Source: Desulfosudaceae bacterium (GTDB lineage Bacteria; Desulfobacterota; Desulfobacteria; Desulfobacterales; Desulfosudaceae). Taken from it: a DNA stretch of 64,000 nucleotides. Under the pieces are notes generated by a model that did not search any database, was not told the origin of the DNA, and saw only the letters and a program-made list of their open reading frames with translations. Positions within the stretch are counted from its first letter, which is position 1. Each line of letters begins with the position of its first letter. Made by a program: the position numbers and the translations under genes. Positions 1-64,000 of this stretch are shown here, in pieces. The DNA lies in assembly GCA_963674745.2 (NCBI GenBank), contig CAXXDV010000003.1:1120001-1184000 (forward strand), in the 5' to 3' direction.

Positions 1-178
1 CGGGAAAACCGCTTTGCCTACCTGGAACGGTACCTGACAGCGCTTACCCGAAAAGACTAAACACCTTAAACCTGAAATCGTAGGGGCACCCCCCTGTGGA
101 TGCCCATCATCAGGGCGGCCACAGGGGGCCGCCCCTACAACAATTTCGATCGACCACCAAAACGAAAGACGCCTGCAA

Positions 179-1579
179 ATGAAAATTACATTGATATTTC
201 CGGCAAGGGAAAAAGATATCGCCCGCGGCATGATGAGTATCCCGCCGGCCGGTATCACGCGGCTGGCCGCACTGGTCCCGGAAGAGGATGAAGTGAAACT
301 GGTGGACATGCTCAGTAATGACCGGGTGGACTACAACGCGCCGGTTGACCTGGTCGGCATAACGGTCAGAACGCCGGTGGCCTCTGTTGCCTACAAGATT
401 GCCGACCAGTTCAGGGCCCGGGGCGTGCCGGTGGTCCTGGGCGGCCCCCATGCCTCGGCCGTGCCCCTGGACGCGGCGCTCCATGCCGATATGGTGGTCG
501 TGGGCGAAGCCGAAACCACCTGGCCCCGTTTGCTGGAAGATTTTAAAAAAGGGGAAGCCCGACGGTTTTATGTCTGCGGCCCCCTGAATTTTGATCCCGG
601 CCAATCATCCCTGTTTCATGAACCCAAACTGCCGCCCCTGGCCGGTCTTCCGGCACCGGGAAACGAACTGCTTCCCCGAAGACGGTATATCATGGATTCG
701 ATCATCACCACCCGGGGATGCCCGTTTGACTGTTCCTTCTGCCCGGTAACGACCCTGTTCGGCAAAAAGCCCCGGCACCGGCCGGTCGAAGAGGTCGTCA
801 ACGAGGTGGCCGCCATGAAAAAGCGCATTTATTTCAACCTGGATGACAATATCTTCGGCATTCCCGGGGATGAAGACTACTACCTGGATCTTTTCGCAAA
901 ACTGGCCGCCTTGAAAAAGAAACGGTTCTGGAGCGGTCAGGCCGGGCTGGGCGTGGTCGATACGGAAAAAGGGCGGACCATTCTCCGGCTGGCCGTCAAA
1001 AGCGGCCTGAAACTGGTGTCCGTGGGGATCGAGTCTGTTTCCAAACAGGGCCTGCTCGAGTCCGACGCCGCCAAAAAGCTGTCCAATAAAGACAACCATA
1101 CCCCCAGCCTGGATACCATACTCGACCAGATCCGCGTCCTCAAAGACCACGGCCTGTTTATCCTGGCCTGGTTCGTCATCGGCTGGGACAGCGACACGAC
1201 AGACCAGTACCAGAGCACCCTGGAATTTGCCGATCGGGCCGGGATCGTCCCGATAATCGTAAACCTCTATCCCATGCCGGGCACCCGGCTTTACGACGAT
1301 TTTACCGCGGCCGGCAGAATGAAACCCGGCCTGGACTGGCAAGATTTCAGCCTGGCCGGCAACAACATTGTCTATCACCACCCGCTGCTCAGCGAGCAGG
1401 AGATGGTAGCCGGCGCCGCCGCCGCCATGCGCGACGCCTATTCATGGGGCCGCCGGTTCAAAAGAAGCCTCGACCTCTTGCGCCACAACCCCCGGCCCCT
1501 GAGCTTCCCCCTGTCCATGATCATGCAGCACCGGTTCAAAAAGAACTTCCCCACGGAATTTAGCCACCTGAAAACTTGA
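179..1579 (+). CDS. B12-binding domain radical SAM protein
   Basis: N-terminal B12-binding-like segment (VVLGGPHAS, VVVGEAE) and CxxxCxxC motif (RGCPFDCSFC). Confidence 0.9.
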   Translation: MKITLIFPAREKDIARGMMSIPPAGITRLAALVPEEDEVKLVDMLSNDRVDYNAPVDLVGITVRTPVASVAYKIADQFRARGVPVVLGGPHASAVPLDAALHADMVVVGEAETTWPRLLEDFKKGEARRFYVCGPLNFDPGQSSLFHEPKLPPLAGLPAPGNELLPRRRYIMDSIITTRGCPFDCSFCPVTTLFGKKPRHRPVEEVVNEVAAMKKRIYFNLDDNIFGIPGDEDYYLDLFAKLAALKKKRFWSGQAGLGVVDTEKGRTILRLAVKSGLKLVSVGIESVSKQGLLESDAAKKLSNKDNHTPSLDTILDQIRVLKDHGLFILAWFVIGWDSDTTDQYQSTLEFADRAGIVPIIVNLYPMPGTRLYDDFTAAGRMKPGLDWQDFSLAGNNIVYHHPLLSEQEMVAGAAAAMRDAYSWGRRFKRSLDLLRHNPRPLSFPLSMIMQHRFKKNFPTEFSHLKT

Positions 1580-1610
1580 ATCCCGTGGTTGACTGCGTGT
1601 TCCCCGGCCC

Positions 1611-2100
1611 GTAGGGGCAACCCCCCGTGGTTGCCCACCACCAGGGCAGTCACAGGGGCCTGCCCCTACATTGTCCCTGAACGTTTCCCCCGTGACCCGT
1701 AGGGGCAACCCCCCCGTGGTTGCCCTCCACCAGGGCAGGCACAGGGGCCTGCCCCTACATCGTTCCTGAACGTTTCCCCCGGCCCGTAGGGGCAACCCCC
1801 CGTGGTTGCCCACCACCAGGGCAGTCACAGGGGCCTGCCCCTACATCGTTCCTGAACGTTTCCCCCGGCCCGTAGGGGCAACCCCCCGTGGTTGCCCATC
1901 ACCCGTGCAGGCACAGGGGCCTGCCCCTACATCGTCCCTGAACGTTTCCCCCGACCCGTAGGGGCAACCCCCCGTGGTTGCCCATCATCAGGGCAGGCAC
2001 GGGGGCCTGCCCCTACATTGTCCCTGAACGTTTCCCCCGACCCGTAGGGGCAACCCCCCGTGGTTGCCCACCACCAAGGCAGTCACAGGGGCCTGCCCCT
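1611..2100 (+). repeat. Tandem array of 6 GTAG-REP doublets (REPIN/BIME-like), ~86 bp period
   Basis: Units GTAGGGGCAACCCCCCGTGGTTGCCC-N7-GGGCAGGCACAGGGGCCTGCCCCTAC with near-identical linkers. Confidence 0.95.
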
Positions 2101-2120
2101 CATATGGATGCCCCCAAATA

Positions 2121-2170
2121 TGTGAAAAACTCAAATCGTACTTGACATTTTCACAAAAAGAACCTATCGT
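2121..2170 (+). promoter_or_regulatory. Sigma70-type promoter overlapped by an inverted repeat; probably leaderless transcript
   Basis: TTGACA (2142-2147), 17 bp, TATCGT (2165-2170), ATG at 2177; palindrome TGTGAAAAacTCAA-N7-TTGAcaTTTTCACA at 2121-2155. Confidence 0.6.
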
Positions 2171-2176
2171 ACAAAT

Positions 2177-3334
2177 ATGATTACGCGTGATATATCACAG
2201 GAGCTGACCGCTTCCGCCAAAGAATACCCGGTAACGACCATCTTCGGTCCCCGTCAATCCGGTAAGACCACGCTGGCCAAAATGACGTTTCCCGATAAGC
2301 CTTACTATTCCATGGAAGATCCGGACACCCGCCTGGCTGCAAAAACAGACCCCAGGGGGTTTTTAAGCACTATCCCCGACGGCGCTGTTCTGGATGAAAT
2401 TCAACGCCTGCCCGAATTGCTGTCTTACCTTCAGGGGGTTGTGGATCAGACCAACAGGGCGGGCATGTTTGTTTTAACCGGCAGCCATCAACCCGAGGTT
2501 CATCAGGCCGTCAGCCAGACCCTGGCCGGCCGTACGGCCCTGTTAACCCTGCTGCCTTTTTCCATCCATGAACTGCAGGCGTATAAAAAAAAATGGGACG
2601 CTTTTGATTTGATTGCCTCCGGCGCCTTTCCGCGCCTGCACCAGGAAAAGCTGACCCCGCCCCGTTTTTTCAACGGCTATATTCAAACCTATGTTGAAAG
2701 GGATGTGCGGTCACTGGTGAACATAAAAGACCTGGGGCTGTTTCAGCAGTTTCTTACCCTGCTTGCAGGAAGGGTCGGGCAGGTCGTCAACTATACTTCC
2801 CTTGGCAACGACCTGGGTTTGACAGGCACCACCATTAAGAACTGGCTGAGCGTTTTAAAAGCCTCTTTCGTTGTTTTTGAATTACCCCCGTTTTTTGAAA
2901 ACATCGGCAAACGGGTAATCAAATCACCCAAAATCTATTTTACCGATACCGGCCTGGTAAGCCATCTTCTGGGTATCAATTCTCCGGATCAGGTCGCACG
3001 TGACCCCCTCCGGGGCGGTTTGTATGAGAACCTGGTCATCCTGGAGATTCTAAAATCGTTTTACAACCATGGCCGGCGACCGGACCTTTTCTTTTACCGG
3101 GACACCCATGGCAATGAAGTGGACCTGGTTATCCGGCAGCACCGGCAATTATTGCCCATCGAGATCAAATCCGCCGCCACCTTTACCAAAGACTTTCTTA
3201 AGGGACTCAAACAATTCCGCAAGCAGACACCAGAACGAAGCATCCCGGGGTTTGTCCTGTATAACGGCACTGACCAATATCAGGTCGATGATACCGCCAT
3301 ACAAAACATCCTCGTTCACGGCCTGCCGGTATAA
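2177..3334 (+). CDS. AAA_14 ATPase with DUF4143 / C-terminal PD-(D/E)xK-like domain
   Basis: GPRQSGKT, LDEIQ, LTGS, KSPKIYFTDTGL, EVDLV...IEIK. Confidence 0.9.
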   Translation: MITRDISQELTASAKEYPVTTIFGPRQSGKTTLAKMTFPDKPYYSMEDPDTRLAAKTDPRGFLSTIPDGAVLDEIQRLPELLSYLQGVVDQTNRAGMFVLTGSHQPEVHQAVSQTLAGRTALLTLLPFSIHELQAYKKKWDAFDLIASGAFPRLHQEKLTPPRFFNGYIQTYVERDVRSLVNIKDLGLFQQFLTLLAGRVGQVVNYTSLGNDLGLTGTTIKNWLSVLKASFVVFELPPFFENIGKRVIKSPKIYFTDTGLVSHLLGINSPDQVARDPLRGGLYENLVILEILKSFYNHGRRPDLFFYRDTHGNEVDLVIRQHRQLLPIEIKSAATFTKDFLKGLKQFRKQTPERSIPGFVLYNGTDQYQVDDTAIQNILVHGLPV

Positions 3335-3399
3335 CATGTTGGGCCTGCCCCTATAACCCCAATCCCGAACCTAAAACCTCAAACCTCGAACCCCGACCC

Positions 3400-3630
3400 G
3401 TAGGGGCAACCCCCCGTGGTTGCCCTTCACCTGGGCAGGCACAGGGGCCTGCCCCTACATCGTCCCTGAACGTTTCCCCCGACCCGTAGGGGCAACCCCC
3501 CGTGGTTGCCCTTCATCAGGGCAGGCACAGGGGCCTGCCCCTACATCGTCCCTGAACGTTTCCCCCGGCCCGTAGGGGCAACCCCCCGTGGTTGCCCATC
3601 ATCAGAGCAGGCACAGGGGCCTGCCCCTAC
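3400..3630 (+). repeat. Array of 3 GTAG-REP doublets
   Basis: GTAGGGG starts at 3400, 3486, 3572 (86 bp period). Confidence 0.95.
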
Positions 3631-3660
3631 AACTCAAACCCCGAACCCCGAACCCACCTA

Positions 3661-3808
3661 CCTCGTCATGCCGGACCCCGATCCGGCATCCAGATCGGCT
3701 GGCCATAAATATTCAACTGAACGTGATCCAAGAAAACCAGCCAAAAGACCCCGCCCCCCTTAACCACTTAATCACATAATCACATAATCACTTAACCACA
3801 TAATCACA
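3661..3808 (+). repeat. Composite intergenic repeat: GTCATGCCGGACCCCGATCCGGCATCCAG hairpin + conserved tail + 8-bp TAA(C/T)CAC(A/T) tandem repeats
   Basis: Related copies at ~10399-10552, 13787-13864, 15252-15382 (+) and ~37880-37995, 48260-48385 (-). Confidence 0.8.
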
Positions 3809-3886
3809 TTGACAATTTTACCCCGACAGTACAAAAATGAATATACCGGCCATTTTATCCGTTTTATCTTTTGAAAGAGAACGACA

Positions 3887-4405
3887 ATGCTGATCGACAA
3901 ATTCCTCAAAAACATCGACTTTGACGAAACCCACCACATCACCATCGCCAACCCCCCGGAATCGGTTTACCCCTGTATCTGGGAACTGGATTTCTGTGAA
4001 TCAAAAATCATCCGCCTGCTGTTTACCCTGCGCGGCCTGCCGCGTCAGATGTGCTGCTTAAAAGGCTGCATCGATATCGGGTTTGTCGTGCTGGCAGAAG
4101 AAAAAAACAAGGAACTGGTGCTGGGCCTCTTGATCGATCCCCCGCACTTCAAACCGGCCCGGGTCAAACCAAAAGAATTTATCCGTTTTAACAATAAACA
4201 CCACATCAAGGTGGTCTGGAACTTTTACCTGAAGCCGGACAAACACGGCAACACCGTCCTGACAACCCACACAAGGGTAGGGTGCGCCAGCCCGATGTCC
4301 AGGATGTTCTTCGGCGTCTACTGGCTGATCATCTCCTATTTCAGCGGCCTTATTCGCAAGATCATGCTCAAGCTGATTAAAAACAACGCTGAAAAGGCCG
4401 CCTGA
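3887..4405 (+). CDS. Hypothetical protein, DUF2867/SRPBCC-like
   Basis: Clean ORF with RBS; LFTLRGL, E-LVLG, VWNFYL, LTTHTRV and FGVYWLII pattern resembles this family. Confidence 0.55.
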   Translation: MLIDKFLKNIDFDETHHITIANPPESVYPCIWELDFCESKIIRLLFTLRGLPRQMCCLKGCIDIGFVVLAEEKNKELVLGLLIDPPHFKPARVKPKEFIRFNNKHHIKVVWNFYLKPDKHGNTVLTTHTRVGCASPMSRMFFGVYWLIISYFSGLIRKIMLKLIKNNAEKAA

Positions 4406-4474
4406 AAAACTTTACCGCTAACCATCTCGAACCCCGAACCCCGAACCTTGAACCCTGAACCCTGAACCCTGAAC

Positions 4475-4620
4475 CCACCTGACCACTTTGAAAGTCATCA
4501 TGAATATGGTATAGAAAACAACAGCCTATCTAAAGGGCAGGGGTTTTGTTATAAATGACCAGGTTCGCGGCACAACGCCCCAACCGGTCGCCGAATCCAA
4601 ACGGCTGGAAGCCAAGCCGT
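4475..4620 (+). promoter_or_regulatory. Repeated promoter/structured leader, copy A
   Basis: Near-identical to 13964-14105 and 7856-7965. Confidence 0.7.
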
Positions 4621-4990
4621 ACCGCTTTGCTTGAATTTTACTGGCGTTTGGGCGCGGATATCGCGGAAAAGCAGAAAAACGCCACCTGGGGCAGCGGCTT
4701 TCTCAAGCAGCTCAGCAAAGACCTGATGGCAGAATTCCCTGATATGAAAGGGTTTTCCCGGAGAAATCTGGAAATCATCAGGAGATGGTATCTCTTTTAT
4801 TCTCAGGGGGATGCAAAAGCGAAGCAGCCTGCTTCGCTTTTGCGGCAACAGCCTGTTGCCAAATTGTTTCAAATTCCCTGGTGGCACAATGTCGTCATTA
4901 TTCAAAAATGCAGCACCGTAGAACAAGCCCTGTTTTATGTCCAAAAAACCGTCGAGTACAACTGGTCGCGCAGTGTGCTGATCCATCAAA
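4621..4990 (+). pseudogene. Internal fragment of a DUF1016/YhcG paralogue
   Basis: Highly similar to 14236-14580 but lacks the RBS, about the first 33 codons and the whole C-terminal nuclease domain. Confidence 0.85.
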
Positions 4991-5054
4991 AGGAAAAATA
5001 CGTAAGGTAAGAAGTTACAGATGAGGTATTGCGGGAATCCCTAAAGACCTTTTG

Positions 5055-5423
5055 CTAAAGGTCTTTTTTCATCCTGGTTATTGTATTTATCAAATCGGGC
5101 ATGTGGTCCTTGCAGATGGAAAAAACGATTTCGGCATTCAGGTCAAAATAATGGTGGCTGATAATGTCGCGCATTCCCATGACGCCTTTCCAGTCCATTT
5201 CCGGATATCGACAAAGAAGTTGTCCGTTTGAGACTTTATCAAGGTTCTTTACGCTTTCGCCGATGGCGATCAGCATCATGCAAATGGCGTCCAGTTTATC
5301 AATACCCGATTCTGTTGAGAGGAAATCATCCGAGGAATTAATCCCCTCGAATCTTCGCGTAATGCGGTTTGAGGCAGTAATAATCTGATTGAGAATTTCT
5401 TCAACAAGGTCTCTATCAAACAT
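5055..5423 (-). CDS. HepT-like (DUF86) HEPN ribonuclease toxin
   Basis: IGESVK, W-x5-RDIISHHY (R-x4-H); overlaps the upstream MNT gene. Confidence 0.9.
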   Translation of the reverse strand: MFDRDLVEEILNQIITASNRITRRFEGINSSDDFLSTESGIDKLDAICMMLIAIGESVKNLDKVSNGQLLCRYPEMDWKGVMGMRDIISHHYFDLNAEIVFSICKDHMPDLINTITRMKKDL

Positions 5424-5721
5424 ACACGGCCTCTTGATCGATACGCATTTTTAAAAAAGCATTCATTTTTTTGCGGTAATGAACAATATCGACCTTCCTT
5501 TTATATTCATTTTCGAGTTCTTCTTTAATATGGACAAGTGAAAAAAGATCCGGCTTGCTCATTTTGACAACGATATCCACATCGTTAACCTGTGTAGCTT
5601 TCCCTCTTGCCAGAGAGCCAAAGATTCCGATACTGGTAACAAAATAACTGGCCTCAAAGTCGGCCTTTCTTTTCTTCAGAATTTTAAGACCTTCTTCCAG
5701 TGTTAGTGGCTGAACCTGCAT
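5416..5721 (-). CDS. Minimal nucleotidyltransferase (MNT) antitoxin
   Basis: IFGSLARG...DVDIVV...VDIV; GGAG RBS before ATG 5721. Confidence 0.9.
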   Translation of the reverse strand: MQVQPLTLEEGLKILKKRKADFEASYFVTSIGIFGSLARGKATQVNDVDIVVKMSKPDLFSLVHIKEELENEYKRKVDIVHYRKKMNAFLKMRIDQEAVYV

Positions 5722-5932
5722 CAATATTATCTCCAAGAAAGAATAACTAAATGATATTTATGTGATATTTGATTGTTTACCAAATTATTACAATGATAAC
5801 ATTGCTGAATATAAGTGCAATAGAAATCGACCAGCGCTCACAGGCGGTTGCCCTTACACATATTTGAGAACAGCCTCGAACCCCAAGCCGGTCGCCGAAT
5901 CCAGACCGCTGGAAGCCGTAATCAAAAACATA

Positions 5933-6079
5933 GAATTTCTCGGGATATGGGAGCATCTGAACAACCCCGTGTTTAAACCCGTCGAATTCGACGGGTTTAG
6001 AATCCAGGCCGGATTAAACAGCTTTACGCTCACACCCAAACAGTGGATAGAAAAAACCGGGGCCATAGGGATTATTTCC
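5933..6079 (+). pseudogene. KilA-N domain gene fragment
   Basis: EFLGIWEHLNNPVFKPVEFDGF...TPKQWIEKTGAIGI; near-identical to 9670-9816. Confidence 0.8.
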
Positions 6080-6243
6080 AATTTGCGAAACAGCCTGTTT
6101 CGCAATTACCCCAAAATGCGCAACGGTCCGCTTCACAATTAACAAAACAGATCGCTTCTCAAATCTATCGACGATTCCAAGAAATCTATCGTTAAACCCC
6201 AACCCCCGAAGCTTAAAACCCTGGCACCACACAAATAAACATA

Positions 6244-6550
6244 CTATCCTTGTTGATGCGTTTGAACCAGGTTGATGATGAATGCAATTAATTTTTCTGC
6301 TTTGGGTATCCAGGGCAATACCTGAGACTCATTAAAGCTGACAAAATCGATATAATCTCCTTCCTGCCGTCTTTCAAACAAGTCGTTATAGATTTGGGCC
6401 AAGTCCCTGGGGATTTTTACGGTTTTAACATATTGCTGATTAAAAAGGCTGCGTATGCCGGAATGCTTGGAAGAAGATTGATTGTCCAGCTTCCAGCGTT
6501 TCTTCAGCTCGTGCCAGGCGATGGGAAATCAGGTCCTGGTTCCATTCCAT
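6244..6550 (-). pseudogene. HEPN-domain gene with internal deletion and frameshift
   Basis: ATG overlaps the stop of the NT gene; MEWNQDLISHRLARAEETLEA, then in another frame SSKHSGIRSLFNQQYVK...LFERRQEGDY...QQG*; the expected middle helix is missing. Confidence 0.8.
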
Positions 6551-6864
6551 CAAATACGGATTCCTTCGGCTTCTACCTGCTGAAAAAATGGCATACCCTG
6601 GTAGCGTTCACTTTGCCATTCCCGGTGAGACCTGACAATAGCGGAGATAACCGTTCCGGCCTCCCATTCAATCTCATAGAGACGGTGACGAATGCGATCA
6701 GTGCGTTCATCATTCACAATACCATCTACCAGAACCAGCAGATCCCAGTCCGAATCCGGTCCGGCATCTCCCCGAGATCGGGAGCCGTAAAGAATAATCT
6801 CTGCCGTCGGTTCAACTTCATGAACTGCCTGCCTGATTTGAAGCAATAATCGGTCCTTATCCAT
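6550..6864 (-). CDS. Nucleotidyltransferase domain protein (MNT-type)
   Basis: ILYGSRSRGDAGPDSDWDLLVL. Confidence 0.9.
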   Translation of the reverse strand: MDKDRLLLQIRQAVHEVEPTAEIILYGSRSRGDAGPDSDWDLLVLVDGIVNDERTDRIRHRLYEIEWEAGTVISAIVRSHREWQSERYQGMPFFQQVEAEGIRI

Positions 6865-6995
6865 GGGTTTATACCCCTTTCTTCTTCATCTCGGTCAAGA
6901 CTGCCAGCGGCGGGCGCGATCCGGAATCCAGCCCCTCCAGGCCACAAACACACCCCTGAACAATCTTCAAGAAGGCAAAACACCCACCCCGGCCC

Positions 6996-7123
6996 GTAGG
7001 GGCAGGGCGTGCCGTGCCCAATATCCCCGTGGTCGCCCTCCATCGGGCAGGTACAGGGGCCTGCCCCTACATCGTCCCTGAACGTTTCCCCCGGCCCGTA
7101 GGGGCAACCCCCCGTGGTTGCCC
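6996..7123 (+). repeat. GTAG-REP cluster
   Basis: Three to four REP hairpins of the GTAGGGGC family. Confidence 0.85.
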
Positions 7124-7158
7124 TTGTTTTACCTGCATGATTTCCCGTTTGCTTATCC

Positions 7159-7659
7159 TTAAATCTCGTAACAATCGAGGATCTGGCCGAAGTAGAGCAC
7201 ATGGTAGTCTTTGTCCGGGTAAATCGACCGGTATTCATCTACCAGGTAGGTCGGGTCCATTTCATTTTTAAATACGATTTTGCATTCGAAATGAATGCCG
7301 GGCACATTGATAACAGGAGAAACCACTTTCTGGCTTTTACGGGTCGCCAGTTTACATTTTTTGTACTTGTTTACATCTTTACCTGATTTTGTTCCGCAGC
7401 ATAAAATCTTATCTTTCATGTTTTTCAGGGGGACCGAAACAGTAAAATCTTCAGCTTGTTCCAAAATGGAGAAGGTGTGCCTTGATTTACGCACGGCAAT
7501 CATCAATATCGGCTTTTGCCAGACAACACCGATCGTCGCCCAGCCTATGATCGTTGTGTTCATCTCATCGTCCGATTTAACCGTCAGAAAAGCCCCTTCG
7601 GCCATCTGTTTCATCACCTTTTCCGCAACCGCCATGTAATCTACCTGTTTAATTGACAC
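7159..7659 (-). CDS. Flavin reductase family protein
   Basis: GAFLTV, IGWATIG-W-KP, CGTKSGKDVNK, ECKI, DYHVLYFGQI; GGAGG RBS before GTG. Confidence 0.85.
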   Translation of the reverse strand: MSIKQVDYMAVAEKVMKQMAEGAFLTVKSDDEMNTTIIGWATIGVVWQKPILMIAVRKSRHTFSILEQAEDFTVSVPLKNMKDKILCCGTKSGKDVNKYKKCKLATRKSQKVVSPVINVPGIHFECKIVFKNEMDPTYLVDEYRSIYPDKDYHVLYFGQILDCYEI

Positions 7660-7855
7660 CTGGGCCTCCTGTGATTGTTTTTATTCTGTTTTTCCCTATC
7701 AGCCGGACTTTTGCTTTTTTTACCTGTTTATTCTCCATTAATACCAATCACGCCCATTTTCTGTCAATATTACCAGGGCCACCATAATCACCTGATCCCC
7801 CTGAACCCCAAACCTTAAACCCTGAACCCTGAACCCTGAACCTTCGAACCCCGAA

Positions 7856-7995
7856 CCGCCTGACCACTTTAAAAATCATCATTAATATGGTAAAGAAGAC
7901 AACAGCCTATCTAAAGGCCCAGGCTACGCCCACACCGCTCGCCGAATCCAAACGGCAGGAAGCCGTATACAAAAAAAACATGGAGGTTTTGGGTT
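7856..7995 (+). promoter_or_regulatory. Repeated promoter/structured leader, copy B (internal deletion)
   Basis: Same start and same end (AAAAAAAACATGGAGGTTTTGGGTT-ATG) as the copy at 13964-14133. Confidence 0.75.
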
Positions 7996-9546
7996 ATGGA
8001 CAATAAGTCGACGCCATTACGAATATTTATCAGTTCAGTACAAAAAGAGCTTGAACCCGAGCGGCTGGCTCTATTTTCGTTGTTGACTACCGATCCGGCG
8101 TTAAAGGATCACGTGGAGCCCGTCCTCTTTGAAATACTTCCTCCGCCACCCCGTCCAATGAAAAAGCCATATCTGAAGGCACTCAAGACCTGCCAGGCCT
8201 ATGTACTAATGATTGATCGGGAGTACGCCCCGGAGGGCACTGCCAAGTCACCCACACATGAAGAGTATGAGCTTGCCTGCTTGATGGGCATCCCGGCCCT
8301 GGCCATGATCAAGGGGAGACACGACACCGGCAGAGATCTTCGAACACAAGCGTTCTTTAAAACAATCCGGAAAGACGGTTTCACCTACAAACGGTTCATC
8401 GACCGGATCGACCTGAAAAAAGAAGTAGCAAAATGGCTGATCCAAGTGCTGAAAGATGAGTTCGGCATTGAGCCGCAACCAGGCCAGGAAGAAAGCAGTG
8501 AAGATACCATCGAAGCCGCATCCGCCTTTGAAACCATGCAGCAGGATGGCCTTTCATTAAGCGATCTGGATTTACCGGCTGCACGGCAATTGTATGCGGA
8601 ATTGACAGGCCAATCCGCTAAATCAGCAACCATGACGAAAATGTCCTCTGTCTTTCGGGTGCGCGGTTTGCTCTGGCGTAACGGCGACACCGGTGCTCTG
8701 CAACCCACCGCTGCAGGCGTCGTGTTTCTCGGCCAAAACCCCTGGCTGGCATATGCCCAATGCCAGGTGCTGGCGGATGCCTATTGGGATACGAAAGTGA
8801 CCTCAAAACCAAAGTCCCAGGCGAAGTTCACCGGCCCCATTGCATTCATAATCGAGGAACTCCTCGATTTCGTCCACAGCAACACGGCGCACCCGACCCG
8901 GGTTGTGGGAATAAACAATATTGAGCTTGACGAGTATCCGCGCCTTGCCGTGCGCGAGGCACTGGTCAATGCCTTCGCACACCGTAATTATGAGGATACC
9001 TCACGCAAAATCCGGCTTGAGATTTTTCGGGATCGTCTGGTTGTATCCAGCCCCGGCTATCCCCCCAGGCCGCTTACACTGGCCAAGCTCAGACGAGGCA
9101 AGTACGAATCGTGCAGACGAAATCCGGTAATTGCCGAATGCCTTGCCTCTCTGGATATGATGGAACAGCGAGGAACCGGGTTTGAAAGAATCCGTGCCGC
9201 CATGCAGGACCACGGATTGAGCGCGCACAAACTGGAACAGCGCGATGGTTATTTTAAGGTCATTCTGCCCGGACCGGACGGGGACTTTGACCGGCTCCGG
9301 ACGCCAGCCGATGCCCGGGGCCTGATCTCGCTGTCCATAGAGTCCCGGCTGAACGAACGGCAGAAACAAATCATGGTGCAGGTGCAGACCGAAGGCAGCG
9401 TGACGAGCGGGTGGTGCAAAAAGGTGTTCGGCGTGGCATATCAGACCGTGTATCGGGACTTGAAGGGGTTGCTGGAGGCAGGACTTGTTGAGCAGACGGG
9501 TTCGGGACGAAGCACGCGGTACATCATTAAATTAGCCGATGATTAA
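7996..9546 (+). CDS. DUF4062 + RecG-C-like (HATPase_c_4) ATP-binding domain + C-terminal wHTH protein
   Basis: RIFISSVQKELEPER; REALVNAFAHRNY, SPG, RNPVIA, EQRGTG; RDLKGL...GSGRSTRY. Confidence 0.8.
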   Translation: MDNKSTPLRIFISSVQKELEPERLALFSLLTTDPALKDHVEPVLFEILPPPPRPMKKPYLKALKTCQAYVLMIDREYAPEGTAKSPTHEEYELACLMGIPALAMIKGRHDTGRDLRTQAFFKTIRKDGFTYKRFIDRIDLKKEVAKWLIQVLKDEFGIEPQPGQEESSEDTIEAASAFETMQQDGLSLSDLDLPAARQLYAELTGQSAKSATMTKMSSVFRVRGLLWRNGDTGALQPTAAGVVFLGQNPWLAYAQCQVLADAYWDTKVTSKPKSQAKFTGPIAFIIEELLDFVHSNTAHPTRVVGINNIELDEYPRLAVREALVNAFAHRNYEDTSRKIRLEIFRDRLVVSSPGYPPRPLTLAKLRRGKYESCRRNPVIAECLASLDMMEQRGTGFERIRAAMQDHGLSAHKLEQRDGYFKVILPGPDGDFDRLRTPADARGLISLSIESRLNERQKQIMVQVQTEGSVTSGWCKKVFGVAYQTVYRDLKGLLEAGLVEQTGSGRSTRYIIKLADD

Positions 9547-9588
9547 TCTATCACTAATCTATCACCAAAACGCGAAAATCTATCACAT

Positions 9589-9623
9589 CCAAATCGGGGG
9601 ACAGTATCTGTCCCCCGATTTGG
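9589..9623. other. Perfect 16-bp-stem hairpin
   Basis: CCAAATCGGGGGACAG-TAT-CTGTCCCCCGATTTGG. Confidence 0.8.
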
Positions 9624-9624
9624 A

Positions 9625-10030
9625 ACCGATGACCTTATCCGCAACTGGTTGCGTATTCGCAATACGCTGGAATTTCTCGGGATACGGGAGCATCTGAACA
9701 ACCCCGTGTTTAAACCCGTCGAATTCGACGGGTTTAGAATCCAGGCCGGATTAAACAGCTTTACGCTCACACCCAAACAGTGGATAGAAAAAACCGGGGC
9801 CATAGGGATTGTTTCCTAAGCCGGACGCTATGGTGGAACGTATGCCCATAAGGATATTGCCTTTGAATTTGCGTCCTGGGTATCGGTGGAGTTCAAGCTA
9901 TATCTGATAAAGGAATCCCAGCGTCTTAAGGAATACGAGCGGAAAACGCTGGGCTGGGACATCCGCCGCAATCTTGCAAAAATCAATTATCGTATCCACA
10001 CTGACGCCATTCAACAACATCTCATTCCGC
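9625..10030 (+). pseudogene. KilA-N domain pseudogene fragment
   Basis: DLIRNWLRIRNTLEFLG...GIVS*AGRYGGTYAHKDIAFEFASWVSVEFKLYLIKE...NLAKINYRIHTDAI; in-frame TAA at 9817, no start codon. Confidence 0.85.
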
Positions 10031-10178
10031 AAACCCATGGGCGTTTCGGAATATGAACTGGTCCGGTCCCTGCCCGATGAATTGAAATCCGCTCTGCCGA
10101 CAATTGAGCAGATCGAAGCTGAATTTGACCAGAGCGGGGATAGCATTTGATCTGGTTAATCGCGGCTCAATAAACCCG
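10030..10178 (+). pseudogene. Duplicated 3' end of the DUF1016 gene plus downstream flank
   Basis: Near-identical to 15060-15208. Confidence 0.9.
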
Positions 10179-10224
10179 GGAACAACCCTGAAACCCCGAA
10201 CCTCAAACCTCAAACCTCGAACCC

Positions 10225-10368
10225 GTAGGGGCAACCCCCCGTGGTTGCCCGGAACCGTGCAGGCACGGCAGCCTGCCCCTACATCGTCCCTGAACGCTTC
10301 CCCCGGCCCGTAGGGGCAACCCCCCGTGGTTGCCCTTCATCAGGGCGGCCACAGGGGGCCGCCCCTAC
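10225..10368 (+). repeat. Two GTAG-REP doublets
   Basis: Same consensus as 1611-2100. Confidence 0.9.
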
Positions 10369-10569
10369 AACGCAATCCCGAACCCCAAACCCACCTTCTT
10401 CGTCACCCCGGACCCCGATCCGGTATCCAGATCTCCCGGCCACAAACACCCACCTGAACGTGTTTTAAGAAAGCCAGTCAAAATACCCCGCTCCCCTTAA
10501 CCACATAACCACTTAACCCCTTAACCACATAATCACATAACCACTTAATCACTTTAAAACCTTCATCCG

Positions 10570-11130
10570 CTATAGCGGTATGTCTTCATCATCATCCTCT
10601 TCCCGTATTTCCGCCAATGTCTCTTCCGCCTGCCGGGCCACATCCACATCATCATCCCCGGCCAGTCTTTCCAGGAATTCTTCAGGCGTGTCCGGGTTTT
10701 CCGCAAGGGCAAACCGCACAGACGGGTCCGACCGGCTGACCAGCCTTTGGCACAGCCACGATTTTTCACAGATCTCGTTTTCATCTGTAAAATCATCCAT
10801 ATTGTTTGCCACCGCGATTAAAATGGCACGGTCATCGGTGTCCATATAGGTCTCCAGATCCCGTCGCGTCATGTGCCTTCTGGCCCGCCTTGAATCCAAA
10901 ACAGCCCGCATCACCTCCGGAGAATCATTTTCAATCAGCATCCGCAGGGTCAATCGGGACAGGTGTTCCTTGTCAACCAGACAGACCAGGATTTCACTGT
11001 ATTCGGACCTGGCCAATTCATGATAAACATCACTGTATTCCGCCTTGTCTTCCAGCATAAAGGCAATTTCCTCCAGCCCCTTGTGCCCCAGCACCACTTC
11101 AACATCGTTAATAATCAATTTGGCATCCAT
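10570..11130 (-). CDS. Acidic helical-repeat (LRV/HEAT-like) protein
   Basis: VRFALAENPDTPEEFLERLAGDDDVDVARQA; GGAGGG RBS. Confidence 0.65.
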   Translation of the reverse strand: MDAKLIINDVEVVLGHKGLEEIAFMLEDKAEYSDVYHELARSEYSEILVCLVDKEHLSRLTLRMLIENDSPEVMRAVLDSRRARRHMTRRDLETYMDTDDRAILIAVANNMDDFTDENEICEKSWLCQRLVSRSDPSVRFALAENPDTPEEFLERLAGDDDVDVARQAEETLAEIREEDDDEDIPL

Positions 11131-11238
11131 TTTTTACCCTCCATTTCGTAGTTATCTCGGACATTTCTCGAAATTGCTTTAATCGTAGGGGCAACCCCCT
11201 GTGGTTGCCCTTCACCGGGCAGGCACGGGGGCCTGCCC

Positions 11239-13545
11239 CTACAAAAACCGCGACATTTGCGAACGACCCCGAACCCCGAACCCGATTCTGCTCTTCCCCG
11301 CCTGCTTTTCCTTTATCCCCGCCTCCTGTTCCAAGGCCGCCACCAGCATGTCGGCCGTTACACTGCCCTTGGGGTAAAAGGCATACCGGTCACGAACGAT
11401 CTTAAAATCCCCGGGCGCAAGACATTGCAGCCGGTCAAGCACACGGGCCGTTTGTTCATCCACCCCCCCGGGCACAACAGACCCCAACATGCGCTCGTAA
11501 AACAACCGATTGCCCTCGGGTGTCAAAAAATCAAAGCCGATCTTGTGGTTAAACCGTCGGATCGCGGCCGGGTCCACGCCGGTCAGCCGGTTGGTGGTGG
11601 CAATCAACATCCCGTTGAAGCGTTCCATGGCCGTCAGCAGCTCTGCGGTGTGGCTGACTTCCCATGACCGGCTCGCCGCCGCCCGGGGAAAGAGCAGGGC
11701 GTCAACCTCGTCCAGCACCAGCACCGCCCCTTCATGGGCCGCCCGTTCAAAGGCTTCCCGGATATACCGCTCGGTCATGCCCACATACGGGTCCAGCAGG
11801 TCGCTTAACCGCCTTACCAGCAGTTCCCGGCTCAAGTGCCGGGCCAGAAACCGGGCAAACTCGCTTTTGCCCGTGCCGGGCGGACCATGAAGCAGCAGGT
11901 TGAACCCGTAACGGCTCTGTTCGTAACCGGACACCTTCTGTAAATACTGGTCAAACTGCTCCGCCTGAAACAGCACTTCATCAATGTCGGCCGAAATATT
12001 TAACCCCTCCAGTGAATAACAGGCCTCCAGCCGATCCACCGCGGTCTTTTTCTCCCCGTCATTGATCAACGCCTGGTGGGCTTCCACGCTCCGCTGCACC
12101 GCCTTTAGCATGTCTGTGCGGTTCATTTGCCCGGTTTCCCTGGCCTTTTTCACGGCCAAATCGATCACCCCGGCATTGGTCTGAAACGCCTGGGCCAGCA
12201 TCCGCAGGTCATCCTGCCTGAAAAACCGCTTGCAGCGATGCCGGCGTACGATATTCTCCCACAACCGTTCCCGCTGCTGCCGGTTAAAGGGCTTGAAATG
12301 AATGCTGAAGGCAATCCGCCGCAAAACAGAGTCCTCAATACCCCCCATGTGGTTGACGATCCAGATGATGCGCAGCCCGGGCCGCTCCATCAGGTTGTTC
12401 AGCCAGCCCTTGTCCTGGGTCTCCCCCCTTCGCCACCAGGCATTCTCCGTATTCAGCACATTGTCGGCCTCGTCCATAATGAACACAGCCCCCTTGTCCC
12501 GGTTCATGCTGCTGACACAGGCATTCAAGATCAGCCGCCGCTGCTTGCTTTCATTGTCCTCAGAATTGTGCTGGACAATTTCATAAACCGGGTCGTCCAG
12601 GTACCCGGCCAGCCCCCTGGCAAAACTGGTTTTGCCAGTGCCCGGCGGACCGTATAACAGGATATGGGTGGCCGAAGCCGTTTTCTGCCCGAGCAGACTC
12701 AGCACATGGGCCACATCCCCGACAGGAATAAAATAGTCTTCCAGGTCCGGACCGGATGCCCCCTTTACCCGCTTCAGGTTTTTTTCTTCCAAGATGTTGG
12801 TATTGCCTTTTTCCAGAAAACCTTTCATCTCATCGCTTAGTTGAAACCCATTACTGCCAAAACGACTGAAACCGGATTCAACCAAACCGGCCGGGAGCAA
12901 GGTCTTCGTTAAGGCCGCGTTGATATCGCTCCGGGTGACAGCCATAATCGTGGCCAAATGACCCAGCCCCTGAAAGCAAAGGGTCTTTAAATGATTGTCA
13001 AAAAATTCTTCAGGCCCGGAAAAGACATCAACCACAAAACAGAACAGGCACAACTCGGTTTCCAGGTCGCTTAAGCTGAAGATTTTCTGAAGATGCAAGA
13101 TGCTTTTTTCAAGGTTGGACACTTTGCCTGCGGCCAGATCACGCCCGGTCTGCCGGATAACCGCCGTCACAAATTCGACAAAATCCCCGGCTATCCACCG
13201 GTTCCCCGCCCGGTTTAAAATCCTGAATATCTCCCTGCCATAACCCGAGATGTTTCCCTGCTCGCACCGCAGCTCATCCATGTCTTCCTGCCGGGTTTCC
13301 ACCGGAACCCGCGAAACCACAAATTCCCCGATTTCAAGCATGCGGTCCCCGGCAACCCAGCAGACAAACTCCACAGCCTCCTGGCTTATCGACAACCGCC
13401 TTTCCATCAGCCGCAATAAATAGTCACAGCACTTTTTCACCACAAACTGCGCGTTTTCATCCCGGGCTTCATGCGGCGAAAACTCGATTGAAAAGCAACC
13501 CTCTTTTTTCATCAATTTCTTCCGTCTCCTCTGAAAACCATTCAT
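11239..13545 (-). CDS. Tandem (double) AAA+ ATPase with a long N-terminal domain
   Basis: GPPGTGKT/MDEAD and GPPGTGKS/LDEVD, ATTNR...AIRRF, C-terminal RIGF; GGAGG RBS. Confidence 0.9.
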   Translation of the reverse strand: MNGFQRRRKKLMKKEGCFSIEFSPHEARDENAQFVVKKCCDYLLRLMERRLSISQEAVEFVCWVAGDRMLEIGEFVVSRVPVETRQEDMDELRCEQGNISGYGREIFRILNRAGNRWIAGDFVEFVTAVIRQTGRDLAAGKVSNLEKSILHLQKIFSLSDLETELCLFCFVVDVFSGPEEFFDNHLKTLCFQGLGHLATIMAVTRSDINAALTKTLLPAGLVESGFSRFGSNGFQLSDEMKGFLEKGNTNILEEKNLKRVKGASGPDLEDYFIPVGDVAHVLSLLGQKTASATHILLYGPPGTGKTSFARGLAGYLDDPVYEIVQHNSEDNESKQRRLILNACVSSMNRDKGAVFIMDEADNVLNTENAWWRRGETQDKGWLNNLMERPGLRIIWIVNHMGGIEDSVLRRIAFSIHFKPFNRQQRERLWENIVRRHRCKRFFRQDDLRMLAQAFQTNAGVIDLAVKKARETGQMNRTDMLKAVQRSVEAHQALINDGEKKTAVDRLEACYSLEGLNISADIDEVLFQAEQFDQYLQKVSGYEQSRYGFNLLLHGPPGTGKSEFARFLARHLSRELLVRRLSDLLDPYVGMTERYIREAFERAAHEGAVLVLDEVDALLFPRAAASRSWEVSHTAELLTAMERFNGMLIATTNRLTGVDPAAIRRFNHKIGFDFLTPEGNRLFYERMLGSVVPGGVDEQTARVLDRLQCLAPGDFKIVRDRYAFYPKGSVTADMLVAALEQEAGIKEKQAGKSRIGFGVRGRSQMSRFL

Positions 13546-13632
13546 TTTTTTCCTCCCCGTTATGCCGAAGAATTTTCAAGGCAAAAAAACTATCAGCCTG
13601 ATTGTTTGATCTGGGAAGATAATAAAGGAAGG

Positions 13633-13653
13633 TCGTTCCATAATACGGAACGA
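13633..13653. promoter_or_regulatory. Candidate WYL operator, site 1
   Basis: Perfect TCGTTCC-N7-GGAACGA; on the minus strand TGGAAC-N10-TATTAT points to the AAA ATPase gene. Confidence 0.65.
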
Positions 13654-13963
13654 AAATTCATTTTGAGGAAAAGCACGTCACCACTCAATTTTCTAACACA
13701 GCCATCCCGGCCAGCTTTGTCCCGAACTCGACCCGGTAATCCGGCATCCAAAAAAAATGTCATATTCCTCGTCATCCTGGCCTTTGCCCCCGTCATGCCG
13801 GACCCCGATCCGGCATCCAGCTCTACCGGCCACAAACGCACACCTGAACAATCTTCAAGAAGGCAGAACTCACGGTAAAACCCCGTTGGGGCAACCCCCC
13901 GTAGTTGCCCTTCACCTGGACAGGCACAGGGCCGCCCCTACACATTTGCGAACGGCACCCGAA

Positions 13964-14133
13964 CCACCTGACCACTTTTAAAATCACCACTAATATGGTA
14001 TAGAAAACAACAGCCTGCCTAAAGGGCAGGGGTTTTGTTATAAATGACCAGGTTGGCGACACAACGCCCACACCGGTCGCCGAATCCAAACGGCAGGAAG
14101 CCGTAAACAAAAAAAACATGGAGGTTTTGGGTT
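13964..14133 (+). promoter_or_regulatory. Repeated promoter/structured leader, copy C (complete)
   Basis: Three hairpins (CCTGCC/GGCAGG, GGCGAC/GTCGCC, ACGGC/GCCGT), then an A-run and GGAGG RBS. Confidence 0.75.
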
Positions 14134-15180
14134 ATGGCAAAAGAGATAATCACAACCAAAGAATACCGCGACTGGCTGACCGATATAAAACGGCGCGTCC
14201 GGAGTGCTCAACTGAAAGCGGCCACGGCGGTCAATACAGCTTTGCTGGAATTTTACTGGAGTTTGGGCGCGGATATCGCGGAAAAGCAGAAAAACGCCAC
14301 CTGGGGCAGCGGTTTTCTCAAGCAGCTCAGCAAAGACCTGATGGCAGAATTTCCTGATATGAAAGGGTTTTCCTACAGAAATCTGCGGGCGATCAAACAA
14401 TGGTATCTCTTTTATTCCCAGGATAATACAAAATGGCAACAAGCTGTTGCCATTTTGGCCCGGATCCCATGGGGGCACAATCTGGCGATTATCTCCAAAT
14501 GCAGCACCGTAGAACAAGCCCTGTTTTATGTCCAAAAAACCGTCGAGTCCAACTGGTCGCGCAGTGTGCTGATCCATCAAATCGAAAGTGATTTGTTTGC
14601 CCGCAGCGGCAAAGCAATCACCAATTTTGACCAAACATTACCTGCCCCGCAGTCTGACCTTGCCCGGGAGATTATCAAAGACCCGTACAATTTCGATTTC
14701 CTGACACTCACCGAAGATTACACCGAGCGGGAACTGGAAAAGGGCCTCATTGACCATGTCACCAGGTTTCTGTTGGAGCTTGGCGCGGGTTTTGCCTATG
14801 TGGGAAAACAGGTTCCTCTGCAGGTGGGCGAACGGGAGTTTTTTCTGGATTTGCTGTTCTACCATACCCGGCTGCATTGTTATGCCGTTATTGAGCTGAA
14901 GGTCTCGGAGTTTGAGCCGGAGCATGCGGGTAAACTCAATTTCTACATTAAGGCCGTTGACGAGCAACTGCGTCAAGACGGCGACAATCCGACTATCGGC
15001 ATTCTGCTTTGCAAGGGCAAAGACAAGGTTGTGGCTGAATATGCCCTGAGCGATATCCACAAACCCATGGGCGTTTCGGAATATGAACTGGTACGGTCCC
15101 TGCCCAATGAATTGAAGTCCGCTCTGCCTACAATTGAGCAGATTGAAGCTGAATTTGAGCAGAGCGGGGATAGCATTTGA
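14134..15180 (+). CDS. yhcG: DUF1016 / YhcG family PD-(D/E)xK nuclease domain protein
   Basis: YWSLG, GFS-RNL, PWGHN, KDPYNFDFL, FLLELGAGFAYVG-Q, DLLFYH, IELK, PTIGILLC. Confidence 0.92.
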   Translation: MAKEIITTKEYRDWLTDIKRRVRSAQLKAATAVNTALLEFYWSLGADIAEKQKNATWGSGFLKQLSKDLMAEFPDMKGFSYRNLRAIKQWYLFYSQDNTKWQQAVAILARIPWGHNLAIISKCSTVEQALFYVQKTVESNWSRSVLIHQIESDLFARSGKAITNFDQTLPAPQSDLAREIIKDPYNFDFLTLTEDYTERELEKGLIDHVTRFLLELGAGFAYVGKQVPLQVGEREFFLDLLFYHTRLHCYAVIELKVSEFEPEHAGKLNFYIKAVDEQLRQDGDNPTIGILLCKGKDKVVAEYALSDIHKPMGVSEYELVRSLPNELKSALPTIEQIEAEFEQSGDSI

Positions 15181-15404
15181 TCTGGTTAATCGCGGTTCAA
15201 TAAACCCGCGAACAGCCTCGAACCCGAACCCGGAATAAGACTGGCCCCATTCCCCGTCATGCCGGACCCCGATCCGGTATCCAGATCTGCCGGCCACAAA
15301 CGCACACCTGCACATGTTTTTAGAAAACCAGCCGAATTTCCCCGCCCCCTTAACCACTTAATCACCTAAACACATAATCACATCTTAAAAAAAATCCCCC
15401 AAAC

Positions 15405-15438
15405 TGTGACCTAATCTGTCACACCGGTGTGGTAAAAA
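15405..15438 (+). promoter_or_regulatory. TGTGAC-N7-GTCACA palindrome next to a -10-like element
   Basis: TGTGACCTAATCTGTCACA-N6-TGGTAAAAA; second copy at 42525. Confidence 0.55.
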
Positions 15439-15526
15439 AAAACATACTGGATATAATGCGTTTGTATTAAATAAAATCTGTGGCAAGCTTTTAGTAAGGG
15501 GATAAAAGACAATGGAGGGCAGGGCA

Positions 15527-16447
15527 ATGATCTCAAAAGAAGAGCGCTTTCAGGGATGCCTCCTGGGCCTGGCCGCCGGAGACGCCGTGGGAACAACGGT
15601 CGAATTCAAACCGCCGGGTTCTTTTACCCCGGTCACGGACATGGTCGGCGGCGGACCATTCCGCCTCAAAAAAGGTGAATGGACGGATGATACCTCCATG
15701 GCCTTGTGCCTTGCGGAAAGCCTTCTGACCTGCGGCGGATTTGACGCCCGGGACCAGATGGAACGCTATGTTCGCTGGTGGCAGGAAGGCCACCTCAGCA
15801 GCAATGGTCGCTGCTTTGATATCGGCAACACGGTCTCGGGCGCCCTGTCGCGGTTTCTTAATACCGGGGAGCCCATCGCCGGATCAACGGACGCACGTTC
15901 AGCCGGCAACGGCAGCATCATGCGCCTGGCGCCTGTTCCACTCTACTTTGCATCAGACCCGATATTAGCGATTACCATGAGCGAAGAAAGTTCAAAAACC
16001 ACCCATGGCACCAGAACATGCCTTGATGCCTGCCGGTATTTCGGCGGCCTGATTGTCGGCGCCGTTCACGGCGCAGGCAAAGATGAACTGCTTTCCCGAC
16101 GTTATACACCCGTCCCGGGAACCTGGGACGATCACCCCCTGTGCCCGGAAATCGATACCGTGGCCTGTGGATCGTTCAAACACAAAAGCCCACCCGAAAT
16201 TGTCGGCAGCGGGTATGTCGTACAATCTCTCGAGGCGGCCCTGTGGGCCTTCTACCACACCACCAACTTTAAAGAAGGTTGCCTGCTGGCCGTCAACCTG
16301 GGTAATGATGCCGATACCACCGCAGCCGTTTACGGCCAGCTCGCCGGTGCCTTTTACGGCCTCCCGGGTATTCCGGATACATGGCAAAACAGCCTTGCCC
16401 TTAAAGACCTGATCGCAGGTTTTGCTTCAACCCTCTGCAAAAAATAG
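15527..16447 (+). CDS. ADP-ribosylglycohydrolase (DraG/ARH family)
   Basis: GDAVG, WTDDT, GNGSIMR, DADTT; alternative start at 15512. Confidence 0.93.
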
Positions 16448-16463
16448 GAGTGATCAAACCATC

Positions 16464-16694
16464 ATGGCACTTTTAATCGCATGTTTCATTATTGCCCTTA
16501 TCATTTATTTTGGCGTCTATTACGAAAAAGACAAAAAAACCATGGAAGAATGGAGAAGAACCAGAATCAAAAGAAGTGATGAAGAATATTTAATATTCCC
16601 CTTTTTTGAAGAAAACAGGCGTGGACCTCAAGATGACATACCCGACCATTCAGGAGACCCCAACGATTGCCATGAAGATTATTTTGATCAGTAA
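16464..16694 (+). CDS. Small single-pass membrane protein
   Basis: GGAG RBS; hydrophobic N-terminus, charged/acidic tail. Confidence 0.5.
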   Translation: MALLIACFIIALIIYFGVYYEKDKKTMEEWRRTRIKRSDEEYLIFPFFEENRRGPQDDIPDHSGDPNDCHEDYFDQ

Positions 16695-16823
16695 TGCAAA
16701 TTTCATTACCCGAAACCCTTTTGCAAACTCAACACGAATATGATATAGAAAATTACGAAATCGCTAATAATCCACGGAGGGAGCGAGCCAATGACAGTTT
16801 TTTGATATTATATCAACGCGATA

Positions 16824-17711
16824 ATGAAAAAAGCGGAAATTATAGATCGCATAGACAACCTCAATGTCTGGAAAAGAGGCGGCATTCGCGCCCCTCATAA
16901 ACCGCTTTTATTATTATATGCCCTCGGCCGTCTGCAAAACAGTCAACGCCTTATCCCTTATGCCGAAATCGATCAGGACCTGAAAAAACTGCTTCGCGAA
17001 TTTGACCCTGCCAGAAAAAGCTATCATCCGGAATTCCCCTTCTGGCATCTTCAATCAGATGGCCTCTGGGAACTTGACAAATCTCACCCATTGGAAAAAA
17101 GAAAAGCGAGTTCAAGCGCCAAAAAATCCGAACTACTCAAACACAACGTAAGCGGTGGCCTGCCACCCGCTGTTTTTCGTCTGTTTGCATCCGACAAACA
17201 ATTCTCAGCAGACATCGCCACCCGCATCTTGGAAAACAATTTTCCGCCATCAATTCACGAAGACATCCTCCAGGCCGTAGGTCTGGATATTGAAAACATT
17301 TCATCCAAAGCAAGACTGCGCGATCCCAATTTCCGGGAACGGATCTTACGGGCCTATCAATATCAGTGTGCCGTCTGCGGCTTTAATGTCAGAGTAGGGG
17401 ACTCTTTGGTAGCCCTTGAAGCCGCTCACATCAAATGGCACCAGGCTGGCGGCCCGGATGAAGAGAACAACGGCCTGGCCCTGTGTTCCCTTCACCACAA
17501 ACTGTTTGACCGGGGCGCCTTTACCATTACCGCCAAGATGAAAATGGTCGTCTCAGAAACCGCCCACGGCTCCCATGGAATGGATGAATGGCTGCTGGCC
17601 TTTCATGGCAAAGATATCCGGCCGCCACAACGGTCATCGTATTATCCGAAAGTCAACTTCGTAAACTGGCATGTGAAAGAAGTGTTTAAGGGGTATGCGC
17701 GAGTTTCATAA
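16824..17711 (+). CDS. SBD-HNH phosphorothioate-dependent restriction endonuclease
   Basis: Sulfur-binding-domain motifs PHKPLLLL and PEFPFWHL; CAVCG...EAAHI...NGLALCSLHHKLFD. Confidence 0.8.
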   Translation: MKKAEIIDRIDNLNVWKRGGIRAPHKPLLLLYALGRLQNSQRLIPYAEIDQDLKKLLREFDPARKSYHPEFPFWHLQSDGLWELDKSHPLEKRKASSSAKKSELLKHNVSGGLPPAVFRLFASDKQFSADIATRILENNFPPSIHEDILQAVGLDIENISSKARLRDPNFRERILRAYQYQCAVCGFNVRVGDSLVALEAAHIKWHQAGGPDEENNGLALCSLHHKLFDRGAFTITAKMKMVVSETAHGSHGMDEWLLAFHGKDIRPPQRSSYYPKVNFVNWHVKEVFKGYARVS

Positions 17712-17728
17712 CGGGAAACCATCAATAA

Positions 17729-18703
17729 ATGCCTAAATCAGAAAAAGAGCGTCGCTGGGAAATATTTCGGGCTCTACTTCCATTTTATGGAAAGATAGTG
17801 GTACCTGATTTTCTGCGAAAGACCTCTAATTTTATTCCAGGCATAGAAAGGGTACATCCTTTAATTGAAGGCATATATAAACCCAAATGGAGTGACCATG
17901 CGCTAAGTATCGCCAGCATGAAAATTAATCCGTATGTAGATAAGCTTACGCCTCTTCCGGATGGCCGCTGGACCATAAAGTACTCAGCTAAAAAAGGCGG
18001 CCCGGATACAGCTGTAAATCAAGGATTGTTCAACTGTATGAATCATAAAGAGCCTGTTATTGTTTTAGAACAGCTTTCAAGAAAAACGAGCAAAAAGGGT
18101 GTGCGATATAGATTGAGAGGTTTAGGGTTGATTTATAATTATGAGTCAGCAACTGACACTTTTAACATCCATCATGTAGATTTTGCCACATTGGAGCAGG
18201 TAAGCCAAGGTGTTGATGATGAAATTTTTATTGCTTCAGCCCTTCGGGAATTTACGTTAGAAGAATTTAAACCTTTTGTGGTTGACGATGTAGCCATTTA
18301 TCAGGTGGCCAAGCAAAAACGTGATCAGGCCTTTAAAAACGTTATCCTGGATCAATATGATTTCCAATGCGCGGTCACCGGCCTAAAATATCATTCAGAC
18401 AACTTAACCGAAGCTCAGGCTGCCCATATCATTGCAAAAGGTAAAAAGGGCTCTGATGATCCGCGCAACGGCATTGCTCTGTCTCGCACCGCCCATTGGG
18501 CCTTTGATGTGGGTATGTTTACAATTTCAGATCAATATGAGATCGTAATTCACCCCAAGGCAAAAAATGCTAGTATCAACAAGTTTCCAATATTGGAAAT
18601 GAACGGTCAGCAAATCCATTTACCGGAGGATGAAAACTATTATCCGCATTTGGATGCCCTGGCATGGCATAAAGAGAAAGTGTTCGATAGCTTTTCTTCA
18701 TAA
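17729..18703 (+). CDS. SRA-like-HNH putative modification-dependent endonuclease
   Basis: GIYKP-x5-ALS-x7-PY-D N-terminal pattern; CAVTG...AAHII...NGIAL...HWAFD. Confidence 0.7.
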   Translation: MPKSEKERRWEIFRALLPFYGKIVVPDFLRKTSNFIPGIERVHPLIEGIYKPKWSDHALSIASMKINPYVDKLTPLPDGRWTIKYSAKKGGPDTAVNQGLFNCMNHKEPVIVLEQLSRKTSKKGVRYRLRGLGLIYNYESATDTFNIHHVDFATLEQVSQGVDDEIFIASALREFTLEEFKPFVVDDVAIYQVAKQKRDQAFKNVILDQYDFQCAVTGLKYHSDNLTEAQAAHIIAKGKKGSDDPRNGIALSRTAHWAFDVGMFTISDQYEIVIHPKAKNASINKFPILEMNGQQIHLPEDENYYPHLDALAWHKEKVFDSFSS

Positions 18704-18741
18704 TTTTTGAGGTTTGCGTTCAGATTTTCTGAGCTCTGTGA

Positions 18742-19707
18742 GTGGTTATGAGTGGACCCTTAAAAGGTTATATTGGACTAACTGACCCAGATTGGTATTC
18801 TTTTTTGAATGCTCAACCTCATATTGATGAGGTCAACTTCTGGCAACCACACGGAAACCGGGCGTTTCGTGCGCTTAATCCCGGTGAATTGTTCTTCTTC
18901 AAATTAAGAGCCCCTCTCAAAACAATTGCCGGTTTTGGCTTTTTTGAACGGTACGAAAGGCTCCCTGCCTGGTTGGCGTGGGACTGTTTTAAAGAAATGA
19001 ATGGTGCGCCTGATTTTGAGAGTATGATTGACAGAATTTGCCGCCTTCGCAATGCTGACGAGCAATCGAATATGGCTGGAGATTTTTTGATCGGCTGCAT
19101 CATGATTTCAGCGCCTGTTTTTTTCGCAGAAAATGAATGGGTAACCCCACCATCTGATTGGGCCAAAACAGGAATCCAGCAGGGCAAGACTTACAATCTC
19201 CAAATTGGTGAAGGACAACGAGTCCTTTTAGACTGTTTAGCCCTAGCAAAAGACGGGAATTACTGGAATGTAGAGCCTGAAGATAAAATTTCGGACAACG
19301 TGAACGATCGCTATGGCAATCCAATTACTGTCCGCCCTCGCTTGGGGCAGGGACTTTTTAGTATAAAAGTTCGAGAAGCCTACAACGGTGCCTGCGCCGT
19401 GACGCATGAGCATACTATACCTGTTCTTGAGGCAGCGCATATAAAGCCTTATGCTCGTGGCGGGGAACACCGAGTAGATAATGGGCTCTTGCTTCGTAGG
19501 GATTTACACAGTCTTTATGATCGTGGTTATGTGACAATAACACCAGACTATGTTTTTCAAGTCGGTGATAGGCTCCGCGATGAGTTTAAAAATGGTCGCA
19601 GCTATTATAGTCTACATGGTTCATCGATCCATATTCCGAGTAATGTAATATTACGACCCAATAAAAAGTTACTTGAATGGCATACCCAGACGGTTTTCAA
19701 GGGGTAG
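18742..19707 (+). CDS. HNH endonuclease with a putative PUA/EVE-like N-terminal domain
   Basis: TDPDWYSFL, DEVNFWQP, PGELFFFK; RLGQG, CAVT, LEAAHI, NGLLLR-DLH-LYD. Confidence 0.75.
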   Translation: MVMSGPLKGYIGLTDPDWYSFLNAQPHIDEVNFWQPHGNRAFRALNPGELFFFKLRAPLKTIAGFGFFERYERLPAWLAWDCFKEMNGAPDFESMIDRICRLRNADEQSNMAGDFLIGCIMISAPVFFAENEWVTPPSDWAKTGIQQGKTYNLQIGEGQRVLLDCLALAKDGNYWNVEPEDKISDNVNDRYGNPITVRPRLGQGLFSIKVREAYNGACAVTHEHTIPVLEAAHIKPYARGGEHRVDNGLLLRRDLHSLYDRGYVTITPDYVFQVGDRLRDEFKNGRSYYSLHGSSIHIPSNVILRPNKKLLEWHTQTVFKG

Positions 19708-19826
19708 GCTTTATTGGCGTTTGATGTTATTCGAGCTTTTTGGTTTTACGAGTCGTTACAGTATATTAAATTAGCACCAACTTGTAACAAAAGCCATTAA
19801 GCGTATCAGTTAGATAAGGGGAAATA

Positions 19827-22800
19827 ATGATATTAGACAATAAAAATAACGAAAAAAGAGTTTATGAATGGCTTCAAGACTACACCGACGAAGGCCAAAT
19901 GGATATAGTCACCGGTTATTTCACAGTCGGCGCTTTAGCTTATCTATCAAATCAAACCAATCAGAAAATCAAACAATTCAGAATGGTCTTAGGCGACATC
20001 GTCAATATGGACTTGATACAGGATAGGACAATTGATCTGCTCAATGAAAACATTACTATCGAAGCTGCCTTAAAGTTGAACTCAGTTGCCCAGGAAGCTG
20101 TAGCATTTTTGCGTCAGGAGAAAGTCGAAGCTAAGACGCTGGAACCAAATTTTTGTCACGCAAAAATTTATCTTTTTAATCCTGAACATGATGAAAGATA
20201 CAAATATTTCATTTCAGGCAGTTCAAACCTTACTGAAGCAGGGATTGGCCTTAAGGCAACGAACAACTTGGAACTGAATATCGCTGAGACAGGTAATAAC
20301 AATCAATACCAGGAATTGATAAGATGGTTTAATAATCTTTGGAAAAGCAAAGAGGCACATAACAAAAAAACAATAGTGCACGCGGACGGGAGAAAAACGG
20401 CCACGCCTTTTAAAGAATATCTTATTGAGGCCATAGAGAAGATTTTTATTAAATATACTCCCAGGCAGCTTTATTACAAAGTCCTGTTTGAATTATTCGG
20501 TAATCAGTTAATAACAGAGCAAGATAATCCCGAGTTTAGTCGACAAGTCGGAAGGCTTGAGAACACCGTTATTTATAATACCCTTTATGATTTTCAGAAA
20601 AAGGGTGCGCTGAGCCTGATAAAGATGCTGCAAAAATATGACGGGGCTATTCTTGCCGATGCCGTCGGATTGGGTAAAACATGGAGCGCCCTGGCCGTAA
20701 TGAAATTTTTCCAATTGCAGGGGCGAGAAGTTATCCTCATGTGTCCCAAGAAACTACAGTATAACTGGCACAGATACCGCAAACACCAAAATTCAAAATT
20801 TGAAAAAGATCAGTTAGAGTATTTTATTCGCTTCCATACCGATATGCATGAAGAAAGGTTAGAACGCTATGATGATAGGGCAGATAAATTTTTCAACGAT
20901 GATAAGCCCAAATTGTTTGTCATTGATGAAAGTCATAACTTAAGAAATAGCAAGAGTCAGCGTTACCAGTTTTTTGTTGATGAAATTTTAAAAAAGAATG
21001 CCGATGTAAAAGTGCTGATGCTTTCTGCGACTCCGATTAATAATACACTTATGGACATAAGAAATCAGTTTAAGCTGATAAAGCAGGGGGAAACCGGCGG
21101 TTTTTTTGAAAGTCATTCTGTAAGAAATATTGATCATTTATTTAACCGCGCGCAACATGCTTTTTTTGAGTGGAGAAAAGCTAAAGCACCTAAAATCAAT
21201 GACTTTATAAAACTGCTGCCACGTGATTTTTTCAGGCTAACGGACGCGTTGACGGTAGCCAGAACCCGCCCAATGATTGAAAAGCAGAAGACCGGGCTGT
21301 TTTTCCCGCAAAAGACAAAGCCCGAAAATATTTTTGTAACACCAAAACAAATCGGCAATTACGATAGTTTTGAGGAATTGTTTGAGCACTTCCCGCCTTT
21401 TTTATCGGCGTATCAACCCGCCTTCTATATCGAGCAGGAGGAGGATGTCGATAAAATTCACGATGAAAGACAGCGAGACAGATTTCTTGTCAAAATGATG
21501 TATATTCTGCTTGTGAAGCGATTAGAGTCGTCCTGGTCTTCTTTCCACTCAACTGTTGAAAAAATACTGGTACACCATCAGAACGCACTTAATAAAATCA
21601 ATGAATATGAGAAAAACAAAAAGAATTTCGAAATTGAGGATGTTTTTGAACAGGGTTTTTTAGACGATGAGGATCAGGAAGGCTTTACCGACGACTTTAC
21701 CCTTGGGAAAAAGCGTCCTATTAGCCTTGACGAAATAAATACAGCAGGTAAATTGGGTGGTTTTAAAAAGGATCTGAAAAAAGATATTGAAGCATTAGAT
21801 GCTCTAAAAAATAACTTGGATAGATTCAACAAAGACATAAAAGCGGAGACTAAAAAATCGAGAAATTATTCAAGCAAAGATGAAAAGCTACAGTCACTGA
21901 TAGAAAAAATAAATACCAAAAGAAAAGCCGGGAAAAACGGCAATAACCAGAAAATTCTTATTTTTACTGTATATAAAGACACCGCATTCTACCTTTTTGA
22001 TCAGCTGGTTAAGAGGGGGTTTAAAGATATTGCTGTTGTCAGTGGGGACGGAGCTAAAACAGATTCTTTGGAACATGAAACAAAGTTATTTGAGCCAATA
22101 TTGGAACGATTTGCTCCTTTTACAAAACAATTTAATGAAAAAGAATGGTCATTCACGCCAAGTAAGCCCAATTTACCCAAATCCAAACAATACGAGGAGT
22201 GGCTTACGTGGGTAGAAGAAAATGCCCCTAAAACATATAAGCAACTTCAAAATCCGATTGATATTCTTATCGCTACAGATGTCCTCAGCGAAGGGCAAAA
22301 CCTGCAAGATTGTGACCTAGTCATAAATTATGATATTCATTGGAACCCAGTTCGAGTAATACAGCGTATGGGGCGGATAGACAGGCTGGGGTCACCCAAT
22401 AAAGAGATATTTGGTATTAACTACTGGCCTTCAGAAAATATAAATACCTATTTAAATCTCAAAGGACGAGTTGAACAGAAAATGACACTCATGAAACTTG
22501 CCGGCTCAGAAGTTCAGTTGGAGTTTTCAAAATCATTCAAGGAAATGGCAACTGACGCCAGTTTCGAAGACCAACTGAACGAAAGAATGTTGCGGCAGAT
22601 GCAGACGACCTGGGAAGATATTGAGGAAAATGAAAGCGGATTGGGCTTTGAGGATCTCTCTCTTGAAGAATTCAGGCAGGATTTATTGGAAGAACAGCAG
22701 AGAGATGAAGAGTTCTATAAGAATATGCCCAAGGGCGTGTATACCGGCTTCCAGGCAGATAAAGCGATATGTAAAGAAGGTGGCATTATTGCCCTTCTGG

Positions 22801-23216
22801 GGTATCCGGCAAAGCCACCTAAAACGATCAATCATGAATACAGCACCTATGACCTGATTTACATAAATGAGAATGGCGAACAAGTATTGTTAAATCAGAA
22901 GGAGGTGCTGGACGCCCTTTCCTATCATAAAGATAAAGAAAGGCATGTTCCGGATGGTGTTGAAAGAGGCGAAGAAGCCGCTATTTCAGGTTTGGTTGTC
23001 TCTATCAAGAACTGGCTTGACTCACAAGCCACAGAAGAAGAAATTTTAGACGATGGCACGGTTAGAAAGCGAGCCGGGGCGGAAACAAAAGACATCCTGG
23101 GAAAACTTAAAACCGGTGACAGTACTGCTTTAAAAAGAGTGAAAGAAAATGTCAGGGTATCGGATAAATTCAAGCCGGAGAATTTTGATTTGATAACATG
23201 GTTTCTGGTCAACTAA
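19827..23216 (+). CDS. PLD nuclease - SNF2-type helicase fusion
   Basis: HAKIY...GSSNLT; ADAVGLGKT; DESH; SATP; SEGQNLQ; QRMGRIDRLGS. Confidence 0.88.
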   Translation: MILDNKNNEKRVYEWLQDYTDEGQMDIVTGYFTVGALAYLSNQTNQKIKQFRMVLGDIVNMDLIQDRTIDLLNENITIEAALKLNSVAQEAVAFLRQEKVEAKTLEPNFCHAKIYLFNPEHDERYKYFISGSSNLTEAGIGLKATNNLELNIAETGNNNQYQELIRWFNNLWKSKEAHNKKTIVHADGRKTATPFKEYLIEAIEKIFIKYTPRQLYYKVLFELFGNQLITEQDNPEFSRQVGRLENTVIYNTLYDFQKKGALSLIKMLQKYDGAILADAVGLGKTWSALAVMKFFQLQGREVILMCPKKLQYNWHRYRKHQNSKFEKDQLEYFIRFHTDMHEERLERYDDRADKFFNDDKPKLFVIDESHNLRNSKSQRYQFFVDEILKKNADVKVLMLSATPINNTLMDIRNQFKLIKQGETGGFFESHSVRNIDHLFNRAQHAFFEWRKAKAPKINDFIKLLPRDFFRLTDALTVARTRPMIEKQKTGLFFPQKTKPENIFVTPKQIGNYDSFEELFEHFPPFLSAYQPAFYIEQEEDVDKIHDERQRDRFLVKMMYILLVKRLESSWSSFHSTVEKILVHHQNALNKINEYEKNKKNFEIEDVFEQGFLDDEDQEGFTDDFTLGKKRPISLDEINTAGKLGGFKKDLKKDIEALDALKNNLDRFNKDIKAETKKSRNYSSKDEKLQSLIEKINTKRKAGKNGNNQKILIFTVYKDTAFYLFDQLVKRGFKDIAVVSGDGAKTDSLEHETKLFEPILERFAPFTKQFNEKEWSFTPSKPNLPKSKQYEEWLTWVEENAPKTYKQLQNPIDILIATDVLSEGQNLQDCDLVINYDIHWNPVRVIQRMGRIDRLGSPNKEIFGINYWPSENINTYLNLKGRVEQKMTLMKLAGSEVQLEFSKSFKEMATDASFEDQLNERMLRQMQTTWEDIEENESGLGFEDLSLEEFRQDLLEEQQRDEEFYKNMPKGVYTGFQADKAICKEGGIIALLGYPAKPPKTINHEYSTYDLIYINENGEQVLLNQKEVLDALSYHKDKERHVPDGVERGEEAAISGLVVSIKNWLDSQATEEEILDDGTVRKRAGAETKDILGKLKTGDSTALKRVKENVRVSDKFKPENFDLITWFLVN

Positions 23217-23227
23217 AGGACAAAAAA

Positions 23228-26200
23228 ATGGATTTGAGTTTATTTAAAGACAAAGTGGACTTTTATGATGCACTGAAATCGCTTTTTGAATCTCTTAATG
23301 TCCCGGTTAACTGTATTGATGAAAAATCAATAGCTCCAGAATCAATACTAACGAAAACATACAAGGAGACCAATGAAGCATTTTTATTGATGGAAGATGT
23401 CTATGTGCTTGGCATGGTTGATGACAATGCTTTTGCAGGATCTGCAAGCGACACCTTGGATAGTGTAAAGAACAGAAGCCAGGACTATGACGGTATTTTA
23501 ATATTCGGGGTTACTTTGAAAGACCGGGATAAAGGTCTTTTACCTACCCGTACCCAGTTGGCAGAAATAAGCAGGGCCTTCAACAGAGAATATCCTCACG
23601 CACCTGTTGTTGTTGTATGCCGATACGGTGACTATATTGCAATCGCCAACTCAGAGCGAGCAGCCTATAAGCAGCAATGGCGAGAGGGTGAAAAAGTCGG
23701 CAAAGTTGCTCTGCTCAGAGACATTAATATCGATAAGCCTCATACTGGGCACCTGAAAATCCTACAAGAACTGACCATTACCCGCTCAGGGAAAGGCGCG
23801 GTAAACAGCTTTGCTGAATTATACGCCTACTGGCAGTCTGTCTTTAATGTTTCGATTCTGAATAAGCAGTTCTATAAAGAGCTCTCCGACTGGTATTTTT
23901 GGGCCATGCGTGAAGTCTATTTCCCCGATGCGCCTTTGCAGGCCAACTTTGGGGCAGATGGTTTAAAAGATCCCGAAGTCAGGGAACACAATGCCAAAAA
24001 CCTTATCAGGCTCCTCACCCGCATACTCTTTGTCTGGTTTGTTAAAGAAAAAAAGCTTATCCCTGAAGAGCTTTTTGATGAAGCCCATATAAAAACTGAA
24101 CTGTTGAAAAATTTTGAACCAAAGAAAAAAAAGAAATTTGATTATAAAACACATGGAAGCATGTATTACCGCGCGATACTGCAAAACCTCTTTTTTGCCA
24201 CGCTCAACCAGGACATGGGTAAACGTGAGTTCCGAAAATCCGGGCAACACATGAACATAACGAACTTGATGCGCTATGAAACATATTTCAAAGCCCCGGA
24301 CAAATTCATCCATCTTGTTGAAAAGGCAGTACCCTTTATGAATGGCGGTCTTTTTGAATGTCTTGATAAACCGATTGAGGGGAAAAAAGGCAGAAGGGGC
24401 GGAGATATTATCAATTATATTGACGGGTTTTCAGACAAAAAAGAAAACGAACTGATCGTACCCGATTATATTTTCTTTGGTACCGAAGACCACGTCAATT
24501 TAAGTGAAGAATACGGGCAGGGGAAAAGCAAAAATAAAGATGTCTCTGTCAAGGGTTTAATTGACATTCTAAACTCATACAAATTTACCATTGATGAAAA
24601 CACCCCCATTGAGCAGGACATTGCCTTAGACCCTGAACTATTGGGTCGCGTATTTGAAAACCTGTTGGCCAGCTACAACCCGGAAACAAAAACAACCGCC
24701 AGAAAACAAACCGGTTCTTTTTATACACCCCGCGAGATTGTAAATTACATGGTGGATGAAAGCCTGATTGCCCATCTAAAAAACAGCCTCGCAGATTCTT
24801 TCGAGGTTGCAAAGGAGCTGGATGAAAAACTGCATCAGCTTTTGTCTTATGATGACATACAGCCTTTTGATGATGAAGGCGTAAAGGAAGCTATAATTAA
24901 AGCCATTGATAAATGCAAAATTCTTGATCCTGCCTGCGGTTCCGGCGCTTTTCCCATGGGCGCATTGCAGAAAATGGTTCACATCATTCAAAAAATTGAC
25001 CCGATGAACAAACGCTGGAAAGAAAGACAATATGAAAAAGCCCAAGCCATTGATGACGGCACCATTCGAGACAGTCTGATTGCTGATATTGAAGAGGCAT
25101 TTGAAAATAACGAATTAGACTATGGCCGTAAGCTTTACCTGATCGAAAACTGTATCTATGGTGTTGATATTCAGCCCATTGCCGTGCAGATCAGTAAGCT
25201 ACGCTTTTTTATTTCGCTTATCGTTGACCAGAAGGTAAATAAAAAGAAGAAAAACTTCGGTGTTCGTCCGCTGCCAAACCTTGAGACCAAATTTGTCGCC
25301 GCAAACACGCTGATTGGATTGAAAAAGCCGGAAGAACCATTATTTGACCGTGAGGAAGTCCAAAAACTTGAAAACGAACTCAAAGATATACGGCATCGTC
25401 TTTTTTCCGCAAAAACACCAACAACAAAAAGAAATCTTCGCAAAGAAGATAAAAATATCCGGGAGCAAATAACAAAAAAACTTGAAGAGACCGGTTGGGG
25501 CAATGAAACGGCACGGCAGTTAGCAGACTGGGATCCTTATGATCAAAATGCCTCATCACCATTCTTTGATGCCGAATGGATGTTTGATATAGCAGATGGA
25601 TTTGATGTGGTGATTGGAAATCCACCATATGTTGACTCCGAAACCATGGTTAAAAATGATTCCGAATATAGAGACAAATTGAAAAGTATCTACAGAGCCG
25701 CTCAAGGGAATTGGGATATATTTGTAGTGTTTATTGAAAAAGGCATATTACTTACAAAGATGAATGGGAATACCACATATATTGTTCCAAACAAATTTAT
25801 TTCAGCAAAGTACACTACTGGATTAAGGACATTGTTATGCAAATATCAAATCCAGGAGATTGTAGATTATTCCTCAGTAAATGTATTCGAAGAGGCAGAT
25901 GTTTATCCGGTTGTATTTAGAATCTGTAATACAAATAGAAGGTTAAATGTAAATACAAAATTAATGTCTGATCTACACAATACCAAGGTAAATCTGAGCA
26001 TTGCATCTAATATATTTTACTCCGACATTTTTTGGGATAAATACTTTTTCGACCAACATGTTGTAGAATCTATTGTCGAGATATCAACAAACAATCCACT
26101 TACGAGCTATGACTTCGAAATACTTGGCGCGGCCACGGTCAGTGAAGCCTACCAAATTAAAGAACATATTCGTGAACTAAACGCTTCTTTGAAAGATTAT

Positions 26201-26953
26201 TATAAACTCATTAATACCGGCACAATAGACCCTTTTCGAAATTTTTGGGGAGTTAAAAAAACGAAGTATATCAAAGGCACATATGAAAGACCTGTTATCT
26301 CCAAGTCAAATCTTAAAAAAATTTCTCCTAAAAGACTTGAACAATCAGATTCTGCTAAAATCATTGTTGCGGGGATGAGTCTGCGGATTGAGGCATTTTA
26401 TGACGCAGGCGGTTTTCTGGCTGGGAAATCGACATCAATAATACTTGGTAATAAGAAAAAGTTAATGGCTCTTAATGCAATCTTAAATTCAACAATCATT
26501 TCATTTTGGTTTTCAAAAAACTACAATTCTTTGTCAATGGCCGGGGGATATTTTAATGTCGGCACTAATGAAATTGGTTCTTTGCCTATTCCTGAAAAGG
26601 CTTTTGGTGAGTATTTAGATATTTTTTGCAGACTTAATTGTATCATTGAGACTTCTCTTGATTCCAATGCCATGACATCCTGTTTTATAGAGGTATTAAA
26701 TTTTTCATGTGCTGAACTTTACTTCTCCGATCACATGAAAAGTCGCAATATCGATATTCTGCAATTCGTTAAAAAAGATTTAAAAGAAGTGCTGCAAAAC
26801 AAGGATTTTGATCAGTTGACAGATAACCAGAAGGAGAAGATCATCAACCAGCTATATACCAGGTGGACAGAACCCCAAAACAAAATTACCCAACGGATAA
26901 AAATATTTTGTACAAAAAGTTCGGATATATTAAAACAAATCATAAAAGGTTAA
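23228..26953 (+). CDS. Large gamma-class N6-adenine DNA methyltransferase (Eco57I/TaqI-like) with C-terminal TRD
   Basis: FMNGGLF, GSFYTP, DPACGSGAF, GVDI, GNPPY; AAGGA RBS before 23228 (ORF open from 23198). Confidence 0.9.
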   Translation: MDLSLFKDKVDFYDALKSLFESLNVPVNCIDEKSIAPESILTKTYKETNEAFLLMEDVYVLGMVDDNAFAGSASDTLDSVKNRSQDYDGILIFGVTLKDRDKGLLPTRTQLAEISRAFNREYPHAPVVVVCRYGDYIAIANSERAAYKQQWREGEKVGKVALLRDINIDKPHTGHLKILQELTITRSGKGAVNSFAELYAYWQSVFNVSILNKQFYKELSDWYFWAMREVYFPDAPLQANFGADGLKDPEVREHNAKNLIRLLTRILFVWFVKEKKLIPEELFDEAHIKTELLKNFEPKKKKKFDYKTHGSMYYRAILQNLFFATLNQDMGKREFRKSGQHMNITNLMRYETYFKAPDKFIHLVEKAVPFMNGGLFECLDKPIEGKKGRRGGDIINYIDGFSDKKENELIVPDYIFFGTEDHVNLSEEYGQGKSKNKDVSVKGLIDILNSYKFTIDENTPIEQDIALDPELLGRVFENLLASYNPETKTTARKQTGSFYTPREIVNYMVDESLIAHLKNSLADSFEVAKELDEKLHQLLSYDDIQPFDDEGVKEAIIKAIDKCKILDPACGSGAFPMGALQKMVHIIQKIDPMNKRWKERQYEKAQAIDDGTIRDSLIADIEEAFENNELDYGRKLYLIENCIYGVDIQPIAVQISKLRFFISLIVDQKVNKKKKNFGVRPLPNLETKFVAANTLIGLKKPEEPLFDREEVQKLENELKDIRHRLFSAKTPTTKRNLRKEDKNIREQITKKLEETGWGNETARQLADWDPYDQNASSPFFDAEWMFDIADGFDVVIGNPPYVDSETMVKNDSEYRDKLKSIYRAAQGNWDIFVVFIEKGILLTKMNGNTTYIVPNKFISAKYTTGLRTLLCKYQIQEIVDYSSVNVFEEADVYPVVFRICNTNRRLNVNTKLMSDLHNTKVNLSIASNIFYSDIFWDKYFFDQHVVESIVEISTNNPLTSYDFEILGAATVSEAYQIKEHIRELNASLKDYYKLINTGTIDPFRNFWGVKKTKYIKGTYERPVISKSNLKKISPKRLEQSDSAKIIVAGMSLRIEAFYDAGGFLAGKSTSIILGNKKKLMALNAILNSTIISFWFSKNYNSLSMAGGYFNVGTNEIGSLPIPEKAFGEYLDIFCRLNCIIETSLDSNAMTSCFIEVLNFSCAELYFSDHMKSRNIDILQFVKKDLKEVLQNKDFDQLTDNQKEKIINQLYTRWTEPQNKITQRIKIFCTKSSDILKQIIKG

Positions 26954-27137
26954 TTTAGAATAGATTAAGTTGTGGCCAGACTTTACAGGTATATCTATGT
27001 TAGGTTTTGGGTAAAATGTCCATTTTCTAAAAAGTAAAAGGAGAGGGATAATGTAAGCGTCAAATTAACCCCATCTTCACAAGCCGGGCGGACCGTGTCA
27101 AGATAGCGCCAAAAATTTAATTCGGAAAGGCGCTATT

Positions 27138-27467
27138 ATGAAAAACAAGAAAATTAACCGCGAACAGGAACGAGCGGAGAAACGACGGTTCTGGGAACGG
27201 CATATTCAGATGTGGCGGGCCAGTGGCCTGAGCCAGACGGAATATCAGCGAAAAAACAATTTGTCTAAATGGCAATTTGTGTACTGGAAGAAAAAGTTCG
27301 AACAACCGGTTTCATCAGATGTCTCCCTGGTTCCGATTTCCTTGCCGCAAGCCATGCCGTCCGCACCGTTAAGCCTGGTCGTTAATAACCGATACCGGAT
27401 AGAAGTATCCGAAGGATTTCAGCCGTTGGTTCTGGAGCAGGTTCTGGAAGTAGTGGACCGGCGATGA
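27138..27467 (+). CDS. tnpA: IS66 accessory protein TnpA
   Basis: W-x2-SGLSQ-x2-Q...YWKKK HTH pattern; first ORF of the element. Confidence 0.85.
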   Translation: MKNKKINREQERAEKRRFWERHIQMWRASGLSQTEYQRKNNLSKWQFVYWKKKFEQPVSSDVSLVPISLPQAMPSAPLSLVVNNRYRIEVSEGFQPLVLEQVLEVVDRR

Positions 27468-27817
27468 TGTTCTTTCCCAGCCAAACGCGGGCTTTTCTGG
27501 TGATGGGTCATACGGATATGAGAAAATCCATCAATGGCCTGTCCATTATGGTGGAAGGCCAGATTGAACTTGACCCGTTTTCCGGCCATTTATTTGTTTT
27601 TTGCAATCGGCGTCGAACGATCCTCAAAATATTATACTGGCATCGGAACGGTTTTTGTCTATGGCACAAGCGTCTGGAGAAAGAAAAATTTCGCTGGCCA
27701 GAGTCGTATGATGAGGTTATGGAGATCGGTTCCCGGCGTTTGGGGTGGTTGCTGGACGGACTTGAGATTACCCAGGTTCGGGGACATGATAGGCTTCAAT
27801 ATTCCACAGTCATTTAA
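27464..27817 (+). CDS. tnpB: IS66 accessory protein TnpB
   Basis: TDMRKSINGL, LFVFCNRRR, KILYW, KRLEKEKFRWP. Confidence 0.95.
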   Translation: MMFFPSQTRAFLVMGHTDMRKSINGLSIMVEGQIELDPFSGHLFVFCNRRRTILKILYWHRNGFCLWHKRLEKEKFRWPESYDEVMEIGSRRLGWLLDGLEITQVRGHDRLQYSTVI

Positions 27818-27885
27818 GTAAAAAATTACTACATAATCATAAAACAGGCTTGACATTGCATGATGGTTTTGTTATGTAAACCATT

Positions 27886-29478
27886 ATGAACAGTGAGTCT
27901 GCACAACTTCAGAATACCATAAAAGATCTCAATAAAGTCATTCAGTCAGACAATGAATTGATTCAATTTCAGCATACCCGTATTGAGCATTTAGAAAAAC
28001 AGAATCGTCTTCTAAGAGCCAAGCTGTTCGGCAAAAAATCAGAAAAGCACATAATTGACACCGATGACAAGCAGATGACCCTGTTTGACGAGGCCGAGGA
28101 TATTGCTGAAGATGCCGACGAAAAAGAAGAAAAGATAGCGGTTACCGGGCATTCCAGGAAAAAAGGCGGTCGCAAGCCCCTGCCTGATGACCTGCCGCGC
28201 ATAGACGTTATTCACGATATTCCGGAAGAAGAAAAGATGTGCGCCTGCGGCTGTGAAATGAGCCGTATCGGCAAAGACATTTCCGAGAAACTGGATGTTA
28301 TTCCGGCCAAAGTACAGGTTATTCGCCATATTCGATACAAATACGCTTGCAAACAATGTGAAGGCGTAGAATCCGAACAAGGAGCAGTCAAGACAGCGCC
28401 GCTACCGCCGCAACTTATTCCGCAAAGCATCGCCACACCGGGCCTGATAGCCCATATCCTGACAGCCAAGTTTGCCGACAGCCTGCCGTTTTACCGCCAG
28501 GAAAAGCAGTTTACCCGGATCGGGGTCGATCTTCCCCGGGCTACCATGGCCAACTGGACCATTCAGGCGGCAAAAAGGTGTCAGCCCTTGATTGACGGCC
28601 TATGCCAAGAGATCCGATCCGGTCCATTGATCGGCATGGATGAAACCACGGTTCAGGTTTTGAATGAGCCCGGCCGGAATAATACCAGCAAATCCTATAT
28701 GTGGGTTTTCCGCGGAGGTGATCCGGATAAACCGGCGCTGATCTATCAATATCACCCCACGCGATCCGGAGAGGTTCCTAAGAATTTCATAAACGGCTAC
28801 GAGGGCTATATCCAGACTGATGGTTATAAAGGTTATAACAGCCTGGAGCAAGCCTCCAATATTATTCACATCGGCTGCTGGGCGCACGCACGCCGTAAGT
28901 TTCATGAAGTGATTAAGGCCCGTCAGCCGGTAAAAAAAGGGAAGCCGCAGAAACCCGGCAGCGCGGAAAAGGCCATGAGTTTCATCGGCAAACTGTACCA
29001 AGTGGAAAGCCGAGCCGATAAAGCGGAACTTTCCCCGGATCAACGGCGCGAGCTTCGACAGGCTGAGGTCTTGCCAATCTTGGAATCTTTTAAAAAGTGG
29101 CTGGACAAACGCAGTCAACAGACACCGCCTCAAGGACTGCTGGGAAAAGCCATCAATTACACTCTGGACCAATGGGACCGGCTGACCGGCTATGTTCAGG
29201 ACGGACGTCTGCGACCCGATAACAACCTGGTGGAGAACGCCATTCGGCCCTTTGTTTTGGGACGAAAGAACTGGTTATTTTCCGGGCATCCCCGGGGTGC
29301 GGCCGCCAGCGCCGCCATCTTCAGCCTGATCGAAACGGCCAAGGCGAACGGGCTGGAACCTTATGCGTACTTGCGATATATCTTTGAGCAGCTTCCACTG
29401 ATCGACGGTGATCCGGAAGAATACAAGAAACTACTGCCGCAAAACCTCGATCCGGCCGTTCTGGGTAGCCCGGCTTGA
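27886..29478 (+). CDS. tnpC: IS66 DDE transposase TnpC
   Basis: LFGKKSEK, zinc finger, MDETT, TDGY, CWAHARRKF, DNNLVENAIRP, GRKNWLF. Confidence 0.97.
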   Translation: MNSESAQLQNTIKDLNKVIQSDNELIQFQHTRIEHLEKQNRLLRAKLFGKKSEKHIIDTDDKQMTLFDEAEDIAEDADEKEEKIAVTGHSRKKGGRKPLPDDLPRIDVIHDIPEEEKMCACGCEMSRIGKDISEKLDVIPAKVQVIRHIRYKYACKQCEGVESEQGAVKTAPLPPQLIPQSIATPGLIAHILTAKFADSLPFYRQEKQFTRIGVDLPRATMANWTIQAAKRCQPLIDGLCQEIRSGPLIGMDETTVQVLNEPGRNNTSKSYMWVFRGGDPDKPALIYQYHPTRSGEVPKNFINGYEGYIQTDGYKGYNSLEQASNIIHIGCWAHARRKFHEVIKARQPVKKGKPQKPGSAEKAMSFIGKLYQVESRADKAELSPDQRRELRQAEVLPILESFKKWLDKRSQQTPPQGLLGKAINYTLDQWDRLTGYVQDGRLRPDNNLVENAIRPFVLGRKNWLFSGHPRGAAASAAIFSLIETAKANGLEPYAYLRYIFEQLPLIDGDPEEYKKLLPQNLDPAVLGSPA

Positions 29479-29510
29479 CGGGGTGGGGTTAACTTGACGC
29501 TTACGGGATA

Positions 29511-29726
29511 ATGAAGAAAATAATAGAACGACATTTGCCAGAAGTCGGAACCATACTTAATGGAAAATTTAAGGGGAAAGAATAAACGGCAAAAATAGTT
29601 AAGGACAAAAATTCGGTAACTGGACGAGGCATAAAATACAACAACAAAATTTATAAAAGCATGACGGCAGCAGCAAAAGCTGTTACAAAACAATCTGTTA
29701 ATGGCTGGCGATTCTGGAAATTTTGA
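29511..29726 (+). pseudogene. RAMA-like (restriction adenine methylase associated) small domain, inactivated
   Basis: MKKIIERHLPEVGTILNGKFKGKE*TAKIV...GIKYNNKIYKSMTAAAKAVTKQSVNGWRFWKF*; TAA at 29583; its RBS lies on the other side of IS66. Confidence 0.75.
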
Positions 29727-29810
29727 TTTTAGTTGTAATAGCTCAAGCTGGATCTAATATATGTCAGTTTTGAGTAGGTGTCTGTCAGATTAAGTCTGAA
29801 CTATCCCAAC

Positions 29811-30860
29811 TTAGAACTCTACTTTTGCAATCCCTTCGTTAAAGGCAAAAACTTTTATTGCATTATCAATAATCAAATGGTTTCCGCTGGTGTTTACATA
29901 GCCGTTCTGGCCTGACAGTTTTATAGGCGCAATACCTTCTGAAAAATCGTCCATATCGTCAAACTTGAAATCAATGACCAGCTTATTGTCCTTATCAATT
30001 ACGCCCCATTTTCTGTTCTTTCGAACAGGCGCAAGCCCTTCATGAAAACTTTTGGCATCTTCATATTGTGGCTTTATAATTTGTTTACCTTCGCGATCAA
30101 TATAGCCGAAGAAAATATCTTCTCCCTGATCTCTAATACCAACCAGTCCGTAGCCGTCTGAAAAGGACTCAGCCAAAGCATATTTTTCTTTATTAAGCGG
30201 AATAATGCTCCCCTTTTTTTCCAGGTGGGGAAAGCGAATTTTTAGAAATTTCCAGCTATCTATAAAATCATAACCGTCTTCTTCAACACAGGCTATTCCC
30301 TCTTCAATTTTTAAAGCATTATAAAATCCCGAAAGACGACTATTTATGTCCCCATTTTGATTGATATAACTCATTTCTCCACCTGAGCCGGAAAAACTAA
30401 CAGCTGCCAACCCCCCTGAAAAAACATCAGCCCGCTTATATTTCGGTGGGATTATAACCTTACCATTAAGATCTATATAGCCCCATGCCGACTTTCCATG
30501 CGTCCTGTCGTACATTTTAACCGGAGCAAGAGCGTCATCTTTGATTTCGCTGAAATTTTTGGCGTCTTCGTATATAAAGTCTAAAAACAGATTTCCCTTT
30601 TGGTCGATGAAGCCCCATCGTTTATTCAGTTGAACCAAGGCCAGGCAGAACAGTGATGGACCATTTTTGCTCGAAAGCATTATTTTAAAGAATGACAATG
30701 CGTTTTCATAATTTGGCTGTATGGCAATTTCTCCGTCCTTTTTAATGAATCCCCATTTGCCATCTACTTTAATCGGGGCAAGGCCTTGAGAAAAATCACG
30801 AGCATCATCAAACTTTTTATCGTTTATATACTCGGCGGATTTGTTAATAAACTTGTACAT
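29811..30860 (-). CDS. WG (KWG) repeat protein without evident signal peptide
   Basis: Repeated F(S/H)EGLA-V...(K)WG(F/Y)ID units; GGAGGG RBS. Confidence 0.88.
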   Translation of the reverse strand: MYKFINKSAEYINDKKFDDARDFSQGLAPIKVDGKWGFIKKDGEIAIQPNYENALSFFKIMLSSKNGPSLFCLALVQLNKRWGFIDQKGNLFLDFIYEDAKNFSEIKDDALAPVKMYDRTHGKSAWGYIDLNGKVIIPPKYKRADVFSGGLAAVSFSGSGGEMSYINQNGDINSRLSGFYNALKIEEGIACVEEDGYDFIDSWKFLKIRFPHLEKKGSIIPLNKEKYALAESFSDGYGLVGIRDQGEDIFFGYIDREGKQIIKPQYEDAKSFHEGLAPVRKNRKWGVIDKDNKLVIDFKFDDMDDFSEGIAPIKLSGQNGYVNTSGNHLIIDNAIKVFAFNEGIAKVEF

Positions 30861-30875
30861 ATTCCCTCCATGCTA

Positions 30876-32933
30876 TTAGATAACGCCCATAGCAAAAGCC
30901 ACAACTTTTTCAAGTTGGCGTTCTGTCGCTTTTTGCATTTCTTTTTTTATGTAGCCCTCATTTTGAGTGTGGTCAATTTCATATATCTCTTTAAGGCGAA
31001 AGGACTCGATGCGATTTTTGTCGTCTTTAAAATATGAATTGAAAATTTCCTTTTTTTCGTGAGATTCCTTGTTATAATACGTAGAATTTCTGCCGGCAGT
31101 TAATAACGCCAAATTCCATATCCCGTCTATATCTTCTACTTGTTTTTTACTCTTTCCCTCGTCGTTTCTTGGAGATTGTGGCAGAATATGCTCTACGCTG
31201 GTTCGTTGCGTGAACCGCATATAGTGCTTATTTTGGGAGTCACTGAAGGCCTCTTTCGCCAGAAGATAGTCAATAAGATTTAAAAGGTAAGGAATGTACC
31301 GTTTGCCGTAACTGTATCCCTTCATTTCCTCAAGCCTCTGGTTTTTGTCCCTGTAGTCTGCAGGGAAAAAGGCATTAATTCGGTCACGTTCAGTGGATTC
31401 CATGTGCTCTAACAATTTACTCCATGAGAAGCTGAAAACCGGTTCTTTTTCTTTTAAGTTGAAATTTATTAGCATAAAACTAGCAGCCTCTAGAAGCCAT
31501 GTGTAATTTTCAAGGGTACTTCCAAGCAGCGAATCCTGCAATAATCGACATTTTCCCCGGGACGATTCTTTATCTTCGTCCGGTTTGATTAGTCTTTTCC
31601 TCTTACCGTCACTGTCATTCTCATACCGCATATCTGGAGGCTGTTCATGCCCATCGTCAGTAGGTATGATTACAAATTGATCTAGACAAAGGCGCAATGT
31701 ATGCAGGAGGTAAATAAACATCACTATGTTTTGCTTTTCATTGCCTTCTTTGATTACGACGTTTTCAATATCTTTGACGGTAACGCGATTCCAGGTTGTG
31801 GAGTCCGAAGTGCGGATAATTGTGGACGATGATTCGATTGCCTGCTCACATCGCCCAAGACGTATTCCATTTATCCATAGATCATAAGCAAGTACCACCA
31901 GTTTCCAGCCAGTGAGAATGGGAGGCGCATAGTGGCCATTATCTTCATAAGGAACATTCGACTCAGGAGTTTCGTTTTTTATATCCTCAAGTATATCCGA
32001 AAGTGTAATAGGGGCTAGTTTGTTCGTCTCTCCATCGTTTTCAGCCTCTGCACTTTCAATGTTCTCTGGTTCAATAGGATGACAGGGTTTATTAACCTCT
32101 TTTCGTATATTTAATGCTTTATTCCAGATTGCATTAAGTTTTTCTAAGAGCTCAGGCCCATCGCAGAACTTACTGAGTAGTCTTGCTTTGAGTACATCAC
32201 TTTTTTCCAACTGCTTACCGGTAGAATTAACAAGATCATAGTATTTATACAGGGATTGTGGAATAGCGCTTTTCTCAGATTTTTGCGGTACCTCGACGGC
32301 AAATAGAATGACATTCTTTGCTAACCATTTGGAATATTGTTGTATTGCCAAATGGACTCCTGCACCTTCTGGAATAAAATTTTCTTTAATAAAGTTTTTA
32401 ATCGTATCAAGAGCCTGGGCAAGATAATCCGTAAGTCGGACGGTATCAGCTTGCTGGCCCTGTATATCAGAGGGCCGAAATTCACCTGTTTTAATAAGGG
32501 CCCCGAAACTATGCTTAATGTCTTCCCGGGTGACAAAAGTCAGACGCGATTCATTTTGATGGTAAAGAAACGCGTCAAAAATTTCTTTGTTCTCTAAAGG
32601 TGTTCTGTTTTTAAAATATGCACAAAGAATCGTAAGAGTGGTAAGTCGTTGTTGCCCGTCCAAAACGTCAAAACCGCTATCTTCTGGACGGGCTACCAAT
32701 GATATTGTTCCCAGGTAATACTTATCGACCTTGTCATCTCGCCACGCTTCACATAAGTCCCTAAGCAAGTCGTTGACCTGTTCGCGCCCCCAGCAGTAAG
32801 GACGCTGGTATATAGGAATCCACAGCTTGGATATTCTTTTCCCCTGGTTGCTGCTTAGAACCCTGGCATTATCAAATGCGTCAATGCAAATGCCTGCATT
32901 TCCCGGGCTTATTTTTCCTTCCATATACGCCAT
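30876..32933 (-). CDS. GmrSD-like DUF262 + DUF1524(HNH) protein (TgvB-like)
   Basis: IPIYQRPYCW, LDGQQRLTT, NSTGKQL; C-terminal SVEHILPQ...NLALL...NS. Confidence 0.85.
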   Translation of the reverse strand: MAYMEGKISPGNAGICIDAFDNARVLSSNQGKRISKLWIPIYQRPYCWGREQVNDLLRDLCEAWRDDKVDKYYLGTISLVARPEDSGFDVLDGQQRLTTLTILCAYFKNRTPLENKEIFDAFLYHQNESRLTFVTREDIKHSFGALIKTGEFRPSDIQGQQADTVRLTDYLAQALDTIKNFIKENFIPEGAGVHLAIQQYSKWLAKNVILFAVEVPQKSEKSAIPQSLYKYYDLVNSTGKQLEKSDVLKARLLSKFCDGPELLEKLNAIWNKALNIRKEVNKPCHPIEPENIESAEAENDGETNKLAPITLSDILEDIKNETPESNVPYEDNGHYAPPILTGWKLVVLAYDLWINGIRLGRCEQAIESSSTIIRTSDSTTWNRVTVKDIENVVIKEGNEKQNIVMFIYLLHTLRLCLDQFVIIPTDDGHEQPPDMRYENDSDGKRKRLIKPDEDKESSRGKCRLLQDSLLGSTLENYTWLLEAASFMLINFNLKEKEPVFSFSWSKLLEHMESTERDRINAFFPADYRDKNQRLEEMKGYSYGKRYIPYLLNLIDYLLAKEAFSDSQNKHYMRFTQRTSVEHILPQSPRNDEGKSKKQVEDIDGIWNLALLTAGRNSTYYNKESHEKKEIFNSYFKDDKNRIESFRLKEIYEIDHTQNEGYIKKEMQKATERQLEKVVAFAMGVI

Positions 32934-34288
32934 ATCTCGTTTTGAATGTGAAAGCCACTATCATCTTCTATTGGCTGCTCTTCCTGAATTTCTGCAGTCT
33001 CGTATTCATCAGGGCTGACGCCTAAACTCAGATTCCGGAGCATTTTATTTATATACCGCAATCCGGACTTATAAATATTTAGTGATTCCAAGTGGTTGAT
33101 TTGCACTCTCGATTCTTCGATGCGGTATAGGGCCAGATTTGTGTACACAACTTCCATTAGATGCTGAAAAGTTTGAGATTCGCTGCCGAACAAATCATCC
33201 AGATATACGGCAATGCTTATTGTGATCCAGTCCAGCCGGCGAACACTTGTGTGACTCAAGACACGCCAATTGTCAGTAGAAAGCCAGCTACTGAACTTAC
33301 AAGATTTTCTTAGATCGCGCCATCGTTTATGGTAATGATCAATATACCTGAAAAAGAGTTCGCCGGATTCCAGCGGCATGGTCATGTGCCCCAGCCAATC
33401 AGGTTTTTTCGTTTTAGTATGATTTAAAAATCCAGAAGTTCCAAAGGAGAGAGATGCAGTACGTAATGGTATTGCAAAATGGGTAGTGCCGGGCTGCTTC
33501 TTTAGTATACGTTTGCTGGCGAATTCATCCTCTACTTTAGAACGGTTGTAATAATCGGTTTGTTCTTCACTGTGAAAATATGGTGTGCTTTCCCCCCTTG
33601 CCCAACGCCGGATCGAAAGCAGACAGCTGAAAAGATAATACGTCAGCGTTAGAGTTTCCCCCTCATTTGTCGAATAGTTCTCCAGCTTATTCCATAATTC
33701 GTCCATTTCGACAAGCGCTCTGTCGCCAGGGCCTGCGAGCTTATTTTCCCACATTTTTTGGAGGTGTCGTGCTTTGAGAAGGTCTTTTGAAAGGGCTCGC
33801 TTGCCGGCGGTGTTCTGAGCATCAAAAAATGTAAACGCCAAGTCCAGGTTTCGGACTGTTGTTTGTTGTATATACATTTTTGTCCAGTTATCTGGGATGT
33901 CTTCACTATGTTTTTGAATGGTGTCCATTGCTGTTTTTAAATAAGAGCTACTGCTCTTTTGATTATGTGCTTCCTCGTAGTGGAGTTTGTTTAGCCAGTT
34001 ACTTGAAGAATTTTTCTCTGATGACATTTCGGAAAGGATAAGCAGAAAGCATATCAGTCGCTGTTGACCATCAACAACATAGTTGTTGGATCGATCTTCG
34101 TGAATAATAAAATTTCCCAAAAAGTGACAATCTTCATCAATGATAGTTTCCAAAAGTGCGTCAACGTGCTTAGCCTCCCATTCGAACGACCGCTGGTAAG
34201 ATGATATTGTAAACACTTTACTACCGGGATTCAAAAAATCCTCGAGTGTCAACAATTTAACTTCAACTTCGGGTAGTTTTTGTTCCAT
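32909..34288 (-). CDS. DUF262-only GmrS-like protein (TgvA-like)
   Basis: YQRSFEW, VVDGQQRL, FDAQNTAGK...DLLKA; no HNH motif seen. Confidence 0.82.
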   Translation of the reverse strand: MEQKLPEVEVKLLTLEDFLNPGSKVFTISSYQRSFEWEAKHVDALLETIIDEDCHFLGNFIIHEDRSNNYVVDGQQRLICFLLILSEMSSEKNSSSNWLNKLHYEEAHNQKSSSSYLKTAMDTIQKHSEDIPDNWTKMYIQQTTVRNLDLAFTFFDAQNTAGKRALSKDLLKARHLQKMWENKLAGPGDRALVEMDELWNKLENYSTNEGETLTLTYYLFSCLLSIRRWARGESTPYFHSEEQTDYYNRSKVEDEFASKRILKKQPGTTHFAIPLRTASLSFGTSGFLNHTKTKKPDWLGHMTMPLESGELFFRYIDHYHKRWRDLRKSCKFSSWLSTDNWRVLSHTSVRRLDWITISIAVYLDDLFGSESQTFQHLMEVVYTNLALYRIEESRVQINHLESLNIYKSGLRYINKMLRNLSLGVSPDEYETAEIQEEQPIEDDSGFHIQNEIWRIWKEK

Positions 34289-34532
34289 AATACTACTCGG
34301 TGGTTGATGTGGATTTCAGTTAATGTCCTTTTAATAATCCTATCAATCTATCTTATTAAAATCAATGGTCTCACAGCACATCACCTTCGGCAGTTTCACT
34401 TCCGCCAATGCGTTCTGGCGCAGTAGGTACGCGTGTTATCAAATATTCATTTTTTGCTTTTAGGGATGACATCATTCAGGCAATTAAAATGAAGTTGTGA
34501 GGAGGTGGTTTCCGTTAAGTATAGATCTATCA

Positions 34533-37500
34533 TTATTGAACGACCTCCACCAGATAGCCCGCCACCGGATAATGTAGTTTTTTCACCAAAGGATTGTCGG
34601 TGATCCCCTTTAAACAATCCTCATACGCCTCCAATTGCCCAAAATATTCTTCTGACCTTTTTTTTAGTTCTGCCTGGTTTCCAGGGAAAGCCTTGTGGTC
34701 GATGATGATCAGTTGATCCGGGGTTTCCAGAAGCAGGTCGATAAAGCCGGAGATCAGGATGCCGTTGTCCAGGCGATGGAGGATGGGCACTTCTTTTTTC
34801 CAGGTGGCGTTGGGGTATGTTTTGTCGACCCATGCTTTGAGGGCATCGGCGGATTTTAACAGGTCTTCGGGTTTTAAGCTGCCAGCGACCTGCCAGCGGG
34901 TCAGAATATCTTTTGCCATTTGCAGGCGGGCTTTCTTGTCAAGATCGGTGTTATCGGCGGCATAAAAAGTGTGGATGGCTTCGCCCAGGGCGGTCATGTC
35001 GGGGGTGCCGTTCAGGGGCAGGCGGTCGCCGATTTTCTTCAGGGAGAGGATTTGTCCGTCTCCGGTAATGGAAGAAGGGGATAAGCGGGCAGGGGGGTGA
35101 TCGATTGGCTTTACCGGCGGGTAATCCCGGCCGGATTCAATTTTGCGGGTTTCGGGTTCGGCCGGTTCCAGGGTGCGGGTGTGGATTTTTATTTCTTTAC
35201 CGGCCCAGGTGGCTTTGCTTTTATCCGGGGGGCAGAGCAACCAGTTATCTTTATCGTCTTTGAGCATGCCGAGGATGCCGTTGGCGAATTCCTTTTCCCG
35301 TCCGGCCAGGATGAGGCGGTCCCGGGCGCGGGTCCAGCCCACGTAAAGCAGGCGGAGTTCCTGGCGGTTTTGCTGGCGGGTGGTTTCTGCCATGGTGGGG
35401 TGGTCTTGCAACCGGTCGTGAAAAGCCGAATTTTTTGTCCGTTCATGATAGGGAGAAACCCAGAATCGAAGGATGCGGTCGGCCAGGGGGTTGTCCAGAT
35501 TAAAGCGCTGCCAGTTGCTGATGACCTGAACACCCAGGGCGTTGGGGTCAAAGGTTTTGCCGATCTGGTTTAAGACGGTGATGGGCCATTCCAGGCCTTT
35601 GCAGGCATGCCAGGTGACGATGGTGACGGCGTTCTCGCCGGTGACCGGGGCCCGGGTGTCTTCTTCATTGGCGTTAAGGTCGTAGAGGTGGGCGATGAGA
35701 CCGGCCGGGGTGCAGCCGATGCCTTCTTCAAAACAGGTGTTGATGTAGTTCTGGGCGTGGGCCTTGAGCGAATCCAGGTTGGCAAAACGTTCGGCGGCAT
35801 CGCCCCAGGCCAGGCACCATTTGCGGATGTCCAGGGCCCGGCAGACCAGGTCCAGGCTTTGTTCTACGCCGGCGGAGGGGTAGGTTTTGGCCTGAGCGGC
35901 TATGGCCCGGTGTTCCGGCAGGTCGGCAAAGGCCTGGTTGCCGGGGTTTTTCAGGAGGGCCTCCAGCCATTGGGCCGGGGCCTTTGAGAAGTGAAGCAGG
36001 CGGGCCAGTTCGGCCGCGGCCAGGGAGTCTCTGTCATCGACCCACAGGCGCAGGCCGGCCATGACGGCCATGATCTCCGGGGTGGTGAGCAGGCCGGTGC
36101 GGGGCAGGGCGGCCCGGATGTTGAGGCTTTCCAGGGCGGCGGCGGTTTTACGGCAGATGGGATGGGTGCGGCAGAGGATGGCGATGTCGCCCGGTTTTAC
36201 CGGTCGGGCGGGGTTGGTGGATTTGTCCCGGACCTTTGCATTGGGGTCGTTTAAGAGTTTGCGGATGCCGCCGGCCAGGGCAAAGGCGTCTTCGTCCTGG
36301 ATTTTGGCGGTTATGGTCCACCATTCGACGGACGGGCCCAATTGTTTGTCGTCTTTGGGTTTGGCGGGTGAGAGACGCACCCATTCTTCGGGTATGCCGT
36401 GTCGGGCAAAGGCCCGGCTGAAGATATCCGAAGTGAGTTTGACCAGGGGCGGCCGGCTGCGCCAGGATTTGTTCAAGGTTTCGGGTTTGCGGGTTTTGAC
36501 GATTTCGGCCAGGCAGGTGTCCATCAGGGCCGGGTCGGTGCCGCGAAACCCGTAGATGGATTGCTTCTGGTCACCCACCCAGATGGTTTCTTTACTGATG
36601 TCGGCCAGCTTGAGGAGGATGGCCAGCTCGATGGGGCTGGTGTCCTGAAATTCATCCACCAGCAGCAGATCGATGTGATCCTTCAGGCGGTTTATGACTT
36701 CGGGCTGGTCGAGCAGGTTGAGCATCAGGACTTCCTGGTCGGTAAAGTCCAATACACCCCAGAGTCGTTTGTGTTCCTCGTAGATATCCAGGGTGGCAAT
36801 GGCAATGTCAAAGACCCGGCAAATGGCTTCATCCAGGTCCTGTTTTAATCCGGGGTGGCTGTCATGGGATGCGGCCAGGTCTATAAGTCCTTGGGCTTTG
36901 TCGATGGATTTTTTGGTAAATTTCGGGGTGGACAGTTTATGCCATTGTGACCAGGACAATTTTCTGCCCTGTTGCAAGAGGGTTAAGGTGTTTTTGCAAA
37001 GTTCCAGGGCGTCTTTGGTTCCTTTGGTGGTGTCTGCGTCCGGGTCGATGGCTTCAATCACGGCCGCCAGTTCTTCGGCCAGGGCCTGATCCAGATCGGC
37101 TGTGGATGTCCGGCCGAGCAGGTCCTGGATGCTTTGACGGCTGTGGGCTTTGGACTTTTCCAGGTCGTCTGTTGTCAGGCCGTTGCTGCGGGCCAGGGAT
37201 ATGATTCTTTTGACCGCGTCAATCCATTTGAAGCTGCCCAGGCAATCTTCCAGCTCGGTCAGCCGGTGGGTAAGGTCCTGGGTGACCACGCTGGAAATGG
37301 CCCGGCGGACTTCCCGGTTGGCGGCGGTTTCGTCCAGCACGCCGGCCTCGGGAAAGATACCCTGTTCAAAGGCAAAATCGCCGATGAGGCGGCCGCAGAC
37401 GGAGTTGATGGTGCCCATGCGGGCGGCGGCCAGGCGGTTGGCTTCCTCGACCAGGTTTTCGGAGATGAGGCGTTGGCGGACCCGTTCGGACAGTTCGGCG

Positions 37501-37640
37501 GCGGCCTTGCGGGTGAAGGTGGTGGCGATGATGGCCTCCGGGCGGACAGCGCCGGCGGCAATGCGTTCGTGGAGGAGGGTGGACAGGCGGTAGGTTTTAC
37601 CGGATCCGGCCGAGGCGGTGATGATTTTTATGTTTTTCAT
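34533..37640 (-). CDS. AddA/UvrD-like SF1 helicase with C-terminal RecB-type nuclease
   Basis: ASAGSGKT, TFTRKAA, DEFQD, VGDQKQSIYGFRG, HACKGLE, YVGWTRARD; GFIDLL...IDHK...QLEAY. Confidence 0.9.
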   Translation of the reverse strand: MKNIKIITASAGSGKTYRLSTLLHERIAAGAVRPEAIIATTFTRKAAAELSERVRQRLISENLVEEANRLAAARMGTINSVCGRLIGDFAFEQGIFPEAGVLDETAANREVRRAISSVVTQDLTHRLTELEDCLGSFKWIDAVKRIISLARSNGLTTDDLEKSKAHSRQSIQDLLGRTSTADLDQALAEELAAVIEAIDPDADTTKGTKDALELCKNTLTLLQQGRKLSWSQWHKLSTPKFTKKSIDKAQGLIDLAASHDSHPGLKQDLDEAICRVFDIAIATLDIYEEHKRLWGVLDFTDQEVLMLNLLDQPEVINRLKDHIDLLLVDEFQDTSPIELAILLKLADISKETIWVGDQKQSIYGFRGTDPALMDTCLAEIVKTRKPETLNKSWRSRPPLVKLTSDIFSRAFARHGIPEEWVRLSPAKPKDDKQLGPSVEWWTITAKIQDEDAFALAGGIRKLLNDPNAKVRDKSTNPARPVKPGDIAILCRTHPICRKTAAALESLNIRAALPRTGLLTTPEIMAVMAGLRLWVDDRDSLAAAELARLLHFSKAPAQWLEALLKNPGNQAFADLPEHRAIAAQAKTYPSAGVEQSLDLVCRALDIRKWCLAWGDAAERFANLDSLKAHAQNYINTCFEEGIGCTPAGLIAHLYDLNANEEDTRAPVTGENAVTIVTWHACKGLEWPITVLNQIGKTFDPNALGVQVISNWQRFNLDNPLADRILRFWVSPYHERTKNSAFHDRLQDHPTMAETTRQQNRQELRLLYVGWTRARDRLILAGREKEFANGILGMLKDDKDNWLLCPPDKSKATWAGKEIKIHTRTLEPAEPETRKIESGRDYPPVKPIDHPPARLSPSSITGDGQILSLKKIGDRLPLNGTPDMTALGEAIHTFYAADNTDLDKKARLQMAKDILTRWQVAGSLKPEDLLKSADALKAWVDKTYPNATWKKEVPILHRLDNGILISGFIDLLLETPDQLIIIDHKAFPGNQAELKKRSEEYFGQLEAYEDCLKGITDNPLVKKLHYPVAGYLVEVVQ

Positions 37641-37654
37641 GTTATTCTGGCTTC

Positions 37655-37761
37655 GTAAAAAGTCCAATATCTGCGTTGCGCTGCATCTCTCGGAATTTCA
37701 CGTACTCTTATGTACGCTGCATTCCTCGAGATTTGCGACGCCTTGATCTTAAACTTTTTAC
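37655..37761. repeat. ~107 bp imperfect palindromic MITE-like element
   Basis: Ends GTAAAAAGT...ACTTTTTAC; internal TCTCG/CGAGA and CGTAC/GTACG pairing. Confidence 0.55.
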
Positions 37762-38010
37762 TTTGCCATCCCTATTTTGTTCTTTTTGGTTTCTGTATCT
37801 TTTGTCCTTATTGCTGTTGGAAGCACGGGCAAGCTGTCGCTTTGCCCGTGGCACCCAAATAAGTGTTTTTGGCTCTTAAAAAACGTGCAGCCGTTTTTAA
37901 AATGTCCGGCAGATCTGGATCCCGGATCGGGGTCCGGGATGACGAGGAATGTGGTCAATTTTATTCTGGATCCCGGATCGGGATCCGGGATGACGTGGAA
38001 TGGGGTCATT

Positions 38011-40590
38011 TTAATCCTCTCCGAATGACTGGCCGCAGAGGGCGCCCAGGTTGCAGAAAGCGCAGGGTGTAAGGGCCAGGCGGTCGTCGATGATCCGGCT
38101 TTCTTTGGGCGGGTCTTCGTCGTTGCCCGGGATTTGAATTTCGCCCTGGTCCAGTTCTTCATGAATAGATTTATAGGTGCTTTTTATGGCCGACCAGGTG
38201 TCTTCGGCATCCACGCCGTCAATGACGATGGCGTCAGAAAAGGCCCCGGGGTCGGTGGTGATCAGTTGGCCGGTTTTGAGCATGAAATAGGCGGCCGGGG
38301 GGAACGGGGCTTTTTCTTTTTTCCGGAGGAGGTGTCCGTAAATCGTCAGCTGGAGGCTGGTGCCGTTGGCCAGTTCGGTTTGGCGGTATTTGACCCCGCC
38401 GCGTTTAAAGTCGACAACCGCTTGCGGGGAGGCAAACACCAGGTCCGGCCGGCCGTTGAGTTTTATACCCAGGGAAGCGACTTTCTGTTCATAGCTTTGC
38501 TCCACGGCGTCAATGGAAAAGCCGACCCGGTCCATGAGCTGGAAAATCCGTTCGGCCGCGGTTACCGTGTTGCTTCGTACCCGGGCCCGCAGGTCGTCGT
38601 AGCCAGGTAGAAAAAACCTGGCTGCCAGGTACGGCCCCTGCTGGTCAAATATTTTGCCGGCGTTTTTTGTGGCGGCCCGGGGTGTCTGTTTGCCCTGTTC
38701 CAGCAGGCGCCTGAGAATTTCATGGATAAACCAGCCCTCCAGTTCTTCGGGCGACGAGAGCGAAGCGGACAGGCCGCTGGAAATGTTGCCCAGGTAGGTT
38801 GCCACCCAGCGAAAAGGGCAGGAAAAGAGGGCCGACAGGCTGTTGGGCGATTCGGTTTCGCGCTTGGTGACCAGGCCCGGATCGATGTGAAGCCCGGTTT
38901 CCGGGTGGGGCAGGGCAATTCTTTTGCGCTTTTGGGTGCCCGGTTTTGAAGGGGAATGGATTTCCTGTGCTTCCAGAACAGCGGGATTGGCGTTCTTTTT
39001 TAACCGGCCGATCAGTTCGTCCCACAGGGGGTGAGGCGATTGTGCGTCATTGGTGAGGCTGTTCTCCGGGCAGGCCAGGATGAGGCGGCTTTCGGCCAGC
39101 AGCAGGGGCCGCTGCCAGCGGGCGGCGTTGCGGATGGCCTGTCGGCCCGGATCGGGAAGGATGACGCCGATATCTTTTAATGACTGTCGTTCATTGTCGG
39201 AAAACGGATCGGTGAAAACAGACCCGGCGGCATCGCGGTTGAACGACCACCAGAGGATGTTCTCGGCGGGGGCAACCAGGCATTCGGGGTCATTGACGTG
39301 GGCCAGGCCGGCCTGGTGCTGGTACAGGGGCAGGGCATGGCTTTCAACGGTAATATCGTGGATGATGCGCCGGATCTGGGGCGCGGTAAACGATTTCAGC
39401 CCGGACAGGTCGATCATGCGCCCGGCGTTTTCAAGCTGGGCGATCAGGGGGTGCCAGTCAATATCCCCGGAAGTGTCGTTTCGTAACCGTCCCCGGGCCC
39501 AGGCACGCAGCAGTTCGATCCTGAGCCGGATCTCGGCGGCCGGGTATTGTTTGCCTCCGATGCTGGGGTTGAAAATGGCCTCCAACCGCTTTTTAAGGTT
39601 GTTGCGGCGATTGGTGTCGGTGATGTTCTGCAAACCGTCGGCCAGGGCCCGGTGCCAATCTTCGGATCCCACAGCCGGGTAGTTCTGTAGTGCGCGGATC
39701 AGCCTGAAGGCGATGGAACGGGGGATGGGGCTGACCGGCAGTATCAGCAACTCCAGGGCCCGCTGGGGGTCCGGCGGTGACCAGGCCATTTCAAGGACCA
39801 GGGGCAGGATTTGCCGCAGGGCGTTGTCATAGACCGGGACGCTGCCGCCGGTAGTGGGCAGGCCAAAGCGATACAGGGCGGCATCCAGGGTGTTGTCCGG
39901 GCCGATGATGACGGTGCGGTCCGGATTTGACAGGCCGGACAGCCAGGCGGCGGCTTCCTGGGCGGCCGCCCCCGGGGTGAGCGGCCGGAGAAGCTGCAGG
40001 GAACCGTCGCCGGAGGGCACAAAGGGCGATTTGCGGCAGGCGGCCAGGTCGCCACCGGGTTTGGCCGGTATAATGCCGTTGACCGAGACGGTGGTGCCTG
40101 TCTGTGCCAGGACGGTGATGACATGTTGCCAGGTTTGGGGCAGATCGGTCGGCGGTTCGAACAGGTTTAATCCGGCGATAACGTTATTACGCCCGGTGAT
40201 GGCATCCGCTGCCTGAAGCAGGCGGTCGGGGATGCCGGGCAGAACGTCGGCGGTGACCTGGGCCAGGGCCGGCAGCCGGCCTTTTGCTTTTTCGCCATGC
40301 CAGCCATGCAGCCGGAGATAATCCCGCCATTCCAGGATTTTGGCGGCCGTGCCAAAGGGGTCGACGCCGGCGGATTCGCTCCAGAAGCCGTTGGTGTCGC
40401 GAATGGCCGGCACCAGGGATGCCACGCGTACGGCCCGGGGCAGGCCGGGGCCGCGTAGACCGGTCATGGTTTCAACGGTGTTGAGCAGGCCCAAAGGGCC
40501 GACCCAGAGTTCCCCGGCGGTTGCTTTGCGGTTTGTCAGCGGGCCGGGCCAGTGGCCTTTGTCGAAGGCCATATCGAAAGTGAGTTTCAT
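38011..40590 (-). CDS. AddB-like protein: degenerate helicase body plus PD-(D/E)xK nuclease with Fe-S staple cysteines
   Basis: SPNSL...CPFRW; GRPDL...VDFK...QLTIY; PCAFCNLGALC. Confidence 0.85.
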   Translation of the reverse strand: MKLTFDMAFDKGHWPGPLTNRKATAGELWVGPLGLLNTVETMTGLRGPGLPRAVRVASLVPAIRDTNGFWSESAGVDPFGTAAKILEWRDYLRLHGWHGEKAKGRLPALAQVTADVLPGIPDRLLQAADAITGRNNVIAGLNLFEPPTDLPQTWQHVITVLAQTGTTVSVNGIIPAKPGGDLAACRKSPFVPSGDGSLQLLRPLTPGAAAQEAAAWLSGLSNPDRTVIIGPDNTLDAALYRFGLPTTGGSVPVYDNALRQILPLVLEMAWSPPDPQRALELLILPVSPIPRSIAFRLIRALQNYPAVGSEDWHRALADGLQNITDTNRRNNLKKRLEAIFNPSIGGKQYPAAEIRLRIELLRAWARGRLRNDTSGDIDWHPLIAQLENAGRMIDLSGLKSFTAPQIRRIIHDITVESHALPLYQHQAGLAHVNDPECLVAPAENILWWSFNRDAAGSVFTDPFSDNERQSLKDIGVILPDPGRQAIRNAARWQRPLLLAESRLILACPENSLTNDAQSPHPLWDELIGRLKKNANPAVLEAQEIHSPSKPGTQKRKRIALPHPETGLHIDPGLVTKRETESPNSLSALFSCPFRWVATYLGNISSGLSASLSSPEELEGWFIHEILRRLLEQGKQTPRAATKNAGKIFDQQGPYLAARFFLPGYDDLRARVRSNTVTAAERIFQLMDRVGFSIDAVEQSYEQKVASLGIKLNGRPDLVFASPQAVVDFKRGGVKYRQTELANGTSLQLTIYGHLLRKKEKAPFPPAAYFMLKTGQLITTDPGAFSDAIVIDGVDAEDTWSAIKSTYKSIHEELDQGEIQIPGNDEDPPKESRIIDDRLALTPCAFCNLGALCGQSFGED

Positions 40591-40828
40591 AGGGAAAAAG
40601 TTTCAGGGTGTTAGAGTTTTAAGGTTTTAGGTGTCGGGCACGTAACTTCCCTCTTTTCTCTTTGTTGAATGACGGTTTTCTCCGTTATGTTTTATTATTA
40701 CCATGTTCTTTGAGGCGGCTCAACAGTTCCTCAATATTGAATGGCGTTACCCCCGGATCCAGGACCTTGTCCGGGGTGGGGTTGCCGGAAAGGCAGATTA
40801 TCTAATGTAAATAAGATATTTCATAAAC

Positions 40829-40849
40829 TTGTTCCATTAGGCGGAATGA
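40829..40849. promoter_or_regulatory. Candidate WYL operator, site 2
   Basis: TTGTTCC-ATTAGGC-GGAATGA, upstream of the AddB-like gene. Confidence 0.5.
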
Positions 40850-40929
40850 AAAGACGGATAAATATATCTGGATTCCGGCTTGGGGGCAGGGGTGACGAGG
40901 AAATGATGTTTTTTTTTGGTGGTTTATCT

Positions 40930-41283
40930 TCAGTCTTTTATCCACTTGAAATATACGCAGCCGATTCTTTTTTCTCCATTTTCATAGCCTTTAATCGTAT
41001 AGGTCGCTCCGGAAAAGTCGATGGATTCGTAAATTTTGCCATGTTCAAAAAAATCGGGACCATGGGGGCATTTTTCTTCTACGCAACCACAGCCGATATA
41101 TCGAAGACGGCGTTGACATTTTCTGATTTGAAACAGTTTTTCTACCAGTTCCGGTTGATAATGGGCAATGATCATTTTGACTGTTCTGGCCATTATTAAA
41201 GGGCAGTCGCGAATGGCCATTTCCAGTACCAGTTGGAATTTTTCTTCGTTTTCAAATCCTTCATATTGGTTACGGGTGTTCAT
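40930..41283 (-). CDS. Hypothetical Cys/His-containing protein divergent from the WYL gene
   Basis: GGAGG RBS; 117 aa; IGCGCVEEKCPHG. Confidence 0.55.
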   Translation of the reverse strand: MNTRNQYEGFENEEKFQLVLEMAIRDCPLIMARTVKMIIAHYQPELVEKLFQIRKCQRRLRYIGCGCVEEKCPHGPDFFEHGKIYESIDFSGATYTIKGYENGEKRIGCVYFKWIKD

Positions 41284-41374
41284 GGGGGCCTCCGTTTTTA
41301 TGGATGGGCACCCACAAGGGGTGCCCCAACGTGATCTTGCGTTCTGCGTCTTGCAGAAGGTGCCAGGGGTCGGT

Positions 41375-41420
41375 TTGACAAAAACAATGTTGCACGCTAT
41401 TGTTCCATAATATGGAACGA
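41375..41420 (+). promoter_or_regulatory. WYL gene promoter overlapped by candidate operator site 3
   Basis: TTGACA(41375)-17-TATTGT(41398); TTGTTCC-ATAATAT-GGAACGA at 41400-41420. Confidence 0.7.
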
Positions 41421-41445
41421 CAAATCATTTTTTCAGGGGGAATGT

Positions 41446-42441
41446 ATGCCGAGGAAAAAGTCCGATAGGACCCATGGTGAGAAACTGATGCAATTGTTCG
41501 GTGATTTGTATTTTGCCAGAAACCGCCGATCCATGATCGAACTGTCTGAAAAGCTGGGCTGTTCCAAGCAGACCGTCAAAAGGCTGGTTGATGATATTTC
41601 GCGCTCCTATGTCCAGATTGAAGAAATAAGGGAAGGCAGGAAGAGCTATTATCAGATCAAGCGCCCGGCCGGTGAAGGTAAAGCCTTGAGTATTTCACCC
41701 TCAGAGCTGACCATGCTTTACATGTGTCAGTCGTTTACACGGCACCTGTTGGGTGACGAATTGTTCCAGGAGTCTGAAAAAGCGATACAGAAAAGCTGCA
41801 TTCTGGCCTCTGGTGGGGGCGGGTCGGAGCATTTTGATGTGTTTCTGCCCGGCACCATCGATTATTCGCCCCGGCAGAAAGACATCCGTCAGTTGATGAA
41901 AGCCATGGAAGAGAAGACCGTCTGCAAAGTTATCTATAGAAAGCCCTGGGAAGAAACCGTCAAGACGTTTTATATCAAACCGTATAAACTGTTTTCTTAT
42001 AACAACGCCCTGTATTTACATGCGGGTATGGCCCGATATCCGGGTTCAAAAAAGACGGCCTTTAAGTTTGATCCGCTGCTGGCCGTGCATCGACTGGAAA
42101 AAGTGACATTGACGGATAATCAATATGTTTTCCCCAAAAACTACAATTTTGGAAAACACTTTAACCAGGAATTCGGCATTATCAAGCAGGATGCCTTTAA
42201 AGTCAGGGTTGAGCTTACCGGTTATGCTGCTGCTTATGCCTGTGAACGACGGTTCAGCCCGGATCAGAAGGTAACTAAAAAAAATGATGGCAATCATATC
42301 CTGACGTTTACAGCTTCATCAGAGCCGGAAGTCCTGGCATGGATTTTGTCGTTTGGTGATGAGGTCAAGGTGCTGTCGCCGAAATGGCTGGTTGACGATG
42401 TTAAAGAGGCGGCTCAGGCAATCATTAAGCGGTATGAGTAG
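41446..42441 (+). CDS. wHTH-WYL-WCX transcriptional regulator
   Basis: ELSEKLGCSKQTVKR HTH; IKPYKL...ALYL-A; LAVHRL; WILSFGDEVKVLSPKWL. Confidence 0.92.
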   Translation: MPRKKSDRTHGEKLMQLFGDLYFARNRRSMIELSEKLGCSKQTVKRLVDDISRSYVQIEEIREGRKSYYQIKRPAGEGKALSISPSELTMLYMCQSFTRHLLGDELFQESEKAIQKSCILASGGGGSEHFDVFLPGTIDYSPRQKDIRQLMKAMEEKTVCKVIYRKPWEETVKTFYIKPYKLFSYNNALYLHAGMARYPGSKKTAFKFDPLLAVHRLEKVTLTDNQYVFPKNYNFGKHFNQEFGIIKQDAFKVRVELTGYAAAYACERRFSPDQKVTKKNDGNHILTFTASSEPEVLAWILSFGDEVKVLSPKWLVDDVKEAAQAIIKRYE

Positions 42442-42524
42442 GTTCGTTGAATTTTCAAGTCGGGTAAAGCCCGTCATGAATTTCTTTTATTACTTCTACG
42501 TTACTTTCTAAAATATTCTGCAAG

Positions 42525-42558
42525 TGTGACCGGATCTGTCACAGGTTTATGGTAGAGT
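42525..42558 (+). promoter_or_regulatory. TGTGAC-N7-GTCACA palindrome next to an extended -10
   Basis: TGTGACCGGATCTGTCACA-N6-TGGTAGAGT. Confidence 0.55.
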
Positions 42559-42813
42559 TACAACAATCAACTCAAGGGGATGTTTTAGAGTGTTAAGGTT
42601 TTAGCGTTTTAGGGTTATGAGGAATGGAGCCAATTTTATTCTGGGTTTCGGGTCAACCCAGGATGCCGAGACAGGGGGGGCTCAGGAAATATAGGTATTG
42701 AAAATGATTAAGCGCGTATATAAGATTAACCTTTAATAAAAGTAATGTATTTTAATGATTTATTGACCGGGCCAGGGTCCGGGTGGAACAACTCATTGAG
42801 GAGGGAATCAAAA

Positions 42814-43866
42814 ATGACCAGGGATTTGGTGAAAAGTGCGGATTCAGCAAGCGACAGGGGCCAGCTTCTTGTTTATGAAGTGGAAGACGGCCGCATAAAA
42901 ATTGATGTGCGATTGGAGGATGAAACCGTCTGGCTGACGCAGAAGCTGATGGCTGATCTGTTTCAAGTAACCGTTCCGACAATCAATGAGCATATAAAAA
43001 ACATATTTGAGGAAGGGGAGCTTATCCCTGAGGCAACTATTCGGAAATTCCAAATAGTTCAAAAAGAGGGACAGAGAAACGTAACCCGTACAATTGATCA
43101 TTATAATCTGGATGGTATTATTTCAGTCGGTTACCGCGTCAAAAGCCGGGTGGCCACCCGTTTTCGCATCTGGGCGACACAGCGCCTGCGCGAATATATC
43201 GTCAAGGGATTTATCTTAAATGATGAGCGGCTGAAAGAGCCGGAAGGTGGGCGGTACTTTGAAGAGTTGCTGGCCCGTATCCGCGATATCCGGTCTTCGG
43301 AAAAGGTTTTCTGGCGCAAGGTCCTGGATATTTATGCCACCAGCATCGATTATGATCCCACGGTGGAAATCTCTCAGAAATTCTTCAGTCAGGTACAAAA
43401 TATGATGCACTGGGCCGCCCATGGCCACACGGCGGCGGAACTGATTTATGAACGCGTCGACGCCTCGCAGACCAACATGGGGGTGACCAATTACCCGGGC
43501 AGTAAACTGCTCAAGCGTGATGTGGAAGTGGCCAAAAATTACCTGAACGAAAAAGAACTGGATCTGCTTAACCGGATCGTGACCGCTTACCTTGAAGTGG
43601 CTGAAATTCAGGCGTTGAACCGCAACCCCATGACCATGGCCGATTGGATAGAGCGCCTGCACCAGTTTCTGACAATGACCGGCCGTGAACAGTTGACCCA
43701 TGCCGGGACAATAAGCCATGAAGAAGCACTTCAAAAGGCCCATGAGGAATATGAAAAGTTTCGGGAAAGGCGGTTGGCGGAACCGTCCGAGGCGGAAAAG
43801 CACTTCATAGAGGCGGAAAAGAAGTTGAACCAGATTGAAACGGCCAATAAGAGCGGCGGTAAATAG
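42814..43866 (+). CDS. rhuM: Virulence RhuM family DNA-binding protein
   Basis: ETVWLTQ-MADLF, HIKNIFEEGEL, YNLD-IISVGYRVKS, FRIWAT, IRDIRSSEK; GAGGAGGG RBS before 42814. Confidence 0.92.
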   Translation: MTRDLVKSADSASDRGQLLVYEVEDGRIKIDVRLEDETVWLTQKLMADLFQVTVPTINEHIKNIFEEGELIPEATIRKFQIVQKEGQRNVTRTIDHYNLDGIISVGYRVKSRVATRFRIWATQRLREYIVKGFILNDERLKEPEGGRYFEELLARIRDIRSSEKVFWRKVLDIYATSIDYDPTVEISQKFFSQVQNMMHWAAHGHTAAELIYERVDASQTNMGVTNYPGSKLLKRDVEVAKNYLNEKELDLLNRIVTAYLEVAEIQALNRNPMTMADWIERLHQFLTMTGREQLTHAGTISHEEALQKAHEEYEKFRERRLAEPSEAEKHFIEAEKKLNQIETANKSGGK

Positions 43867-43954
43867 CACGGGCAATTTTTGGTTGGCCCGGGGTAGGCGT
43901 TTGTGGGTTTGGGGTTCGGGGTTCAGGATGACGAGGAATTGGGGCAATTGGGAA

Positions 43955-44066
43955 GGGCAACCACGGGGGGTTGCCCCTACGGGCCGTGGTGGGCGTTTGT
44001 GGGTGTTGTAGGGGCAGGCCTTCGTGCCTGGCCTGATGAAGGGCAACCACGGGGGGTTGCCCCTAC
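43955..44066 (-). repeat. GTAG-REP cluster (orientation reversed relative to the left arm)
   Basis: GTAGGGGCAGGCC...GGGCAACCAC...CCCCTAC on the + strand. Confidence 0.9.
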
Positions 44067-44227
44067 GGGTCGGGGTGAACACGTGGGGGAGCCACACGGG
44101 TGACCATACGGGAGTTTGTGTCCCGCCATTATTACCTTGACATATTTCGCGGGACGATCTAATACTTGCCGGTCTATAGGGCAAGTTGAAACTTATCATT
44201 AACACTCAAAAAACGGGGGTAATAACC

Positions 44228-44554
44228 ATGGCAGAAGTAAAAGGATTGAATAAACCGGTAAAGTTAAAAGCGGATCTGGCGGCGTTGCTTGGCGCTGACG
44301 CACTTCCCCGTACGGAAATAACCAAGAAACTGTGGGATTACATCAAGGCCAACAAGCTGCAGACAAAGACCGTAAACGGCAAGCCGGAAAACGGTGGAAA
44401 GAATATTGTGGCTGATGCCAAGTTGCTTAAAATATTCAACAACACCAAAGTGACCACCAAAAGCGGCAAGGTGGTGGATTTTACGGGATTAAAAGAAGGC
44501 CAGACGATTGATATGATGCAGCTGGCTTCGGTTGTGAGTGCGAATATTGAGTAG
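44228..44554 (+). CDS. SWIB/MDM2 domain protein
   Basis: LAALLG, PRTEITKKLWDYIKANKLQ, I-ADAKL. Confidence 0.88.
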   Translation: MAEVKGLNKPVKLKADLAALLGADALPRTEITKKLWDYIKANKLQTKTVNGKPENGGKNIVADAKLLKIFNNTKVTTKSGKVVDFTGLKEGQTIDMMQLASVVSANIE

Positions 44555-44702
44555 AAGGTTTTAGAGTTTTAAGGTTTTAGCGTTTTAGGGTTTTAGGTGG
44601 TTAAGTTTGCTTCGGCATTCTGGCCGGTTATCTTAAAACACGTTCAGTGGTTTCTTTATGTTCAGTAGGTCCGGGCCTTGGATCGGTGTCCGGGGTGTCG
44701 GG

Positions 44703-44840
44703 GTAGGGGCAGGCCTTCGTGCCTGACCTGATGACGGGCAACCACAGGGGGTTGCCCCTACAGGCCGTGCAAAGCAACCACAGGGGGGTGCCCCTACGGG
44801 CCGAGGAAACACGTTGGCAACCACGGGGGGTTGCCCCTAC
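44703..44840 (-). repeat. GTAG-REP cluster
   Basis: One doublet plus partial REP hairpins. Confidence 0.85.
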
Positions 44841-45090
44841 AGGTTGGGGGAAAAAGGGCGGCCTTATATTCACTGATAATCAAATCAAATAAATCACGGC
44901 CAGGGAGGGCTGAGTGAATTTTTCTAAGCACGATTCTCCATTTTTTGGCATAAGTAATACGAATTCTTGAGGTGCCAGATTGGCACCTCAAGAAAACAGG
45001 TCGGGGTGGGCGAAATCAGTGCGAGGTTTGGAGGTCGCAATTTGCGACGTCCAAATAAATAATAATTTTAAATGATAAGGGAAATCAGTC

Positions 45091-45627
45091 ATGGATGACA
45101 TTGTGCCGGTTGAAATAATTGCGGGAAATATTTTTATAATCAGGGGTGAGCGGGTCTTGATTGATCGGGATCTAGCAAAATTATACAATGTTACGACAAA
45201 ATTGTTAAATCAGGCCGTATCGAGAAACGAGCAGCGTTTTCCCGCAGACTTTATGTTCAGGCTTTCAAAACAGGAAAAGGATGAACTGGTCACAAATTGT
45301 GACCGGTTAAATTCATTAAAACACTCTTCTTCTCTGCCGCGAGCATTTACCGAACAAGGTGTGGCCATGCTGTCCAGTGTACTGAATAGTGAACGGGCGA
45401 TTGCCGTTAATATTCAGATAATGCGGACCTTTACGAAGCTTTGTCAGGCGATTTTGAGTAATAAAGACCTGAGAAAAGAGTTGATGGAGTTAAAGCAGTT
45501 CACGGAAGAACGCTTTAGTATTGTATTTGAAACACTGGACCAGCTTCTGGCGGCTGAATACAAACCGCCAAAACAGATTGGTTTTACCGTAAAAGAAAAA
45601 CAACGCGCGTTGCATAGGCCAGAATGA
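45091..45627 (+). CDS. ORF6N domain DNA-binding protein
   Basis: IRGERVLIDRDLAKLY, NQAVSRN-RFPADFMF, AFTEQGVAMLSSVLNS, IMRTF, KQIGF. Confidence 0.92.
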   Translation: MDDIVPVEIIAGNIFIIRGERVLIDRDLAKLYNVTTKLLNQAVSRNEQRFPADFMFRLSKQEKDELVTNCDRLNSLKHSSSLPRAFTEQGVAMLSSVLNSERAIAVNIQIMRTFTKLCQAILSNKDLRKELMELKQFTEERFSIVFETLDQLLAAEYKPPKQIGFTVKEKQRALHRPE

Positions 45628-45631
45628 GGAA

Positions 45632-45863
45632 GTAGGGGCCTTCCCATGTGGCTGGACTGGTGGAGGGCAACCACGGGGGGTTGCCCCTACGGGACGAGGT
45701 TGGCGTTCATGAAATAATGTAGGGACGGCTCCATGTGCCCGGACTGATGGAGGGCAACCACGGGGGGGTGCCCCTACGGGACGAGGTTGGCGTTCATGAA
45801 ATAATGTAGGGACGGCTCCATGTGCCTGTTCGGGGAAGGGCAACCACGGGGGGTTGCCCCTAC
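45632..45863 (-). repeat. GTAG-REP doublets (variant hairpins)
   Basis: Three units, including the GTAGGGACGGCTCCATGTGCC variant. Confidence 0.85.
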
Positions 45864-45966
45864 ATGTGTTCGCAATCGGGCACGGGCAAGCTTCGCTTGG
45901 CACGTGGCACCCATTTGAGGTTTGGGGTTTTTGGGGGCCGGAACGACGGGGTAGGCGGCACCGGGA

Positions 45967-47040
45967 TTAACGGGGCCCCGGCCCTTTGAAGACGGCCCGG
46001 TCCTTGCCGTTTTCCTTGGCTTCATAAAGGGCGGCATCGGCCCTTGCCACCAGGTCATCCGGGGATTCACCGGGCTGGTAGGCGGCAATGCCGATCGAGG
46101 TGGTGATTCTCAGGTCCGGTGAAATATCGGAAAAGTCAAGGCTCCGGGTGGCGGCCAGGAGCCGCTGGGTGCTGCTTGAGTCGCTGTCTTCGCACTGGAA
46201 GTTGGAAAACACCACCATAAACTCCTCCCCGCCGTACCGGCCCACATAATCCGTGGCCCGTGTATTGTGCTTCAAGACCTCGGCAAAGGCAGAGAGCACC
46301 GTATCGCCGGCCTGATGACCGTAGGTATCGTTCAAGTGTTTGAAGTTGTCCAGGTCGAGCATGCACAGCGAAAACGGGGTGCCGGCCCGGTCTGAAAAGG
46401 CCTTTTCCCTGTTCAGGACTTCGAAAATCTCTCTCCTGCTCAACACCCCGGTCAACGCGTCATGGGTGGCCAGGCGGGTGATGCGCCGTCGGAGCTTGGA
46501 GATGTAGTCGGCCATAGAGGATACCCAGACCAGGGACATCATCAATATCACCCACCGCATGATCTCCAGCCGGGGATCAACCGCCCCGGGTTCTGAAAAA
46601 TGCAGCAGCGCCATGGCCCCGGCATAAAGCCCGCCGGTTATGACGGTCAGTACCAGCAAATCCTTGAGCCGGAGCCGGAAGGTGCCGAACATGAAGGCCA
46701 GGATATATAGAACCGAGGCGGTCCCGCGTATCCGGTCGACCATGTGGTAGGCAATCAGCGTGATCGTCATAATGCCGCATAAAATCTGGAACAATGTGAG
46801 GCTGGGGTCACGGAAACGCTCGTTAAGGCCCGTATACATCAACGTCAGAATGACGAGGTGGATACCCAGCACCCATGCCGTGATGATCAAAACCATGCCG
46901 GGCCCAAGATCCCGGGCATATCCCAGATGAGCACCCAGGTAACACCCCGCAGCGATGAACAGATAACTGGCGACAGCCATCAACGTTCTGCGTATTCGCA
47001 ATGCCTGCCGGGTATCACCTTTGGGGAGAATGTTGATCAT
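45967..47040 (-). CDS. Membrane-bound diguanylate cyclase (GGDEF)
   Basis: Several TM helices; DLDNFK-LNDTYGHQAGD; RYGGEEF. The ORF-track extension to 47373 is REP-derived. Confidence 0.92.
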   Translation of the reverse strand: MINILPKGDTRQALRIRRTLMAVASYLFIAAGCYLGAHLGYARDLGPGMVLIITAWVLGIHLVILTLMYTGLNERFRDPSLTLFQILCGIMTITLIAYHMVDRIRGTASVLYILAFMFGTFRLRLKDLLVLTVITGGLYAGAMALLHFSEPGAVDPRLEIMRWVILMMSLVWVSSMADYISKLRRRITRLATHDALTGVLSRREIFEVLNREKAFSDRAGTPFSLCMLDLDNFKHLNDTYGHQAGDTVLSAFAEVLKHNTRATDYVGRYGGEEFMVVFSNFQCEDSDSSSTQRLLAATRSLDFSDISPDLRITTSIGIAAYQPGESPDDLVARADAALYEAKENGKDRAVFKGPGPR

Positions 47041-47160
47041 ATTTGTATTTACGGGTTTTGATGAAAAATTGAAATGATTATTATTATACATTGAAAACGC
47101 AAAACAATCCAGAAGGAGACGGAAAAAAGGGGGGGGCGGGGTTGGCGTTCGAGGGGTGTT

Positions 47161-47477
47161 GTAGGGGCAGGCCCCCGTGCCTGCCCTGATGAAGGGCAAC
47201 CACAGGGGGTTGCCCCTACGGACCGGGGTGGGCGTTCGTGGGGTGTTGTAGGGGCAGGCCCCCGTGCCTGCCCTGATGAAGGGCAACCACAGGGGGTTGC
47301 CCCTACGGACCGGGGTTGGCGATCGAGGGGTGTTGTAGGGGCAGGCCCCCGTGCCTGCCCTGATGAAGGGCAACCACAGGGGGTTGCCCCTACGGACCGG
47401 GGTGGGCGTTCATGAAGCAATGTAGGGGCAGGCCCCCGTGCCTGATCGGTGAAGGGCGACCCGCCGGTCGCCCCTAC
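47161..47477 (-). repeat. Array of 4 GTAG-REP doublets
   Basis: ~87 bp period. Confidence 0.95.
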
Positions 47478-48247
47478 GGGTGTTTGGAATCGGGTGGCCG
47501 GTTGTATTCAAGGCATTTTTGATAAAACGCGTTTATTCGGGTTCCAAAAGGCTGATCGTGTTCTGTGATCAGGTTGATCATTTCCTCCCAGGCGATTTCA
47601 CGGATGAGGATTCTCTGCAGGGTGGGCATGAACCAGTCGGTCAGCCATTTGTCTTTATCCGGATCCTGAAATTCGGACACCCGTTGTTTGACGACATCCA
47701 GGATGATGCCCGGGGACATGTGTTGGGCAAAGACGCCATCTTGAATTTGTGCGGCCGGGGCCAGGACATAAAAACCGATGGCATTGAACTTGTCCGGGGA
47801 AATCCGGGCGCGGTGGATGAGCTCGGCAATGCAGGCCACATTGCGGGCGGCCTGGTTAAAGTATCCGGCGTTCCTGGTGCCGGGTGACAGTTTGCTGAAC
47901 ATTTTGGCCTCGGTAACGATAATGCGGGCGGCGTTTTGTGTGAGCGACAGGTCGCCTTTTTGCTTGGCGCCGATGACAAAATCGCCGATGACACTGTCGG
48001 CGTGTGTCCGGGCTTCGGCCAGTATATCGCCCTTGTACCTGGCCTGGAAGGCGGAGGGGAGGAGGGCTTCGGCATACCATTTGTCGGTGGCGGTAAAGGC
48101 CAGTTCGTGGTTAAGGCCGGGATGGGCGGAAAGCCAGTCCAGGACCAGGCGGAGCATCCAGCCTTCGTTGTAAAGATCGGTGGGCGGGAAGTTGGTGTCC
48201 GGGGTGTCGCATTTTTTCAAAAGGGTTGTGATTTGATCGATGGGCAT
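47474..48247 (-). CDS. Hypothetical protein, possible PD-(D/E)xK fold
   Basis: HADSVIG...VTEAK...NQAAR spacing; stop codon lies inside a REP GTAG. Confidence 0.55.
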   Translation of the reverse strand: MPIDQITTLLKKCDTPDTNFPPTDLYNEGWMLRLVLDWLSAHPGLNHELAFTATDKWYAEALLPSAFQARYKGDILAEARTHADSVIGDFVIGAKQKGDLSLTQNAARIIVTEAKMFSKLSPGTRNAGYFNQAARNVACIAELIHRARISPDKFNAIGFYVLAPAAQIQDGVFAQHMSPGIILDVVKQRVSEFQDPDKDKWLTDWFMPTLQRILIREIAWEEMINLITEHDQPFGTRINAFYQKCLEYNRPPDSKHP

Positions 48248-48451
48248 GGGGTCTATAAAGTGGTTATGTGGTTAAGTGATTAAGTGGTTACGTTGTCTTT
48301 GGCATTTCGGCCGGTTTTTCTTTAAATGTTCATTCGTTTTTTATGTACGATAAATTCGGGTTCCGGGTCAAGCCCGGAATGACGGGGCAGGGGCACGGCG
48401 TGCCGTGCCCTTTTGTCAAGGTTCAAGAATGTTCGCAAATGTGGCGGATGT

Positions 48452-48614
48452 TGTAGGGGCGACCGGGGTGGGCGTTCGTGGGGTGTTGTAGGGGCAGGCC
48501 CCCGTGCCTGCCCTGATGAAGGGCAACCACAGGGGGGTGCCCCTACAGGCCGTGCAAAGCGATCATGGGGTTGCCCCTACGGGCCGTGCAAAGCGATCAT
48601 GGGGTTGCCCCTAC
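48452..48614 (-). repeat. GTAG-REP cluster
   Basis: One doublet plus truncated tandem halves. Confidence 0.85.
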
Positions 48615-48651
48615 GGGCCGGGCTGGGCGTTAACGTGAATATTCAAAGATA

Positions 48652-50016
48652 TCAAACGAGTCGGGACAGCATAACCGTGGCCAGGCTTAAGATCAGCAAA
48701 AAGCCGCACATATCGGTAATCGTCGTCAGGATCGGGCCTGAAGCCAGGGCCGGGTCCGCCTTCATCCCTTTCAGAAGCAGGGGCACCATACCGCCGATGG
48801 ACACCGCCACCAGGGTGTTAATGGCCATGGCGCCGGCCACCACCAGTCCCAGGTAAACATTGCCTTTCCAGAGCCAGGCGGCAAACCCCAGCATGACGCC
48901 CAGCACCACGCCGTTGATCAATCCCACGGCCAGTTCCTTAGACCAGACGCGGACGACATCCCGGGGCCGGATCAGCCCCAGGCTCAATTCCCGGATGGAA
49001 ACCGCCACCGCCTGGTTGCCGGAACAGCCGCTCATATCGGAAATAATCGGCAGAAACACGGCCAAAGCGATGACGGCCGTCAGCGTGTCCTGATAAGCGG
49101 CGATAACGCTGGCTGCCAGAATGTTCAGCACAATATTGATGCTGAGCCAGGAAAGCCGGCGGGATGACCGCCGCCAGATGGACATGGAGCGCAGTTCCTC
49201 GCCGCTGACAATGCCCTGGGATTTCAGATAGTCCCTGTCCGACCGCTCTAACAGGGCTTCATCCACGTCTTCGCGCCGGACCACGCCGATCAACCGCCCC
49301 CGGTCGTCTGTGACCGGCACGCCCATCAGCGGATGCTCCTCGAAAAAATCGCCCAGGGCTGTCAACGGCGTCCTGTCGCTGACCTGCATGGGCTGCCGGA
49401 TCATGATCTCGGCGATGGTCTTGCGGCGGGGCGCCAGCAGCAGGTCACGAAGCCGCAGCACCCCGACCAGCACTTCCTCACGGGTCACAATATAGGTGTA
49501 CTGAACATCATAGTCGGAATACTGTTCGGCATGTCGGCGAAAATCCCGGACCACGTCATCCACCGTGACGTCCTCATAATGGCGGAGATATTCCGTGATC
49601 ATCAAACCGCCGGCCACCTCGGGTGCGTAACGGCTCAGCGCCATGGCGTCCGCCGCGGCCGCCGGTTTCATTTCTTCCAGGATGGCGGCTGCTTCGTCCC
49701 GGTCCATTTCAGACAGAACATCGGCCCGCTCGTTGCTGGGCATCTGTTCCAGGACCTGGGCGGCAACCGACCCCTCCATTTCCGAAAGGATATCGGCGCT
49801 GAAAGATTCGGGAAGTTGTTCTACGATATCGGCCGCGTCTTTTCCATCCAGCAGGGTCAGTACCTGCTGGACATTCTCCGAAGACAGGCGGGAAAAACAC
49901 CGGGCGACTTCCCCGCCCGGTATGTCTTTCAGGTAACCGGATAACTGATCGGCGTCACCGGCGGCAAGAAGCACTTCCACCTGTTCCCAGGGATATTTTT
50001 CTGTTTCGTCGACCAT
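48652..50016 (-). CDS. mgtE: Magnesium transporter MgtE
   Basis: N domain, CBS pair (AGGLM, GVLRLRDLL), FLPII-DMSGCSGNQ, DPALASGPILTTITD. Confidence 0.95.
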   Translation of the reverse strand: MVDETEKYPWEQVEVLLAAGDADQLSGYLKDIPGGEVARCFSRLSSENVQQVLTLLDGKDAADIVEQLPESFSADILSEMEGSVAAQVLEQMPSNERADVLSEMDRDEAAAILEEMKPAAAADAMALSRYAPEVAGGLMITEYLRHYEDVTVDDVVRDFRRHAEQYSDYDVQYTYIVTREEVLVGVLRLRDLLLAPRRKTIAEIMIRQPMQVSDRTPLTALGDFFEEHPLMGVPVTDDRGRLIGVVRREDVDEALLERSDRDYLKSQGIVSGEELRSMSIWRRSSRRLSWLSINIVLNILAASVIAAYQDTLTAVIALAVFLPIISDMSGCSGNQAVAVSIRELSLGLIRPRDVVRVWSKELAVGLINGVVLGVMLGFAAWLWKGNVYLGLVVAGAMAINTLVAVSIGGMVPLLLKGMKADPALASGPILTTITDMCGFLLILSLATVMLSRLV

Positions 50017-50194
50017 ATTTCTCCTTTCAGGCGATTGCCGACCCGTAGCAGCATAATCGCAGCAGTGCTGAGGGGGTTTGGGTGTCAAAAGGGCTGCCTT
50101 GGCTGGTGCTGATCTTACCGGAAAAATGACCGGAGTTCAAAGATTAAGGTTCGATGTTCGAGGTTTGGTTGAGGGTGGGTGTTCGTGGGGTGTT

Positions 50195-50678
50195 GTAGGG
50201 GCAGGCCCCCGTGCCCGCCCTGATGAAGGGCAACCACAGGGGGTTGCCCCTACGGACCGGGGTATGCGTTCATGGATAATGTAGGGGCAGGCCCCCGTGC
50301 CTGCCCTGATGAAGGGCAACCACAGGGGGTTGCCCCTACGGACCGGGGTATGCGTTCATGGATAATGTAGGGGCAGGCCCCCGTGCCTGCCCTGATGAAG
50401 GGCAACCACAGGGGGTTGCCCCTACGGACCGGGGTATGCGTTCATGGATGTTGTAGGGGCAGGCCCCCGTGCCTGCCCGGTGAAGGGCAACCACAGGGGG
50501 TTGCCCCTACGGGCCGGGGTATGCGTTCATGGATAATGTAGGGGCAGGCCCCCGTGCCTGCCCTGATGAAGGGCAACCACAGGGGGTTGCCCCTACGGAC
50601 CGGGGTATGCGTTCGTGGGATGTTGTAGGGGCAGGCCCCCGATTTGTTCACAACCGGGCACGGCACGCCGTGCCCCTA
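50195..50678 (-). repeat. Array of 5-6 GTAG-REP doublets
   Basis: ~86 bp period with linker GGACCGGGGTATGCGTTCATGGATAAT. Confidence 0.95.
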
Positions 50679-50815
50679 CGGGCCCTGGGGAAAACGGGCA
50701 ACCACAGGGGGTGTTCATTCTCTCCTCTTGCGCCAGAGAATCAGCGGGCGTAAACTGGTAATTTGGAAAACGTAAGAAAACATCACCGGGTATTTGCCTG
50801 AAAGGAAGTCGGGGT

Positions 50816-53746
50816 ATGACACAGAGGAAAAAGAGAATACTGAAGACAGCCGGGGTTTGCCTGGTTGTATATTTTATAGCCGTCTTTTTTGTGGTTTCAG
50901 CGGTGGTCACGCGCATGGCACCGGGAAAGCTGGAAGCCTTTCTGGGCCGGCCCGTGGCCGTGGACAAGATCCGGGTCAATCCCCTGACGTTGTCGGTGAC
51001 GGTGAGGGGGCTGGTGATCATGGACAAAAACAAAACCGACCCGTTTGTGCGTTTTGACCGGCTTTATGTGAACGCGGAAGTCTGGTCTTTGGCCCGAAGG
51101 GGGCTGGTGTTAAAAAAGCTGCTGCTGGAAAATCCGGAGATTCATGTGGCGCGTCTGTCCGGCACCACCTTTAATTTTTCGGACCTGATTGGCGGCAAGG
51201 GTGAAGAAAAGACCGGAGAGCCGCCGGCGCCTTCGGAGCCGTTCCGTTTTTATCTGGCCGACCTGGCCGTTGTGAACGGTACCGTGATCTACAGTGACGC
51301 GCCTGCGGGAAAGACCCATACGGTGTCGCCGATTAACTGGCACATCCCGTTTATCTCCAATTTTACCCGGCATCATGAGCGGTTTTCTGAACCGAGATTT
51401 TCCTGTACCGTGGACGGGGCGCTTGTGTCCCTGGATGTAAGTACCAGGCCCTTTCACGACACCATGGAAACCTTAGTGAAACTGGGTCTTTCCAACCTTC
51501 AGCTGTCCCGCTATGTCGACTATGTGCCACCGGAACGGGTCGGATTTCTGGTCGACCGGGGCCGCCTGGATGTTACGGCCGAAGTGTCATTTGAAAAATC
51601 GGGGGACAGGCCGGTGGTCAGTGCCCGGGGGAGGGCGGTGATGGACGACCTGAACATCACCGATAAGGCCGGAACGGACATTTTTACGCTGCCCCGGCTG
51701 GAGGTGGACCTGTTGCCCTCGGTGGTCACGGACAAGCAGGTGCACATCGGGGCCGTGAAGGTTACATCCCCGGTGCTGGCGGTCGTGCGGCAGGCCGACG
51801 GCGCCTTGAACCTGGCCAACCTGGTAACCGGCGGCAAGACTCCGGCCGAAGATGCTGACGGGGTTGATGAGCCGGAAGCGGATTCGGGCAACGGGTTTGT
51901 GGTGGATGTGGACCGATTTTCCCTGGACGGTGCCGCGGTGCGGTTTACCGATTTTAACGTAACCGGGCCGGAAGACGGGCCCGTGGAGAACACGGTCGAC
52001 AACCTGAACGTGACGGTGGCGCCTTTTACCACGGCCCCGGAAAAGGAATCGCGGTTTGACGTGAGCGCGGCCGTCAACAACCGGGCGCCCCTGAACGTAA
52101 AAGGGAGGATGGTCGTAACGCCGTTGGCCGTTGAGAGCGACTTCAGCCTTTCCGATGTGGACCTTGATTGGGGACAGCCCTATCTGCCGGAAAACGTCAA
52201 GCTGGTGATCAACCGGGGGCAGGCGGCCGCGTCCGGGCATCTCTCGCTTGGCACGACCGAAACCGGTCAGATAGCGGCCACGGTTACCGCTGCTGCCGAA
52301 GTGCGGGATTTTGACGCGGCCGGTCCGGAAAAGGACGAACCGTTTCTTCAGTGGAAGGATTTTACGGTTGACGGCGTCAAGGTCTCCCTCGAACCCCTGG
52401 ATGTGAGCGTGGACACGATCGCTTTTAAAGGCATCCGGCAGCAGGTAATGGTGTTTGAAGACGGCGCTACCAACATCGCCCGGATATTTGTCAAGGATGA
52501 AACGCCGGAGCCGGCCCCGACAGAGGAGAAAACCGAAACTTCCGATGCGCCAACAGCGGTGACGCCCGTTCGTATCGGACAATTTCTGATGGACAACACC
52601 GAGCTTCGGTTCACGGACCGGAGCCTGACGCCTTACTATGATACCCGTCTTGCCCTGGCCGACCTGAAGGTGACGGGCCTGACCTCGGAAGACTTCAAGG
52701 CCGCCGAAGTCACGGCCAACGGCACCATCAACGGGTACGCGCCGGTAACGGTTAGCGGTACCATCAATCCCCTGGCCGGCGACCTGTTTGTAGACCTGGG
52801 CGTGAAGGTAGACAACATGGAGATGGCGCCTTTCTCACCCTATACGGGTAAATACGTGGGCCAGGCCATTGAAAAGGGCAAGCTGAACCTGGACCTTGCC
52901 TACAACATCGAGCAGAAGACCCTGAAGGCCGACCATCACATTGTGATGGACCAGTTTACCCTGGGCAAAACCGTAGACAGCCCGGATGCCATGAACCTGC
53001 CCGTGGGCCTGGCCGTGGCCCTGCTCAAGGACCGCAAGGGTGTGATCGACGTGAACCTGCCGGTGTCGGGCCGAATCGACGATCCCGCATTCAAAGTGAC
53101 GCGGATCGTGTTCAAGGCCCTGGGCAACCTGATCATGAAAGCGGCCACTTCGCCCTTCTCGCTGGTGAGCGCGCTGGTGGGCGGCGGCGAGGAAATGCGG
53201 TATATCGCATTTGAACCCGGCCGGTCAAGACCGGGTGAAACCGGTACCGCCAAGCTGGACGGGGTACGAAAACTGATGGTCGAGCGCCCGGCCCTGAAAC
53301 TGGAGATTACCGGATATGCGGATGCCGAAGCCGATCGCCGTGGCCTGGCCGCCGTTGCCCTGGAACGCCGGATCAAGGCCCCGTTCCTGGCAGCGCTCGA
53401 GAAAAAGGGCGAGGCCGGAGATTCGGTGACCCTGGACTCGGTGACGCTGTCACCGGAAGAATACAAACAGGCCCTGGTCAAGCTTTATAAAAACGAAATA
53501 GGGAAAAAGCCGGTTGAGGGCGGGGTAGAAGAGATGGAAGCGGCCCTGGTGACGCGTCTGGCCGCTGATGTCACCGATGCCGACCTGGGCCAGCTGGCCA
53601 AAGAACGGGCCGAAGCGGTTAAAGATTATCTGCTGGCCGGGGGCACCCTTACCGGGGAGCGGGTTTTCCTCAAGGCCCCGGACAACCTGTTTAAGGCGGC
53701 TGAAGGGGGCTTTGCGAACAGTCGCGTGGAGCTGGGGGTGAAATAG
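50816..53746 (+). CDS. DUF748 (AsmA-like) protein with C-terminal OmpA-like domain
   Basis: N-terminal TM anchor, NPLTL, repeated beta-rich segments, LPVGLAVALLKDRKG-ID-NLPV-G, ERAEAVKDYL, RVEL. Confidence 0.85.
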   Translation: MTQRKKRILKTAGVCLVVYFIAVFFVVSAVVTRMAPGKLEAFLGRPVAVDKIRVNPLTLSVTVRGLVIMDKNKTDPFVRFDRLYVNAEVWSLARRGLVLKKLLLENPEIHVARLSGTTFNFSDLIGGKGEEKTGEPPAPSEPFRFYLADLAVVNGTVIYSDAPAGKTHTVSPINWHIPFISNFTRHHERFSEPRFSCTVDGALVSLDVSTRPFHDTMETLVKLGLSNLQLSRYVDYVPPERVGFLVDRGRLDVTAEVSFEKSGDRPVVSARGRAVMDDLNITDKAGTDIFTLPRLEVDLLPSVVTDKQVHIGAVKVTSPVLAVVRQADGALNLANLVTGGKTPAEDADGVDEPEADSGNGFVVDVDRFSLDGAAVRFTDFNVTGPEDGPVENTVDNLNVTVAPFTTAPEKESRFDVSAAVNNRAPLNVKGRMVVTPLAVESDFSLSDVDLDWGQPYLPENVKLVINRGQAAASGHLSLGTTETGQIAATVTAAAEVRDFDAAGPEKDEPFLQWKDFTVDGVKVSLEPLDVSVDTIAFKGIRQQVMVFEDGATNIARIFVKDETPEPAPTEEKTETSDAPTAVTPVRIGQFLMDNTELRFTDRSLTPYYDTRLALADLKVTGLTSEDFKAAEVTANGTINGYAPVTVSGTINPLAGDLFVDLGVKVDNMEMAPFSPYTGKYVGQAIEKGKLNLDLAYNIEQKTLKADHHIVMDQFTLGKTVDSPDAMNLPVGLAVALLKDRKGVIDVNLPVSGRIDDPAFKVTRIVFKALGNLIMKAATSPFSLVSALVGGGEEMRYIAFEPGRSRPGETGTAKLDGVRKLMVERPALKLEITGYADAEADRRGLAAVALERRIKAPFLAALEKKGEAGDSVTLDSVTLSPEEYKQALVKLYKNEIGKKPVEGGVEEMEAALVTRLAADVTDADLGQLAKERAEAVKDYLLAGGTLTGERVFLKAPDNLFKAAEGGFANSRVELGVK

Positions 53747-53850
53747 GTTAAAAAAGAGTTTTAGGGTTTTAAAGTTTCAGAGTGTTAGGGTTCAGGGTTC
53801 AGGGTTCAGGGTTCAGGGTTCAAGGTTCGGGGTAGGGGTAGGGGTAGGGG

Positions 53851-54090
53851 TAGGGGCACGGCGTGCCGTGCCCTTTTGTCAAGGTTCGGGAATATTCGCA
53901 AATGTGGTGGATTTCGTAGGGGCGACCGGCCGGTCGCCCTTTTACACGGGGTGTTGTAGGGGCAGGCCCCGGGCACGGCCCGCCGTGCCCCTACAGACCG
54001 GGGTAGAGGTGTTCATGGGGTGTTGTAGGGGCAGGCCCCCGTGCCTGCCCTGTTGAAGGGCAACCACAGGGGGTTGCCCCTACGGGCCGT
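53851..54090 (-). repeat. Mixed GTAG-REP cluster preceded by AGGGTTC heptamer repeats
   Basis: Several hairpin variants; (AGGGTTC)n at ~53787-53830. Confidence 0.85.
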
Positions 54091-54310
54091 AGGCAGAATG
54101 TCCAACCGCCGGTTGTCCCTACAGGTGTTCGCAATCGGGCACGGCCCGCCGTGCCCTTACGGGCCGATATCAGTTCCCCTAAAATTGATGAATCAGGAAA
54201 AATAATTTATAATCAATAAATTATATAAAATATGATGCAGGCAAAAAGGCAATGAAGTTTCTCATTGCCAATAAAGCTTTTCAGGCCGTCAATTTGGGGA
54301 GGAATTTTTC

Positions 54311-56467
54311 ATGTCAGACAAGAAAGACGCAACCAGACCATTATCTGTTGTTAACATTATCAACGCCGGCACCAACACTGTTGTGATCATGACGCTATTT
54401 TTGCTTTTCGTGAGCACGGTTGCCCGGGCCGACTCTACCGCCTATGGCACAGGCAGTTCCGCCACCGGAACAGACAGTTCCTCTTATGGTTTTAACAGCA
54501 CCGCCACCGGGGACCACAGCAACGCCAGCGGCTCTGAGAGCATCGCCAGCGGTGTAGAAAGCACCGCCTATGGTAGCTTTAGTGCTGCCATCAACACCTG
54601 GAGCACCGCCAATGGTTACAACAGCACCGCCAGCGGTTACAGGAGCACCGCCATCGGTTCCTCGAGCACCGCCAGCGGGTCTTCTTCCGTGGCCCTGGGC
54701 TCCGGCTCCCTCGACGGCGGACAGAACAACGTCGTATCCGTGGGCACGGTCGGCGGTGAACGCCGGATCATCAATGTCGCAACCGGCACCGGCGGCACCG
54801 ACGCGGTCAACCTCAACCAGCTCAATACCACCGCGGCCAACACTCTTGCTTCGGCCAATACGTATGCAGACACCGTCGCGGCCAACACCCTGACCTCGGC
54901 CAATGCCTATACGGACGCCCGCATCGACATCAACAATACCAGTGTTTACGCCGACCCTTCGGCAACCGGTAATGATTCCGTTGCCGTTGGCCCGGGGGCG
55001 ATGGCCAGCGGCTTATTGAGCACGGCTACGGGTGCTTCGAGTCTGGCCGTGGCCGCCGGTACTACCGCCAGTGGGGCGGGCAGTATGGCTTCGGGAGAGA
55101 CCAGTACGGCCTTCGGGGCGATCAGCCAGGCCGTTGGCCAGGGCAGTTCGGCCATCGGCTTTAACAGCGCAGCCATTGGTGACGACAGTACCGCAACGGG
55201 CTTGATCAGTCGTGCCATCGGCAACGCCAGCAGCGCTTACGGCGAAGACAGTCAGGCCAACGGTAATTTCAGTACGGCCGTGGGGGGAAGCAACAGGGCC
55301 AACGGTATCGGCAGTTCCGTCTTCGGGTTTGGCGGCGATGCCGCCGGTGACTACAGCACCGCCCTGGGTTTCAGCACCAGCAGTACCGGCTTGTACTCGG
55401 TGGCCCTGGGTTACGGTTCCGACGACGGCGGGCGGGACAATGTGGTATCCGTTGGATCACTCGGTAATGAACGACGGATCGTCAATGTTACGGCCGGGGT
55501 TGATAACACGGATGCGGTCAATGTCGGCCAGATGAACACCAGCGCGGCCGGTACGCTGGCCTCGGCCAATACCTATACGGACTCGGTTGCCTTTACTTCT
55601 GCGTCAGCAGCTTATTCATACACGGACACGGTCGCGGCCCGGACCCTGACCTCGGCCAATACTTACACGGATACTGTGGGTGCAAATACCCTGGCTTCGG
55701 CCAACGGATACACTGACGATCGTATCGGTGACTTTGTCGATGCCGACAACAGCGGCGGTTATGCCGATCCTCTGGCTACCGGCAGTAACTCCCTGGCCGT
55801 GGGACCGGGTGCGTTGGCTTCGGCGTCCAGCGCCATGGCGGTAGGTGTCAATGCCCGGGCCACGGGCACCAACGCTATTGCCATCGGCACCGGTTCGCAG
55901 GCGACCGGGTCAGTGGCTTTGGGCACCGACGCATCTGCAGCCAACGGCGGTGCGGCCGTGGGTGATTTTTCAACGGCCACAGGAACCGCAAGCGCGGCCC
56001 TGGGTCAGAACGCCGTTGCCACCGGAACCGATTCCGTGGCCATCGGGTCGGATTCCACGGACGACGGGCTTGAGCGGGTGGTCTCGGTGGGGGCCGAAGG
56101 AGCAGAAAGAAGGATCACCCACGTGGCCACGGGCCTGGGTCCCAATGACGCGGTCAACGTTTACCAGGCCCAGGGGCTAGCCGCCGGCGCTCTTTCGTCG
56201 GCCAATGCTTACACCGACGACAAGATCAATGACCTGGACCAGAAAGCCCAGCGGAGCATTGCCGGCGCCATCGCCCTGTCCCGGGCGGTGCTTTCCCTGG
56301 CGCCCGGTGAGTCGGGCGTGGCCATGGGGTTCGGCACATCCCACGGCAAGAGCGCGGTGGCTGTTTCCTTTCAGCACCACACCACAAACAACATCCAACT
56401 CAATCTCGGCACCAGTGTGGCCGGCGGCCATATCCAGGCCGGAGGCGGAATCGGATTGAAGTTTTAG
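54311..56467 (+). CDS. YadA-like trimeric autotransporter adhesin
   Basis: Extended signal peptide, S/T-A-x-G head repeats, three necks (VSVG...RRI-NV...DAVN), SANAYTD stalks, C-terminal anchor ending in F. Confidence 0.92.
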   Translation: MSDKKDATRPLSVVNIINAGTNTVVIMTLFLLFVSTVARADSTAYGTGSSATGTDSSSYGFNSTATGDHSNASGSESIASGVESTAYGSFSAAINTWSTANGYNSTASGYRSTAIGSSSTASGSSSVALGSGSLDGGQNNVVSVGTVGGERRIINVATGTGGTDAVNLNQLNTTAANTLASANTYADTVAANTLTSANAYTDARIDINNTSVYADPSATGNDSVAVGPGAMASGLLSTATGASSLAVAAGTTASGAGSMASGETSTAFGAISQAVGQGSSAIGFNSAAIGDDSTATGLISRAIGNASSAYGEDSQANGNFSTAVGGSNRANGIGSSVFGFGGDAAGDYSTALGFSTSSTGLYSVALGYGSDDGGRDNVVSVGSLGNERRIVNVTAGVDNTDAVNVGQMNTSAAGTLASANTYTDSVAFTSASAAYSYTDTVAARTLTSANTYTDTVGANTLASANGYTDDRIGDFVDADNSGGYADPLATGSNSLAVGPGALASASSAMAVGVNARATGTNAIAIGTGSQATGSVALGTDASAANGGAAVGDFSTATGTASAALGQNAVATGTDSVAIGSDSTDDGLERVVSVGAEGAERRITHVATGLGPNDAVNVYQAQGLAAGALSSANAYTDDKINDLDQKAQRSIAGAIALSRAVLSLAPGESGVAMGFGTSHGKSAVAVSFQHHTTNNIQLNLGTSVAGGHIQAGGGIGLKF

Positions 56468-56495
56468 GGTTTAGGTTCAGGGTTCGGGGTTTGAG

Positions 56496-56936
56496 GTAGG
56501 GGCACGGCGTGCCGTGCCCCTACGGGCCGTGGTAGAGGTGTTCATGGGGTATTGTAGGGGCAGGCCCCCGTGCCTGCCCTGGTGAAGGGCAACCACGGGG
56601 GGTTGCCCCTACGGGCCGTGGGTATGCGTCTATGAAATTGAGGTATGCGTTCATTAATGTTGTAGGGGCAGGCCCCTGTGCCTGCCCTTGTGAAGGGCAA
56701 CCACAGGGGGTTGCCCCTACGGGCCGTGGGTATGCGTCTATGAAATCGAGGTATGCGTTCATTAATGTTGTAGGGGCAGGCCCCTGTGCCTGCCCTTGTG
56801 AAGGGCAACCACAGGGGGTTGCCCCTACGGGCCGTGGGTATGCGTCTATGAAATCGAGGTATGCGTTCATTAATGTTGTAGGGGCAGGCCCCCGTGCCTG
56901 CCCTTGTGATGGGCAACCACAGGGGGTTGCCCCTAC
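56496..56936 (-). repeat. GTAG-REP doublet array with ~108 bp period
   Basis: Longer linker with an internal duplication of GGTATGCGT. Confidence 0.93.
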
Positions 56937-56977
56937 AGACCGGGGAGGGAGTTCATGAACAATGTAGGGGCCGGCAC

Positions 56978-57559
56978 CTAATAATCGGTAAGCTTTTCGA
57001 TGGCGGTGTCGATAAACCTGAGCAGGGTGCCTTTTACGCCGGGGATATCGTCGAGGTCGGCGTTTCTGCTGATGACCGGTTTAACGGCGGGTGTAGCGGG
57101 TTCAAAGGGTTGATTGTCCGTATCATCCGAGCGGGCATCCGGTTGATATTTGGCAAAAACAATGCCGCACTTGATGCAGGAATCGGATTTGGGCTGGCGT
57201 GTTCCGCATTTGGGGCAGGTGGTCTGGTTGCCGGCGGCCCGGGCTGTTTTGATCTCTTTCCATTCCATGTTGTCCAGCCAGAAACCGTTGCAGGTTTTGC
57301 AGGCATCGACCATGGTCATTGTGCCCGGGTAGACGAACTCGTACAGGCCTGTCCGGCAGCGGGGGCATTGGATATCTTCGACCAGGCGGGCGGAAGCGGG
57401 GACGGCCAGGTTTTTTTCCGCGCGCGGGCCCAGTATGCCCTGTAATTCCTTATCGTCAAACCAGATGCCCTTGCAGGTCGGGCAGCGGTCAAGCTCGATG
57501 TTTTTTGATTTTTCAACAGTCGTTTTCAAGGATATGTCTTTACATTTGGGGCATTGCAT
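56978..57559 (-). CDS. zf-TFIIB-like multi zinc-ribbon protein
   Basis: Starts MQCPKC (TAATG overlap with the upstream stop); two DxCxxCxGxWxD units plus CPKCG...CIKCG. Confidence 0.85.
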   Translation of the reverse strand: MQCPKCKDISLKTTVEKSKNIELDRCPTCKGIWFDDKELQGILGPRAEKNLAVPASARLVEDIQCPRCRTGLYEFVYPGTMTMVDACKTCNGFWLDNMEWKEIKTARAAGNQTTCPKCGTRQPKSDSCIKCGIVFAKYQPDARSDDTDNQPFEPATPAVKPVISRNADLDDIPGVKGTLLRFIDTAIEKLTDY

Positions 57560-58350
57560 TACCAACCTCCCGTGGCGCCGCCGCCACCGCTGGAACCGCC
57601 GCCAAAACCGCCCAGTCCGCCGGAACCCCAGCCGCTGCTGGCGCCTTCGGGTAAATGCTTGAGGACCTGCACAAACATGTACAGGGCCGCGAGCAGGAGC
57701 ACGATGGCCAGGCCGATAAAGACATAACCCCAGCCCTTTTTCCCGCTGGCCATAAGGCTTATGCCGATCAGCAAGCAAACGATCGCTGCGACCACCACCC
57801 ATACAATATGCCAGGGAAAGCCGACCCGCATGCCGGCAAATTCTTTCATTATCGCCCGGGTGCCTTCGGTGATGCCGGCGACGTAATCACCATTTTTAAA
57901 TTCGGGAATAATCACTTTATCCATAATCCGTTGGGCGTCACTGTCCCGGGAATAGCCGTAACCGCCGCCAAGCTCGATCCGCGCCTTGCGGTCGTTTCTG
58001 GCGATCAGCAGCAGGATGCCGTCATTGGCCGGCATATTGCCAATACCGTAAGTGTCAAACAGCGCTGTCGCGAATGTTTCAATGGAATGGTTTTCTGTGT
58101 CTGGATAATCTTTTATGGAGTTGAGGATAACCACGATGATTTCGATTCCCGAGCGGGACTCAACCTGCCACAGCCATTTTTCGATCCGCTCTTCTTCATC
58201 ATAGGTTAATAAATCCGCTATATCCGTGACATAACCGGAATCGGGTTCCGGGTAAGGTTCATATTCATTTGCGGCGGCAAAGAGGGGCACGCCGACAAGG
58301 AATAGTGCAAGAACGGCAGCGGCAATGTTATTTTTCAAAAATAATTTCAT
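57559..58350 (-). CDS. TPM domain protein (YgcG-like) with Gly-rich tail
   Basis: YVTDIAD, GIG...DGILLLIA-NDRKARIELG-G, PEFKNGDY, GGFGGGSSGGGGATGGW. Confidence 0.9.
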   Translation of the reverse strand: MKLFLKNNIAAAVLALFLVGVPLFAAANEYEPYPEPDSGYVTDIADLLTYDEEERIEKWLWQVESRSGIEIIVVILNSIKDYPDTENHSIETFATALFDTYGIGNMPANDGILLLIARNDRKARIELGGGYGYSRDSDAQRIMDKVIIPEFKNGDYVAGITEGTRAIMKEFAGMRVGFPWHIVWVVVAAIVCLLIGISLMASGKKGWGYVFIGLAIVLLLAALYMFVQVLKHLPEGASSGWGSGGLGGFGGGSSGGGGATGGW

Positions 58351-58756
58351 TTGAAATCTCATTGGTCTGATTATCTGTGGCGGGGAAAAATTCGATCAGG
58401 CTGTCCGCAATCATATGAATGCCAAGGGCAAGGCCTTGGGCAAAATCCCCCTGTTTAAAATTTTCGATCACCTTATCACGGATCGTCTCCCAGTGAGCGG
58501 TGCCCACTTTCCGGTGAATCCCTTCATCACCGTAAATCAGTATCCGCCGGTCCTTTTCTAAAATCAGCAGCAGCACCGAGTTGCGGTCTTTGGTTTGATC
58601 CAGATTGTACTTGCGAAACAGCCGCATGGCCTTTTTTCGAAAACCGAACCAGGCGCGTTTGGCGATGATGACCTTGAATTCCGCGGAGGTGAGTTTTTCC
58701 GCGGCCTCGATTTTGCGTTCGATTCTGCCGATCTCTTCATCCGTCAGTAGAGCCAT
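58328..58756 (-). CDS. TPM domain protein (DUF477-like)
   Basis: IEAAEKLTSAE, TKDRNSVLL, GDEGIH, NEISNEI. Confidence 0.88.
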   Translation of the reverse strand: MALLTDEEIGRIERKIEAAEKLTSAEFKVIIAKRAWFGFRKKAMRLFRKYNLDQTKDRNSVLLLILEKDRRILIYGDEGIHRKVGTAHWETIRDKVIENFKQGDFAQGLALGIHMIADSLIEFFPATDNQTNEISNEIIFEK

Positions 58757-58904
58757 ATTGTTCCCGAGTTTTTTGGATTTTTTATGTAGATAATTAAATG
58801 TATCGGATGAGCGGGGGGTTGTCAAATTATCCGGTTTTGTCTTGTCTTGACGAATCGTTTCTGGTGTATAACGATATTATGGGTCGTACATGACATAACG
58901 TATT

Positions 58905-59312
58905 GTAGGGGCATGCCCCTGTGCCTGCCCTGATGAAGGGCAACCACGGGGGGTTGCCCCTACGGACCGGGGTATGCGTCTATGGAATATTGTAGGGGCA
59001 GGCCCCTGTGCCTGCCCGCTGATGGGCAACCACGGGGGGTTGCCCCTACGGACCGGGGTATGCGTCTATGAAATAATGCAGGGGCAGGCCCCCGTACCTG
59101 CCCTGGTGAAGGGCAACCACGGGGGGTTGCCCCTACGGACCGGGGTATGCGTCTATGGAATATTGTAGGGGCAGGCCCCTGTGCCTGCCCGCTGATGGGC
59201 AACCACGGGGGGGGGGGTGCCCCTACGGACCGGGGTATGCGTCTATGAAATAATGCAGGGGCAGGCCCCCGTACCTGCCCGGTGAAGGGCTACCACTGGG
59301 GGTTGCCCCTAC
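58905..59312 (-). repeat. Array of 5 GTAG-REP doublets upstream of RAYT
   Basis: ~86 bp period; alternating A/B variants. Confidence 0.93.
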
Positions 59313-59386
59313 GGATCAAAAATATAAACGGGGAACCACGAAGGGACCCAATGCAATAAACACAAACACGTCAGGGAGGACGAAAT

Positions 59387-59956
59387 ATGATATTCAATTC
59401 CGAAAATCATCGTCGCCGATCAATTCGTTTAAAAAAATATGATTATTCAAAATCCGGTGCGTATTTTGTCACGGTATGTACGAAAAACCGGAAATGCCTT
59501 TTTGGAAAAATTGTGGACGGTAAAATGGTTTTGAATGTTGCCGGTTTGATGATTCAAATGGTTTGGGACGTAATACCGGGACATTATTGCGGTATAAAAA
59601 TCGATGAATTTGCCATCATGCCAAATCATATTCACGGCATTATCATTATTGTAGGGGCAGGCCCCTGTGCCTGCCCTGATGAAGGGCAACCACAGGGGGT
59701 TGCCCCTACATTATCGTTACCGGATGTTGTTCATCGTTTTAAAACCATAACCACGAAACAATATGTTGATGGAGTTAAACAAAGGGGTTGGACAAGGTTT
59801 TCCGGCAGATTGTGGCAACGTAATTATTATGAACATATTATCCGTGATGAGACTGAATTGAATCTGGCCAGGGAATATATCATAAATAATCCCCGGAAAT
59901 GGGATCTGGATCGGGAAAACCCGGATAATTATTATTGCAGGGACAGAGGCTTGTAA
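59387..59956 (+). CDS. rayT: REP-associated tyrosine transposase (RAYT, Y1 HUH)
   Basis: RRSIRL-YDYS-G-YFVT-CT; MPNHIHGI (HUH); WQRNYYEHIIR; YIINNP; flanked by cognate REPs. Confidence 0.93.
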   Translation: MIFNSENHRRRSIRLKKYDYSKSGAYFVTVCTKNRKCLFGKIVDGKMVLNVAGLMIQMVWDVIPGHYCGIKIDEFAIMPNHIHGIIIIVGAGPCACPDEGQPQGVAPTLSLPDVVHRFKTITTKQYVDGVKQRGWTRFSGRLWQRNYYEHIIRDETELNLAREYIINNPRKWDLDRENPDNYYCRDRGL

Positions 59957-59957
59957 T

Positions 59958-60120
59958 GTAGGGGCAGGCCCCCGTGCCTGCCCGGTGAAGGGCAACCACG
60001 GGGGGTTGCCCCTACGGGTCGGGGCAAAACGGGTAACCCGGGCCGGGGAGAGCGTTCATGAACAATGTAGGGGCAGGTTCCTGTGCCTGCCCGGTGAAGG
60101 GCGACCAGGTGAGGTTGCCC
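59958..60120 (-). repeat. GTAG-REP doublets downstream of RAYT
   Basis: One intact and one degenerate doublet. Confidence 0.9.
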
Positions 60121-60203
60121 TTTTTTTGTGGTGAAAGGCATTGATTGAAAAAGAAGACCCGTCGGTGATAGAATACGCCAAACAATATCACCGGAGGGTT
60201 TTT

Positions 60204-61022
60204 ATGATTACCATTACAGACCTGATGAACCTGTCGGATGAAGAACGGGCGAAATTGAAGAAAGGGGTAGTCAAGGAACTGGTCATCGGCGCCTGGGCGC
60301 CCCGGGAGCCGCAGATCATGAAGCTGCTGCTGAACACCCTGGGGCCGAAGAAGATATTTTCCCATAAAACGCTTCTTCGGCTTATCGATCGCCTGGTCGG
60401 TCTTTCTTTTTATACCCAGGTGGCCACGTACGAGGAGATGGTGACATTCATCAATTCCATCCCGGATGATTTTACGATTGTCTGCGGACCATGTGCCTGC
60501 CGCAAAAACACCCTGACCGAAGCCGGCAACGATGCCCGGGATTTCGCGGGCGGGCGGTTGGACCTGTGTCAGCCGTCGCCGCTGAACCTGGACATCCAGT
60601 TCGGGGTGTGCGGCGACAAATTCCAGTCTTGCGAGGGGTATGAACCCATCTCAAAGCAGGGGCTGCTGGAACTCGAGCAGCAGACCCGGAACATGGGGCT
60701 GGTATCAAATGTCTATCTCATGCTGGGCGGGGAGGGGAGTATCTGCCATTGTTCTTCGGCCACATGCGTGCCGCTGATCGTTTATAATCATTTAAACGAC
60801 AGCCGGGCCAAAGTGATCAAGAAGGGACAATACCTTGCCGTTACCGATCCGGCGGCCTGTGATAATGTCGGCGATTGCACCCGGGTCTGTCATTTCGGGG
60901 CCAGGACCCTGGTGGAAAAAGACGGTAAAGCGCAATTACGGTACGAGCCGGCCAGGTGTTATGGCTGCGGGTTGTGCGCTTATGTCTGCCCGAATGAGGC
61001 CATTACCATGATGCCCCGGTGA
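60204..61022 (+). CDS. 4Fe-4S ferredoxin domain protein
   Basis: PCACR, ICHCSSATC, CDNVGDCTRVCHFGA, CYGCGLCAYVCP; GGAGG RBS. Confidence 0.85.
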   Translation: MITITDLMNLSDEERAKLKKGVVKELVIGAWAPREPQIMKLLLNTLGPKKIFSHKTLLRLIDRLVGLSFYTQVATYEEMVTFINSIPDDFTIVCGPCACRKNTLTEAGNDARDFAGGRLDLCQPSPLNLDIQFGVCGDKFQSCEGYEPISKQGLLELEQQTRNMGLVSNVYLMLGGEGSICHCSSATCVPLIVYNHLNDSRAKVIKKGQYLAVTDPAACDNVGDCTRVCHFGARTLVEKDGKAQLRYEPARCYGCGLCAYVCPNEAITMMPR

Positions 61023-61372
61023 AGGGCGACCCGCCGGTCGCCCCTACGGGCCGGGGGTAAAATGGTTGATCACAGGAAATTGCACCTGCATTTGTTCACA
61101 AGCGGGCACGGCACGCCGTGCCCCTACGGGCCGTGGTGGGCGTCCATGAAATCGAGGTATGCGCTCATTAATATTGTAGGGGCAGGCCCCCGTGCCTGCC
61201 CTGATGAAGGGCAACCACAGGGGGTTGCCCCTACGGGCCGTGGGTAAAATGGTTGATCACAGGAAATTGCACCTACATTTGTTTACAAGCGGGCACGGCA
61301 CGCCGTGCCCCTACGGGCTCTGGATATAATGGGCAACCGAAGGGCATGACGGAAAGGAAGGAGGGGGTCGAT

Positions 61373-62035
61373 TTGTTTCCATTATTAAAAACACTGCAGT
61401 CTTTGAAGCGGGCGAAGCTGATCGGGTTGATTATGCTGTGCGCGGTTTGCGCCTTCTGCCTGGTGGTGGCGCTGGTGGTCGGGCTGACCTGGCTGGCCGC
61501 TTATTTTGTTAATTTTGAAACCGGCTGGCTGAACACCTTGTTCAATTCCGGGTTCGGGGTGGCCATGGGCGTTGGCGGCTGGTTTATGCTGCCGGTTTTT
61601 ACGGTGCTGATCGCCGGATTTTTCCAGGAAACGGTCATCAGGCGGGTGGATAAAGTTTATTATCCGGAATCACAGGCAAATGAAGCCCCGAGTTTCATGG
61701 CCGAATTGGTCCATGATATCAAGTTTACCTGTTTTGCTTTGTTTTTGAATGTCATTGTGCTGCCGTTGTACCTGATCGGGATCGGGTATGTGCTTTCCAT
61801 AGCTTTAAACAGTTACCTGCTGGGCCGGGAGTTTTTTGAAAGCGCGGCCGGATACCATATCGGCAAGGACGAGGCCGGAATGCTGGGCAAAAAGAACCGG
61901 CGGGCCCGGTACCTGGGGGGACTGATGGTTACGCTGATGACCCTGACACCGTTTGTTAACCTGTTTGCGCCTATTGTCGGAACCGTCTGGATGGTGCATG
62001 TGTATCAGGGGATTGCCGGCAAGAACGGGAGATAG
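61373..62035 (+). CDS. EI24/CysZ-like membrane protein
   Basis: TM helices, IAGFFQETVI, YLLGREFFE, PFVNLFAP; AAGGAGG RBS before TTG 61373 (alternative ATG 61346). Confidence 0.8.
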   Translation: MFPLLKTLQSLKRAKLIGLIMLCAVCAFCLVVALVVGLTWLAAYFVNFETGWLNTLFNSGFGVAMGVGGWFMLPVFTVLIAGFFQETVIRRVDKVYYPESQANEAPSFMAELVHDIKFTCFALFLNVIVLPLYLIGIGYVLSIALNSYLLGREFFESAAGYHIGKDEAGMLGKKNRRARYLGGLMVTLMTLTPFVNLFAPIVGTVWMVHVYQGIAGKNGR

Positions 62036-62281
62036 AGTTTTAGGTTCAAGGTCCAGGGTTTGATGTCTGGCCGTAGGGGCACGGCGTGCCGTGCCCTTTT
62101 GTCATGATTACGGGGTTTGGGTTTGGGGCACGGCACGCCGTGCCCGTACGGGTGTATCTGCCCCGCAGATTCGGGACCCGGATCTCGTCCGTGTCATCGT
62201 TTTTTTTTGGTAACAAAATAAAGAAATTGATATAATATAAACGTACGCTATTTGATTAACTTCATATAAGGACTGACGGTT

Positions 62282-62701
62282 ATGTTTACCAACATTCTCG
62301 TTCCCGTGGATTTTTCCGAAGACAACAAGAAAGCCCTGGATATCGCATTTTCCATGACCCGGCAGGACAATGGCGTCATCACCTTGCTTCATGTTATTGA
62401 AACCATTGATGACGCGGACTTCATGGAAATAAAGGACTTTTACGGCCAGCTTGAAAAACGCGCTACTGCAGCCATGGATAAACTGATGGTGTCGCTGGAG
62501 GGCGGTGATGTGACCATCAAGCAGAAAATCCTGTTCGGTAACCGGGCCGCCCAGATTCTGCAGTTTGCCCTTGAGCGCAAGGTCGATTTGATCGTGTTGA
62601 GTTCACACCGCATCGATCCCGAAGAACCGACCAGGGGCTGGGGCTCCATCAGCCATAAGGTGGGGATATTGAGCCAGTGCCCGGTGCTGCTGGTGAAGTA
62701 G
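62282..62701 (+). CDS. Universal stress protein
   Basis: NILVPVDFS, LLHVI, DLIVLSSH, GSIS-KV, CPVLLVK. Confidence 0.93.
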   Translation: MFTNILVPVDFSEDNKKALDIAFSMTRQDNGVITLLHVIETIDDADFMEIKDFYGQLEKRATAAMDKLMVSLEGGDVTIKQKILFGNRAAQILQFALERKVDLIVLSSHRIDPEEPTRGWGSISHKVGILSQCPVLLVK

Positions 62702-62808
62702 GGGTTAATGTGGTTAGGTGATTAAGTGGTTATGTAGACAGGGCTTGAGGTCGTAATTTAACCCGCTTCGCGGGGGAAATATCCAGGTTCAGGGACGTTC
62801 TCAATTGT

Positions 62809-63079
62809 TGTAGGGGCAGGCCCCCGTGCCTGCCCGGTTAAGGGCAACCACAGGGGGTTGCCCCTACGGACCGGGGAGAGCGTTCGTGAAATCGTGGTGG
62901 GCGTTCATGAAATAATGTAGGGGCAGGCCCCCGTGCCTGCCCGGTTAAGGGCGACCACAGGGGGTTGCCCCTACGGACCGGGGAGGGCGTTCGTGAAATC
63001 GTGGTGGGCGTTCATGAAATAATGTAGGGGCAGGCCCCCGTGCCTGCCCGGTTAAGGGCGACCCGCCGGTCGCCCCTAC
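62809..63079 (-). repeat. Array of 3 GTAG-REP doublets
   Basis: ~108 bp period. Confidence 0.92.
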
Positions 63080-63156
63080 GGGCCGTGGGTACAATGGTTG
63101 ATCACAGGTAATTGCGCCTACATGGTCCGGAATGACAGGAAACCGGCGTTGTTGTT

Positions 63157-63729
63157 TTGAATAAATTATTATCTATCTTAGCTGTTTTCTATGGCGTTAT
63201 CGTTTGCTGCCTTTTTCCGGTTTCAGGTCAGGCCGGGGAGGTGACGGGCATTTTCAGTTGCTCGGCAGGCGTGGTGGCCACCCATGACGACTTTGGCCGG
63301 GCATTTGAACTGGATGACCGGTTCGAGATCGGTGTCATGTGTGAGGCGGCCAAACCATCCTGGCCGGTCGGTATTGTAGCGGCATACAACCTGTCCTACG
63401 GTCATTCCAAAACTGCAGATATCTTCTACTCCGAGACCCGGCTGGGTCTTAAGAAGGCTTTGGACCTGCACCCATCGGTAAAGCCTTATATTGCCGGGGG
63501 ATTCAACAGCCTGAGCGTTTACGCGGATATCCCCGGTGATGATGACAATGAAGGTACTTACGGCACCTGGTACGGCGCCGGGGTCAACTTCAGGTTGACG
63601 GATACCTGGCATATCAACCTGGGCTGGCGCCGATCCAGGGTAAACATGAAGCTGTTCGGCGAACGCCTGCACGCCGGGGGGGACCATTTTGACTGGTCCA
63701 TCGGTTATCGTTTTCCACAATCGCAATAA
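63157..63729 (+). CDS. Outer membrane beta-barrel protein
   Basis: Signal peptide, KPYIAGG, YGAGVNF, SIGYRF. Confidence 0.75.
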   Translation: MNKLLSILAVFYGVIVCCLFPVSGQAGEVTGIFSCSAGVVATHDDFGRAFELDDRFEIGVMCEAAKPSWPVGIVAAYNLSYGHSKTADIFYSETRLGLKKALDLHPSVKPYIAGGFNSLSVYADIPGDDDNEGTYGTWYGAGVNFRLTDTWHINLGWRRSRVNMKLFGERLHAGGDHFDWSIGYRFPQSQ

Positions 63730-63733
63730 AGAC

Positions 63734-63777
63734 AAAAAAAAGAGTCAACGCCGAATCGGCGTTGACTCTCTTTCTTT
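63734..63777. terminator. Bidirectional intrinsic terminator
   Basis: A-run, AGAGTCAACGCCG-AAT-CGGCGTTGACTCT, T-rich tail; between convergent genes. Confidence 0.88.
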
Positions 63778-63800
63778 AAGCAGGGCCTCGAAATTTTTTA

Positions 63801-63998
63801 CTAATCACCGGTTACGATTGTGGTTGTTTTGTTGACAATGCCCAGCAGGGTGTCATAGTGGTAATCAACTGTTTTAACTTTGGAAATGCCACCGTTTGCG
63901 GCAGCCGTTGCGACGCTTGCATCACCGGTCGCAACCCACCCAAGATAGTTGACCATCTGGGCTTGCCCGGTTTTTGAGCCGATATCCAGCCCGCTGGC
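63801..63998 (-). CDS. TRL-like family protein, 3' part (start outside window)
   Basis: Frame not in the ORF track: GSKTGQAQMVNYLGWVATGDASVATAAANGGISKVKTVDYHYDTLLGIVNKTTTIVTGD*. Confidence 0.75.
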   Translation of the reverse strand, partial: ASGLDIGSKTGQAQMVNYLGWVATGDASVATAAANGGISKVKTVDYHYDTLLGIVNKTTTIVTGD

Positions 63999-64000
63999 AT

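What the first reader, a model, noticed from the sequence alone, without database searches (positions are those of the whole stretch)
4813..45308. Four different DNA-binding protein families each carry a palindrome-coded peptide segment: candidate palindromic microcassette system
Seen: in-frame DNA palindromes of 25-31 bp inside DUF1016 (14429-14457 CAAAATGGCAACA-AGC-TGTTGCCATTTTG; 4813-4843), KilA-N (5974-5999 and 9711-9736 TAAACCCGTCGAATTCGACGGGTTTA, perfect), RhuM (43035-43059 AACTATTcGGAAATTCCaAATAGTT) and ORF6N (45284-45308 AACtGGTCACAAATTGTGACCgGTT). I noticed none like them in the housekeeping genes, though I did not scan exhaustively. From memory, these positions are the most variable segments of these families. 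Inference: either each protein binds an operator that is part of its own coding sequence, or a hairpin-based conversion/exchange process diversifies this segment. I know of no description of this as a shared system.
Basis: partly seen in the sequence, partly recalled or inferred. Interest (0 to 1): 0.88.

Follow-up and report, generated by a model that had tools for sequence, protein, structure and literature searches.

The report
Genes carrying their own binding-site palindrome
Four families of small phage-defence-candidate genes each keep a DNA palindrome written through their own codons, and in three of them it changes in step with the protein's DNA-reading helix, so it is most likely the protein's own docking site.

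Summary
All six palindromes are in the sequence as written, and they are not chance. Relatives keep a palindrome at the same codons. DUF1016: 28 of 30 loci, and three in E. coli K-12 yhcG. RhuM: 22 of 30 and 66 of 80. ORF6N: 28 of 30 and 47 of 80 viral. KilA-N: 30 of 30 and 64 of 80, across Bacteria and Archaea. The arms stay complementary through paired changes that alter amino acids, far beyond synonymous-shuffle controls. ORF6N relatives read one DNA core in at least two reading frames. Pairing is strict Watson-Crick, with no G.T preference, and symmetry runs through the very centre. That argues for a double-stranded DNA site, not an mRNA stem.

In ORF6N, RhuM and KilA-N, residues of one upstream helix predict the half-site bases. 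DUF1016 gave no such signal.

Best reading: each gene carries its own protein's cognate site. The purpose is unknown; self-repression or BstA-aba-like self-immunity are candidates. It is not a diversifying microcassette system.

The palindromes also mark deletion and truncation points. My literature searches found no description. This scan has noted the same element before on other DNA: 24 notes hold the words palindrome and ORF6N, and others describe it in RhuM, YhcG and KilA-N genes.

The parts
14429..14457 (+). In-frame palindrome (13-bp arms, 3-nt loop) in the intact DUF1016/YhcG gene 14134-15180; codes TKWQQAVAIL
   Evidence: The same position holds the top hairpin in 28 of 30 relatives and a score >=9 in 27 of 40 more distant ones.
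4813..4843 (+). In-frame palindrome (15-bp arms) in the DUF1016_N gene fragment 4555-5010. It is an extra unit in front of the smaller homologous palindrome at 4845-4861.
   Evidence: Relatives carry from one unit to three or more at this spot.
4845..4861 (+). Short palindrome GGCAACAGCCTGTTGCC, the counterpart of the core of 14429-14457 (QQPVA against QQAVA)
   Evidence: Read.
5974..5999 (+). Perfect 26-bp palindrome centred on GAATTC in a KilA-N gene fragment (homology about 5924-6079); codes FKPVEFDGF
   Evidence: Formal covariation.
9711..9736 (+). Second copy of the same KilA-N palindrome, in fragment 9649-9819, which continues frameshifted in 9886-10056
43035..43059 (+). In-frame palindrome (12-bp arms, one C.A mismatch) in the RhuM gene 42745-43866; codes ATIRKFQIV
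   Evidence: Formal covariation.
42973..42990 (+). RhuM codons 77-82 (VPTINE), the helix whose residues predict the half-site bases
   Evidence: columns 82, 77, 78, 81 and 75 are the top five of 214 variable columns. Independent pairs.
45284..45308 (+). In-frame palindrome (12-bp arms, one T.G mismatch) in the ORF6N gene 45091-45627; codes ELVTNCDRL; half-site of the TCAC type
45199..45213 (+). ORF6N codons 37-41 (KLLNQ). Gln41 is the helix residue that predicts the TCAC half-site.
   Evidence: Q goes with TCAC in 57 of 57 genes, E with TCGC in 6 of 6, K with TTCC in 4 of 4.
44964..44994 (.). Bare ORF6N-type palindrome (14-bp perfect arms, TGCC type) 112 nt upstream of the ORF6N start. Its flanks are not ORF6N-coding.
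45027..45055 (.). Bare ORF6N-type palindrome (TCGC type, one mismatch) 50 nt upstream of the ORF6N start
6083..6105 (.). DUF1016-type palindrome (reads AKQPVSQ in one frame) abutting the end of the KilA-N fragment: a relic at a rearrangement joint
   Evidence: The arm sequence matches the L003/L008 type.

Best explanation
Each of these genes carries, written through its own codons, a dyad-symmetric double-stranded DNA site. The genes are small, horizontally mobile and candidate anti-phage genes.

In ORF6N, RhuM and KilA-N genes the site is most likely the cognate binding site of the encoded protein's own N-terminal DNA-binding domain, bound as a symmetric dimer. Protein and site have diversified together into specificity types. 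Because the site lies inside the gene, recombination cannot separate protein from site.

What is shown: the element exists, it is conserved at the DNA level, it is symmetric through the centre, and it covaries with one helix. What is inferred: that the protein binds it, and what binding achieves.

The two most likely uses are (a) self-repression by a roadblock inside the gene, and (b) a cognate 'self' tag that restrains the defence protein on its own DNA, as the aba DNA element does for the KilA-N-like abortive-infection protein BstA.

DUF1016/YhcG genes carry the same kind of element in one to three or more tandem copies, but whether the protein reads it is open. As a side effect the palindromes are fragile points where units and gene ends are lost.
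For: 1. Conservation at one fixed position. DUF1016: 28 of 30, 27 of 40 more distant, three in E. coli K-12 yhcG with 0 of 300 shuffles reaching the observed score. RhuM: 22 of 30, 66 of 80. ORF6N: 28 of 30, 47 of 80 viral. KilA-N: 30 of 30, 64 of 80 across Bacteria and Archaea.

2. Arm-to-arm covariation on windows centred by the protein alignment. KilA-N: 95.5% of cells paired against 85.5% shuffled, 150 cells changed on both sides against 37, 0 of 500 shuffles as high. RhuM: 89.5% against 67.9%, 307 against 85, 12 of 13 pairs compensatory. Partners slid by 1-3 columns pair in 20-67% of cells.

3. DNA, not peptide. One ORF6N core is read as VTNCD, as RSQIVTS and as VSQNVIP.

4. Double-stranded DNA, not a stem-loop. 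KilA-N mismatches are G.T 16, A.C 32, other 41 of 1560 cells, so there is no wobble preference. Codon choice enforces symmetry at the innermost positions, which cannot pair in a hairpin. KilA-N Glu68 is GAA in 106 of 106, against 65% elsewhere in the same genes. ORF6N Gln is CAA in 65 of 67, against 49%.

5. Protein-site covariation. ORF6N helix residue: Q with TCAC 57 of 57, E with TCGC 6 of 6, K with TTCC 4 of 4. RhuM residue 82: E with CGG..CCG 35 of 42, L/M/Q with AAG..CTT 35 of 39, R/K with GCA..TGC 15 of 17. The top five of 214 variable RhuM columns lie at 75-82. The top four of 167 KilA-N columns lie at 37-42, within helix 36-45 of the model. Independent pairs in RhuM: about 9.9 of 13 and 12.2 of 16 go the same way and essentially none the other (one in 2 of 200 pairings of the second test), p 0.002 and 0.0005.

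6. Controls. Intragenic palindromes of two ordinary genes of this genome are not kept in relatives: 0 of 8 and 2 of 29.

7. Context. All four families match PADLOC single-gene defence candidates, and the window is a defence island.

8. Precedent. The cognate, DNA-based aba element overlaps the start of bstA (PMC8585504, passages read).
Against: No binding was measured.

The helix and the site lie only about 50 nt apart, so they are inherited together. The tree for the independent-pairs test was built on the C-terminal domain, so a swap of the N-terminal module would move both at once. The concentration of the signal on a few columns argues against pure linkage but does not exclude it. The mutual-information scans carry no phylogenetic correction.

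DUF1016 showed no clustered helix signal. Its tandem units in E. coli share only an inner core, while each outer arm is self-complementary with its own sequence. That fits base-pairing for its own sake better than one fixed recognition sequence.

The variable KilA-N arm positions keep symmetry although the protein stays 62-84% identical.

The two bare palindromes upstream of the window's ORF6N gene are of non-cognate types, so they are not an operator array for the resident protein.

Most loci have only the one internal site: I read extra copies upstream of the start in 7 of 30 ORF6N loci. A single roadblock about 205 nt into a gene is a weak way to repress. aba itself is not a palindrome and lies at the gene start.
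Confidence: 0.6

Rival explanations
1. Self-perpetuating palindromes with no function. Once a palindrome arose in a tolerant linker, template switching during replication (quasi-palindrome correction) keeps copying one arm onto the other. The arms then covary without any selection for a site.
For: Pairing is strictly Watson-Crick, as copying would give. Bare palindromes stay perfect where the surrounding gene has decayed (44964-44994). DUF1016 outer arms are self-complementary but differ between tandem units of one gene. Perfect palindromes also turn up sporadically in ordinary genes of this genome. Quasi-palindrome correction as a mutational process is recalled from my own knowledge; I read no paper on it here.
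Against: It does not explain why helix residues outside the palindrome predict the half-site bases. It does not explain why the innermost positions, which lie in the loop of any hairpin, are held symmetric by codon choice. It does not explain why four families keep the element at one position across Bacteria, Archaea and viral contigs while palindromes of ordinary genes are not kept.
Confidence: 0.17
2. Recombination or cassette-exchange site, the first reader's 'microcassette' idea. The palindrome is where gene halves or whole cassettes are joined, inserted or swapped.
For: Several truncated ORF6N fragments end or begin at the palindrome: L087 query 1-75, L088 18-84, L081 26-74, L090 55-73, and L072 starting at 63. 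In E. coli yhcG, one allele lacks units 2 and 3, and the Ec387 allele's homology stops inside the right arm of unit 3, next to a transposase gene; three further listed alleles (H27-H29) match over the same nt 1-406. A DUF1016-type palindrome abuts the KilA-N fragment at 6083-6105. DUF1016 matches often break near residue 100-110.
Against: KilA-N shows no excess discordance between flanks at the palindrome: correlation 0.52 at nt 204, similar to neighbouring positions. The copies are not dispersed in the genome. Pfam named no recombinase among the window ORFs I scanned; only an IS66 transposase turned up. Breakpoints at palindromes are also what simple fragility would give.
Confidence: 0.1
3. 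An mRNA hairpin inside the reading frame that slows ribosomes, recruits an RNase or binds the protein as RNA.
For: The arms could form stable stems of 12-19 bp. One outer KilA-N pair is T.G in 53 of 104 rows.
Against: There is no G.U preference elsewhere: 16 G.T against 32 A.C. Symmetry is held at the innermost positions, which cannot pair. The element survives changes of reading frame and in non-coding relics.
Confidence: 0.05

Closest known systems
BstA abortive-infection protein and its aba element (Owen et al. 2021, PMC8585504; passages read)
   Same: A phage-defence protein with a KilA-N-like DNA-binding domain. A short, cognate, DNA-based element physically overlaps its own gene. Variant proteins have variant cognate elements.
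   Different: aba is 63 bp, spans 29 bp upstream plus the first 34 bp of the gene, has terminal direct repeats and is not a palindrome. Here the element is a 25-38-bp palindrome about 205 nt inside the gene. It is found family-wide in four families, and no suppression of the protein has been tested.
Binding sites inside the gene of the protein that binds them, and intragenic auxiliary operators (lambda ori iterons in gene O, lac O2 in lacZ, gal OI in galE; recalled from my own knowledge, no paper read)
   Same: A dyad-symmetric protein-binding site is translated as part of a coding sequence. For lambda O it lies after the N-terminal DNA-binding part, in several copies.
   Different: Those are single well-studied loci, an origin and operon operators. 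Here the feature defines whole, widely transferred gene families, with reverse-complement codon covariation and many specificity types.
[quoted passage not shown] 2019, PMC6649704; abstract read)
   Same: Perfect inverted repeats are embedded in functional protein-coding genes, with protein function and DNA symmetry kept at once.
   Different: Those are long (up to 284 bp), numerous and confined to certain mitochondrial genomes. No link to a DNA-binding protein is stated in the abstract.
[quoted passage not shown] 2010, PMC2996958; abstract read), and Rickettsia palindromic elements in genes (only titles seen in the listing; otherwise recalled)
   Same: Palindromic DNA is translated in frame, is spread by horizontal transfer, and varies in copy number.
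   Different: Those are dispersed repeats or mobile insertions found in many unrelated ORFs. The palindromes here sit at one homologous position per family and are not dispersed in the genome.

Membership tests
DUF1016 / YhcG (Pfam PF17761 + PF06250; PADLOC PDC-S02) | N-terminal DUF1016_N domain plus C-terminal YhcG PD-(D/E)XK domain | tested here: met
   14134-15180: PF17761 at 5e-42 and PF06250 at 6e-67; PDC-S02 at 4e-157. 4555-5010 has only the N-terminal domain and is a fragment.
RhuM (Pfam PF13310; PADLOC PDC-S05) | Virulence_RhuM domain over the curated cut-off | tested here: met
   42745-43866: PF13310 at 2e-112, residues 97-344; PDC-S05 at 2e-143.
ORF6N (Pfam PF10543; PADLOC PDC-S05) | ORF6N domain over the curated cut-off | tested here: met
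   45091-45627: PF10543 at 1e-29, residues 14-97; PDC-S05 at 1e-57.
KilA-N (Pfam PF04383; PADLOC PDC-S22) | KilA-N domain match | tested here: inconclusive
   The window copy scanned (5762-6142) is a fragment with no Pfam hit at E<=0.01. The second copy (9649-9819) was not scanned. The full-length relative L094, 79% identical over the fragment, matches PF04383 at 4e-25 and PDC-S22 at 8e-140.
Cognate self-site (site bound by the product of the gene that contains it) | The site lies within the gene of the binding protein | tested here: met
Cognate self-site (site bound by the product of the gene that contains it) | The protein binds the site specifically | not testable with these tools
   Indirect support only: helix-to-half-site covariation in ORF6N, RhuM and KilA-N; none seen in DUF1016.
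BstA-aba type self-immunity | The DNA element suppresses the defence protein when carried on replicating DNA | not testable with these tools
   Needs phage or plasmid assays.
BstA-aba type self-immunity | Anatomy of aba: spans the promoter-proximal region and the start codon, with terminal direct repeats | tested here: not met
   Here the element is an internal palindrome about 205 nt from the start. aba anatomy.
REP / REPIN / MITE-type mobile palindromes | Many dispersed copies in the genome, independent of one gene family | tested here: not met
   Among 162 centre-perfect palindromes (score >=9, loop 0-1) in G000, only seven have an ORF6N-type or KilA-type centre. Four are the window's own, and the rest are two ORF6N-type copies on C1 and one short CGAATTCG-centred palindrome at C3:930942.
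Conserved mRNA stem-loop | G.U pairs tolerated far more than A.C; loop free to vary | tested here: not met
   G.T 16 against A.C 32. Innermost positions are held symmetric.
Site-specific recombination site at a module junction (gix/hix-like; recalled comparison) | Discordant histories of the two flanks | tested here: not met
   No discordance peak at the KilA-N palindrome. Pfam named no recombinase among the window ORFs scanned apart from an IS66 transposase. The neighbourhoods of the other loci were not searched.

The most novel reading that the evidence does not exclude
A general design rule for mobile single-gene defence proteins. The gene carries its protein's cognate DNA 'self' tag inside its own codons, so protein and tag cannot be separated by recombination. 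Tag and DNA-reading helix diversify together into many private specificities, with residue-to-base rules that can be read directly from genomes (Gln with A, Glu with C, Arg/Lys with G). The tag restrains or localises the protein on its own DNA, as in aba-like self-immunity.
Probability: 0.3. Interest if true: 0.9.

Novelty: new variant of a known kind. Interest (0 to 1): 0.78.

Why it matters
These four families are among the commonest uncharacterised genes nested in restriction-modification and other defence loci. They include genes of E. coli K-12, and nothing is known about how they act.

A DNA site conserved inside the gene, paired with a predictable reading helix, gives a concrete first experiment: does the protein bind it, and what happens when the site is recoded?

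It is also a rare case where a nucleic-acid constraint visibly dictates amino-acid changes across Bacteria, Archaea and viral contigs. It gives a natural data set of protein-DNA recognition pairs.

It matters for annotation too. Bare palindromes and gene stubs around these genes are relics of the same element, not new repeats or switches.

Tried and rejected
RNA evidence: the look-up of sequencing runs listed no RNA holder for 41400-45700.

A single-protein scan of viral contigs with the ORF6N protein gave only one locus. I repeated it with an alignment.

Operator-array idea for ORF6N: most extra upstream palindromes turned out to sit in truncated ORF6N gene fragments, and the window's two bare copies are of non-cognate types.

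Beta-hairpin or 'sense-antisense peptide' idea: in the AlphaFold model of a full-length KilA-N relative (mean pLDDT 70; residues 1-135 at 84-94) the palindrome codes a loop plus helix 66-75, not a symmetric hairpin.

A profile search of the KilA-N family against solved structures found nothing useful (best E 0.77).

LexA/SOS link: PMC3998124 (passages read) reports a LexA site validated by gel shift and associated with a rhuM gene. That is a different site.

The DUF1016 helix-to-site scan gave scattered columns.

Literature searches that found no description of these palindromes: ORF6N + palindrome; RhuM/DUF1016/ORF6N/KilA-N/type I restriction; yhcG with palindrome, inverted repeat or hairpin; yhcG alone; phrases for coding, intragenic or in-frame palindromes. 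PMC9881135 (passages read) lists DUF1016 and RhuM as neighbours of inversion-targeted genes, and the word 'palindrom' does not occur in its text. Supplements were not opened.

Full report
**What is there.**

Pfam gives the following:
- 14134-15180 is an intact DUF1016_N + YhcG_C gene.
- 4555-5010 is a DUF1016_N fragment.
- 42745-43866 is RhuM.
- 45091-45627 is ORF6N.

The two 'KilA-N' copies (5762-6142 and 9649-9819) are 92% identical gene fragments. The copy I scanned (5762-6142) has no Pfam hit of its own. A full-length relative of about 273 aa is a true PF04383 KilA-N protein. A short C-terminal DUF1016 piece lies at 10028-10132.

The window from about 2 to 45.6 kb is a defence island. It holds:
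- a DUF4143 ATPase;
- a DUF4062-HATPase_c_4 protein;
- an AAA ATPase;
- DUF1016 followed by an ADP-ribosylglycohydrolase and three HNH_2 genes;
- a PLD-SNF2 helicase with an Eco57I-type methylase;
- IS66;
- two GmrSD genes;
- UvrD plus a PD-(D/E)XK protein;
- a WYL-WCX regulator;
- RhuM and ORF6N.

PADLOC files the four families as single-gene defence candidates. DUF1016 is PDC-S02. RhuM and ORF6N are both PDC-S05. The KilA-N relative is PDC-S22.

**Is it more than chance?** The genome (5.55 Mb) has 104 perfect palindromes with arms >=12 and loop <=6, and 8 of them lie in this 64-kb window. Most of the genome's palindromes are terminator-like or belong to dispersed repeats.

The stronger test is in relatives. 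I took the 30 best loci, own locus included, from four searches of 401 genomes of the window's phylum. The top hairpin of the gene mapped to the same alignment position as follows:

| Family | Loci with the palindrome at that position | Exceptions |
|---|---|---|
| DUF1016 | 28 of 30 | L009 and L023 reach no hairpin of 9 or more |
| RhuM | 22 of 30 | none of 8 or more in 7 loci; one shifted |
| ORF6N | 28 of 30 | L073 scores 7; L075 elsewhere |
| KilA-N | 30 of 30 | none |

With codons shuffled among identical amino acids (200 shuffles per gene), the expected score in that segment was about 3-4, against 9-14 observed. The result was p<=0.01 in 27, 13, 27 and 27 of 30 genes.

**Breadth.**
- A profile scan of one genome per species found 591 KilA-N relatives. 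The best 80 span Bacteria and Archaea at 62-84% identity. Of these, 64 score >=9 and 54 score >=12 at the same codons, with 43 distinct palindromes.
- Of 80 RhuM loci from metagenomes, 66 score >=9, with 59 distinct hairpins.
- Of 80 ORF6N loci on viral contigs, 47 score >=9.
- Of 40 more distant DUF1016 genes, 27 score >=9.
- E. coli K-12 yhcG has three tandem palindromes right after the RLFYLFFQ motif. None of 300 shuffles reached the best of them.

**Negative controls.** Perfect palindromes also lie in a dozen ordinary genes of this genome. For two of them, relatives do not keep one at that spot: DUF2804 0 of 8, and a CDP-alcohol phosphatidyltransferase 2 of 29, with mean scores 4.0 and 4.7.

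**What is conserved is the DNA symmetry.** I centred the windows by the protein alignment, not by the palindrome.

| Measure | KilA-N (108 rows, 104 distinct) | RhuM (106 rows, 98 distinct) |
|---|---|---|
| Cells paired, observed / shuffled | 95.5% / 85.5% | 89.5% / 67.9% |
| Cells changed on both sides, observed / shuffled | 150 / 37 | 307 / 85 |
| Covariation score, observed / shuffled | 0.287 / 0.105 | 0.645 / 0.231 |
| Shuffles as high | 0 of 500 | 0 of 500 |
| Pairs with compensatory change | 8 of 16 | 12 of 13 |

Sliding the partner by 1-3 columns drops pairing to 20-67%.

The paired changes follow the reverse-complement codon rule and alter the protein. Examples from the KilA-N listings are Pro CCC with Gly GGG, Pro CCT with Arg AGG, Leu CTG with Gln CAG, Val GTG with His CAC and Ser AGC with Ala GCT.

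In ORF6N one DNA core is read as ..VTNCD.., as ..RSQIVTS.. and, on viral contigs, as ..VSQNVIP... In the protein alignments the palindrome-coded stretch is the least conserved part of ORF6N and a variable patch between conserved flanks in KilA-N.

**DNA or RNA, duplex or hairpin?** Leaving out one outer pair that is T.G in 53 rows (Arg AGA against Lys AAA), KilA-N mismatches are 16 G.T, 32 A.C and 41 others among 1560 cells. A selected mRNA stem would show many G.U pairs and few A.C pairs.

Symmetry also runs through the centre, where bases cannot pair in a hairpin. It is enforced by codon choice:
- KilA-N Glu68 is GAA in 106 of 106 genes, against 65% GAA elsewhere in the same genes.
- KilA-N Phe69 is TTC in 101 of 107, against 32% elsewhere.
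- The ORF6N Gln next to the centre is CAA in 65 of 67, against 49% elsewhere.
- The central ORF6N Asn is AAT in 13 of 13.

This points to a site read on double-stranded DNA by a symmetric dimer.

In a model of a full-length KilA-N relative, the palindrome codes a loop and helix 66-75, not a symmetric peptide hairpin. A protein-level cause of the symmetry is therefore unlikely.

**Who reads it?** Earlier notes of this scan said that one ORF6N helix residue predicts the site. I tested this on my own loci.

*ORF6N.* Among 92 distinct genes, 76 had a palindrome of 7 or more. The residue after Leu-Asn in the helix (LN-x-AV) gives these half-sites:
- Gln gives TCAC in 57 of 57.
- Glu gives TCGC in 6 of 6.
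- Lys gives TTCC in 4 of 4.
- Arg gives TGCC, CGCC and relatives in 9.

The Glu type occurs in both reading-frame subfamilies (L081 and L084).

*RhuM* (107 rows). Residue 82, which aligns by eye with the ORF6N residue, explains 93% of the entropy of one site base:
- Glu gives CGG..CCG in 35 of 42.
- Leu/Met/Gln give AAG..CTT in 35 of 39.
- Arg/Lys give GCA..TGC in 15 of 17.

Residues 77-78 predict bases 5-8. Of 214 variable columns, the top five are 82, 77, 78, 81 and 75, while the median column explains 0.19.

*KilA-N* (107 rows). The top four of 167 columns are 38, 37, 41 and 42, within one modelled helix. Asp38 goes with G in 33 of 33 and Tyr38 with A in 27 of 28.

*Independent pairs.* On a tree of the RhuM C-terminal domain, pairs that differ in the helix residue change the site in the same direction. 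For Glu with CGG this was about 9.9 of 13 pairs with none opposite (p 0.002). For Leu/Met/Gln with AAG it was about 12.2 of 16 (p 0.0005); one pair went the other way in 2 of 200 pairings. For Arg/Lys with GCA it was 4 of 5, too few for significance.

*Caveats.* The helix and the site are about 50 nt apart, so they are inherited together. The mutual-information scans are not corrected for phylogeny. No binding was measured.

*DUF1016.* No clustered signal appeared (62 genes). The three E. coli units share only an inner core, while each outer arm is self-complementary with its own sequence. For this family, pairing for its own sake or arm-to-arm copying remains a serious alternative.

**Dynamics.** The palindromes are also points of change.
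- Several truncated ORF6N fragments beside intact genes end or begin at the palindrome.
- The window has two bare ORF6N-type palindromes 112 and 50 nt upstream of the ORF6N start. Their flanks are not ORF6N-coding.
- Both bare copies are of non-cognate types (TGCC and TCGC), while the resident protein is of the Gln/TCAC type. They look like relics, or like sites for other proteins.
- The genome's other ORF6N gene (C1:949264-949767) is of the Glu/TCGC type and has no internal palindrome.
- A DUF1016-type palindrome abuts the KilA-N fragment at 6083-6105.

In E. coli, yhcG was matched in 4465 of 5426 genomes, and 3349 cover at least 80% of it. I fetched and read three alleles:
- One (H21, O111:H11 strain 8D) lacks units 2 and 3 through an 80-nt deletion and is annotated as frameshifted.
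- One (H19, 91.7% identical) has compensated arm changes in unit 1.
- One (H26, Ec387) loses homology inside the right arm of unit 3, next to a small transposase gene; three further listed alleles (H27-H29) match over the same nt 1-406.

Against a dedicated exchange site, KilA-N shows no excess discordance between the flanks at the palindrome. The copies are also not dispersed in the genome.

**Comparison with what is known.** My searches found no description of these palindromes.

The closest mechanism in print is BstA-aba. BstA is a KilA-N-like abortive-infection protein. A cognate, DNA-based, 63-bp element overlapping the start of its own gene suppresses it (PMC8585504, passages read). aba is not a palindrome and sits elsewhere in the gene.

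Sites inside the gene of their own binding protein, and intragenic operators, are known from single loci; I recall these and did not read papers on them. Coding palindromes are described for nematomorph mitochondria (abstract read) and PARCEL repeats (abstract read). PMC9881135 (passages read) lists DUF1016 and RhuM among the neighbours of inversion-targeted restriction genes, which agrees with the genomic context seen here.

This scan has met the same element before on other DNA: 24 notes hold the words palindrome and ORF6N, and further notes describe it in RhuM/dinD/Bro-N, YhcG including E. coli, and KilA-N genes. It is therefore not new to the scan, but it appears to be unreported in the literature I could search.

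**Verdict.** The diversifying 'microcassette' reading is not supported. The purpose of the site is unknown; self-repression and aba-like self-immunity are the two candidates.

Noticed in passing
window 9588-9624: A perfect 17-bp-arm palindrome with a 3-nt loop lies about 100 nt upstream of the second KilA-N palindrome. It belongs to none of the four palindrome types, and I did not identify it.
   Followed up: no
window 44690-44850 and 10100-10470; genome-wide copies: Repeated GC-rich imperfect palindromes of the GTAGGGGC.. type are dispersed through the genome and also flank the ORF6N upstream region. They look like a REP-like family separate from the in-gene palindromes.
   Followed up: partly
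search table; loci L073, L074, L076, L078, L079, L086: Many ORF6N matches in the phylum carry one in-frame stop codon (TAA, TAG or TGA). They may be split genes, pseudogenes or read-through; I did not look.
   Followed up: no
G000 C1:949264-949767 and window 45027-45055: The genome's second ORF6N gene has a Glu-type helix and no internal palindrome. A bare TCGC-type (Glu-type) palindrome sits 50 nt upstream of the window's Gln-type ORF6N gene. One paralogue may act on the other's promoter.
   Followed up: partly
window 12617-12638: A 10-bp-arm perfect palindrome lies inside the AAA ATPase gene 11239-13545. I did not check it in relatives.
   Followed up: no
G000 C3:40932-40960, C1:425798-425826, C1:1666210-1666242 (loci L375-L377): Three stray palindromes contain GTGAC/GTCAC or GTCGC motifs like the ORF6N site. 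No ORF6N or RhuM-N coding similarity was found within 240 nt.
   Followed up: partly
E. coli loci L417-L419: In these three strains yhcG follows gltD directly, without the gltF-yhcA-F block of K-12. O157:H7 typing papers use a yhcG length polymorphism (PMC3514354, passages read). I did not check whether that polymorphism is the loss or gain of palindrome units.
   Followed up: partly
window 7996-9546: A DUF4062 + HATPase_c_4 + HTH protein lies between the two KilA-N fragments. It has weak PADLOC matches to pAgo-associated and SIR2-type models (1e-12).
   Followed up: no
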